Assembly (NCBI RefSeq): GCF_026571515.1
Contig: NW_026856458.1
Location: forward strand, 62,001 to 126,000
Length of the DNA stretch: 64,000 nt
Direction: 5' to 3'
Source: Ruditapes philippinarum
Lineage: Eukaryota
The position numbers and the translations under genes are program-made. Positions 1 to 64,000 of the stretch are shown here, piece after piece. The notes under the pieces were generated by a model. The model made no database searches, was not told the DNA's origin, and saw only the letters and a program-made list of their open reading frames with translations. Numbering within the stretch: the first letter of the stretch is position 1; the number at the start of each line of letters is the position of its first letter.

Positions 1-1149
1 TAAGTCAGATTACCTTAATCTTGGCCGATTTTTCTCTGATAGTTCTTATCCTATTACATTTTCCACTCAGTTACAACAATCATTACATAGCAGGAATAAT
101 TGGAAACGATAAGCGTGAAACGATTGCCAGACTCAATCATTTATATGTGCACGAGCTTATTATAAATCTGTCTGATAAGACAATACTTTTTGTAAATGAG
201 GAAAGTACGAAAGTGTTAAATAAACCAATAACATTGCTAATAATCGGACACACAATATTAAGTCTTGCATAACCTTTCGAATTCTCAAAACGAAAAAAAA
301 CGATGAATAAATCTTTCTTCTTAAATGAAAGAAGTCTACCTCAATAAACGTAGATGTAAAACACCTTAAGATACTAGTACACTTGGACTTTCTCACAAAT
401 TATCACAATGTTCTTTATAGGTCCAACATAAAGTTATAGTTTAATCTTCATTTTGAGAAATGTAAGTAAGCGTATTTTTTATAGTTGCTCTGAGTGCATC
501 CAAAAACGAATAGTCTTTCAGAGAAATAGCGAGAGAAAAGATAAAGCTTTTATCTCTCATAAAAATAATATTGTTTAAAGTGACACATTTAGAAACACTT
601 GTATTTAATCAATTGTATTTTGTAAATTCTTATAATGCATGGAAAGTTTATAAAGAATAAGTTCCGTAGAAGTATATATATAACTGAAATTAAAAGAAGA
701 AATTGCGAAGGTATAACATTTTAGATATAAATTCCTCCTTAATAAATCTGAAAAGGAATACAAAAACCCTCACAAAACGAAACAAAACAATACACCATCA
801 AATGTCAGTTTTGGAATACATCCTATATACATGTTGTATTATAATCAAACCGTCAAATCTGAAGATGATAAATGAATGAGTTTATTGTTGATACACAACA
901 CACTTAAAATATATGTTATTGAGGAATACCTGTTTTCATTTCTGGGTAGAAAAATGGATTACTGGTTTTAAGTGTTGATTTTAAGTATAATTAGTATTCC
1001 ATCTAATATATTTGATGTGTTTCATTGTTATTTATCAATTTTGTAACAACTGGTAGGCATTTCAGGTACATATACTTGCTTTGAAATCATTTCTGCAAGG
1101 GATTGTATATTAACATGTAGGAAATAAGTATATTTAGTGCTTAAGTGGA

Positions 1150-1310
1150 TAACAAAAATCATATATCCGCAAGTGACCACTTATTAATATCTCAATGGGT
1201 TCTAAATCAGAGGTGAATGACAAATGACCATTAAACTCAACGTCAAGGAGAATCGAACTAGCAGTACGTGCATTAAAAATCTAAATATCTCGATAAGCTC
1301 ATGTTAACTT
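1150..1310 (-). mobile_element. Degraded tRNA-derived SINE
   Basis: Minus strand has B-box-like CTAGTTCGATTCTCC followed by a body ending GTCACTTGCGGA. Copies at 9120, 17520, 20730 and 43820. Confidence 0.65.
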
Positions 1311-1394
1311 TTTTCATACAATTGGATATTACTAAAAGATAAGTAACTTATACGAATACGGATAATTTCTCTCTCCAAAATATACCAAGGCAAT

Positions 1395-1560
1395 TAATGC
1401 CAATACAACAGTCTGAATGATTATTCTATCGGAAGAACAAAAAACATTCTCTTTATTTGTATTATTTATTGAGCCTTTTTATATAAGTAGATCTATCGTC
1501 TGAAAGAATTCCTATAAAAGTCGCAATTAAATAAAAAACACTTTCCATCAAGTGGCCAGG
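1395..1560 (+). promoter_or_regulatory. Candidate Pol II core promoter P1a
   Basis: GCCAAT at ~1399, TATAAAAG at 1513-1520 and Inr-like CACTTTCCATCA ~27-33 nt downstream. The block is conserved in five paralogous copies. Confidence 0.5.
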
Positions 1561-4500
1561 CCTATTTGTCGCAGGAATCCAATTGCTCTCATTTGAGGAA
1601 CGTATTTCAATAAAGAGCACTTCTTGAATAGAGCTCTGTTCACGTTTAATGGTAAGTCTTTAACATACGCACCGATAATAAGTTACGGAATTAACTTCAT
1701 TGAAGCAGATATTGGCTTTCAATATGAATTATGAAAATAATAAATTTCTCTTTTATTAAATTCATATTGCTATAAACGAAATGCAGTAGCTTAATTAAAA
1801 CGAAAACCTACATAATTGTTACTGACAAACCATCCGCACATTAGATTAGGAATATATTTAGATAAAATTACAACAACTGCGGTTGAGTGTTGTTATTCTC
1901 AACACAATATTAAGATTTTTAAACATTAAAAATGAAAGCCAGCGTTCTTGTAACTATGTACCAAACGTTGTATGTGGTATACGTGTAATGCATCAAGGCA
2001 ATATCCCCAACGATTATAAGTTATTCAAGATCCAGGCCTTAATCCGATGTTTTGTACACAACTACGATAATTTCTATTTTTAATGGCTGCGTTGTCTTGT
2101 TATATATGTCAATTAAGATAACATAATAATCATATGATCATAAACAGTTTGTTCCTTGTTCTTCGCAAAGATAAAGGCCATAACAGGTAGACACTCGAAA
2201 GCATAACAACAAATGTGAGTACATATTGCAGAGAACGACCAATAGTCTGTTCAAGGGTGATAATCCAACATCTCTCTCGATCCTACACCAGCAGTATTGT
2301 GTTATCAAAATAAGTGCTGCTGCAGTGAACAAAAGCGTCTGTCAGATGATAAGATACAAAACTACGCCTAGCATATAATGCCCGAGTGAATTTACAAAAT
2401 CAGTTGATCTATCAAGACATATACATCGGGTATGTTTAATGACTTATCGACAGACGATACTCAAATCATAATTTAGAAATGAATTTTGAAAAAAAAAACT
2501 AAACATTTAAATAACTGGATATACAACTATGACATTGATAACAGTCTTGTTGATTTCATATAATAGTTATTCACGATGACAATTTAAAGTTTTTTTTAAT
2601 ATTTTGTATTAAAAGTGTTTGTTCTTAATTCATTCCTACTGTCGGAAATAAACTGCTTTATATGTTATCAGTTCCATCTCTTTGTTACAGATTTCCTCTT
2701 TAAAAAGTGTTTGTTTTTTTTATTCCTTCGAGATTCCTATAGTTGGTAAGATATGTTGTTATATAAAATTCTTATTGCCACATCTTTTTGGTACGGGTTT
2801 CCTCTCATACAATCTTGATATTTATTTCATTACAACTTGAGTTATATCCCAAAGGGATTAATTAAATTGTAATATTGCAAGTCCTGATGTAGACAGGGAT
2901 ATTATTCCAAAGTAATGATTCTAGATGGAATGAGCGTTATATAAATCCCTTGCGAACTTTTATCATATTTTCATGTACTAACCCTTCTGACAAAGGTAAT
3001 CATAAAAAGCTTGGAACTGAAAGATTCGGACACAACAAGTGACAGTTTTGTCATGTAAATATTCCAGTACGTGACGTCAATGTTAATTCCAAGATTACTC
3101 TTTACAATATGACAGTGCAAATGTATTACCATCTACGACATGTATATATATATATATATATATTTTCTAAATTGAATTAAGTCATCAAAAGGTTTTTTTT
3201 TCATTTTTTATTATCTAATTATAGAGCTCGATCGAGTAAGTTATGTATAAATAATTAAAGCTTTTTGCGCCAAACCTCACCACAAATTGTTTTTCTAATG
3301 GAAGAAAGTCCTTTTTAAGGTTATGCCCACATGTACATGAACACGGCAGATAACGGAAGAAAAGCAATAAATATAATTTATATTTACTTTACATGATGTC
3401 AGAATATATAACGTCATTTTGTATATGTAATGCTTTATACAATTATAAATTGATAATATGTGTATTTTTTTAAACTAAGCATTTAGTGATTGCGTTATCG
3501 GATAATCTCTTTTGATTTGATGTAATCGCACATGTTCAGTAATTTACACAGCCAGATATAAATGTAATACTGTTTTCAGCTAAACGTGATACAAATTTAC
3601 ACCAGGCCATGATTTATCGCTTAACAATATCTCGTCGCGTAAATTCAGTTAAATTTATTTAATTATTTTTTTCAAAACATACTTTTCAATAATTTTGCAA
3701 TCCTACTCAAAGTTAAACGATGTTTTCACATTACCGAAGTCCTATTCATTTTCAAAGACATTAAAAAAACACTCCAGAGGTTGCTACGATCATTTTTATG
3801 AAATTTTAAGCCCAATAGAAGTATAATACCTTGTCCATTAGATTTAACTTTAATCAGATTGCCTTAATCGTGGTCCATCCTTGGCTAAAAACACTTTTTA
3901 TTCATTGCTGTTTGATTTCAGCAATCAATAAAGGAATATATGCTTCGAAAATTAAAAAAATAATTTCACATTTAAGAAGGGCAAACTATAGTTTAAAAAC
4001 CTTTAAATCATGGATCAAGAGCATGTTAGACGGTTATCAACTGAAAGAAATAGCGCTGAATGTCATGAAATTTGCAAACTGAAAACAAAAAAGTATTTTG
4101 AATCAATTCAAAACACTAAATCACAGTAAATGTTACTGTGCCAAAAGGCAACACAGCCAAATATGGTTCAAATGACCGATCCGTTTCCTTTTAAAAATAA
4201 AAGCAGGACTTCAAAAATAAAAGCTTTTCATAACAAATTAATGCATTTCTGGGGCATGATGGGCCTTTAAAAAGCAAGAATAATTTAAACCGATAAACGT
4301 GAAATGTTTACAAGACTAAACCAGTTATAAGTACACGAGCTTATTACAAGTCTGTCAGATAAGAAAATATGTTGTTTTTTGCAGATGAGGAAATTAAAAA
4401 GTGCTTAATATTGGTAACCACCAATGTATTGTAAATAATAAGACACCAAACTTTAGCATTGCATATAATCTTTAGAAATCACATCAAACTGTTACGAATT

Positions 4501-4831
4501 ATAGCCCTGACAGTAACTGTTCTTTTTTTTCTTTGTCTTCCATTTTATGCGTTCGGTCTTTTACAATCATTCAATAACAGAAATTGGCACCGACTAGCTT
4601 GAAATGTTTATCAGAAATAAATCAGCTATATGTACACCAGATTATTATAAGTATGTCTGATAAAACAAGACCGTTTGTAAATAAGGAAGGTTAAAATGTT
4701 TTAACATACAATAAACTAGGAAAAATGCCGGTTATACAAATAAGACAGATACAATTCTAGCATAGCGTAACCTTTTTTATATTAATAAGAGTTTGATTTC
4801 GTGAAATAGTCTAAAAATAGAAGAAACCAGT

Positions 4832-5017
4832 TCCTAAAGAAAGCCAAACATGGAAAAACATAAATTTCCATCAGGCCCGCTTTAATTGAGCCTTTCATGG
4901 ACGACAGTGCAAGCTACTGTCAATGCCCTTAGCAGAATTCAACATCTAAACATGAACGTGATGTAATTTATTTGAATGTAGAAACATACGCAGATGAGTT
5001 CATACGGTGGTTGTCAT
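4832..5017 (+). repeat. Multi-hairpin dispersed element, orientation A
   Basis: CAGGCCCGCTTTAATTGAGCCTTTCATGGACG...AGCAGAATTCAACAT...GAAACATACGCAGATGAG; reverse complement of the family seen at 40150-40355. Confidence 0.8.
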
Positions 5018-5744
5018 AAAGTCACGTCTAAATAAGATAAATTCACGTATTAAAATAACTTCATCTGCATTTTTATTATGAGGTGATATATAATATTTTA
5101 AATCATAATCAAATTCATTGTTCATTAATTACTGCAGATATGGATATAATATAATTATCTAATTAAAGAGACCCCCTTGTGTGACATGTTTATTATTTTA
5201 TAAGGCATATAAACTTTAATATCGATATCACAAAATGTATTGACACATTGTATGTAAACCGAGGACACTTTTATAGCCATTTTACATGTTTAATTATTAC
5301 GATGTTGTGTTCAGACAGTCGTACATTTGAAATACGAAGCAGAATGCATTGCTTAAATAAACGCTTATCACGTGCGTATGATTTTATGGCGCGTCAACAC
5401 AGAATAGGTCATATGGCACCGATACAAGATAAAATTGACTAACCTCGGGCATTACAACTGTAAAAGCAACACCAGGGGTCAAAACCACCTCACTTGCTGG
5501 AGCAAAAGAGATGCCTTGACCACTAACGCTTACCCTGCATGGATAAACGGTGGCTGCAATTATTATGCCTCAACCATTTAAGGCAACCTTCGCCAATACG
5601 TAAAATATGGAATTTAGAAAGTGTAAATATATTTATATACATGTTCATATCATATATTGATTCTTTATACAAATGGATATCACTTGAAACACATACTAAG
5701 CAACTTACACTGAATATTACCTTCTCCTAAAAAAAATCCCAGCA

Positions 5745-5905
5745 TATTGTTGACAATACAACAGTCTGAATGATTACACTATCGCAAAAAGCATTCTGTA
5801 TTTCTTGTTCTTGATTGAACCTCTTCTATGTAAGTAGATAAAACGTTTAAAAGAATTCCTATAAAAGACTCAATAGAAAAACACTTTCCATCAAGTGACC
5901 AGGCT
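5745..5905 (+). promoter_or_regulatory. Candidate Pol II core promoter P2a
   Basis: CAATACAACAGTCTGAATGATT, TATAAAAG at 5860-5867, AAAACACTTTCCATCAAGTG; older paralog of P1. Confidence 0.5.
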
Positions 5906-6709
5906 ATTTTGCGCTGGAAATAAATTCCTCTTCTTTTAGAGACGTTAATCAAGAACAATCCTTGAATATATCTTAGTTCACATCTCTTGATGTAAATAAG
6001 TGAGTTGTCGACAAGTTATATAGCAAAGGAATTTACAATTGAATTCCAATATGAATGAACATATTGTGTGTTCTAATTTGCAAATAAAACCAATAATCCA
6101 AGTGACCGATAGAAAATTTTATACAAAGACATCAGGATGTACCTATAGTGTTTATTAAAGTGTGGAGCCTTTAATATTTGAGGCAGATCTTATTTTTTAT
6201 ACTAACCATTTCTTATTATCATCATTTAATCAAAGACCATTATAACAGTCAATCTTTTGAAATATGAAACTATCTAAGCTTATTTTGACAACTTAAAATG
6301 GGCCTTACATCTACGGCATTTAAAATTACTGTTTTTATTAAAACAGTTTAAGATAACCAGTGGCTTTCATAAAACACGTAACATATTATAGTGATCAACT
6401 ATCCACAACTTAAGATAGAGCACATATTCAATTAGAAAGGCGATACTTGCGTTAATTGTTTTATTATCTGAACGAAAGAACACAATTGGATAGAGGGATC
6501 TCAACAAATACTCAAAGGTTTTGACCATTAAATATATATTCCGGCGTTTTTGTTTGCAAATGGTAACTCTCAATTTGATATACATGTAATTTCTAAGTAA
6601 AAACTAAACTAACCGTTTATAAACTATGAGCAATAAAATTTGTTTAACGACCGAATCATGGGTTCAACAATAATCTGAATGTACATAGAATGTAAATCGA
6701 TGTAAGCGT

Positions 6710-6845
6710 AAATGTTGAATTATGCCAAAGCAGTTACCAGGGGACGGCAACTTTCACTTACCTGTACTGTCCACGAACAGGCTCAATCAAACCTAGTCTG
6801 CAACATGTCCAATTTTTATATTTTGGACGTTCTTTAGGGATTCTG
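6710..6845 (-). repeat. Multi-hairpin dispersed element, orientation B
   Basis: AAATGTTGAATT...GGACGGCA...TACTGTCC...CAGGCTCAATCAAACCTAGTCTGCAACAT...TTCTTTAGGGATTCTG. Absent from the paralogous position in unit 2 (~18740). Confidence 0.8.
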
Positions 6846-7599
6846 TTTCCCCTTATTTGATATGTACAACTGTAACACTAACACCAACGTAATTCATTTT
6901 GCTGAATAGGCACCCGATATGATATAATTGTAAAATGCAGTTTTATATCGTCTTATTCATTTGTATAATTATTATTTAAGTTCATCATATGGTTCCTTAG
7001 TTTGAAAGATATTGTTATAACAGTTCCCAGTTCCACATCTCTATGACACGGTTTTCCTCTTAAGCTTTAACAATTCGATTGATATCAACTTTTATGCAAC
7101 TTAAATGATATTGTCGTGAGACTGATCAAACAGTCGTTAATACAAGTTTTGATGAGTACAAAGACATAATGCTAGATAAAGTGAGTCTTATATGATTCCC
7201 TTGTGAACTTTTATAATATCCAACTATAATAATCATTATGACAAAGGTCAATATAAAGGCAAGAAAATGAAAGTTGCCGATACCAGAACTGACATTTTTG
7301 TCATATATATATTTCAATACATGACGTTAATACTAATTTACAGATTACAGCATACAATATGCCACAAGAAATTTATAGCAAACTAAATTAAATAAGGTCA
7401 CCGAATAGTGTTTTATTTTTCAGAAAATAAAATATTGTATTATTTGAAATGAGACTTGGAAAAGCAAATTTTGTTCAGTTAGAGTTGTGAAAGCGTTTGT
7501 AGTTTGCTTTTAAGGAGATTTACTTTAATAAGCACATAGTGCTTCCGTCAAAATCCATTGCGTGTATTATGTTCGTATGGTTGTTTAAAAATCTAGAAA

Positions 7600-7672
7600 C
7601 AAAGTGATCCCTCGGAAGCATTAATCACAACAAAATTACAAGAGAATTGCAGACTCGGTTTGATTGAGTCTG
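7600..7672 (+). repeat. Variant fragment of the multi-hairpin element
   Basis: AAAGTGATCCCTCGGAAGCA...TGCAGACTCGGTTTGATTGAGTCTG; closely matches 42770-42840. Confidence 0.75.
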
Positions 7673-9119
7673 TATGTATAATTACAATATATGCAATAAA
7701 ATATGTTTAAACCAAAGCTTTTTGCAAGACATTCCCAATTTCTTTTCTAATTGAAACATTTATCTAAATATCATATGCGATATGGTTGATATAACTCAAG
7801 TTAAGCCTATTATATTTAATAAGTCATGGTAAAAATGAATGATAAAATTTGTTATAACGAATGATTCAAACAGGATTTAGAATGCGTAATTCTGAATAAT
7901 ATCTTTAAATTTTCATATAATTTGAAGTGCACAATAACAGTGCATGATTTTTACAATTTTTGTCAAACAAACTTTTTTTTTCTTTGGTGATATATTTAAT
8001 ATGTTGTTTTAACTGAATTTGTCACGAATGCTTACAATCAATGAAAAAAAATGTTTAATTGTAGATTTCCAAACAAGCGTGAAACATTTAATTACAGTTT
8101 ATTGTACTCTTAACTCAATAGGATATCTATTACATTGTTCATAAGATCTGAACTTAAGTCAGATTGCCTTAATCATGGAGAGTTCTTATCCTTGTCTATA
8201 ACATTCTCCATTCAGTTTCAACAATCATTAAATAGCAGGAATAATTGGAAAAGGTAAGCGTGAAACGTTTGCCAGACTCAATCATTTATATATACACGAG
8301 CTTCATATAAGTGTGTCTAATAAGACAATACTTTTTGCAAATTAGAAAAGTACAAAAGTGTTAAATAAACCAATGGAATTGCTAATAATAAGACACACAA
8401 TCTTGATTGGAAATCTCAACACGAAAGTAACAATGGATAAATCTTTCTTTGCACATGAAAGGAATCTACCTGAATAAACGTAAATGAAAATAAAAATAGT
8501 ATATTTGTAAATACATTGACGGTCTTTCAAACTATCATAATGTTCTTTCTAGGTCCAATATAAAGTTATGTTTTCATTTTCCTAATGAGAAATTAAGTAT
8601 TTGTCTCTCCTATGGGTGCTCTGGGTACATTCAAAAACGTGTAGTTTTTTCCAGACAAATAGCGATAGAAACGAATAAGCTTTTATCTCTCATAAATAAT
8701 AAATATTGTTTAAAGGGTTACCAAATGTCAAGTTAAGAAACTCTTGTAATATCAAATCTGTAGAATTCTTACAATGTCAACTTATACATTGGATTTCAAT
8801 TATAAGAACAAATTGTAACGAAATTACATTTGAGATATTTATCCCTACATAATAACTCTGAACAGCAATTATCCCCCTACCCCCAAAAAAAAAAAACAAT
8901 ACAAATTGAAATGACAGTTTCGGAAGAGTTCCCTTTAAATTTTGTATTTTACTCAAACCGTTTAATCTGTAAATGGTAAATGAATGAGTATTCTGTCTAA
9001 TGTGTTTTAATTTTGTAACAAATGGTATTGTATGTCAGGGAAATGATTCCTGCAATAGATGGTATTACAGGAGATCTAGGAGATACGCATATATAAAACA
9101 GCTTCAGAGGATTACAAAT

Positions 9120-9280
9120 TCGTATATCCGCAAGCCACCGCTTGTTAATATCTTATGGGTTTTGAATCAGAGGTGAATGACAAATGGTCTTTAAACTCAA
9201 CGTCTGAAATAGAAAGTCAAGGAGAATCGAACTAGCAGCTCCTGCATTTAAATCTGAATCGCTCACTAAGCTTATGTTAA
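9120..9280 (-). mobile_element. Degraded tRNA-derived SINE (unit 2 copy)
   Basis: Same position in the unit as 1150-1310; GGAGAATCGAACTAG is the reverse-strand B-box. Confidence 0.65.
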
Positions 9281-9397
9281 CTTTCTTAACTTTCGTTATG
9301 CAATTGGTTATTACTTTGTAATAAGTCTCATAGGTAAGTAACCTATACGAATACGGGTTATTTCTCTCTCCTAAAAATTACCAAGATAGACAATTAT

Positions 9398-9545
9398 TTC
9401 CAATACAACAGTCTGAATGATTACTCTACCTTAGTTTTTTATTCTTAATGGAACATTTCTTTGTAAGTAAATATATCGTTTAAAAGAAAATTCCTATAAA
9501 AGACGTAATATAAAAAAAAACACTTTCCATCAAGTGGCCAGGCCA
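9398..9545 (+). promoter_or_regulatory. Candidate Pol II core promoter P1b
   Basis: CCAATACAACAGTCTGAATGATT; TATAAAAG at 9495-9502; CACTTTCCATCAAGTGG. Confidence 0.5.
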
Positions 9546-12239
9546 ATTTGTCGCAGGAATCAAATTGCTCTTCTTTTTGGGAACGCATTTCAATCAAGAA
9601 CACTCTTGAATAGTGCTTTGTTTACATGTAATGCTGCGTCTTTAACATATGCATCAATAACAGGTTACGAACTTAACTTCATTGAAGCAGAGATTGGATT
9701 TCGATATGAATACTGAAATGAATAAATTACTCTTTTATAACTTTATTATTGCTATAAACGATATGCAGTGGCTTAATTAAAGCAACCACCTTCAAATTTT
9801 TTACTGACAAACCATAAGGAATATATTCAGGAGGAATGGAAACAACTTTGGTTGAGTGGTGTTATTTCTTAACAAATAATCAAACGAAGAATTTTAATCA
9901 TTAAAAATGACAGCCAGCGTTCTTGTAAATGTGTATTTAAGCATACAAGCAAAGATTGTATAAGTCATTCAATATTAAAACCTTGATCCGATGTATTGAA
10001 GACAACTAGGATAACTTTTAATTTTTTTAATTGTTGCGTTGTCTTTTTATATATGTCAATTAAGATAAAATTATCATTACAGAATCATAAACAGTTTGTT
10101 CCGTGTGCTTTGCGAAGATTAAAGTCATAACAAGTAGACACTCGAAAGAAATAACAACGAATGTCCGTAAACATTGCAGAGTTTGAGCTAGTCTGTTCAT
10201 GGGAGGTAATTCAACATATCTCTCGATCCTTCACCGGCAGTATTTTGCTCTCAATATAAACCTGGTTGCAGTAAAACACAAGCGTATGTAAAATGATCAG
10301 ATGAAAAACTAAGTCTATCATATCATCCATGAATGATTTTACAAAATCAGCTGATCTATCAAGACATGTAAATAGGAGATGTTTAATGACTTGCCAATAA
10401 GTTAAAGGTCATAAGTATGGACGGACCATATTCAAATCATAATTAAGAGAATGATTTTAAACTACCTTAACATTTAAATAACTGGATGTACAAACGTGCA
10501 TTTCCATGGATATAACAACAAATTTATGTATGACATAGCGGCATAATTTTCAATCTTCTGGTTGAACTGAATAAGTTTTTTTTTATTTCAAAATATTGAC
10601 TATTATAATGTCCATTTAACAATTATTGATAATGACAACAGAAAGAAATAAAACTGTCTAAAATATAATGGGATTCCTTTTATTATGCTAATTCCTGAGG
10701 CTATTAATGTAATTTTTTGGGGTTATGTGGGTTTTTAGTTTTCCGTATTAAAATATCAACATTACTACCCCAATTTACAATGAGATATGCATAATACCAC
10801 TTTAATAAATACAAGTTTTATTTATTTGATATCCATTTAATTCAAATATACATAATGCTTAATATATGTAGTTTTGTTTTGAATTACACTAAAACTGTCA
10901 ACAGTGACGTTGAACATTGACGTCAAAGGAATGGAGAAGACACTAACTGTTTTTAAACCGCTTAAAATGAACAAGAAATTATTTACAAAGCGTATTGGTA
11001 GAACGTGATAAAGGCTTATCTAATCAATCGACAATATGTACAACTATGACATTGAAAACAGGGTTACTTATTGACTTCATGTAATAGTAATTCAAGATGT
11101 ACAACATTAAATTTTATTTATATTTTTGATTTAAAGTGTTTGCTTTTAATAATTTCAACATTCCTACAGTCGGAAATAAACTGCTTTATATGTCAGTTCA
11201 ATCTTCATGTTGCAGGTTTCCTCTTTGATATGTTTGTTCATTATTATTCCTTCACATGTTCAAGATTCTATATTTGGAAATATATGTTGTTATATAATAT
11301 TAATAGTTCCACATCTCTATGGTACGGGTTTCCTCTTTTACGAGATGATTGATAATTATTTCCTAACAACTTGAATTCTATCCTAAAGGGATTAATCAAA
11401 TTGTCATATTACAAGTCTTGATGTGGACAGGGATATTATTTCAAAGTCATGATGCTAGATGGAATGAGCGTTATATAAATCCCAGACGAACTTTTATCAT
11501 ATTTTTATATACTAACCCTTCTGACAAAGGTCATCATAAAAGGCTTGGAACTGATAGTTTCCGACACAACAAGTGACAGTTTTGTCATGTATATATTCCA
11601 ATACATGACGTCAATGGTAATTCAAACATACATACAGTATGGTAGTACAAATTTATAACCGCATTCTACATGTATATATATTTTTCTAAATTGAATTAAG
11701 TCGCCGAAAGGTTTATCTTTCAGTTGGTTTTGATTATCTAATAATGGATCTCGATTGAGTTAGAGTTGTAAATATATTAAAGAGCTGTATATATAATAAA
11801 AGCTTTTTGAGCCAAACTTTCCCACATATTTTTTTTTCTTTTGGACAAAAGTATTATGGCATGTTTCTATTTTGTTAAAGGCTAATGCTAACGTCACATG
11901 GACTTGAAAACGGCAGATAACGGAAGAAAAAAAAGGATTTATATTAACTTTGCATGATCTAAGAATACACTGCCGTTTTTTTGTATTTGTAAAGCTGTAC
12001 ACGATTATTAATGGGTAACATATGCATTTTTAATTATGCATGTAGTGATTGCGCTATCGGATAATCTCTTTTGAGTCGAAGTAAAATACACATGTACAGT
12101 AATTTACAATCCTAGATATAAATGCTATGATTTTATTTTCCAACTGAACCTGAAACATGATTAGAACAGACAATGATTTCTCGATTAACAATATCGCAAT
12201 ATCGCTTTGCATAAATTCAGTTAATTTATCTAACCTTAT

Positions 12240-13392
12240 TTTTTATACCCCTGCACAACAAAGTTGTAAGGGGGGGGGGGGTATACTGGAATCAACTTGT
12301 CCGTCCGTCCGGCCGGCCGTCCGTCGGTTTTTTCTTGTCCGCCCAATAACTTAAGATTCCTTTGACCCTTAGTCTTCACATTTGGCATGGATGTTAGTCA
12401 TGATTGGTAGATGACCCCTATTGATTTTGAGGTCACTAGGTCAAAGGTCAAGGTCACAGGGGCCTTTACTTCAAAAAGCTTGTCCGCCCAATAACGTAAG
12501 ATTCCTTTGACCTACAGTCGTCATATTTGGCATGGAGGTTAGTCATGATAAGTAAATGACCCCTATTGATTTTGAGGTCACTAAGTCAAAGGTCAAGGTC
12601 ACAGGGGCCTTGACTTCAAAAAGTTTGTCCGCCCAATGACTTAAGATTACTTTGACCCACAGTCTTCATATTTGGCATGGAGGTAAGTCATGATTAGTAG
12701 ATGACCCCTTATAATTTTGAGGTCACCAGGTCAAAGGTCAAAGTCACAGGGGCCTTAACTTCAAAAAACTTGTCCGCCCTATAACTTAACATTCCTTTGA
12801 CCCACAGTCTTCATATTTGGCATGGAGGTTAGTCATGATTAGTAGATGACCCCTATTGATTTTGAGGTCACCAGGTAAAAGCTCAAGGTCACAGGGACTT
12901 TGACTTCAAAAAGTTTGTCTGTCCAATAACTTTAGATTCCTTTGACCCTAGGTCTTCATATTTGGCATGGATAAGCAGATGACCCCTTTTGATTTTGAGG
13001 TCACTGGATCAAAGGTCAAGTTCAAAGGGACTTTGACTTCAAAGAGTTTGTCCACCCATTAACTTAAGATTACTTGGACCCACAGTCTTCATATTTGGCA
13101 TGGTTGTTGATCATGACTATAAGGTGACCCCTATCGATTCTCCATGGGTCAAAGGTCACAGGGACCTTGACAAAAAAGCTTATCTTCTTAATTGCTAAAT
13201 AATGTCCTGTCTGCAATATATTGATTTTGACATTTTCACATTTGAAGCATGTAGAGTACATAACTTAGCAATGCATTGGCTTAGTAACCTCAGATTTAGC
13301 AGGGAGGTTGTCCTTGAGTTCTAAATGGCCTCTGTTGATTCTGACAAAGTGGTATGCGGGGATATTCATGCCATGATAGTGGCAGTTCTAGT
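12240..13392 (+). mobile_element. Helentron-associated non-autonomous element (HINE) with internal 145-bp tandem array
   Basis: Starts TTTTTATACCCCTGC, then a (CCGT)n microsatellite and ~6 repeats starting 12336, 12481, 12626, 12771, 12916, 13049. 3' end has subterminal GCGGGGATA, the palindrome TGCCATGATAGTGGCA and terminal CTAGTT. Inserted in a T-run; empty site at ~3670 in unit 1. Confidence 0.85.
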
Positions 13393-14589
13393 TTCAATAT
13401 ATAATTTTCAATAATATTGCAATTCTTCCCAAACTATAATGATTTTTTTACATAACCGAAGACCTATACATTTTCAAAGAAATAAATTGACTGCTCCATA
13501 GGTTGTTACGAATTTATTTTATGAAATTTTAAGCTCAATAGGATTATAATTACCTTGTGTATTAGATTTCAATTTTAAATTAGTCAGATTGCCTTAATCT
13601 TGGTCGCTCTTTCGCTCAAAGTTCTTTTTTATTCTTGCTATTTGATTTCAACAACCATTAAAGGCACATTCTGCCTCGGAAATAAATGAATATCTTTACA
13701 TATAGAAAGGGCAAACATTAGTCTAATTACGTTTAAATAATTGATTAAGAGAATGTTAGATGGTTCTCAACTGAAAGAAATAGCGCTATATGTCATGAAA
13801 GTAGCAAAATGTAAAGTAGTGTGTTGAGACCATACAAAAATGTATATCACTGTAACTGAAACTGTGCCAAAAGGCAACATAATTAGGCAAAATATGGTTC
13901 AAATGACCAACCAGTAACCTTTTAGAAACGAAAGCAGGGCTTAAAAATTAAAAAGCTTTTGATTACAAAATTAATTCATTTCTGAGGCATGATGGGCCTT
14001 TAAAAAGCAAGAATAATTAGAACCGATAAGCGTGTAATGTTTAACAGACTAATCCAGTTGTACGATCTTCTAACAAATATGTCAGATAAGAACATATGGT
14101 TTTTTTTGAAAATGAGGAAATTAAAAACGTGCTTTATATTGGTATCTAAACAAATGAAATTGTTTATGCTGAAACACAAACACTTTGTCAATGCATAATC
14201 TTTAGAAATATCACCAAACTGTTGAACTTTTATCCCTGAAAGTTCTTTTATTTCGTTGTCTTCCATTTTATGCGTTATGTTTCAACAATCATTAAATAAC
14301 AGGAATAATTGGAACCGACTAGCGTGAAATGTTTACCAGAATAAATCAGTTATAAGTACACGAGATTATTATAAGTCTGTCAGATAAAACAATACTGTTT
14401 GTAAATGAGGACAGTAAAAACGTGTTTAACATACAATAAAACAAGGAAAAAAACAGGTAATACAAATTAGACAGAACAAATTCTAGCATTGCATAATATT
14501 TACAGAAGTTAAAGATATAATATGTTTATCTTGAATTCTTTTACAGAAATGTATTGAAATCTAGCAAACACTGCAAAATATGATAATAC

Positions 14590-14740
14590 TGCAGGCCCGC
14601 TTTGATTGAATTAAGGTTGTTCATGGGCGGGAGTGGAAGCTACCGTCAACGACCATGAGCACCGGCTTAAGCAGAAAGCACGAAAATGATTCAATTTGAA
14701 TTTAGAAACATCCGCAGATGTGTCCATACGGCGGTTATCT
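14590..14740 (+). repeat. Multi-hairpin dispersed element, orientation A
   Basis: GCAGGCCCGCTTTGATTG...CTACCGTC...GCACCGGCTTAAGCAGAA...AAACATCCGCAGATGTG. Confidence 0.8.
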
Positions 14741-17519
14741 TAAAGTCACGTCTAAATTAAACACGTTCACGCATTTAAGGTCATCTGCATTTTATTATGA
14801 GGCGATATATACTATTTTAAAGCATAATCAAAAGCATTGTTCATTGCTTATTGCAGATATGGGTAATTATATAACAATATTTATAGAGACCCTCGTGTGA
14901 GACATATTTATTATTTTATTAGCTTAATAAACTTTAACAACGATATCACAAAATGTATTTGTCACATTGTACATGAACTGGGAACAATTTGAAAGCCATT
15001 TTTCCCATGTGTATAAAGAACGTACGCTTGAAATAAGAAACAGAAAGCATTGTTTAAATAAACATTAATCACGTGTGTTTGCTTTTACGGCGCGTCAGAT
15101 GGTACACAAATGTAAAAGCAACAACAGGGGTCAAACCACCTCATCTGGTCGAGCAAAGAAATGCATAGACCACTTACGATTATCCCGCATGGAAAAACGG
15201 TGGCTGCAATTATTATGCCTCAACCATTTAAGACACCCCCACCCCCAAATATGTAAAATATGGAATTGAGAAAATGAAATATTCTTACATATTACATGTT
15301 CATATCACCTTTCAATTAAGGTGAGTCGTTTTCTGTTGAAAAAACAAACATTTCTTTTCAAAATGAAGAATGAACACAATTGTGTAATTATTTAAATCAA
15401 AACGTTGTGAATTCCGAAGTTTCACAGTCAGTCGTATCAAAAATAGACGTATTTATACCTAACGATACGGAGGTTAGAAATACATGTATATTCATTCACG
15501 TCAGTCATCTGGATTGAGATTCTAGTTTCGATTGATGAAAGAGAATTAAGGTTGTAATGATACATATCTTTACTTTTATAAAAAGTCTATACAATCAGAC
15601 TGAAAGAGGGCGCATTTGTTTGTCCCGTTGTTTTGTGTATGCAATTATCTAACGAATTATTAGTTATGACAGCGTTTTAGAAAATCCGTTTGCTGCCATT
15701 CCCTTTTAAATAAAATTAACATCAATAAGAAGATAACATTTAACTAGTTTTTGTTTTCTAGTGAGAAATGTCGAAATTTGTAAATTTGAAAATATTTTGT
15801 TTTGGCCATACTTAAAGTGTCGGTCAACGTAACTAAACTTTATTCAGATGTGATTTCATATTCAAAGGAAAATGACGTAAATTTATAAACTCTTTGGCTA
15901 CAAAAATTCATTTGCTTTTGAGACGATTTGCATTTAGAAATATTCAATTGCGTTTAAAATTTATATTTTTTTCTCAAATTCCAACGAACACCTGTTTGGA
16001 CAAACGATTTGAATTCATACTTTTCTCACATAATTTGAAAACAACGTTTTTACAATCTATTGAGTTAATTAATTTGTTAACAAGCGATTTTCTCGCTTGT
16101 ACTTTATCTCTTAAAATAACGTTTTATTTTCTTTTTGGTGTGAAAAAAATTACCAATAAGCCTTTATTAATATTGAGGTGTAAATGTTTGAATTGGTAAC
16201 TACTGCGAAGTCAATGTGTTTTTATTTTAAACATCTGATTCAATTTCATACTCATGGTGAATTTGTTAAAGTTTTGAGTGTGTTGTCGGCCTATCCTTTA
16301 ATAAGACATCCTTAATACAATAAGATAAAATTTAAAAAAACGACACAAATCCCGTATGAATTAATGTATGCGTTTAGTACTGTGAGTGTACGATTTTACT
16401 CATGACTGAAGTTTTAACTTTCAGATCCATTAATGTCAAAAATTGCATACTATAAGAAATGTTCGTCTTCCACAACCACAAACAAACAAATATCCTTTAG
16501 AATCATAAAAAGTACAGTTGCCTGGTTAACACAGATGTATAATATTGTAAAAGTTTATGAGTTATAAAGAAAACAACTTAAAATCTATATTTCAAAATTA
16601 AAATTTTGATAATTGGAAAGATGGGAGAAAATAAACAGTTTTAGCCGTCTATAAACATAAGGTTAAATACAATTGCTGAACGCAAAATAAAAATAAAAAC
16701 TTTGGTTAAATTATTATATACTACGATATGTTATTTTGTTTAAGAGAACCACATTTTCCAGATGTTAAACATTAATTACACGTATTTCTTCATTTTATTT
16801 AGAATAATATATTTTCAAATTATTTCAAACTAAATTACAGTATTATGCTTTGTCTAGGCGTTTAAATCTATTATACGTATTTCTTTATTTTTCATAAAAA
16901 AAACAATACAACATGATAATGATAATTCAATAATTTAATTCAATAATAATCATATTTAAGGTTAAAAAACGCATCATATACATGTAAATTACTTTGCCAT
17001 TACGACAAGCAACGTAAAGAAGTTTTAATAGTCACTGGCAAGAATGAAAGCAAAAATATGCTGTTAACCTTCAGAAAAGGCAACACACGTTTTAATCTTC
17101 CTATTCAGGAATATGCGTGCACGTGTCCTATAATTTTGAGACAACAGGCAAGAGATAAAAGTAAAAAATCTTTCATCTCAAAAACTTTTATCTCTCATGA
17201 ATAATAAATATCGTATCATCATGCATATTAAATTTGTGTCAAATGATAATGTAAGTAACATTTGAAGTTTTATTATGCATTACAAGTATTTTCAATCGTT
17301 ACACAATTTTCATCTTGTATGTTTCTGTTTGTTTTTATTATAAAGTCAGAAAAAGGTGATACAATCTCATTTATCTATTAAGATTTGGTAGTTGAAGGCT
17401 GTATACTGTTTGATAGATTTCCTTTATGCAAGAGAATTCAAATCAAAACTCCGTCTAGAAGATACCCCTTTAAAAGTCGGCTGATCAAATTTCTCCATAA
17501 ATGACCGACTACGTATCCC

Positions 17520-17640
17520 TAATGAGTACTGACTCAGTGGTGAATGACAAATGACCATAAGATTCAATAGACATAAACATATTTTGCATGGCCCGAGGAT
17601 TGAACTAGCGGCCCCCTGGATTACATGTACAAATCCTAAG
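17520..17640 (-). mobile_element. Degraded tRNA-derived SINE upstream of P2b
   Basis: GGTGAATGACAAATGACCAT...GGATTGAACTAGCGGCCCC, homologous to 1190-1300. Confidence 0.55.
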
Positions 17641-17789
17641 CTTTTCCTCAAATATTCGGACGGCAAATGAAATAATCATGCTATATCATAATAATATTCA
17701 TTCTTTATACAAATGTATATTATTTGAAACATGTACATTAGATAAGGAACATACAATGAATTTTCCCTCTCCTAAAAAAATACCAGCAA

Positions 17790-17935
17790 ATTGTTGACAA
17801 TACAGCAATCTGAATGTTTTCTATGTCGGAGAAAGCATTCTCTATTATTGTGCTTTCTATATAAGTAGATATATCGTTAAAAGAATTCCTATTAAAGACG
17901 CAATATAAAAACACTTTCAATCAAGTGCCCAGGCC
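17790..17935 (+). promoter_or_regulatory. Candidate Pol II core promoter P2b
   Basis: GAATTCC-TATTAAAG (17890-17897)-ACGCAATATAAAAACACTTTCAATCAAGTG. Confidence 0.4.
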
Positions 17936-20729
17936 AATTTGTCCATGTAATCAAATTTCCCTTCTTTTGAGAGCCCGATTTAATCAAGAACGCGCCTTGA
18001 ATAGATCTTTGTTCTCATTTCTTGATTTAAATCAGTGTGTTGTCTATAACATAGAAACCAGTTATATAGCAAAGAAATGTACAATGGAATTCCAATATAA
18101 ATTAATGTATTTTTGTATTCTAATTTGCAAAAAAAAAAATCCATGTGACCGATAGAAATTTTTATACATCGCCTTCAGAATGTATCTATAGGGTTTATTA
18201 AAACTTGAAGCAGTCTTTTCATAATTTATATTTTATATTTACCATTAATTATTATCACCATTTGATCAATGGCCAGTATAACAGTCAATCTTTTGAAATA
18301 TGTAGCTATTTAAGCTAAACTTGACAACTAAAAATGGGCCTTATGTCATTTAAAATTAGTTTTTTTTTGAAACAGTTATCGATAACCAGTTGCTCACTTT
18401 GACCCGAACTTCACATATTGTACTGATAAAATATTTATCTGCAACTTAACATAGAGCACATATTCAAATAGAAAGGCGAAAATAATTGCGTTTATTGTTT
18501 TGTTACCTGAACGAAGGAACACATTGTTTAGAGAGAAAAAAAATCTCAACAAATACTCAATCTCGAATGTTTAACCGTTAAATGTTTAAAAATGAGTGCC
18601 GGCGTTTCATTTTGCAAATGTAAACTTTCAATTAAGTACTATCTAAGCTAAAACTAAACAACTTCGAGCAAGAAAAATTGTTTAAATACAGAATCATGAG
18701 TTTACCAAGAATTTGAATGTCTATAGACCGTTAATCGACGGAAGTTTTGTTCCAAATCACTTTGCCTAATAGGTACCCAATATGACAATCAAAATGTGCA
18801 GTTATGATTCCTCTGTCTGTCCTAGGGTTCCTTTGTTTGAATGTTTGAAAGATATCGTTACAGGAGACCCCAACTCCACATCTCTATGATACGGGTTTCG
18901 TCTTTAGCTTTAACAAATTTTGATCAATATCACCTTTTTACAACTTGAATAATATCCTCGTGAGACTGATCAAACAGTCGTTAATACAAGTCTTGATGAG
19001 TACAAAGATATAACGCTAGATTATGTGGGTCTTATATGATTCCCTTGTGAACTTTATCATATCCAACTATAATAACCATTATGACAAAGGTCAACATAAA
19101 GGCAAGAAAATGATAGTTGCTGATACCAGAAATGACATTTTGTCATATATATATTTCAATACATGACATTAATACTAATTTACAGATTACAGCATACAAT
19201 ATGGAACCAGAAATCTATAGCAACCATATAATCTCTAAAATTGAATAAGGTCACCGAAAAGTGTTTAATTATTCAGACAAAACTTATTGAATTATATGAA
19301 ATGAGACATGTTTAATACATCTTGAAAAGCAAATATGATTCAGTAAGAGATGTGAAAGCTTTTTGCAAGACATTCCCAATGTCTTTCCTAATTGGCACAT
19401 TTATTTAAACATAATATCTTAGTACGATATGGTTAATATAAACTAAAATAAAGCCTATAATACTTAGTAAGAGTAATAATGAATGCTTAATATTTGTTAT
19501 AACGAAGGATTCAAATAGGATTTATAATGCCTTATTTTTGTATAATATTATATATTTTTATATAATTTGAAGTGCATAGTAACAGTGCAATAGTTTCTCA
19601 AATTTTGGTCAAACAAAATACTTTTTTTATTGTGCGGTATATTTATGTTGTTTTAGCTGAATGTGTCTGCTGACAATCAATGAAAATAAACAACAAGAAT
19701 ATGTATTATTGTACCTTTTCGTACACGCATGAAACTTAATATTACAATTGATTGTCATCTAAGCTCAATAAGATACTTATTACATTGTTCATAAAATCTG
19801 AACTTAAGTCAGATTGCCTTACTCTAGGCCGATTTTTCTCTGAGAGTTCTTGTTCTTGTCTATATCATTCTCTATTCAGTTTCAACAATTAGATAGCAGG
19901 AAAATTGGAAACGATAGGCGTGAAACGTTTCCACACTCAATCATTTATATGTTCACGAGCTTATTATAAATCTGTTTGATAAGACAATACTTTTTGAAAA
20001 TGAGTAAAGTACAAAAAAGTTAAATTAACCAATGAGATTGCTAAAAATAAGACACACAATTTTGAGTCTTGGGAAAACTTTGGTGGAAATCTCTACACGA
20101 AAGAAACGGTGAATATTTTTTTCTTTGAACACGAAAGCAATCTACCTGAATTTTTCGGACAAATGGCGACTTTTATCTCTTATGAATAATAAATTTTGTT
20201 TAAAGGGTTACCAAATGACAAGTTAATGAACACTTGTAATGTCAAGTCTGTAGAATTCTTACAATGTCAACTTTTACATTGTACTTTCAATTATGACATT
20301 TTTTTTTTGTTACTTCTTATCATGCATGGAAAGTTTATTAAGAATAAGGTACAAATAAAGAACAAATTGTAAACTAAATGCATTTGAGATATTTATCCCC
20401 ACTTAATAACTTAATAAACAGAATTTTTCCTCCTCCCCCCCAAATAAAAAAAAAAAAAAAAAAAAAAAAAACAAGAAAAAACAAACAAACAAACAATACA
20501 CAATGAAATGACGGTTTCGGAAGAGTTCCCCTATTAATCTTGTATTTCACTCAAACCGTTACATCTGTAAATGATAAATGAATAGGTTTATTGTTGATAC
20601 ACAAACACAAGATAGATATACCATTGAAGAATTTCTGTTTTCATTTCTGGGTTGAAACTTATGACTTAAAGTGTCATATTCATCTAGGAGATAAGCATAT
20701 TTAAACAAGCTTCAGTGGATAACAAATAC

Positions 20730-20890
20730 GTATATCCGCAAGTGACCGCTTATTAATATCTTATGGGTTTTGAATCAGAGGTCAATGACAAATTGCCATT
20801 AAACTCAACGTCTGAAATAGACGGTCAAGGAGAATCGAACTAGCAGCACCTGCATTAAAAATCTGAATCTCTTACTAAGCTTATCTTAAC
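20730..20890 (-). mobile_element. Degraded tRNA-derived SINE (unit 3 copy)
   Basis: Minus strand reads AGCTTAGTAAGAG...GCAGGTGCTGCTAGTTCGATTCTCC, a tRNA-like head. Confidence 0.65.
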
Positions 20891-20989
20891 TTTCTTTATA
20901 CAATTGGTTATTACTTTGTAACAAGTCTGATAGATAAGCAACTTATACGAATACGGATTATTTCTCTCTCCAAAAAATACCAAGACAAT

Positions 20990-21150
20990 TATTGCCAATA
21001 CAACAGTCTGAATGATTACTCTATCGGAAGAAAAAAACTTTCTCTTTATTTGTATTATTTATTGAGCCTTTCTATATAAGTAGATATATCGTTTAAAAGA
21101 ATTCCTATAAAAGACGCAATATAAAAAACACTTTCCATCAAGTGGCCAGG
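20990..21150 (+). promoter_or_regulatory. Candidate Pol II core promoter P1c
   Basis: GCCAAT, TATAAAAG at 21106-21113, CACTTTCCATCAAGTGG. Confidence 0.5.
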
Positions 21151-23109
21151 CCAATTTGTCGCAGGAATCAAATTGCTCTCATTTGGGGAACGTATTTTAA
21201 TCAAGAACACTCCTTGAATAGAGCTCTGTTCACATAGTCTTTAACATACGCATCAATAATAAGTTACAGAATTAACTTCATTGAAGCAGATATTGGATTT
21301 CATTATGAATAATAAAATGAATAAATTTCTCTTTATAAATTTCATATTGCTATAAACGAAATGCAGTGGCTTAATCAAAACAAGAACCTTCAAATTTTTC
21401 ACTGACACACCATCCGTACATTAGATTAGGAATATATTCAGACATAATTGCAACAACTGCGGTTGAGTGTTGTTATTCTCAACAAATTATTAAATTTTTT
21501 AACAATTAAAAATAAAAGCCAGCGTTCTTGTGAATATAATTAAACGTTTAATGTTTTATACGTGTAATACATCCAGTCAGTATCACCAACGATTATCGGT
21601 TATTCAATATGTAGGCCTTAATCTTTTGTATTGTAGACAACTAGGATAACGTTAAGACTTTCAATTGTTGCGTTGTCTTTTTATATATGTCAATTTAGAT
21701 AACATAATCATAATATAATCATAAACAGTTTGTTCCTTGTGCTTCGCAAAGAGAAAATCCATTACAGGTAGACCAACAAATGTACGTAAACATTGCAGAG
21801 TATGACCTTTTGTCTGTTCAAGGGAGATAATGCAACATCTCTCTCGATCTTAGACCAACAGTATTGTGTTATCAAAATAAATGCTGTTGCAGTAAACAAA
21901 AGCGTCTGTAAGATAATAAATGCAAAACAACGCCTAGCATATCACCCCCGAGTGATTTTACAAAATCAGTTGATCTATCAAGACATACAAATCAGATATG
22001 TTTAATGACATACCAATAAGTTAAAGGTTCGAAGTATCGACAGACTATATTCAAATCATAATTTAGAAATGAATTTTGAAAAAAAACTAAACATTTAAAT
22101 AAACGGATATACAACTATGACATTGATAACATTGTTATTGATTTCATATATTAGTTATTCAAGATGTTCAATATAAAGTTTAATTAATTAATATTTTGCA
22201 ATAAAAGTGTTGGTTCTTAATTCAGTCGTACAGTCGGAAATAAATGCTTTATATGTTCACTGTTCCATCTTTTTATGACAAAGTTCCTCTTTAAAAAGTG
22301 TTTGTTTTTTTTATTCCTTCAAGATTCCTTAAGTTAGAAATATTCGTTTTCATACTCCACATCTCCATGGTCCGGTTTTCCTCTCTTAAAAATCTGATTA
22401 ATATTTATTTCCTTACACTTTTAAACATATCCTTGAGGGATTAATCAAATTGCCACATTACAAGTCTTGATAAGGACATGGAAATTATTTCAGTCATGTT
22501 ACTAGATGGAAAAAGCGTTATATAAATCCCTTGCGAACGTTTATCATATTTTCATGTACTAACCCTTCTGACAAAGGTCATCATAAAAGGCTTGGAAATG
22601 ATAGTTTTCGACACAACAGGTGACAGTTTTGTCATGTTTATATTCCAATAAGTGACGTCAATGGTATTTCAAAGATAACTCTATACAATATGGAAGTGAA
22701 AATGTAAAACCATAATCTACAACATGTATGTATATTTTCTAAATTAAAGTAAGTCAACGAAAGGATTATTTTTCAGTTTTGATTATCTAATCATTGATCT
22801 CGATTGAGTTGGAGTTGTATATACATGTATAATAAGCATTTTGTACCAAACATTCCCAAACATTTGATAGACAAAATTATCATTGCATGTTTCTATTCTG
22901 TTAAAGGCTTATGCGAGGGTCACGTGTACATGAACGCAGAAAATGGAAGAAAAACAAAAAAATAGAATTTATATTAACTTTGCATGATCTAAGAATACAA
23001 TGTCATTTTGGTTTTGTAATGCTTTATACGATTATAGTTGAATGTTATATCTATTTTCATAAACGAAGCATTTAGTGATTGCCTTATCGGATTATCTCTT
23101 TTGATTCGA

Positions 23110-23335
23110 TGTTTGTTTGTTTTTTTGTTTCAATTTTCGCCTTTTCCCAACAGTATTTCAGTCATATGTTTGTTTGTTTGTTTGTTTGTTTCACTTTACG
23201 CCCTTTTCCAACAGTATTTCAGTCATATAGGCGGGTAATTTCCATACCATCGTTCATGGAGAGTTACACCAGTACTAGACTACCTTCCTCCGTGCTAAAC
23301 TACCAAAGCATCTCCTGGGGATAGAACCCACGCCA
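23110..23335 (-). mobile_element. SINE remnant with duplicated tail and (TTTG)n
   Basis: GGGGATAGAACCCAC (reverse B-box-like), CAACAGTATTTCAGTCATAT present twice, TTTG microsatellite. Sits where unit 1 has ~3520-4830. Confidence 0.6.
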
Positions 23336-23354
23336 GAAATAGAGGAAAACCGAG

Positions 23355-23538
23355 TCCCTTAAGAAAGCCCAGCATGGAAAAACATAAATTTCCCTCAGGC
23401 CCGCTTTGATTGAGCCTTTTTCATGGACTGTAGTTCAAGCTTCCGTCAACGCCCTTAGCACTGGTTTAAGCAGAACACGGACGTGATGCAATTTGAATTT
23501 AGAAACATGCGCAGATGACTTCATACGGCAGTTGTCAT
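23355..23538 (+). repeat. Multi-hairpin dispersed element, orientation A
   Basis: Unit-3 equivalent of 4832-5017. Confidence 0.8.
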
Positions 23539-26500
23539 ATAGTCACGTCTAAATTAGGTACATTCACGTATTAAAAGAACTTCATCTGCATTTTATTATG
23601 AAGTGATATATAATATTTTATAGCATAATCAAAAGCATTGTTCATTGCTAAATGCAGTTATGGGTAATTATATGTAATCTATATATAGAGACAGCCTTGT
23701 GTGACATATTTATTATTCAGTCAGCCATAAAAACTTTAACAACGATATCACAAAATGTGTTGTCACATTATATGTGAACCGAGGACACTTGTAAAGCCAT
23801 TTATCATTTTGAATTATTACGATGTTGTGTATAGACCATCGTACGTTTGACATACGAAGAAGAAAGTTTTGTTTAAATAAACATAAATCACGTGAGTTTG
23901 GTTTTACAGCGCATCCACACATTATATGCCATATGGCGCCGAAACATGACAGATATTTTTTACTTACCTCTGGTATCACTTTAAAAGCATCACCAGGGGT
24001 CAAAACCACCTCACCTGCTGGAGCAAAAAAGATGTATAGACCCCTTACGATTACCCCGCATGGATAAACGGTGGCTGCATTTATTAGGCCTCAACCATTT
24101 AAGTCAACCCCGCAAATACGTAAGTATGGAATTGAGAAAATGTAAATTATATATTAAAATACATGTTCATATCATCTTTCAATTAAGGTAAGTCGTTTTC
24201 TGTTGGAAAATATGTCTTATTCAGTAGATACAATACAAATTTCACCATAACATATTTGTAAACAAACGAGCACACGTCAGTGTTTTTGGTTAAATCTTTT
24301 GTTATTCAAATGAAAGGTCAGAGTAGGGATCTGGCAATTGTCATTTCTTAATCTGATAATTAGAATTAGATAGATCAAGGATCTATGATTTCCAAAGTTT
24401 CACAGGCGTATTAAAAATGGACGTATTTATACCTAACGATACGGAAGTTAGAAATACAATCATTCACGTCAGTCATTTGGATTGAGATTCTAGTTACCCC
24501 TGATGAAAGACAATTACAGATGTAATTAAACATTTCTTTACTTTTATGTTAGCGTCTAGACAATCAGACTGAGAGAGGACGCATTAGTTTGTCCCATTGT
24601 TTTTTATGTATGCAATTATCTAACGATTTGTTAGCTATGGCAGCGTTTTAAAGAAATCCGGTTACTGCCATTCCCTTTTAAATACAATAACATCAATAAG
24701 AAGAAAAATGTTACAACATTAAACACATAACTAGGTTTGGTTTTCTTGTGGAATTTGTGAATTTGCAAATATTTTATGTTTTGACCATATTTTAGTGCCG
24801 GTCAATGTAACTAAACATCATTCCGATGTGATTTCATACTGGAAGTTTAATAACGTAAAATTATAAACTCTTTGACTGCAAAAATACACTTTCGTTTTAG
24901 AAGATTTGAATTTAGAAATATTCATATGCATTTAAAATATATATATATTTTCTCAAATTCAAACGAACACCTGTTTTAAGTTTGCAGAAACAATTTTCAT
25001 TAATCCCTTCCTCACGGATTTGAAAACATAATAATTAAAATCAATTGATTTGATTAATTTGTTTACAATCAATTGTCTTGTTTGTTCTTAATCTATTACT
25101 GCCGACAAGCAGAAAATAACGTCGACTTTTTTGTGTGAAACTAATTATCAATAAGGTAATATTGTCAGTGGGTAATTACGACGAAGTCATTGTGTTTTTT
25201 TTTCAAATATCTGATTAATTTTCACACACATGGTGATTATGTTAAACTATTGAGTGTGTTGTTGGCCTTACCTTCAAGACATCCATAATACAATCAGAAA
25301 AAAATAAAATGTAGCAAATTCCGTATAAATGAATATATACGTTTAATACTGTGAATGTACGATTTTACTTACTACATAATTACTAAACTTTTCACAATTC
25401 AAATTCATTAATGACAACAATTTGCATACTTAACAAACACATTTCTGTGATAATTATAGCGTTTTTAAGTTTTATGATATCTTCAATGAAAAAAACAAAT
25501 AAAAAAGTACCAAAAAAAAAACAAAAAAAAAACAAAAAACAAAAACCACAACAACAAACAGACAAATACTTAGAATACATACAAATATGTATTTTGTTGT
25601 TTTCTATACATGTTATATAATCCTTTAGAATTAAGAAACGAACAGTTTCATTGCAATCCAGTTATGTGACTGAAGTATGCTTAACCTATACATCTATGTT
25701 CAAAATTATTTATGTTATAGATAAATAGTAACAATATAAGTCCATTTATTTCGTTTACCTTTTAGTAACATCATCTTAAACTGTGCTCATCATTTTTGAG
25801 CGTACGAATTTAATTCATATTATATATTGTCTGGTTAACAAATGTACTACTAGACGCACTGACTTCTTATCCCTCATTTATCTACAATGGTCAAATAGAT
25901 TAAATACTAGTCATTAAACATAAGCCATTAGATTAACCGTTGACTTCAGAGGAATTACCATTTTAATTACAATTGTCGGCCAGTACTGTTTAATATTTAC
26001 ATTTATAACTTTGTAAAAATAACGTTAAAATGCATCATTTTTAATTTACATTATTGCTGACGTTTGTGAATAAGTGTGTTGTGTTGTCAGACATTCTCAT
26101 TTTAATACAAGTCATTTTAGGAAGATAACTAAATATACGGAAGAAGAGGTAAACAATTGTTGTTTTTTTCTATAAACCCTGCGTTTATTACTATTGCTTA
26201 ACTCAATCAATAGACTATATTTATATTACGAGATGTTAAGAGATGATGTTTAAGGGAACCACATTGATGTAAAAACTTTTATACGTACTCCTTCATTTTA
26301 TCAAAAACAATATAAATCATACAATTGCAATATAATATTATGTCCTTAAAAGGAAACCACATTTCTTGATGTTAAAATTTGTTATAGATAGCTACTTCGT
26401 TATTCCTTCATTTTATCAAAAACAATATAATAACGTTATGGTACAAAAACACTGTAGATTTTATGCCTCTGACACTTACGTTTCAGGAAAAGATATTGCA

Positions 26501-27219
26501 AAGTGTTTTGTTTTTCTCTTGGAAAGCCCGTCCCATATATTGCCTTCTTTATTAGATTTCTTTTGCAGATTATATGAAAAAGTTGCTTTAAAGAATACAA
26601 TAAAACAACCTTTCCATTCATCACGCTACCAATCATTTCATCGATGAAATCCTATTTCTTATTTATAAAATGTTTTAAGAAAAAAAAAGAGTTAATTTGA
26701 TTGTGTTGTAGCTTAAGATTAGCATGGAAAATGAACATGAAATAGTTCAACAATGATGAGTCAAACATGACAACATTGACGTTGCTGAGATATTACAGTT
26801 TGGAAACGGAAGTCAAATAATTGTATTGAATTTTGTCGTTCAACTTTAGCATTATTGACAGTTCTGGTTTCAAAATTCATATTTTCTTCTATTGTTTTAA
26901 ATAAAATGTTATGTACTTAAGTTTGTGTAAGGGAGCTGGACGGTAGCTTACACTGACAGGTTTCCGCGAACTAAGCAAGCGCCACATTAAATTTTGCTAC
27001 CATAGGTGTTCTTTAAAGAAGAACATTTTTCGTTTTTTGCAAAAGTAGCACTTATTGCAGACTGTAAGATGCTGTTCTACATTTGCCTCTCTGCGTCCTT
27101 GTTAATAAATCTAAGTTATTCAACTAAAATGATATAACGCGAAAATGAGTGATCTTTGAAATAGTACATCTCAACAGAAGAACAAAATTATTTTTTCATC
27201 GTCTTATTACATACATATA

Positions 27220-27335
27220 GCCGCACGCGCACTCACACTCACTCAATCTCCCCCCACCCACCCACACGCATACATACACGCGTACGCACGCACGCACTTT
27301 CCTACGTACTTACCTTTCTACCTACATACATACAC
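27220..27335. repeat. Compound (CA)/(CGCA)/(TACA) microsatellite
   Basis: Directly visible. Confidence 0.8.
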
Positions 27336-28171
27336 TCGTTACAATTAAGGAACATGATTAAAAAGAGAGTCAATGACTTTTGTCACTTAGGTGCTTATTT
27401 ACGCGGAAAGCAATACACCGCCCGTGCTTCGTAATTACATGCCGTTTTTGTTTACAATCACAGCTTTGTTATGCAACGATGTCGGTTAATAACACGGTCG
27501 ACATTTAGATGTTAAAATATTTTAGTGACATAACACATTGCCTTTGATGTAGAAGGCTTAACTGTTATTGTTAAAACTACAAGACGTTGTATTATCACGT
27601 TAAACTATAACACTTCACCGAATGACACTTTTACTATGTCTAATTGTCGTTAACATCAATTTCACTTTAATGTTTTTGATGATTATTCATAATTCACAAT
27701 GCAATAAAGTTATTTTAGGAAGTTAACGCTATTTTATGTCGCGTGACGGGAGAAAATTAAGTCATCAGTGCATTCCGAAGCGCGTAATATCATTTTTCTC
27801 AAATTTTGAGACACGTTTAATCTAAGTGCGTAATATGATTTATTCAAGTAATCAGTTAGTTAGGTGTATAGCTAATTTTCTATGACTGACAATAACATCT
27901 TGTAATGAGGATAAAAATCACAGTTTTGTCTGGCGGCAAAAGGAGAAACATAGTATTAGATATGAAGACAATTGGATACCCAATTGAATTAATCGGTTAT
28001 AGGAAATGAAGCTTTCCAAACATAGTTTGTGCTTTTCTTATTGCAATGAGACATATAAAGTAAGAATTTCCTAACTTTAATGAATTTCTGCAATTATAAA
28101 AGTATTTTCAATGAAGATAAGGAAAGTGTATCTTTAAACAAAATTGAGTGGGAGTATACCCATTCCTTTCG

Positions 28172-28395
28172 AATGAAACGTAACAACACCGATATAATGG
28201 GTTTGCGACCAGCATGGATCCAGACAAGCCTGCGCAACCGCGCAGTCTGATCAGGATCCATGCTGGTTGTACTTGTTATAGGGTTGGTAAGCGAACAGCA
28301 TGGATCCTGATTAGACTGCGCGGATGCGCAGGCTGGTCTGGATCCATGCTGGTTGCAAACCCATTATGTTGGTTTTGTTGTGACACGGCTCAAAT
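28172..28395. mobile_element. Palindromic MITE (GAGCCG...GCGACCAGCATGGATCC family)
   Basis: Long self-complementary arms. Same family at 56374-56594 and 58520-58657. Confidence 0.85.
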
Positions 28396-30149
28396 GATTT
28401 ATTCATGTTGTCGCCTATAGATTTATACAAGTTACACGTTTTGTAAAAACTCTTTCAATTAGAAACTTTAATTTAGTAGATTCCAAGATTGACAACATAA
28501 CATAAAGTGACATTATGCTCATTTTTTTCATTGTCGAGTTGCGCAGAATTGACTATAATTATATTTCAAATCATTGACTTTATAATGGTAACTGGCCAAC
28601 ATTGGGTTTTGTAGAAGGTTTGGATTTAATATAAACATGCATAAAAAATATAACAAAGACTGCCCCACTCTTTTTATAAATTGAACGAAGAGGTCGAAGA
28701 GTCTGATATTTGTAGAAGTCTGTTTTAGTTACGGGACTTACGTACTATTTGTTTATTAGAAATAAATTATAACCTGAAAGGAAATTGAAATTATAAATTA
28801 TAAAATTGAAATGAACTATAGCAAAATGTAAACTTATTTTGACTTTTACCTGTTCACTCTTTACATACTCTTGGATGGGCATGTTTTATTAATGCATTTG
28901 TGTTAATGCTTAAGGTAGTTCAGGTAGTAACAAAGTTGAAAAAAAGTGCGTACTTCTGACCTTCTAATAACAAATCACGTGACACTTTAACTTAATGGCA
29001 TTATATAATTGTATATTTATTGTCTTCTTTTAGCCATAACTTACACGGATGGATAAAGCACTTAAACAATCATCTAACAATTGTAAATTGAAAGGCTTAA
29101 GACTTAAGACTACAGAGTTTAAGTATAGCATTTAAAATGAATTAAGTGCTAAGCGCCCGTATATGTTTGTTAAACAAAATGAACTCATATTTGCTCAATA
29201 TCAACGTTAAGATTAGTTTCACTAGCTTTCAAAAATGCTTCTATACTAAACATTTAAAATTTAATTTCGATTTATTTCTTGCCACCGTGACACGCTTCAA
29301 TTATCAGTTTCTTATATGTCAAAGGTGATTTATTTTTAACCTTTCGACAACAGAACATCTGAATAGTTTTATAACAAACATTTATGTCAACAATTTATGT
29401 AGTAAATGTCATTAATTCAGTATTGTTGTATTAACATATAATATAATATACTTTACTTGGCGTTTGTGGATAATTGATGCAAAGTACTCTAAGGTGTAGA
29501 AGATAGGATACTGATAAAGTGGGTGGTACATGTAGGGGTCGTGTTACACTTTCTATTACCTTACAAATTTAAGAAAACAATGTCTACAATTTTCACTTTT
29601 AAACTTATATCATTCCTCTTGGAGGATCTCCCCTTTTCCAGATTTTTTAATTATTTCGTTTGACGTATTAAAATGAAATAATACAAAAATGAAAACAGCC
29701 AATTGTATATCATATTAAGTTTTCATACCTATATGCGACTACTGAATGTTAAAGGCAGACTAAAGTGCGTATTTTGTAACTTGAATTAAAATTTTAAACT
29801 TACAAAAAAGTCAGCAAGTCAATTCATTAACTATGATACAATACTAATTATATACTTATAAATGAAATAAATACATTATTGAGAAATATTGTTGAAAATG
29901 CGTTAAATCATTTTCCTTATTTGAGCTTAAATAACTTACTTGTCACTGCAGTCAAAAATATTTTCGTATTTTCACTGATGTCTTGCCAGACTTCTTTTTT
30001 CTAAATTCGGCCAATACAAACAATTTAAGGAGAAGTCATTTCATATAATTTCATATTGTAATGGCTGACAAAAAAAGTGAAACACATTATTGACTTTGTA
30101 AATACAGGTCTTGATTTATTTTAAACTTGTTGTATGAAAATAATTATTA

Positions 30150-30225
30150 TCATATTTCACTCGTGGCTACCGCCACTCACGAAATATTTTGTTTCATACC
30201 ACTCGATGAAAATAAAATGTTATTT
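30150..30225. mobile_element. Palindromic core of a non-autonomous DNA element
   Basis: ATATTTCACTCGTGGCTACCGCCACTCACGAAATAT imperfect palindrome. Confidence 0.45.
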
Positions 30226-31870
30226 ATATGAAATACTATGTTATAATGATAATATAATCAGTTAAGTTTAAGATATATATATGTACAATCAGGGATAGGA
30301 ATAGTGACATGTCCGAGGTAAGTACTCTCAGTGCCTGAAAGGGCGGATGGCTAGAATACATAGTGTCGAGCAATTAGGAGGTACTTTTTAGAGATAGACA
30401 GAAATATGATTAACAAGAATAAACAGAATTAACTAGAACGTAACGCTCAGAAATTATCATAATGTTAATCAATTATATTATCTCATTTTCGAGATAGAAA
30501 TAATTAAACGTGTACACAGTGTCATTAGGACTGTGTTATTTTTCATTTACGTATAATTAGCAATGTCTCCTATAGTAAACTCAAAACACATGTGATCAGT
30601 ATATGCCTCGGGGAATTGTTGATATTAATTAGACGACTGATATAATGTACATACAGACTGAAGGATAAATGGTACCGTTAATATTACTAAATTAAACATC
30701 ATTTCCATGTTTCAAAGAAGAGTTCAGCTAAAGACGATGCTATAAGACATGTAAGTTTACACCGTTGCCGCCAATTGAGAAAAAAATAAGCCTGCATCAA
30801 TTCCAATGTCCTCATGCATGGCAATCTTTAACGATTCCGTTCTGACTTTTTTGTGAATTTTTTTTTATCTAATTCTATTATAATAAATGTCATTTCTACA
30901 TGAAAAGCTTAAATAGCTTGCAGAATTCAAAAATGTCATTTTGTTCATTATGAATATTGAAATGCGTGAAAAATACGACCAATAATTATGTAAATATCAA
31001 AATCCTCATATTACTTGTCGTCTAAAAAAGTAAACACAATTAAAAAAAATCATGCCTTGTGTCTTCCCCAACTGCACTTTTAATCATAATATTGTTATAA
31101 CTATCAGGAGAGAAATACCCTCTTAACATGCTTAACAACAACAACATCATATTTCGTCTCAAAATAAAGGTTTCCATTACACTTTATCTCTGTAGAGCAA
31201 TACATCTTAGCAGCCACCATATTATTAGTATCCCAAAAGGTGTCGCTCTGCGGAGGTTATACTATATAGTCATTTGAACTTTGCAATATATAAGAGACAA
31301 ACGTTTCCATTTCATGAAAATTAAAATTGCAAGAAATAATTTTTAAGAGGTATGTTTGGCTTAAAATCAATTAATGTGTTGTGTTGTGACATATTTTAAT
31401 ATAGTATCCTCTATTTTGAATAAATTACAAAACCGTAAATTTTGAATAAATAGCAAAAGTCTTATCTAAGAAACCTACTTTGGATTGAACTTGGTGATTC
31501 TTCTTATAATTAAATTCATACAAAGCTAGGAAGGCTATCTTATCACGTGTCAAGATCAAGAAAGTTTGTAGTATCTCTGTCTACTGAATGCATGGAAAAC
31601 AAATCATATCAACCGAATTTAATAGTAACTGTTTCAAGAGATGTATTTTTTCAACTACAAGTAATCTGTATAGATATACTAATAGAGATACCGTACTTGT
31701 ACATAAATATGCTATTAACTTCTTGTATTCGAAATTATAAGTTTTGTATTTTTTGACAGTATAATTTATGCTTAAAAGTATATCATAAAACCATTTCTTC
31801 AAGCACTGAAGTAGGAAAATAACCGTTTAAAAAATTGAATATCACAATAACACCATTTTGTATGTCTGAG

Positions 31871-31995
31871 TGTTGAATTCTGCTACAGCCGGTGCCAGAT
31901 GGCTTTGACGGAAACTTAAACTTTCCATTTCCGTCCATGAAAAGACTCAATCAGACCGAGCTTGCAACATTTTCAATTTTCAATTTTGTCGTTTT
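31871..31995 (-). repeat. Multi-hairpin dispersed element, orientation B
   Basis: TGTTGAATTCTGC...CCGGTGCCAGATGGC...GACGGAAA/TTTCCGTC stem...GCAACATTTT. Confidence 0.8.
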
Positions 31996-33689
31996 GTACG
32001 TTATTTGGCGATTCTTTATTTCTCTCTATGTTAAATAGAAATTCGTTATACCGTTAAAATAAGGTACATAATTCTATTGTCAATGTCGTCACAGCAATTA
32101 CAAAAAGTAATGTTTCGTCATATCATTCGAACCCAAAAGTACAAGGTTTACTGAAAATTGTGTAATTGCTTAGTAAAATAGAATACTCATGACTCAATTT
32201 TCTAACTTTCTAATTTAAGACGATTGTAATCATATTCTTATATTATTTTACCATCATGTCTAGACATCACTATTTAAGTTTTTACGTTGCATGAACGCTT
32301 TCATGCTGGGTAAAATAATAAGTTCTTTGTACTTTAGGACAATAAAAGAATACTTTGCCATTGTCTTAAACAACAACTACACTTTCAGGACAATTTAGAT
32401 AAGAAATAAAATTCCCTTCAAAAGGTACAACTCTTGATAAGTGTCAATAAATCGTATTGTTCAACATTTATATGACAGTATGCCACTTCTTCAACTGCCA
32501 AAAATCATCACAAACATTAATATTTTCTCGGTTTATGTTGATATATCTATTACGTTAAACGGTTAAGTTTGTTCTATTACTTACACTTTGTGAAATTCCC
32601 CTGCAAAATATCAATTAGTAATTCACTTATATCAATTATTTGCTTTTAATAAATGGTGATTAAATTGTAAATTTTTTATTAAAATTATTCTTTGATATAG
32701 ATATGATAACTTTTCTTTAAAGATTTCAGTAGCATGAATTAATGCTTCAAGCAATCATAAAATAAGTTATATGGTAATGCAATTATTAAAATAAACCATT
32801 ATTAATCTTATGCTATTTTTACTTACTTTGATGGTGCTTGTATTTTGACATTTTCCTTCTCTTTCGTCCCAATAAAATAATACCCGTAATTGTTAGTTGA
32901 TGAACTATTCGCAAATACCACAGTTTTGTTTTTCACAAGAAAATTTGTCTGTGCTATATTACAATTTCATATAAGCTTAAAGTTCTCATTTTATTTGTTC
33001 TTTCTGTTCCCAAGTATAAGATAAAAGCAAATAAAACGAATTATTGCGGGTTTCAATAAAATGTTTTCCAATCCCAGGAGTTGACGGGGTTTTAACAGGT
33101 AATGTATCTATTTTAAATATGCATCCATGGCAACGGGCAGAAAACCGTTGGATTTCAAGGCGCAAGTAACATTTTCGCAGCAAACCCATAAGGATAAATG
33201 AGTTGTGTTCGACATATATTTGATTAGAGATCACACAATTTGAAAACATGCTGTTTCTAGCGAAAAAAATGCCATTCCTTTGATGCACATAAAACAGATA
33301 TATTGAACTAATATATAACATTTTTTTTGTCTTCAAAGACTATGCCGATCACAGAAATAACAATATAATAGATTTCTACTCGTTATGCATGTAACGCATG
33401 ATATACCTTTGAATTGTATTGAACAGTTATATATCACAAGTCATCATAAGTGTATGGGTAGTATTAGTCATTTGAAAATTTTAAATAATTATATACTGTT
33501 GCAACGTCATTTAAATAACTAATATAAACAAAGACACATACAAGATACAGTCTTCTGGTAGAATTATCTCTTAGCTTTGTTATTAAAAAGGCGCAATGCG
33601 AACGTAAATTGTGCAAGGTATTATACAGCATTTGTCAAAACTGGTGCCAACATGATGTCAAAGTATGCTGAGTAAAACATAACATGATG

Positions 33690-34110
33690 GGGTCACTCGT
33701 GAAGTCATTTACTAGATAATCATAGCTATCGAATATTATACATGAATTAATAATACACTAAAATACAATATGGCAAAAAACTCTTTAAGTCATCAGCCAT
33801 ATACTCTCCCTGTACGATTATATACTTGGAAACCGTAATATTTACTTTATTTGTTGAATATAGTTTACATTAATTAATATTAATACAATATGACAAATAA
33901 CCTGTGAAGTCAATAACCATATAATATCCGTAAGTCATTTCTACCTGTACGATTATATACTTTGAGGACGTAGTTTATATTTACTTTTTTGAATATAGAT
34001 AAGTTACATTAGTAAATAATAAAACATGGCAAATAAATCGTGAAGTCATTAACCATATAATATCTGTTAGTCATTTGTACGTGTATGATTATACAGTTGG
34101 ATAACGTATT
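33690..34110. repeat. Degenerate tandem repeat, ~3 copies of ~120-135 bp
   Basis: ATG(G/A)CAAA...AAGTCAT...CCATATA...TGTA(C/T)GATTATA recurs near 33765, 33885 and 34025. Confidence 0.7.
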
Positions 34111-37100
34111 ATTTGCTTCATTTGTGTGAAATGATGCAGACAAATGTAGAATCTGAATTATTCTTGTTCATGATTTCAGTGAAGGCTTATCGAGACGTGA
34201 TTTAAATATTGAGACATTAAACAAAGGATTGAGACAGCAGATAAGGACAAATGTAGGATTAAAGAGGGTCATCAACATTTTAATCTTAGACATAGTGCTA
34301 ATGATATTGCCATTTAATAATATAGAAGGATTATTCTGGTGAAACATGATATTTTAAAACAATGATCCTCTTTGATGTTATTTATGATAGAATAAATACA
34401 TCTCGCTTAAATAAGTGGGCTCCAAAAGGTTTTTAAGGATGACCACAGCAACGAAGAAATCAGTGACAATGGCGACGTAGCAAACATATAACCTCGACTT
34501 GGTATTCGAAGCGGAAAAGCTAAAATTAATAATTATTTAAGTAAATTAAATTGTTTTGAATAAATATTCATGATGCTATGCATTGATGTCATAAAAATAT
34601 CTAGGCAATTTATTCTGATTTTACCAGCAATTTTATTTAGCTCCTTGAGTAAATACGATATGGGTAACTGTGATTAATATTTCCAGTATAAACACAAGCA
34701 TATTTCATAATTAAATTTGAACAAGTATATTATTGTTACAAGTACAAAATCGACAAAAAGTAAACATAAAAGAGAAATCGCTACAATTAAAATGATCACC
34801 AATACTTTTATATTTTTAACAGACATATTAAAAGCAGAACATAATCGTTTGGATGAAAAATGACCCCCACCTCCCGCTTTGAACTGCCTTTAAGTTTATG
34901 GATTATTATTTTATTGAATTTAAAAACAAAACAAAAACACACAATTATAGTTATAACCAAAGTGACAACATGTCATCCATAAAATAGTAAAAACTGAAAA
35001 TAACCTGACATTTTGCAATTATTATATATTTAATGTCAAATTTACTATGAAAAAATGATCAAAAAATCACATAACCCAAAGAAATTTCCAACAATATTTT
35101 TCATAATCTATCGGTAAAACTTTATTCTTTACATTTAAAAGAGTGGGATAGCTTTTGTATGATATAAATATTTTTTTTAATTATTTTATACATATTTTAC
35201 ATTATCAATTATATGTGAATCACCATAAAATAGTCAAATGAATGTTTTGAAGTACATTACAATTTTAACTCGAATTGACGGCGAAAAAATGCGCAAAATA
35301 TCACCTAAATAAGATCTTATAAGAAGCAATTTTCCCTATGATAATATGCGTTTCTTTACAATACAGTCCCTTATTTTTAGAATACTTGTATATTAATATA
35401 CCATTTACGATGTTTCCTCTCCTTGCATGACTGTTACTAATGACAATTTGGAATGTTTCTTGAGGCCATTTCCTGTTTTCTAACATAATTTCCTGAATGC
35501 ATTCCTGTTAAATGTTCTTCATATGGACATTGAGCAATGTTCAAATTACGAAGCAAAATCATGAAGAAGGAGATGAAATTGTATGTTTCAGGCTAAGTTT
35601 ATTCTAAGCTGTTTAATCAATTATTGTAATTGTATTTATTTTCTAGCATTTATGTTCAAAGTCATAAATATTTATTTGTCAGACAAAAATATATAAAGGC
35701 ACATAATGCTTCAGAAAAACAAAGCATTTTTTTGTCAAATAATATCACAAATGTGTTTTACTCATGTTTTAATAATAGAATTAGAGCATGAAAGGTGTTT
35801 GAAACTTATCAAAATAGCGCTGAACATGCAGTAATGTGTCATTAAGGTAGACCATGGGTAATGGGCACTATAAGGAACTGTAAAATTGACAACATAGGAC
35901 AGTTATATACCTTAAATGTCACCTACAATTTATCATACAAGTACCACTTGTGAATGATGTACCTTGCTTAATATACTAGTATTATCCTTTTATATTGATT
36001 ATTCCGGTATATAATATAATATACAATATTAATTATAAAAAGAAATACTTGTATATGATGCACTTTTTTATAATGATTGTCCGATAGTAAAATTTAGTGT
36101 TTTTGCTTGTAGCTACAATTAATCATAAAAGTACTTCTTTTGTATATATTTATCTCTTTTAATTCGCGTGTCTCTTTTTGGGTTATTTTTACAAGATTTA
36201 AACTCTATTTTCCGTACACTTCATAGTTGATGCCAATTTATTTTGACTTCATTTGAATAGGTTTCCATCCTCAAGTGTTCCTGCATTTAAATGCCTTATT
36301 CAGAGATGGTGTGAAAATGTCATTTGTCTGAAAAGTACAAATAAAACCCTCCAATATCAAGTTCCAAAACATTACTCGTTATGGCGAAGACATTTAACAG
36401 ATGATGTTTTTTGATAATATTTTTTAAAAGCAATTTTAAAAAGAAATTTGTTAATGAACATGTGCTTATAACAACATTCTAGCCTATCCCATTTCTGTGG
36501 GCGTTTTTTACATTTCAAATGGATAAAATGTTAATAAATAAAAGCTTGAAATTGTCAGGATCAGAAAAGGCATTATCATGTTCCTTGTTTGTGTTTTTAT
36601 TGCAAGTGGAGAATGATTTGTTTGCATCATAAGATATGTATATTTGTTGATGATTGCAGTGCAAATGTTATTACATCTTTTGTCACAATTTTTGCATCTG
36701 TGTCATATGTCTCGTTATATCACGCTATGTGTGCTCTTCTGAACATTAATACAAATGTAATGGTAGTATATTACTTTTTGTCATTGTAATTTAAGTTCGT
36801 CCCATGAAATTAATAAAGTCGTAAAGGATTGTCAATCGTGAAGGTATAGATCAAAGAAGTTATAGATACACCTGTAGATAAATGTGATATACCATGCAGT
36901 GTTTAATTTACAATACGAGTCTTTTGACCTCATTGGATATAACACAAAGGGATGATATAATATAAATATTTCACATGACGTATAGGTCAATATTTACACT
37001 AATGTTTGATGTTGTATATCTTGTGCGGGGAGTGGTATAAACATATATTGTTTTGATTGAAATTTGCTGCAGATTTAAGCATTTTATAAATAACATGAAT

Positions 37101-38479
37101 TTGTATTAAATCCGCATCGTATAGATACGAGTTAAGTCTTCACGGAGAAAACAGTTACCTAAGAAGGTTTCTTGACTATTTTGTACATTATATATAATAC
37201 ATTATATATATTCAAAATTTTCAAAAACATATTAAAAGAGTATCATGAGAACTTAACATGTATGGATTCACCTCTTATATATATTTTATGCACTTAAATT
37301 CTATGACATAATTCAAACCTCCGAAGAACTAAAACATTTATTTTACTCTTACTGTCTTATGGTTTGAAAACATTTTAAAAGCAACACATTCAACTTTTGT
37401 TGCAAATATTATATATTTTTTATGCACTGAATATAAACTCTGATATATAAATACAATTATGAAAAATAAAACAAAATGAATTTTTATAAGTGTAATATAT
37501 AGTTTAATCATACTTTATTTATAGTATTCACATAAATTAAAAAAATAACGGGTTGGCGAAATAATAAAAAGCAAGTAAAAGTGTTGATTTTTTATATAAC
37601 AATAGCGGTCGCCTTCCCGTTATATTAAAGTATATTGAGTTATAATTATAATTGATTAAGAATGTAAACGTTCATTTTAACCTTCACCGACATTCTTTTC
37701 GCAATACATGAATAAAGTGTACCTGAAACTGAACCTTTGTAATATCATAAAATCCATTAAAATGTAATCTGAAGATTTAGCCAATAGAATATAAATAGTT
37801 TATATTAATACAACGATTAATAACATTGGTTTTAATAGGTCGATGCTTTTCTGGTGGCGCCTTATGTTATCTTACTCTGTATATATTATAGACATAAGGA
37901 TTTGAGCTTAAACCATCCTCGAATCCCTTTTGGCATTAACTTAGGGTTTTAATTCAAATAAAAAAATGATTATAGAGATATATGCTATAACATAACACAC
38001 AATGTCAGTGTTGGTGTGTTGAAAAAAAAAATGATATTTATTCTTTTTTTCATAGACAAACCATGAATAATTTCTTATAAGATGTTTTTATCTTTCTTTT
38101 TGTTAAAACAAGGACCATATTATGTAATAAATGTATCATTATTGGGGCAATTGTACCTTTTGGTGTGATAAAATTTTTTCATCCCCACTTTGTTGTTCTT
38201 TGTTTTGTTTTTTTCTGTTTGTTTTTTAATCTTACCTTAAATTAAAATTAACATCTCAATCATTCAATACAATTTAAAGAACAGATTGTAACATATTTTC
38301 TGAATTTTAACCCTTTTTTTGCAAGAAGTTAAATGTTTTTTTTTCAAGTCATTAAACCTTAATTCTTTTGCCTTGTCAAATGTCTAACATTTAAACTACA
38401 TGCTGTATTAACATATTTTAACTATAAATGAATGTGACACCAGATTACTGTCACACAGCATCATCTGACATGTATATTA

Positions 38480-38620
38480 TTAGTTATAAAGACTGTTGAC
38501 ACGTTATATGGCTCTATATTACCGGTTGTTCATAAATATAACCCGAGTGGGTAGGCGAATGTTATATTGCTAACAGCCTTTTATATAGGGTCATATGACC
38601 TGTCAACAATCTTTATAACG
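38480..38620. mobile_element. Palindromic non-autonomous DNA element remnant
   Basis: GTTATAAAGACTGTTGACACGTTATATGGCTCTATAT pairs with ATATAGGGTCATATGACCTGTCAACAATCTTTATAAC. Confidence 0.6.
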
Positions 38621-40047
38621 AATTTATAATACAGCAAGCATCATTTTGTGGATAAAAAGTAAGATTTTTTCATGAATCGACAGTAGCCATGCTTTATTTA
38701 GTTTACAAAATGATTGTTTGAATTATGAAAAAAAAAACTTTCCAAATGCATATATACTGTTGATCAGTTAAAACCGTACATAAAATAAAAGCATATTATT
38801 TTGTTCACGATCATATTATTCTTATAACGTACAATGTTCATATGATTGTGTTAGTTATAACAGCGTCTTTCTATAACACAACCCTTTCGATAATTTTCCA
38901 CGCGCTAATGGAAGCAATACGAATTAAATGTTTATATATTGTATAAAATTTTGTATTAGATAGTTTAATTGTTCTGTAAAAAACTAAAGAAAGCTGATAC
39001 GTCTGATATTTCGTGAAGATATATCCATTCAAAATTAAACTCTAAATCAACTTTAAAAAACTGAAACAATTTATATATAATTATCTAAATTAAAATACAA
39101 AACTGGTATCACTAAATGTGAAGGTTTTGTTCAGAGGTGATTTATTTTACTGGTTTTTAATCATTTGCTATTCCATAACACTATGTAAGTAATGTTTGAA
39201 TTAGAAATTTTTATGTTCAAATATGTTAGCAATATTATTTAGTTAAAGCAGAACAAAGCAGGCATTTTATTAGAATAATACATTAAAAAGATCCTCTTAA
39301 TACATAAACATCATTGATAAACATGACACATATCTAGAACATATTGCAAAGGTAAATCATATACACTTAGATATATATTTAATATTTAATACATAAAACA
39401 AAGATAGTACGTTGATAAGTACTGTAGCATTAGATTATCAGATCAATAAATGAATTTAGAATTATAAATGTTTATGTTATATATTTGCAGATTTTTTTTA
39501 GAAATGGTTTTATTTTATTTGAAGAACTAAGTCAATCTAAATTTAAACACAGACATAATAAAATCGTTTAATAAATCTATTTGAAAATAACAATGACATA
39601 AATAAAAAGTGGAATTTATCTTCAATATCTATAATGTTACAAAATAAAGAAAATCTTTTGTTTCATAGTAAATATGAACATATGACATATTAAGTATTAG
39701 ACTATATGTACATCGTGGTTAGAACATAATCTAAACTATTTTGATCACTCCTTGAAATTTGTTTCAGAATCCTTTTTTACGGATGTGAGAAAGAAGTTAA
39801 AAAAAATCTAACATAAAATTGATTCCAGTCGTAAAATGGTATCTATATCTTAAAGGGTATTAACATCTTAAGAATGTTCAAAAGCACTTAATCAAGTTAA
39901 ACATAAAAGCTATCCAAATGGAATCCATTTGCATTCCATAATATATCTTTAATATACTTTCAGTTAAAATCATCATACTGCGAAAAAATACTTCTATATT
40001 TTCAAAAAATATGATGTTGAAAGCTATCATCCATAATTGAAACTTGA

Positions 40048-40360
40048 TTTAGTTCCGCCCATTGTTTTCTCGTTTAGGGCACACGCTTTTTAATTTGGGG
40101 ACTATACGCCTCTTTTCATGGAATGGCACAGAAGTGTCACATTGAAGGTTCCATGATAACCGCCGTATGAACACATCTGCGGATGTTTAGGGATTCAAAA
40201 ATTTACTATTTATCGTTTAAATGTTGAATTCTGCTTAAGCCGGTGCTAGGGGGCGTGGACGGTAACTTGCACTTTCCAGTACCGTCCATGAACAGGCTCA
40301 ATCAAACCGAGCCTTCAACATTTTCAATTTTGCCGTGTTGGGCTTTCTTTAGGGATTCTG
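40048..40360 (-). repeat. Multi-hairpin dispersed element, best-preserved long copy (orientation B)
   Basis: Closing stem AAATGTTGAA (40219-40228) with TTCAACATTT (40314-40323); stem TGGACGGTA/TACCGTCCA (40256-40288); stem AGGCTC/GAGCCT (40294-40314); upstream ACATC-TGCG-GATGT hairpin and TTTAGTTCCGCCCATTG. Confidence 0.85.
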
Positions 40361-41329
40361 TATTTATCTATTTTGTGGTCAGTAAAACACGGTTTTGGCG
40401 CGTAAAACAAATTGTTAAATAACGAAAAGCGGCTTTGTAACACAAAGTGTATATCAACATGCGTATCAACATCGGAACAGTTTTGGCAAATGTACTGAAA
40501 TGCTTCCATCTTTGAACATCTGCAAGTCATACTCTGTTGAAAACACATCAGCGAGTGGCAGCAATTAAGTGAATGTTTATTCTACTGATAAAAGATTGTA
40601 TGTCGTGTGAAAAAGAAGTATATAATGGAATGTTTTAACTATGTTTTCTCTGTCCATTTTTTCAATGTCTCCAGCTCCATAATAAGCTACACAATATCAT
40701 GATATTTCACTATATCCACCGCCACATTTATATTAACAGAAAGTCCAAGATGCAGACAATGACTTGTGCGTGTGCAAAGAGGATGTAGTTTCAGTATATG
40801 TCGTAAAGAGTGTACCGTATGGATATGCACCGTTTTTAAGACGAATTGCAAAACATCGAAGCTATACGCTTATTACATGGATAAAGTATTTTTCATTCGC
40901 ATATTTTTTGGATAAAATTCCGTTTTTCAAAACTTACAAATTAATTGAAGCAATTTCATATTTTTTTCAATTTGACAATACATTTTTTAAAAATGTTTTC
41001 TTTCAAATTAATTTTATTCAAAATTTTACTCACGTTTTTTCTTTTTATTCATCCTTTATCATTCTAGGTTAAAAGAAAACTGTTTATAATCCAACACTAA
41101 TTTTCGTCGGCATCATTTCGGCTGAACTTTCAGCCTTATATAAATCATACATTTGATTCATGTCACAACCGCTGCAGAACGTTTCCTTGTTTAAAACGAG
41201 TTTAAAAGGCCATGAATTTTATTTAACAACCATCCAAATCGTTATTGTCTGTAACCCATATGCCTGTTACACCATTTATTTCAAACAAGATTTAATTTCC
41301 GAATAAAAGTCATTATATTTACAAATTTT

Positions 41330-41790
41330 GTTACAAAATAGCTACTAATTAACAAGGTATATTTGACAAAGTACATAATATATATGATTAAAAAAAATTT
41401 AAATATAGCTACATGTATAGCTACAAAGTAAATTTTGAAATACACAGACAATATATGATTAAAAACAAAGAAAATAGCCATAAGACTTTGAAAGTGACTT
41501 TATGATTCACAAGGTAGTTATATTATTCAATTATTTGGAAAATAGCTACAAGATTTAAAAAAAAAGTATTTTTATGACTCTCGAAGTAGCTATATGATGT
41601 TAAGATTTAAAATATCTACATAATCAACAAAGTATTTAAAGATTAGACACAAAGCTACATGATTTACAAAGTAACTTTGTGATTTACAAAGAAGCTTTAT
41701 GATTTAAAGATTTAACAAATAACTTCATGCCTTACAAAGTAACCTTATGATTCTTAAAGTAGCTATATAATTTTAAGATTAAAACTATGT
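41330..41790. repeat. Degenerate ~20-bp minisatellite (AAAGTAGCTACATGATTTAC-like)
   Basis: Recurrent TAGCTAC/ATGATT/ACAAAGTA motifs. Confidence 0.6.
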
Positions 41791-41976
41791 ACTGATTGTA
41801 TTTTTGTTTCAGCGTTTTCCACCCTCTTTATATTTATAGTTTCAAATAATGTCTACAAGTAAAGACTATAGATGGTAATTACATGTAAAACATATAATAT
41901 GAAAAAATAAAAACGTACGAGTAGTTTGATGGAATATAAGAGATTTTATGATAAGATAATCAAATATAATTTTTAG

Positions 41977-41995
41977 AAAAAAAAAAAAAAATAAA

Positions 41996-42033
<38 letters not shown>

Positions 42034-42182
42034 TAACTATTATGATAATGAGAAAAATGATGATGATCATTATCATCATCATAAATAGATAAATAAATAA
42101 ATTAATTAATTAATTAATCAATTGATAAATTAATTAATAAATAAATTAATTAATTAATTAACAATTAAATAACTAATAATAA
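41977..42182. repeat. poly-A, (AAT)n, (GAT)n and (TAAT)n low-complexity tract
   Basis: Directly visible. Confidence 0.9.
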
Positions 42183-42584
42183 CAGAGAACCGTTGAAGTT
42201 TCTTTATTCCGAATACAATTCCAAATCAGACTCAAAATGTTCGTATAAAAATATAACATTAACTTTTTTTAAGAGTATCTGCATTTTTAAAATCATTTCC
42301 TAATGAATTAGTAGGCAAAATAATCAAGTATGTTTCTTAAATTTTAACGGACGTGCTCTTGTTACACTTACTATAACCATGTTATAAATGTAATAATATG
42401 TTTATTACTGTATGCACGTTCATAATAAGACCATTATTGTATTATTACGGTTAATTAAAATTCGCTACATTAATGACTAATTAACAGTTTGACCTGACAT
42501 TTTCAGTTTATCAAATAACATTGTGTTGATTGTTATTTGGCGTACTTACAAAAATTAGGCTAGTTTAATTTTAGATACATTTTT

Positions 42585-42920
42585 ATTTTGTTTGGGTTTT
42601 ACGTCGCAGCAGCATTATAAAGGTCATATGGCTAATTTCAAGGTTTACTGAAGTAAGGCCAAAGGTGTCCCACAATGCATTATATCAGGCACAAATAAGC
42701 ATGAACGTATAAGTACAAGAGAAAGCAGGCTGGATACCTTCCTTTTATGACAGAATCCAAAGTCTGGAAATAAAGTGATCCCTCGGAAGCACTCATCACA
42801 ACAAAATAACAAAGTGCAGACTCGGTTTGATTGAGTCTGTCCATGAGGGATATAGTACTTGATGGGATTCGAGCCCAAATCAGTAAGTGGAAAATGGTCG
42901 GAAGGCAACGACTTTAACTA
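42585..42920 (-). mobile_element. tRNA-derived SINE (Meta-domain-like), interrupted by a ~95-bp insertion
   Basis: Reverse complement of the family at 62740-63010 (TGGGTTTTACGTCGCA, GCTGGATACCTTCC, GAATCCAAAGTC, GGATTCGAGCCC). Foreign sequence at ~42765-42862. Confidence 0.75.
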
Positions 42921-43819
42921 TGGATTTTAGATATCAAATAAATGTCGATATTAAATTATTTCAGCTAATTAATGACAAACAATTCAGATTTTACAGGTCT
43001 CTATAAATCGCAAGACAGGGTATAGTGATTCCGTTTATATTCAGTAACTGTGATGTATCATTCAGAAATATTTTTTAAAATAATTTCTATTTTACTTTTT
43101 TAAAACATTCAAATAGTCACTATTTTATTCTAATAACAGTCAAATAAACAGTGTACAGAAATAAACAAACAATACGAAACAGGAAAAAAAGTACAAATGA
43201 TACGATTTGAATTTAATAGCGACATCATGGTTACTTTCTAATTTAGTTAAATTATCATTAAAATGTATTATGCCTTAAAATGGTGAAAAAATGCTTCCTT
43301 AGAATTCTGACAAGATTATTCACCAAGGTATATTAATTCATCTTTCCTTAAATATTTTGTAACAGCGATTTCTATAGGGACTGTTTTATTACTATTTGGT
43401 TAAATATTAATGAATTTTGTCGACAATATTACATTTACTTACAAAACAAAAATAAAAAAGTTCTAGAAGTGGAATGAAAAGTAATACTTTAAAATCAAAC
43501 AACATCGTAAATCAAAACTTATTAGGGGTACTTTTTAAATGAGCATGTTAAAGATTAACACTAGTTGATGCAATTTAAATTCCATGCCCCCTAACACCGT
43601 CATTTAAATAAATAATAATTGTAATTTACATATAGAGCTATGCACCTGTATATCTAATGGAGGCAAAATTACCACAATTTTTCCATCTTAAATGTTACAA
43701 TGCTTTTCATGAACAAGCTCAATAAACTTATAAAACCCGAATCTTCGTTGATGTCAATGGCTTATGCTAAAATTTTTTAATGTGTTCGGCATTATCTCGG
43801 CGGCAGATCCACATTGTCA

Positions 43820-44010
43820 GTTAACATAGATAACAACCTACGTATACCAATTTCGCCGCAAGTGACTGACTACAAATCCTATACGATTTCTGAATCAGCA
43901 GTGAGAAGGAAATGACCATTGTATACAATATCCGAGTCGCGTTGCCACGAAAAAATAACGCCTTGCCTTGTCAAACCAGCGACCCCTGCATTACTAATCC
44001 GATGGCTTCC
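43820..44010 (-). mobile_element. Degraded tRNA-derived SINE, same family as 1150-1310
   Basis: CCGCAAGTGACTGAC...TCTGAATCAGCAGTG...AAATGACCATT...CCAGCGACCCCTGCATTA. Confidence 0.6.
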
Positions 44011-45389
44011 AGTATTTTAGTTTGAAGTACTCCTGGGCTCCTTGCCGCTGGTTCTTGTTGCTGGGTCGTGTGTGGGTTGCGTTCGTTGGACGCCGCCTTT
44101 CCTTGTCGATCTTCTTTTATCAGGTTTTTCTACTGAACTAAGCGGGCGTACGTTGATAGATCATTTTTATGCATGGGAATTATACGTTGGACGACAAGTA
44201 ATTTTATAAGAACATATAATCATATCATTTATATTTCTAGCAATGCCATCAAATATCTAAGCTTCAATCAGGTCAATGTACAGTTAATCTAGGCTAAAGA
44301 TACTGATACTATAAATTGGCTTTCATTTATGGATGGAAGTTTGAAATGATTAGTTCTACATTAATTCTACTTAGACTTGTACAATAACAATGCATTACAT
44401 TAAATATACAAATTGGATAATACAGATCTCATCAGCATATATATATATATATATCTTATAAAACCTATTAAACCTAATCAATTTTAATATATATATTTGT
44501 TCTGCTCAAAGGTTGTATTACATGTTTAAATTGAATTTACTTCACTACAGTATTGGAACAGTACCTAGAAAGCAAAATCACAACACAGAAAAAGTTTTTG
44601 TCTCCGAATCTTACATTTTTCATTCAATATCGTATCCTTATCGGTGAGACATCTTAGATTGTATTTCGGCGGATGAAGGAAAAGACGAGATTTTTTTATT
44701 TAATCATTTAAGCGCATTGTCAGTTATATACCGGAATACGGTATCCGGTGTAAGTGCTGCAACACTATTCTTTTTTTCAGACTCTCGTAACAAAATTTTA
44801 CATTTCGGCGGGTTTGGATTTTTTTACTTGTTTTGTTTCTAATAAATTTCCAGAATCTTTTTTTAAGATAATTCAAAACAGTTTTTAACCATATCAAACA
44901 AACAGCTATATAAATGGGAAAATAATGTTAATTGGAATCTTAAAGGTTGCCAAACATGTAAATATTAAGAGCTTTGCATGCTTAGTTTCTTGAGGGCAGT
45001 CGTTTATGCAGCCGAGAGCACAGGCTTTGGAAAAATACTCCATTCAAACATGAAAATGGTATTTCAGTTAAAAATGTTTAAGCTTTGTGTTAATATGAAG
45101 GTAACAACGACATTCTGCCTGTTTTCAAAATTTATCATTAATACACAAACACGTGAAAAAATTAATCTTATACAATAGTTATCACGAATATACTGCATGT
45201 AAACCTTATTTTATTTTTCAAATGTTATACATATTATGTAAAAATTGCAATTTGTTGCACTAAAAACAGTCAAGTCAAGTCAAGTCAGAACTATACCCCC
45301 CCCCCCCCCCCCCCCTCTCCAAAAAATAAAATAATAATAATCTTTCTTTATTTCTTTCTTTTTTCGTTCTTCTTTTTCAATATTTAAAA

Positions 45390-45826
45390 TACTATGGCGC
45401 TATCTAAGATTGTTAGGAACATATGAGCATTTAAAAGTANNNNNNNNNNNNNNNNNNNNNNNNNNNNNNNNNNNNNNNNNNNNNNNNNNNNNNNNNNNNN
45501 NNNNNNNNNNNNNNNNNNNNNNNNNNNNNNNNNNNNNNNNNNNNNNNNNNNNNNNNNNNNNNNNNNNNNNNNNNNNNNNNNNNNNNNNNNNNNNNNNNNN
45601 TCCTATGGCGCTATCTAAGATTGTTAGGAACATATGANNNNNNNNNNNNNNNNNNNNNNNNNNNNNNNNNNNNNNNNNNNNNNNNNNNNNNNNNNNNNNN
45701 NNNNNNNNNNNNNNNNNNNNNNNNNNNNNNNNNNNNNNNNNNNNNNNNNNNNNNNNNNNNNNNNNNNNNNNNNNNNNNNATCCTATCGCGCTATCTAAGA
45801 TTGTTAGGAACATATGAGCATTTAAT
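45390..45826. other. Assembly gap (N 45440-45600 and 45638-45779) with three copies of a ~40-45 bp sequence
   Basis: CTAT(G/C)GCGCTATCTAAGATTGTTAGGAACATATGA occurs left of, between and right of the N runs. Confidence 0.95.
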
Positions 45827-45829
45827 AGT

Positions 45830-45900
45830 ATTCTTTCTTTCTGTCCTTCTTTCCTTCTTTCTTTCATTCTTTCTTTCTTTCTTTCTTTTTTTCTTTCTTT
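45830..45900. repeat. (TTTC)n microsatellite
   Basis: Directly visible. Confidence 0.9.
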
Positions 45901-48516
45901 CATGTATCCATTCTCCATTTTTACCTTTAAAATCGTTTTACTAGCTATTTTTATCTATAGACACAAAAAGTACTATTTCTGTAATTTTATTTTATTTCCA
46001 TTACGCGTCAATCAACTGTCTTGTTAATTTACACTCAAATAGAGACTAAATTCATTAAAAACCATTTGCATTCCTTCTCAGCAGGAGGAAAGCACAAATT
46101 GTCTTCTAGAAGCTATTGTCCGACAACGGAAATGCATGAGGCTACACCAAATTTACAGTGAAGAAAAATTCATAATTGCAAGGACATGATTCTAAAGATT
46201 TTTTTTTATAGAATGCAACACGTTCATGTTTTATTTTATCATGTTACTGCACGCAAAGGCACTTAAATGTTTCTCATTTTTAAAAGTGAAAGCGAGAAGT
46301 TTTTATTTCATTTCTTCAAAATAATTGCTTCATTCAAACTTTTGTTTCAACAATATTGTTTTCTAGTTCAAAATTAAAATCACAACAACCACACACTAAT
46401 ACAACAACAAAATAAACAACATACCGTATTAAATTATACTGGGAAATAATACGTGTCATCAATGACGCGAACAGCTATTCAATTAAAGTACCTCTTTGTC
46501 ATTTTCAATTCTTGGTCAACACACCCAGAAAAAAATCAGAAAAAATTAGTGTATTTTAATGAGGAGGAGAAAATTAAACTAATGAACATGATAAGTTAAT
46601 TTAAGGATTCGGCTTCAATTTAGTAAAGTAAAGATTCTATCGAGAGTAACGGAGAAAAAAAGAAAGTAATTGAAAACCGAAGGTACAATTTTATTTATTG
46701 TAACGTCAATGAACTTCAAGTATTTGACCTTAAAAATGATTATATTCAGAGACATATTATGCGAGGCCAAAGGAACAAGAGTAAGGTAAGTGGTCATGGC
46801 CCCAAACCCCTTGGATTTTTTTAATTTTTGCAATTTTTTCTTATAAATGAGACACACTTTAGTTAAGTTTTTTAAGGGAAAATCACCTAAATTAGTTTTT
46901 CAATAAACCCAAAATTTTGTTTTCTGACTTAACCCCCTTTTTGGGGGTATGCATCCCCCTTTTTCTAGAAAAAAATATGATCCCTCCTTAAAGGCACGGA
47001 ATGTCTCTGACACAAATATATCTTTCTTTTTGTTGAAACGGCAAACATAGATTTAAAACGATTAAAAAGTGGGCTTCAGAGCATCTTATATGTTAATCAC
47101 CCATGATTTATGGAAACAAATAAAAGCTATGTAGGATCGTTTTAATTATCTCATGCCCATACTACTAATAATCATTATTATAGTAATGATACTTTTACGG
47201 AATAAATTATGTTTCCGTAAATTTTTGTAAATAAACATAAAAAAAAGTATTTTTTACTTTTTTGTTCTAAGAATGACATATATTTCGATTCAAATGTCAT
47301 TACTTTTCTAAAAATGTAAAAAGTTACTGAATGGCATATCTTTCGATTCAAATGTCATTTCTTCTCTAAACATGTAAAAACTTACTCCATTTATAATAAG
47401 TACAAATTTGAAAAAAAAACAACTTTTGTTTGCACATTTATACTCTCAATCTAATCAATGTTTTAAAGCAATTTATTGTTTTTAATCTTCATATCATTAT
47501 ATGTTATAATGACAAAGAAGTTCTTATGATTATTTCCGATCCACCCTGGACAATAGTCCGATAAGGCACTAGTAGATACGTTTGAATGGTCCCATATATT
47601 TGAAACTAATTGCAAAAGTATTGCTATAATTAACTGATAATGAATTTTTACTGATCATATTTTGACATGTTTGTTCATTTTGTTCCTTTGGTTTAAATTT
47701 TGCACAATTTTTACTTAATGTGCCGTCGGTCAGTCTAAGAATAACGGTCATTTTCTAATTTAAAAAAAAAGAAACAAAAAAAGAAAAACACGATGCGCAT
47801 GTGTTAGTTTTATACTCAAAATTTTGTATTCATTGTTTTTTCTTCTTTTTTTTCAGAAGTTGTCTTAAAATTATTTCAATTAAATAATTATATTCGAAGA
47901 ACGATGCAGTTACATCGATAAAAATATTTTTAAAACTTTAAAGCAGTAGGGAATGAAAAATATTTTAGTTTACTCAATTGTTCATACAATTAACATAAGA
48001 ATAATACCGTCATGTTAAACATGTATTTCATATTAGAACATGTATATCCGGAAATGAAGATAAACAATTAGTTAAAAAACTGAGCCTACATGTACTAATG
48101 CTTACGTGTAATTGAGAAATGCGCAAATATCCCAATGTTAAGATTTACAATGAGAAAAAAAAGTAAGCATGTCTTACGGTATGTTAAAGCTATTAAAACA
48201 ATAACATTGAAATATAAACTCGAAAATTAATTCTAAAATGACCAGTATTACATAAAAGCATTTGAATTTGCATAAACTGTGTCGAAAGACTTGCTAAAAA
48301 TCAGTTTAACCAATTATAAAAAAACATACAGCCCTTTGATTATTAACAATCTATAAAAATAACGCCAATTAACGCCATCAGCACATATGTTTTTAATATG
48401 ATTTGTAAGGAATTTAATAATCTTAAGTAAGTCTGAAATTCCGTTTTTTTCTTTCATTTGTAACATAAAATTTCCAGTATGAAACTCACACATTACCAGT
48501 ACAAACATTTACTTAC

Positions 48517-48619
48517 CTAAATAATCAGCGTCAAATCCGTAAAGAGATGCATTGCTTTCTTTAATCACAGGAGATCCTTTTTCTCCAAGTTTGATATTTT
48601 TCAAAATTAGTTTATTCAT
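48517..48619 (-). CDS. Candidate coding exon MNKLILKNIKLGEKGSPVIKESNASLYGFDADYL + phase-1 donor; product unknown
   Basis: Open from ATG to G|GTAAGT. 21/34 aa identical to the paralog at 54808-54910, with 8 purely synonymous codon differences and no indel. Confidence 0.6.
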
Positions 48620-49234
48620 TTCTACCACGATTTACGCCTTTGGTAAAAAAATAAAATGCACTTTTTTAATTTTCCTTGAAAGTTAATATCTTAAATACAA
48701 TTTGTTTTAATATATCGAGTAAAAATTAGTAACGTTATAAAAATCTAAATTAAAGAATGTTTAAATCCGTGATGAAAGCACGTTGATGTTAGGACAAATT
48801 GATATAAATATCCAAGTTTTGAACTTAAAATAAGCACATATAATAAAACTTTGATAGTTATCATTAGGTGGTTATTTTTAAATATTCTTACTCTTCAGTA
48901 GCATTATACTATCTGAATGTATCTTTGTAACTATTTTACTCCTGTAAAGATGTCAGTTTGTAAGAATTAACAAATTTCAGACATCACATGTAGCGATGCA
49001 TTAAAATAAATCAACTACATCACAACATTCTTGAAATTTCCTTCGCTTAATGTTTTGAAACAAACCCATTAAATTCAATATTAAGTAACATCTGCAATCA
49101 AATCAAGCAGAAACAGAATTTCTAATATGAACTACAATTCCAGGAAATTGAATCAAGTTCGCATGGCCATTTCATGCTTTGCTGTACCAACAAGAATACT
49201 TTCAAATGACTCCTTAATCTCAGAAAAAAATCAA

Positions 49235-49267
49235 CAGCTCGTGTTTTCCAATAAGTAAACATCTGCT
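49235..49267. promoter_or_regulatory. 33-bp block identical between diverged duplicates (candidate cis-element)
   Basis: CAGCTCGTGTTTTCCAATAAGTAAACATCTGCT, identical at 55519-55551; contains the forkhead-type core GTAAACA. Confidence 0.5.
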
Positions 49268-50160
49268 AACGTTTCGGCACAAGAGAGAAATCATTTCACT
49301 GCTTAAACGTCAGTGTCGATAACAGCTACTTTAATGAATAGTATCAAGGCGAGAACGAAAGGATTAATAAACTTTAAATCGTTTTACTAGAATTGATTAC
49401 AAGTATTCTGGATGCAGGTAAACATGTCCATCAAGATATAAATCGTGTTGATACGTTCATATCGACCATTGCCTAAAGGTTTCATCGGAAAGAATTTAAA
49501 TGTTACCGATACCTTTCAAGAAGAAATAAGAAAAATAACACAACATAGTCAATCTTTGGTAAAAGTTGTAACTATAAGTAACGAAATAATTACCAACGTT
49601 CTACGGATAGTTTGTTAAGATAACTTAAATATTCGATAATATGTTGTTTTAAGTTTATTATACAACTTTTGTAGATATTTTACTTGCATAGTTTGTATTA
49701 TTGGTTAATTTCAAATGAGGATATATTAGTCTTTGCTAATCCACGTTTTTTCGTTGGTACATATGAACTATCATTATATTATTGAGCAATATTTCACATT
49801 CATAATGTTTTTTCCACAAACGCGTAACATGTGATTCTTATTTCAAAAGTAAAAGCATTTGGTTAAAAATATAATCGTCATTAAAAACTTATCTTAATAG
49901 GTGGTTGTCGGGATTTTTCCTTCGTCGTAACTGTTTTAGAAAACGAAAAACAACTTACTTCAAAACGGAATAATGTCAAACTTTGCTATGGTAATAACAA
50001 GTAACAGAAATTCATAATTCTTCAATAGATTTGTTTTCTTTTGTTGTAATTTAATAAAAAAATTGCTTTTTAGCGTAAAATTCTGAGACGAAGTTCTATC
50101 TTTTACGTTATGGTTTGGATTTTTTATTCATTGTATTTTAAAATGATGCAATTTGAAAGA

Positions 50161-50266
50161 AGATTGAGCCTTTCATGGACGGTACTTAAGTTCGAGCTAC
50201 CGTCCACACCCCTTTAAGCAGAATTCAAGTTTTAGCTACACATGGTAAATTTTGAATTTAGAAACA
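50161..50266 (+). repeat. Multi-hairpin dispersed element, orientation A
   Basis: GATTGAGCCTTTCA-TGGACGGTA-(altered loop)-TACCGTCCA...TAAGCAGAATTCAA...TTTGAATTTAGAAACA. Confidence 0.8.
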
Positions 50267-51184
50267 GACCTTATCTAATGTCGCGTGTCTTGAAATAACG
50301 TTTTATAACTAATTGTCGAATAAAAGAAAATCAAGTTTCCCCTCGAAATTGTAATTAAAAAAATATGCATACAATCAACTGGATTTCTGTTAATATTAGA
50401 AAGCATTAACATTGAATTAACTTGAATTCACTTCCCACAATAAAACCAGATTCTTATACATTCTACAAACGTTATTATTTTTCATAGAAATATTACAGTT
50501 TTTACTTGATTTCAGTAGACAAGATAATTCTGTATTGATTTGTTCAAAACAAAACATAAAGCCTTAACATTTTACATCGTCAAAATATAATTATATTTGA
50601 TCTTCATCTAAAAGAAAACTAATTGAAAACATGAGAAAAACATATTAAACATACTATTTGCTTTTATGTTTCATACTCATTATGCTTAGCTAGTATTTGC
50701 TAATTTCAATGTATCTTAAACAAGAATAACATAGTTATTTTGAGGTATTCAATGCAATAGCGTAGCAACACTTGTATTTGACTTTGGCCCTATAATTAAT
50801 TAAGCTTAAAATGTTTTCATCATTTTCGAATGTGCCTTTATAACTATCAGATACAAAGCGTTTATTTACATTTATTATAGATATGTATAATGAATTCGAC
50901 ATTTTTTTCTGAAATAACCATGATGTTTGTTTATGATTTTACTAAGAGCGAGAGTTATTATTCGCTTTTAGTCTGTCGACTGCAACGAATTCTATCAATG
51001 TAGACAGTGCAAACACGGATCAGGTGGACGGTACATGCAGTCGATGATCTATTTGGTTTGCTAGTTTTGAATTTCTTTCTTACAATATATGAACGATGTT
51101 GTCCATATTGAAAGATAAAGATGTTCGTTAAATATTTATAGCGTGATAAGGGTAAATTTCGTGCGTAAATATATGAACATGTTC

Positions 51185-51300
51185 ATTTAATACTTAATCC
51201 GGTGCTAGGAGGCTTGGGCAGTATCTTGCACATACCAGTACCGTCGATGAACACGCTCAATCAATCCGAGCCTGCAACAATTACACTCTTGCTGTGTTGA
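51185..51300 (-). repeat. Multi-hairpin dispersed element, orientation B
   Basis: CCGGTGCTAGGAGGC...CTTGCAC...CCAGTACCGTC...GCTCAATCAATCCGAGCCTGCAACA. Confidence 0.8.
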
Positions 51301-51711
51301 ACTTAAACAAATGATTCTTTCTTTTTTTTCTCCTAGTATATTTGTCAGACGCATATCCTGTCTATAAATAAAAAATAAAATCTATGTTCAAATGTGTCAC
51401 CATCATAATATCAAATCTAAACCATCCTTAAGCACTTTCTATTTGAAGTGAGAGAATTTAATGAAACTTATTTGGAAGTTTCAATTTAAGATATCGCTCA
51501 CGGGAAAATTTCTTTTATCTCGAAATTGATAACATGTGCAGAAGATAGGTTCAGGAAAACAGGTGAACTAGGGATATGCATATTATAATAGTTAGTTTTT
51601 TTTGACAGTGTACAGACTATACTTCACTTCATGGTATATTGTAATTATTACTGTTCAAATCGTCTGGTTAGTCGAGATCAGTGATCCAATTAAAGTTGTC
51701 ATATTTAAGCA

Positions 51712-51810
51712 TTTAATGTCGATTTAGCCGGTACTAGATGGCGCGGGAAGCGTTTATATTTACTTTCATGAAAAGATTCAATTCAACTAAATGTAGGATT
51801 TTCAACTTTT
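51712..51810 (-). repeat. Multi-hairpin dispersed element, degraded (orientation B)
   Basis: AGCCGGTACTAGATGGCGCGG...CATGAAAAGATTCAA. Confidence 0.55.
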
Positions 51811-52189
51811 TGTTTTCGTTTTCCTGGAAGATTGCCCTTTTTCAAAAATTATATTAAACTAAAGTTAATAAGACTAGACATATATAAATACCCTATATTT
51901 TGTAGTACAACAATAGTAGAGAGTTACATACTTCTTAATAATACAGCAGACAAATGACATTCCTCACAACTAAGAACTGTACGAAATCCCATTTAATATG
52001 CTCTAGCCGTCGGGAACAATTTGCGTGTTTCACGAAAAAGTTCATGATATCTATTACGAAAGACAAGTTGAAGACAAAGTGACAGAATATCGCTTGCGTA
52101 CAAGACACATTTTCTTCGAGCTTTGTTTGATCTTTAATTGAAAACAAATATAAGAAAATGTCAACAACTTAGTTAAACAAAAGTGCAAC

Positions 52190-52295
52190 TGTTGCAGGCT
52201 CGATTTCATTGAGTCTGTTCTTGGAGGGGAATGGAAAGTGCAAGTTACTGTCCACGGTCCCTAGCACCTGCTTAAGCAGAATTTAACATTTAAAA
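52190..52295 (+). repeat. Multi-hairpin dispersed element, orientation A
   Basis: TGTTGCAGGCTCGATTTCATTGAGTCTGTTC...GGAAAGTGCAAGTTACTGTCCAC...CTAGCACCTGCTTAAGCAGAATTTAACATTT. Confidence 0.8.
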
Positions 52296-52894
52296 CAGGT
52301 TCTACTCGGGAAATAGTCAAATCTTATTTCGTTGACACAAAAGTATTTATTGGAAGTGAATGGAAAGCTTTTAAAAAATGTTCATCATCTTTTTATAAAT
52401 CAGGCTATAATGAGATTGTAAATGTTGAAAAAATTTCTTCACGACTAATCAATAAAACAAATATTTTCATGAATTTCATTCATAAAAAAATTGTTTTATT
52501 GATTTTTGTGTTGACGAAATTTAATCCTAAGACAGAGCAATTTAATTAAGTTGTTGCATCGAAATTTTGAAAAGTTACAAGAAATATCAATGCACGTTCG
52601 ATTTTGGCACCACGATTGTATAATTTATAGTTTTAATCTGATTTCTATGCGGGAAACTTTGAAAAGAATCATATAAAGATAATATAAAACTGTCTTTAAT
52701 ATGGTAACAGTCCTTCCAATCACTCTTAAAAAGCGCATTACAAGATGTCACTATCATACATCAAGAAAGTACAAACAGTGTTATAATTTATATAATTCAA
52801 GAACACAAGAGCTTAGCTACAAAACAGATCTAATTAAGATTATCAATCATTTTGTAATGAGCTTATTAAGTTATTATTTATGTTATTGTCATTT

Positions 52895-53028
52895 TTAGAT
52901 CATATTTATTTCCTTCAGTGTAAACATCAGAAATATAGGATTCTGAAAGGACATTAAACGGTTAATCTTGCCCACAGTTAGAAGACATTGGCTTTCATTA
53001 ACATTATGAATATCAGACACGGTGGAGT
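52895..53028 (-). CDS. Possible downstream exon (D)STVSDIHNVNESQCLLTVGKINRLMSFQNPIFLMFTLKEINMI*
   Basis: Acceptor-like TTTTCAATCATTTACAG| and phase compatible with the 54808-54910 exon. No paralogous copy found to confirm it. Confidence 0.25.
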
Positions 53029-53287
53029 CTGTAAATGATTGAAAACTAACAAGCAATTGACCTACCTTCTGGTAGATAGCGCATTTGCATAATTTCACAT
53101 AAATGTTGAAATATACTTACGATTGTGGATTTATCTTTTTATCATACTATAATGAGACACGTGGAAATGTATGAGATAAATAAATATGTTCTTTATATTA
53201 TTTTTAGAGTTTTAAGTTTAATTCGGTTAAGATGTAGAATAATTTAGAACACGTGGCTATTTCTAGCAAACCTATATTTATACGTCA

Positions 53288-54057
53288 GGGCTGCGTTTCA
53301 TGGAGAGTCCTAAGTCTTAAGTTTGTCTTAAGTCAAAAATTGTGACAATTTTGCGTTTCAAAGAAAGTCTTAAAAAAGGTCCTAACTTATGACTCCTATA
53401 TTTATGACCAAAAACAGTCCTAAGTCTAGGAGTGTTGTAAAGGTATCTTAAGATTGTCCTAAGTCAAAACCACTCCAAAATCAAACAACTTTTTGTTGAA
53501 TTTTGTTTTGAAAACTATCTAGAATGATAAATAATGGTCTAACTAAGAAAATGAATCCGAACACCAATATCTTTAATTCAGTCATTAACGCTGTAAAGAC
53601 GTTTAAAGAGTTGTTTACATGACGTCACAATTAAGCGCCAAATATCGCGTGCAAAACAAGACGCATCTATAATATTACTGCGCGATGTACAATTGCAGTT
53701 GCGTAGCAAGCAAGGGGGTTCGTAAACATTTTTTACTATGAAATTAAATAAAACGGTTATTTTATCGTTTTTCGTGAAATATGGTATATATTTTCACTCA
53801 ACATGATAAGAGGGAAATACATTACTTTTTATACTTGCTATAATCAATTACATAGTAAATCAAATCCAGGATTATGCGCGTGCCATTGTATTTTGTAATT
53901 TTTTTCAGGAGAGCAAATTGGTCATAAGTCTTAAGTTTAAGACAAAAGATAGGACAGTTACTTGAAACGGTCTTAAGTGCAAAAACTTTTTCTCCTAAAG
54001 TTGGTCATAAGTCCTAGGATTTGGGATTAACTTAAGACTCTCCATGAAACGCAGCCC
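53288..54057. mobile_element. MITE with long TIRs (PIF/Harbinger-like ends)
   Basis: GGGCTGCGTTTCATGGAGAGTC at the left end and GACTCTCCATGAAACGCAGCCC at the right end; subterminal (C/T)TAAGT repeats; flanking trinucleotides differ (TCA/AGA). Confidence 0.85.
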
Positions 54058-54179
54058 AGACATATAACATATCTTTCAACTTGAATAGTGCGTAAAAGAT
54101 GTTTTTGTTTCTGTACAATTTGTACATAAAAAGCGGAGCACAACCTCAAATGCTGATTTTTTTTAAATTCAAAATGAAT

Positions 54180-54295
54180 GAATGATGAATTCTACTTAAG
54201 ACGGGACTATTGTGCGTTGGCAGTAGATAGGGACATACTGATCATGAACAGGCTCAACCAAACCAAGCCTGCAAGATATATATTTTTTGCCTTTA
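54180..54295 (-). repeat. Multi-hairpin dispersed element, degraded (orientation B)
   Basis: TGAATTCTACTTAAG...CATGAACAGGCTCAACCAAACCAAGCCTGCAA. Confidence 0.7.
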
Positions 54296-54807
54296 TCGGC
54301 ATTGCTCGGTCGCATTTTTATCCACGGTGACATTGTTGTTTTTTCTTCAGATATATAATATTAAGAAAAAAAGTAGTTATCAAAACTTGAAAAAAGAATA
54401 TGATGTAAATTCTCAATACTGCGCTGGTCGCAATGTCTGATAAATCAATCTAACAGATTTGATGAAGATATTATATCAATCTCTATTTTTTGGAATTATA
54501 GATGACATCTCAGCAGGACATTTGAAATAAAATAATATGGAAAAAGCAGTATAAACAACTCAATTTACTTACATGGCTTAGATTTGTTATACATTTTCCA
54601 AATATAAAATTTGAGCATGATATATTTTTAAACTGTTTTGACACCATTGTCCTTTACAGGTTGATGCATAATCATAACAATCTTTCCTGTTTCGGCGTCA
54701 TATGACATTAACTGTGTTGCTACGCCGAAAATCAAGCAAAACAAACAAACAAAAACTGGTGTTTTAGCAAGCAAGTGTAATTTCGCAAAGACATACTAGT
54801 AACTTAC

Positions 54808-54910
54808 CAAAGTTATCTGCATCAAAATCATAAACTGATGAATTATTATCCACTACCTTAGGAGATCCTATTCTCCCAAGATTTATGTTTTTCAAAATAA
54901 GTTTATTCAT
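54808..54910 (-). CDS. Candidate coding exon MNKLILKNINLGRIGSPKVVDNNSSVYDFDADNF + phase-1 donor; product unknown
   Basis: Open from AAA-ATG to G|GTAAGT, with an in-frame stop just upstream; paralog of 48517-48619. Confidence 0.6.
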
Positions 54911-55518
54911 TTTTATTATGTTCACTCACTCCTTTGTTCTTATGTTGGGGTATACATCTTAAAATGTTCATGTGATACGTTTATATCATTTTAAAAATGT
55001 ATTTATAATTACAAATTTAAATCCATTACACTAGTTATGAATTAAGAAACATCCTTAACAAATCTAGATCCACGAGTGTTGCAGGTTTGTTGACTTCGGT
55101 AGTGAGACGTAAATATCCAACTTTTATATAAATATAAACACATATAATAAGTCTGTTATTTAGGGATAATTTTGTTTAAATTTAAATCCCCAAAATTAAA
55201 ACTTGTAAATATCGCCAAATTAAGCAGCAAAGTTTCCGATTATTTTGAATGATTTAACATGATAGCGTATATAACAAAGACTCAAAAATATATTAAATTA
55301 ATCGGCAACCGTCTCTCTCTTATCGCATGTCTTTAAACTACCGTTAACAAACGAACGCATTACGTGCACAACCTAAGCTTATCAAATGAAACTAAAACAG
55401 TATTTCAAAAAGAACGAAAGTTCCTAGAAACAACTCTGTCTAATATAAGGAAGGCCATTTAATGCTTTGTAAGACTGGCAAGAATATGGTTCTTCCTAAA
55501 CCTCGGATATTCTCTCGC

Positions 55519-55551
55519 CAGCTCGTGTTTTCCAATAAGTAAACATCTGCT
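55519..55551. promoter_or_regulatory. 33-bp block identical to 49235-49267
   Basis: Exact match at nearly the same distance from the ATG (609 vs 616 bp). Confidence 0.5.
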
Positions 55552-55699
55552 TAACATTTCGACACATGAGCGGGAAAACCTTTCGATGTATCAAAACAAG
55601 TGTCCATTACATCTCGTTTTATGAATAATACCCAGAAAAGCAGGATTAATAAGTAATGAATATATTATTGTATTTACTTTTCTTTATACACGATATTAA

Positions 55700-55890
55700 G
55701 TGGCGGCGTGCCCGAGTGGTTAACGCGTCGGACTAGTAGTTTAAGGATTGAAAGTCACCTGGGTTAAAACCCCGTCAAGGGCAAGCCGTAGTTTCCGCGA
55801 GCTACATTCATTGCGTAGTACAGGTTGGTCCCAGAAACGGATTCGAGAGTGTTTCCAACTAAATTGAACTAAAATAAATAAGTATAAACT
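55700..55890 (+). mobile_element. tRNA-derived SINE (CORE-like)
   Basis: A-box-like GTGCCCGAGTGGTTAA, degenerate B-box GGGTTAAAACCC, tail AGTACAGGTTGGTCCCAGAAACGGATTCGAGAGTG. Confidence 0.7.
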
Positions 55891-56373
55891 ATTCACGATT
55901 TTCAATAAACTTAAGATAAATTAATATTTGTTAAACATACAGGAAATACATCTTTTGTACAATGAATGTTTATGCAAAGGATAAACTTTTTACTTATTAC
56001 AGTGAACGTTAAAAAATTGGACATTATTTCAATATGTTAATACTTAAATTATGATAAGGTACATATTCGACGCAATTTACATACATGGTTCAAGTTTGTT
56101 ACACGTTTTCCAAATATAAAATTGTTCGCTTGATATATTTCTTTTCATTTCATTCAATGTCGCAGACTTCATTTAATCCCATGCGCGCGCAACTAATTTG
56201 ACTGATAAGAAATTGATACAAGTATTTCGGCTCTTTCATCTTTATCAATCTATCTATTTATATGCAAATATATACTTTTTTCTAATGAATACTTATTAGA
56301 TGAATGAAACAAATAAGTTAATAATGAATGCTTTTAGATTGGTAACCTCAATCACGTATTCTGAAATTTGATA

Positions 56374-56594
56374 TATGAGCCGCGTCACGACAAAACCAAG
56401 ATAGTGCGTTTGCGACCAGCATCCGCGCAGTCTGATCAGGATCCATGCTGTTGGCTTATCAACACTATTACAAGTGGAGAAACTGACAGCGAGCAGCATG
56501 GATCCTGATCAGACTGCGCGGTTGCGCAGGCTGGTCTTGATCCATGCTGGTCGCAAACCCATTATGTTGGTTTTGTCGTGACACGGCTCATATA
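56374..56594. mobile_element. Palindromic MITE
   Basis: ATATGAGCCGCGTCACGACAAAACCAA ... TTGGTTTTGTCGTGACACGGCTCATAT. Confidence 0.9.
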
Positions 56595-56699
56595 TACTTA
56601 ACTGATAAAATAGTCTACGGCGCCGCTCAAAAAGGTAAAATAATTTGCTGGGTAATTATAGGTATTATTGGCTGTACGCTTTAATGACAGAGCATTTAA

Positions 56700-57020
56700 A
56701 TTGAAACGCTGTGTTTTCTAAATATAACAAAACATAAATAGTTTCACAAATGATTCTAGACCTTTTGAAACTGATCGCACAGAATATAAAATGACTTTAT
56801 TGCTTTGAAATTTCCATTTTATTTAGTTCTGCCCATTGTTTTCTTGGCCGTACACACTAATGACAGTGCACGAAAATTTAAACATTGCTTTTTCTTAATA
56901 TAATAAAACATCAAAGTTTCTAAACTGATTCTCAACCTTTTGAAACTGATAGCTCAGAATATAAAATAACTTTATGGCGTAGGAAATCCATTTCCTTTAG
57001 TTCCGCCCATTGTTTTCTTG
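56700..57020. repeat. Local direct duplication (~180 bp, two copies)
   Basis: TGATTCT...CCTTTTGAAACTGAT...CAGAATATAAAAT...TTTAGTTC(T/C)GCCCATTGTTTTCTTG occurs twice. Confidence 0.75.
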
Positions 57021-57252
57021 TTCAAAACTTAGGCTTTCTTTTACTTATGAAACCATATGCCACTTTTCATGGAATGGCACGACAGTGTAACATTAAATGT
57101 TCAATGATATTCGCCGCGTGTTAAAATGTTGAGTTTTGCTTAAGCCGGTGCTAGCGGGCGTGGGCGGTAAATTGCACTTGCCAGTACCGTTCATGAACAA
57201 GCTCCATCAAATCTAGCCTGTAACATTTACAATTTTGTCGTTTTGGGCGTTC
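56996..57252 (-). repeat. Multi-hairpin dispersed element, long copy (orientation B)
   Basis: Colinear with 40048-40345 from TTTAGTTCCGCCCATTG to AACATTT; internal deletion of the ACATC/GATGT hairpin. Confidence 0.85.
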
Positions 57253-58519
57253 AGTTTTTCACATTTTACAATTTTCATTTCTTCTAGGGCATTTGTCTTA
57301 TTTTGTGTAAGTAACGTAAAATCTGTTTAACATCATGCTAACTACGACATGATAAACGCTACTTAATATGGCGGTTTAACATAAAGGGGTGAAGCGCAAA
57401 CGTTAGTTTGTCAAAATTTTATAAAGTTTTATTTTCGGGGAAAACAAAAAAAAAGAAAAGAAAGAAAATAAAAAACCCAAATCATCAACGTAAGCTATTT
57501 TTTTTCACATCGAAAACACACTTAATTTTTTTTTAAAAATTTAATACGCACATCACGTAAAAAACATTAAGGTATGATAAATTAAAGATATTTCTTTGGT
57601 TTTTAATACTGAATATTAAATTTTTATGAAAATTACTGTGAAAAATAAAAAAATTTCTGCTAACGTGCAGACAATTTTCTATTCGGGGGGAAATTTTGAT
57701 TCCAAAAATTCTTTCATTACGCAAACCCCTTTCCCTATCTTTTAATAGAAAGCAAATAATAAACAATTTACGAAAAAGGATTGGATTTCTTGGGTTTTAA
57801 AAATTTTCTTTGAATCACAATATCTTGAGGTCAAGTCATTTATCGTCTTAATTAGTAATTCATGATATTAAGCTTTTTTTGGTACATGAGCACCTTTTTC
57901 TGATTATTTGGGATAATTGTTTAAAGCATTTTTAAATGTCAAAAATTGAGTACTACTCAAGCCGTGTCAAGGATGCGTAAGGGATGTTGCATGTTTTCAT
58001 TATTCATCATTTACAGTCTCATCAAACCGAATATGCATTATTCAGGGGTTTTTGTGTGTGTTTGATGCTTCCGAAGGGGTCACTCTTTCTAGCAAAATAT
58101 ACCGGGAGCTAGATTTGAGAGACATTGTCGATACTTTTTAGATGGACAGTTTGCTCCAATGGCCAAATAATGAGCAATTTCGCTTGCGTTTTATTCTGTT
58201 TGAAACAAAAAAAGGCAATTCTCTATGATTGTAAAAAAAGAATGTTCAACTTGGTAAATTAATTAATTTTATGTGAAATTTTGCATTCAATAAAACTGAA
58301 ATAACAATTGTGATAAATCAAAAGCTAGCTAATAGATGAAACTGGATGTTTCAGCATAATTAAGATTTAATTGCTGACAATTAAATGATTGATAAAAAAC
58401 ACGATGCTTCACGCCACATCAGGTGATAATTTATTTAAAGCATCTGGCATTGCTGCCGATTAGAAATTAAGTTTTCACATTGTTGACTTTACTGCAATTA
58501 ATTTTTAACAAACTGTCGG

Positions 58520-58657
58520 TATATGAGCCGTGCTATGACAAAGCCAACATAATGGGTTTGCGACCAGCATGGATCCTGATCAGACTGCGCGGAGGCTGGT
58601 CTGGATCCATACTGATCGCAAACCCATTATGTTGCTTTTGTCGTGACTCGGCTCATA
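58520..58657. mobile_element. Palindromic MITE, internally deleted
   Basis: ATATGAGCCGTG...GACTCGGCTCATAT; same family as 56374-56594. Confidence 0.85.
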
Positions 58658-58773
58658 TTATTTCTTAAATATATGTGGTTCTACAGCAAACAGAAATAAA
58701 CACTATAAGAACATTGTCAGCTATCCGATAATAACATATTAAATTTTATTTATTTCATGCAAAATCACTGATA

Positions 58774-59425
58774 TTAATTTAAAGTGTCGTATCTATTTTC
58801 AACTATTGTAATACCACCCGATATCGTATCTTTATAATACAGTGCAACCCCTCCACAGGGCCCTTTAGCATTACGATGCTTAAATTTCCTGTAAAAATTA
58901 TGCGTTACATTTCCATTTAAATTTATGTCACTAGTTTTGTGTGCAAATGTTTCAAACAAAAAAATAATATCATGTTTACGAACAATGTTAATAAGTTCAA
59001 TATTTCTCTCTTTGTTTTTTCTAAAACATTTATATTCCAAGAGAGTATTTTTAGTTCATCTCCATCGAATTCCTAGTCTCTGATTGGTTTTCCGTCGATG
59101 TAGAGGGTATCATAGGAATCCATGAAGTATTGCCTTGTTCCCGGGCTGCTTTCATTCTTGGTAAAAGTCTCTTCCTTTTATCGACTACTTCTTTCGGCAG
59201 TTGTTCATTTACGAAGAACGGTGTACCTCTAAGCGTTTTCCATTTTTTCCTTACGAATTCTTTCTTTTTGTAAAGAGTAAACTTTGCTACAATATTGCGA
59301 TATCCGCCATTTCTATGATGTCCCATGCGATGCACTCTTTCAAAAGATAATTGATCAACCTGATCTTGAGCAATTTTCATTTTGTCAACAAGAAATGATC
59401 TCAACTTTACCTCCGTGTCCTCGTT
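58774..59425 (-). mobile_element. LINE fragment: ORF1 C-terminus plus ORF2 APE-endonuclease N-terminus, frameshifted
   Basis: ORF1-type motifs FERVHRMG, NIVAKF, FFVNEQLPKEV..KRKRL, then YDTLYIDGK after a frameshift. Immediately followed by LKILSWNI, DIIFLFET and GGVALYYK, typical of the retroelement APE domain. Confidence 0.9.
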
Positions 59426-60949
59426 TTACATGTAGGTAAATTTTAATGGATCTTTACAGAAATTTCATTCGGATCTATGTGTTATTCATTGTTTATGCGA
59501 ACATAATTATTAAATTGAAAGGATTTATTGCAAAATGAAAACTTGGTTTGATCTTCACCCGTTCAATCACTATTAATTCTTGGATAGGCATAACGTCACT
59601 TTAATTTTCAAGAAAAAGAAAACGCTTGTGAGCTTGTATCAAAAACATTGTAAGACATTTACATTTTTATAGGAAATTACGAGTATGATGACTGATATAA
59701 TCATGTCATATTTTTCCAACTTCTTGCTTTCGCTTTTTCGCCTCGGGACAGCATTAGCAAAATACCATAGACTAGACATGTCGTGTTATTCCTCTTATTT
59801 GTCACGCTTCTTTTGCATTTTGGCATATTTGCTCTTTCTTATCGCTAACTTTATTAATATACGAACATTTAAAACACTGCAGCCTCTGAGACAATATATA
59901 TTCATTATGAAAACGAAACAACGTTTGTGGTAGTTCTAACGTTTATTTAGACAGTTTTATCAATTTGCCTTTTAATCTTTACAGGTTCCTGTTGCACTGT
60001 AGGTTAGAATCCCGACAGGTACTTAAATAGTTTACTTAAGAAATCAATGTGTCCTGCAAATAAAATAAAGATACAACACACCGTACAATCAAATGGGCAG
60101 ACAGCTGTACCAGCGTCCACAGCTGTACCAGTATATACATGTCGGCGCGGGGAATACAAGTGACGTACGATAAGTATTCATCTATTTTTAACATATCCCA
60201 ACTGTGTTCGAGTAAATCAATGTTATAGATTCGTAGTCAACATCCAAAGGAGCATGCTAACAAATTTCTGGCCCTGTGCAAGCTTTACTTCACATGAACT
60301 TTGATTAAAAATAACCACACTATCCGATGAGATGCGGTATTTTTTAGTTTGAAGTCACAAAAACATATGTTTTCTCATGATAATTAATCCTTTTTTCATA
60401 CGATTCGTAAACGTCAACGTTTTGTCATTAAATATTCCAAATCATACCTTCAAAAAAGCTTTTCTGTTAAAGTTATAAGGTATTTAAGTTTGAGTGTCAT
60501 CCAAATTTTAGTAACGTCATCAGCTGTTCGCCTCTTTTTAACGATAACGTCGACAGCAATTCATCGGCAAGGATGAATAACGCTGAAAGCTGTTCAAAGA
60601 AACAATTTTCAGAGCTTTTGTCCTGCAGTCACTAGGAAAAAATAAAAAAATTGTTAATTTAAAATATTACTTTATTCATGATACTTTCTAATTATATTAT
60701 TTTTATTATTACTTTCTATCATTTGTTGTATCTTAGCTGAGAGGCATATATCTCCATTAACCGCACTGTATTTCAATATTGATATTTTTCATATGAATGA
60801 ATGAGTGAGTGAATGAATGAATTAATCAATAAATGAACGAACGAATGAACAAACGAACGAATGATGCAATATACGTATATGTTAAAACAAATTGTCTTTA
60901 GAATGTATATGGGTTGAAATATTCTAAAAATTACATATTATGTTTTCTA

Positions 60950-61055
60950 TTTCAAAAGGCCACATTGGAAATTTGATAAATATGATTGTCATTGTATGTT
61001 AATAATGTATAACCTACTTTAAATAAAGATATTATTTTTATTATTATTATTGTTA

Positions 61056-61124
<69 letters not shown>
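60950..61124 (+). mobile_element. Retroelement 3' tail with (ATT)n
   Basis: TTTAAATAAAGATATT followed by a long (ATT)n tract; absent from the opposite palindrome arm. Confidence 0.55.
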
Positions 61125-61128
<4 letters not shown>

Positions 61129-61591
61129 AAAAGGAAGCAAGATCTATTAATATGTTTCTGAAATGTTAAATTCAAAGAAAGTAAAGGCAAATTTAACGCT
61201 TAATACGAATACTATGTATTATAACTAAATCCATCAAGTGGTATCATAAATAATGGCATATAGTAGACATGTCCCATGCAGTAAATGGATGTGTAACCCG
61301 AGATGTCTGCCATGTAAAATGATTTATTTAAAAAATAAAGTTTGTATAATTTTTAAGAATGGTTATTATTTTTATTGCACTATACATTAATACAGATTTC
61401 AAGGATAAATAACAACATGTTTTTCCATGCACTTTCATAATTTGGGTAACACAGCCATTCACTGCATAGGACTTGTCCATTTTATGAATTATATATAATA
61501 AAACTTGATGGATGCCTTCATTTACAAGACTGAATATTAAGCGTTAAATTTGCCTTTGCCTTTTAACTTAAACATTTCATAAACATATTAC

Positions 61592-61946
61592 AGGAACTCC
61601 ACTGAGGTTTATAAGCCTAAAAACATGAAATTTTATTTTTTTCACATAAAAAACATGAGCACTAAAACATAAATATTAATAAAATATAACCAAGTAATAT
61701 AGGAGTAATACGTTGAAAATCATATGTTTGTGCTATTCTCAGTCCGATTTGCGTGAAAAACGTTTAAAATCTTTTTTTCAATTTTGGGTCATTTTTTCAC
61801 TTTTATAATATTCTGGAAAAACGTAGCAAGCTAATGATCGGAAATTTTGCATATAAGTTATTAGTATAGATCTACATCAAATGGAGAAATAATCTCAAAA
61901 AATTATTTCCAGTCCCGTCATGTCAAAAAACCTTAGTGGAGTCCCT
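61592..61946. mobile_element. MITE at a TTAA target (Kolobok-like)
   Basis: TIRs AGGAACTCCACTGAGGTTT and AAACCTTAGTGGAGTCCCT; flanks TTAC/TTAA. The mirror arm has a single empty TTAA near 61147. Confidence 0.8.
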
Positions 61947-62739
61947 TTAAAAGGTTTAGCTACCGTTTTATATTGAAATACAATCAAGGTCTCTAACCTA
62001 AGATATAACAAATAATAGAAAGTAATAATAAAAAGAATATAATAAGAAAGCATCATAATAAAGTTATATTCTTAATTCTCAAAAAAGTTTTACTCTTTCC
62101 TAGTTACTGTAGGACAAAAGGGCTGTTGTAAATACATGTAATTGTTTCTTTGAACAGCTTTCAGCGTTATTCGCTCTTGCCGATAAATTGCTGTCGATGT
62201 TATCATTAAAAAGAGGCGAACAGCTGATAACGTTACTAAAATTTTGATGACACACAAACTTAAATACCTCATAACTTTAACAGAAAAGCTTTTTTGAAGG
62301 TATGGTTTGGAATATTGAATGAAGAATTGTTGACGTTAACGAATCGTATGAAAAAAGGATTAATTATCATGAGAAAATATATGTTTTTGTGACTTCAAAC
62401 TAAAAATACCGCATCTCATCGGATAGTGTGGTTATTTTCAGTCAAAATTCATGTGAAGTAAAGCTTGCACAGGGCCAGAAATTTGTTAGCATGCTCCTTT
62501 GGATGTTGACTATGAATCCATAACATTGATTTACTCGAACACAGTTGGGATATGTTAAAATAGATGAATATTTATCGTACGTCAATTGTATTCACCGCGC
62601 CGACATGTATATACTGGTACAGCTGTGGACGCTGGAACATCTGTCTGCCCATTTGATTGTACGGTGTGTACAATGAGTTTTTAAAGGAATGGGAATTTCA
62701 TTTTAGTACGATTTGAATGAAAGGAAATTAATCTTGCCG

Positions 62740-63010
62740 TCCCCTTAAGATTGCTAAAGTTCGTTGAATTTAAACCATTTTCCACTCACCGCCGTGGATT
62801 CGAATCACGACATGGACTTTGGATTAAATCATCTGAGGAAGCTATCCAGCTATTTTACGGAACGTCGTTGTTTCTACTCAGATGCCTGCCTGAAATAATG
62901 CACAGAAGGACACCCGAGGTCTTCCCTAATCATTAAAGCTGGAACGTCGCCATACGTCATATATAGTGTCGGTGTGACGTAAAACCCAATTAAACAAACG
63001 ATAAACAAAT
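62740..63010 (+). mobile_element. tRNA-derived SINE (Meta-domain-like)
   Basis: B-box GGATTCGAATC, body GAGGAAGCTATCCAGCT...GAAATAATGCAC...GAGGTCTTCC, tail GACGTAAAACCCAA plus AAAC repeats. Confidence 0.85.
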
Positions 63011-63682
63011 AAAACAAATTTCACAGTATTCAAACCTCTTTTCATATATATATATATATATATAATGTTTCACGTTATTAGATGTGTCATTTTAATATAA
63101 TGATAGTGCCTTACTCAATTTAGGTTTTACAGGAAACAAAGAAGGTGATGTGAATTGCACAAATGATATGTCTGCCAAATAAATCATTAAATAAATAAGT
63201 TAATAAATAAATGAATAAATAAAAATAATCGACTTTATTCTTATATTTTGTTGTCAAGTTGACATGAATTGCTAGATTGCCTATAGTTTTGCCATTCAAT
63301 TCAATGCAATATTTATAGATTTGACTAAAAATGCTTATGGATATAATGAGCATTATTAAAAAAAAGGTTCGAGCAACAAAACAATTATATTTCGAATTTA
63401 CTAGCTGCTTCAGATGATAACTTTTCAGAATATAATTTAAAATATATGTAAAAATTAAAGACTGTCTCACTCTTTTGTCACTTTAATGTTACCAATACTA
63501 TTCTGGAGGTATACCGACATTTTTGTGAGTTACGTTGGATTGAAAAAAAAAAATATAAAATCAAAGATTATAATAATAATTAAAATTATAAGCTGTACTC
63601 TGATCATTATACATGAATGGCATAATGTAACTATATTTTGGAAACATTCATGTTTAGGTTACATTTGCAACAAATAAGTTTT

Positions 63683-64000
63683 CTTTATTACACCCCAACA
63701 AACGATGTTTATGGGTGAAAAGGAGTAAGGTTGTCGGTTGCTCGGTCGTATGAATGGTCTTTCGTCCACATCATGGTTTCCGGACAATAACTAAAGTTGG
63801 GAATGGAGAATTGTAATCAAACTTGGTATATAGCACCCTTATATGAAAACCAAGGTTAGGATTGTGTTTGGACCATCTTGGGTCAAGGTCAAGGTTACCG
63901 TTACCAAAAGTAGAAAAATGGTTACCAGATAATAACTAGACTTAGGAATAACATGTTGAAAACAAACTTAATATATAGCAAGCTTATATCAAGATTCCGG
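63683..64000 (+). mobile_element. HINE-like element (5' part, runs off the window)
   Basis: T-rich start, ACACCCC, degenerate GTCG microsatellite, then core repeats (GGTTTCCGGACAATAACT...AAACTTGGT...GGTCAAGGTCAAGGT). Confidence 0.65.

Follow-up and report, generated by a model that had tools for sequence, protein, structure and literature searches.

The 64-kb window analyzed here (the whole stretch of DNA, 64,000 nucleotides) contains a multi-hairpin motif repeated in both orientations, which raises the question of whether the motif is an RNA of this locus or part of a mobile element, and what its fold might do. A preliminary description had named 14 copies, and a covariance model trained on 10 intact copies and run over the window recovered every one of them (19–109 bits) and added two copies that had been overlooked (Table 1). 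The traces suspected around 26.9 and 43.6 kb were likewise retrieved, at low score. A profile search at 12 bits or more yielded 19 matches in the window and none in the reversed sequence. Most of these window copies are decayed 3′ fragments of two tandem elements spread genome-wide, family A with a 630-nt and family B with a 283-nt monomer; the unit of about 105 nt originally proposed is the 3′ part of such a monomer.

Table 1. Element copies, substructures of the youngest copy, and Naiad sequence in the window. Model positions are those of the covariance model for the 14 named copies and the two additional ones.
Position	Strand	Feature	Basis	Model position
4828..5020	-	Old A-type copy, segmental duplicate of the 14.6 and 23.4 kb copies	Profile search, covariance model	4860
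6703..6852	+	Decayed A-type insertion; missing from paralogous site ~18744; no TSD seen	Paralogue comparison	6710
7590..7674	-	Family B 3′ fragment in a stretch missing from paralogous site ~19355	Paralogue comparison	7640
14565..14744	-	Old A-type copy, duplicate of 4.8 kb	Profile search, duplication	14593
23337..23541	-	Old A-type copy, duplicate of 4.8 kb	Profile search, duplication	23386
26867..27018	+	Element trace	E 1e-4	
29493..29645	+	Element trace, newly found	34.9 bits	29499
30681..30846	+	Element trace, newly found	E 5e-6	
31842..32025	+	Decayed A-type copy, stem GACGGAA/TTCCGTC	Profile search, covariance model	31868
40039..40373	+	Youngest window copy, family A, 5′-truncated (monomer ~294–630), fixed 3′ end ATTTT	95–96% identity to 39 genomic copies among matches listed	40219
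40219..40323	+	Four-way-junction RNA core	Covariation, covariance model	
40219-40226/40316-40323	+	Closing stem of core	Within youngest copy	
40227-40255	+	Near-invariant block of core	Within youngest copy	
40254-40264/40280-40290	+	Hairpin P3, TTGCAY loop	Within core	
40293-40299/40309-40315	+	Hairpin P4, AATHAAACC loop	Within core	
40324..40373	+	3′ tail; in full monomers pairs with monomer ~60–105, like Naiad ends	Folding	
42760..42853	-	Family B 3′ fragment	Profile search, covariance model	42807
43521..43601	-	Element trace	E 0.014	
44015..44128	+	3′-end fragment of autonomous Naiad (likely helper)	87% over 114 nt	
50157..50269	-	Decayed A-type copy	Profile search, covariance model	50157
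51181..51324	+	Decayed A-type copy	Profile search, covariance model	51181
51698..51808	+	Strongly decayed copy	Profile search, covariance model	51707
52178..52325	-	Decayed A-type copy	Profile search, covariance model	52185
54125..54307	+	Decayed A-type copy	Profile search, covariance model	54180
56983..57253	+	A-type copy, monomer ~290–605	Profile search, covariance model	57124
57937..58085	+	Decayed family B copy, newly found	Profile search, covariance model	57941

With 11,750 exact matches of a 23-nt core word across the genome, the 14-copy motif is part of an abundant non-coding transposable element and not a locus-specific RNA. The suggestion of a structured non-coding RNA family enriched at this locus is thus not supported, the window copies being decayed passengers. 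If the motif belonged to a host regulatory or non-coding RNA family confined to the locus or enriched there, a density about three times that of 19 arbitrary stretches (16 matches in 64 kb versus 15 in 190 kb) would fit, but copies are clumped, and those at 4.8, 14.6, and 23.4 kb are a single old insertion within a diverged threefold segmental duplication. Two others, at 6.7 and 7.6 kb, are polymorphic in comparison with paralogous sites, which are empty. Together with the genome-wide count, this largely refutes a host family, which we consider hardly credible.

Both elements have a fixed 3′ end, with 85 of 115 A insertions and 34 of 42 B insertions ending between −8 and +10 of the monomer junction, while their 5′ ends are scattered, reflecting frequent 5′ truncation. 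Insertions longer than one unit were common to both families (22/85 for A, 12/34 for B), and head-to-tail arrays had periods of 630 and 283 nt, reaching at least five units at L006 (L labels denote sequences examined in this analysis). Arrays were also present in four further families, C–F, found on contigs of other hosts; monomers of families B–F measure about 270–290 nt. Inverted 5′-truncated neighbours accompanied insertions at L004, L030, L034, and L039, and an A array breaks up a Naiad reading frame at L020. Inspection of flanks and paralogues agreed with the earlier report of no consistent TSD and no poly-A tail; on viewing, neither a 30–40 bp tail extension nor a (TA)n target bias, both Naiad traits, was clear in the flanks. 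Hairpins are possible on DNA, and rolling-circle DNA elements also occur as tandem arrays and lack TSDs, as would be expected if the fold worked on single-stranded DNA in Helitron/Helentron-type or other DNA-transposed miniature elements. That reading is very improbable in view of the fixed 3′ but ragged 5′ ends, the frequent inverted truncated neighbours, the retrotransposon-like character of both element ends, and a closing stem that is internal and not subterminal. Helentrons and HINEs are marked by a defined 5′ end, subterminal inverted repeats, and a 3′ hairpin, and this candidate class was rejected on the ragged 5′ ends and on the inverted repeat, which is the internal closing stem.

The element ends instead point to Naiad, an autonomous Penelope-like retrotransposon that shares the first ~100 nt of A and B (identity at L151 of 91/104 for A and 61/79 for B). 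The 3′ ends of A and B resemble that of Naiad only by eye and via a common 5′-3′ helix, which was reached by 0 of 300 base shuffles in A, B, D, and Naiad, by 2/300 in F, and by 3/300 in C. Naiad sequence was present in 15 of 50 A/B loci versus 1 of 57 arbitrary chunks, a baseline drawn from arbitrary chunks and not from other repeat families. This Naiad encodes an N-terminal GIY-YIG-type region, DKA, and YLDD, has a SECIS-like match (31.6 bits), and carries in-frame TGA at positions described for clam Naiads by Craig et al. (2021, PMC8557442). At the level of class, the element is assignable to the non-autonomous Penelope-like elements, with a tie to Naiad; the earlier failure to assign it to a known family holds for the RNA and not for the element. 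A and B are short non-coding tandem mobile elements that are very probably copied by a Naiad reverse transcriptase.

The motif itself is a conserved, covarying four-way junction near the element 3′ end. In the family-level alignment, 143 of 144 stem cells pair across six families and 14 of 24 pairs have changed on both sides, counts that leave out alignment A3, which was model-fitted and contains weak matches. About 25 bases are nearly invariant in the six families from several hosts, the invariant block having belonged to the search pattern by which families C, D, and E were found. The joining block is 92% identical across families, compared with just 53–59% for the P3 arms. The Naiad-sense strand folds better in four of four cores and in both monomers, and circular folding of the monomer gave z-scores of −6.6 (A) and −4.7 (B) versus 25 shuffles each. 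This between-family covariation, with a blank Rfam result on the motif, bears out the proposal of a hairpin-dependent mobile element outside known RNA families. The individual stem changes quoted in the preliminary description are all present in the sequence where it placed them, although their weight differs: the two CAGACTC/GAGTCTG copies both belong to family B and count as one family-level event, not two, and the G-U-compatible changes near 57.2 kb are transitions and weak evidence. The proposed GGTGC/GCACT pseudoknot could form in full in five families and with 4/5 pairs in family F, but no pair in it has changed on both sides.

The four-armed fold matches no catalogued RNA family in Rfam: the window had no match at the gathering score, and at E values up to 10 the searches of 10 loci and the isolated core returned only miRNA-type and similar chance matches. 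The better of these chance matches fall outside the motif. By eye, the helix order is tRNA-like, with the closing stem continuous with the last hairpin, a second loop containing GG, and a last loop ending in AAACC, as if the cloverleaf were a tRNA mimic or a relic of a small-RNA gene (tRNA, U1) that supplies, SINE-like, a pol III promoter or a site for RNase P, RNase Z, or the splicing endonuclease. Such an origin is improbable, as ARAGORN predicted no genes in seven loci, no Rfam tRNA or snRNA model matched the motif at E up to 10, and the motif, whose arms measure 9–11 and 7 bp, sits at the 3′ end and not at the head. A and B boxes, reported absent from the start, were indeed not intact in the motif, the B-box G being replaced by A. 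A U1-derived SINE was also rejected: in each of five families, local alignment with host U1 scored no better than shuffles (p 0.19–0.8). Neither the TSD nor the A-rich or microsatellite tail of tRNA-derived SINEs was found at insertions.

We consider the best overall explanation, at a probability of roughly 0.45, to be that these are hammerhead-free, retrozyme-like elements copied by Naiad, in which the covarying fold serves to cut multimers to unit-length templates. The shared ends and their 5′-3′ helix would recruit the Naiad protein, which would begin reverse transcription at the ATTTT end; repeated copying of one monomer would produce a tandem array, and the cloverleaf would allow multimeric transcripts to be cut into unit-length, probably circular, templates. 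That the arrays stem from repeated copying of a single monomer, either round a circle or in successive jumps, seems rather likely. By analogy, the cloverleaf may, at odds slightly short of even, do the job that the hammerhead does in retrozymes, either cleaving itself or serving as a site for a host nuclease. Neighbouring units had 2–18 private variants in common in all 12 of the 12 distinct arrays, versus 0.02–2.3 across arrays, a homogeneity that is compatible with circular RNA templates and no more; uniform arrays can also arise when an array that is homogeneous to begin with is transcribed into linear RNA, or through tandem duplication at a later time. It is rather unlikely, though conceivable, that the four-way junction represents a new self-cleaving ribozyme class or a twister relative rearranged past recognition, in which case the elements would be hammerhead-free retrozymes that replicate as RNA circles with the help of the Naiad reverse transcriptase and number in the tens of thousands in genomes of the clam type.

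Invariant single-stranded bases and covarying stems also fit a protein-binding site. The cloverleaf of the same element might thus bind or position the Naiad protein or a host factor, setting the start of reverse transcription or protecting or localizing the RNA, with no cutting involved. In every family the fold stops about 50 nt short of the fixed 3′ end, and 5′ truncations pile up at A positions 561–580, the 3′ edge of the fold (11/80; p ~0.004, corrected for 28 bins), an indication that the fold is present on the template; the truncation points had no single-base peak marking a cut site. Anolis Poseidon likewise begins reverse transcription inside its own RNA, at a stem-loop, and inserts in vitro without need for hammerhead cleavage (PMC11167929). 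On the other hand, recognition can be explained by the ends common to the helper, A, and B, and the core word occurs neither in the only helper found, the Naiad of L151, nor in the published consensus file for Naiad/Chlamys, where a match split across wrapped lines could have been missed. The core is therefore probably not the helper's own binding site, and a binding or positioning role without cutting seems possible but doubtful. GIY-YIG and reverse transcriptase searches revealed no second Naiad family with the core; because just one Naiad family was recovered, another in this genome may carry it.

Raw reads labelled RNA had equal strands, continued into unlike sequence in 71% of cases, and had loose ends at GATC. 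This looks like a restriction-ligation DNA library, so these reads were left out of the analysis. An own-genome pattern for more P4 variants returned five mutated A/B copies. Beyond this genome, two patterns had no match in viral contigs, two of three GTDB pattern matches were chance matches inside bacterial genes, and L203, among 45 metagenome pattern matches, was also due to chance. The only match of an RNA-model search in 151 related bacterial genomes was one assembly with apparent host contigs. The core 19-mer appeared in no paper text searched, and literature searches by topic brought up no account of the element among the papers listed; it may stand in Repbase or Dfam as an unclassified repeat.

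Naiads are reported to be dominant in bivalve genomes and to be without the hammerhead of other Penelope-like elements, which leaves the question of how their tandem RNA is processed. A Naiad-linked parasite that keeps a compact fold bears on this question, and its 105-nt core is a short, assayable construct. Cleavage, if true, would mean a further ribozyme class, found in animal genomes, and retrozymes that are not confined to hammerheads; if the core does not cleave, it would count as a conserved recognition element in a retrotransposition route that is still poorly understood, with an abundant repeat classified all the same.

Among known systems, tRNA-derived SINEs and the bivalve Helenus elements (PMC10886601) are likewise short non-autonomous retroelements with a cloverleaf-like segment, but here there is no detectable tRNA, intact A/B boxes, LTR/PBS, or TSD, the motif lies at the 3′ end, and the organisation is tandem. 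Type P5 twister (PMC5408937; RF02684) shares the order of its 3′ half, namely closing stem, variable hairpin, 2-nt purine-rich linker, and last hairpin with a conserved loop. However, the last stem of the cloverleaf has 7 bp in contrast to the 3 bp of twister P4 (criteria of PMC5408937), and the 4-bp P2 and T1 pseudoknot could not be drawn consistently across families: the T1 register fails and the L4 loop signature is missing in A and B, and for P2 with the sheared A-G pair just two pairs hold by inspection of the six families. Rfam twister models had no match on the motif, and the same models miss the helper's twister-like fold, i.e., their sensitivity is poor; a genome search with Twister-P5, in which 80 of 14,721 candidates were scored, gave no matches. 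By eye, pistol- and HDV-like registers also failed across families.

Closer are the non-autonomous Chlamys elements (MRC1) and Naiads (Craig et al., 2021, PMC8557442), which share 5′ truncation, partial tandems, inverted truncated neighbours, TSDs that are often not discernible, and ends common to an autonomous family. The parts of that paper and its supplement that were searched describe non-autonomous partners for Chlamys only; in the present elements the clearest common stretch is the 5′ 100 nt, and a conserved structured core missing from the helper has been added. Retrozymes (Cervera and de la Pena, 2020, PMC7229834; Li, Clavereau and Pollet, bioRxiv 10.64898/2026.07.22.740005) are tandem, self-paired, and derived from Penelope-like elements, and cleave to circles. 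The elements described here differ in that A and B carry another conserved fold and no hammerhead, with no CUGANGA...GAAA type I core on the sense strand of either and no Rfam hammerhead match, and in that their helper is Naiad, of a clade reported without canonical hammerheads. One relaxed hammerhead-descriptor match was located on the antisense strand of A only. Family A (630 nt) exceeds the reported size range of 170–400 nt, while families B–F (~270–290 nt) fall inside it, and like the non-LTR animal retrozymes, the elements are non-coding, occur as tandem monomers to multimers, are highly self-paired, and are tied to Penelope-like elements.

The hairpin core of families A and B, two non-coding tandem mobile elements, is a real and strongly covarying RNA fold within an abundant transposable element. 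It lies in the 3' part of the monomer as a four-way junction with a closing stem, a near-invariant joining block and hairpins P3 and P4. The covariation check proposed in the preliminary description came out in favor of the fold: with one representative for each of six families (A–F), pairing held in 143 of 144 stem cells and both sides had changed in 14 of 24 pairs, counts biased toward pairing in that the D, E, and F representatives are composites of the more intact helices from two or three copies. In ten unedited copies, 98% of cells were paired versus 42–47% with partners slid, and RNAalifold recovered the same junction. Identity across the six families reached 92% in the joining block and 93% in the last loop, and only 53–59% in the P3 arms. 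The Naiad-sense strand folded better than its complement. The pseudoknot suggested earlier is compatible with the data but without covariation; like the short second helix, it varied one-sidedly only, and both are therefore compatible but unproven. A different short element with unrelated sequence was seen in locus L181 (table).

Built on ten intact copies, a covariance model recovered all 14 places named in the preliminary description and two more in the window, while reversed sequence gave no matches, and the stem changes quoted there were present in the sequence. The 14 copies are real but not all independent, because the window's first 25 kb are a diverged threefold duplication, so that those at 4.8, 14.6, and 23.4 kb represent a single insertion. 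A quick translated comparison of this duplication revealed no clear conserved exon. Two window copies were absent at their paralogous sites, which demonstrates insertion; neither these comparisons nor loci with flank alignment showed a consistent TSD, as had been noted. Inverted arms and three tandem arrays also occur in the window; the 145-bp array units may resemble bivalve Helentron-type internal repeats.

Coordinates of features in the window and in fetched loci
Feature	Location	Observation
Threefold diverged segmental duplication	window 1–25437	73–84% identity, period about 8–10 kb
Tandem array	window 12334–13185	145-bp units
Tandem array	window 33805–34130	136-bp units
Tandem array	window 56668–57020	175-bp units
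Two inverted arms	window 60076–62669	about 680 bp each, 90% identical; possibly foldback or MITE-like
Full-length Naiad	L151:2597–6856 (G000:C7813)	selenoprotein type, conserved cysteine positions occupied by in-frame TGA codons
SECIS-like element	L151:6093–6154	score just under cut-off
Naiad 3' UTR fold	L151:6377–6475	pseudoknot-rich, twister-P5-like helix order, two palindromes
Junctions in family A loop	position ~521	L038, L108, L033
Junctions in family A loop	position ~562	L004, L039
Different short element	L181:776–887	nested inverted repeats, weak model score

The copy at 40 kb shared 95–96% identity with the 39 other copies listed, and a 23-nt core word occurred 11,750 times in the 1.41 Gb animal genome (control pattern, 0). 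Genome-wide abundance combined with a lack of covariation had been named as counting against a functional element; the abundance was found, but the stems covary strongly. The window held 16 matches versus 15 in nineteen arbitrary 10-kb stretches (none in 14), which came from long contigs met in prior searches and are not a random sample. The repeat is clumped and spread genome-wide, and the window is among its denser stretches. Flank alignment yielded two monomers, family A (630 nt) and family B (283 nt), with the core and a 5' block in common. Among insertions lying wholly within the fetched loci, 85 of the 115 in family A and 34 of the 42 in family B had their 3' end at the monomer junction, with 22/85 and 12/34, respectively, longer than one unit; 5' ends were scattered, and inverted truncated neighbors were common. 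Naiad or family B 3' ends were repeatedly joined into two family A hairpin loops, possibly reflecting a target or template-switch preference. On the element, reads of run X24, labeled RNA-Seq, behaved as would those of a Hi-C-type DNA library made by restriction-ligation at GATC.

RT fragments adjoining several A/B copies led to a full-length 4.26-kb Naiad, an autonomous Penelope-like retrotransposon and candidate helper. It has a GIY-YIG-type region upstream of the RT, DKA and YLDD motifs, and in-frame TGA codons where PMC8557442 places them in clam Naiads. This copy also carries TAA stops, and its frame is broken. The supplement of PMC8557442 contains a sequence very similar to its 3' motif. 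In another locus (L140), the whole element forms precise head-to-tail tandems. Its first 104 nt match family A at 91 positions, and family B matches the Naiad 5' end at 61 of 79. A helix between 5' region and 3' tail is predicted in A, B, C, D, F, and Naiad, with differing sequences. Naiad sequence, shared ends excluded, occurred in 15 of 50 A/B loci (after removal of 10 overlapping) versus 1 of 57 arbitrary chunks, a co-occurrence that may reflect general repeat density. From these sequence relationships, we infer that A and B travel as non-autonomous passengers of Naiad and that their host is a bivalve of the clam type.

Scanning metagenome contigs with a sequence pattern yielded 45 matches, of which 44 belong to three additional families (C, D, and E) that presumably derive from host DNA. 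Family F came from a bacterial assembly titled Candidatus Thiodiazotropha, a lucinid clam symbiont, and carries the same invariant block although the search pattern left it out. Contigs with animal-type repeats in a bacterial symbiont assembly (L212, L217–L220) are apparently host contamination.

Consistent with the earlier view that the element fits no known RNA family, the core had no Rfam match, and tRNA, U1, and hammerhead identities were rejected, with no match to any. Helix order in its 3' half resembles twister type P5, but the A–F core fails twister stem lengths and the T1 pseudoknot under the criteria of PMC5408937. The Naiad 3' UTR fold, of which a variant (L067) covaries in one stem, may be a twister-like candidate by helix order. 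Because Rfam misses this fold too, its silence on the core is weak evidence. We consider it less likely than not that the core represents a new ribozyme class.

Neighboring units shared private variants in all 12 distinct arrays with at least two full units (15 listed, three being duplicate loci). For A, mean divergence was 0.8% within arrays and 4.0% between them; for B it was 1.2% and 4.7%, duplicates included in both cases. Such arrays would be expected if a single monomer were copied several times over, for example on an RNA circle; linear transcripts of uniform arrays would also explain the homogeneity. Animal retrozyme circles are made by the hammerhead (PMC7229834; bioRxiv 10.64898/2026.07.22.740005), in whose stead the core fold would process the RNA of the A/B elements. 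We prefer RNA processing (probability about 0.45) over a protein-binding module, a less probable though serious alternative, given the retrozyme architecture without a hammerhead and a catalytic- or recognition-type fold pattern that is absent from the helper. Processing is weakened by the distribution of A/B 5' ends, which showed no sharp cut site and an excess only along the fold's 3' edge (11/80), and by Poseidon of Anolis, for which PMC11167929 describes hammerhead cleavage as dispensable in vitro. Literature searches, not extending to Repbase and Dfam, found neither the core motif nor a non-autonomous family linked to Naiad described. Non-autonomous Penelope-like elements and retrozymes are already known; the A and B elements share the architecture of retrozymes but lack their hammerhead.
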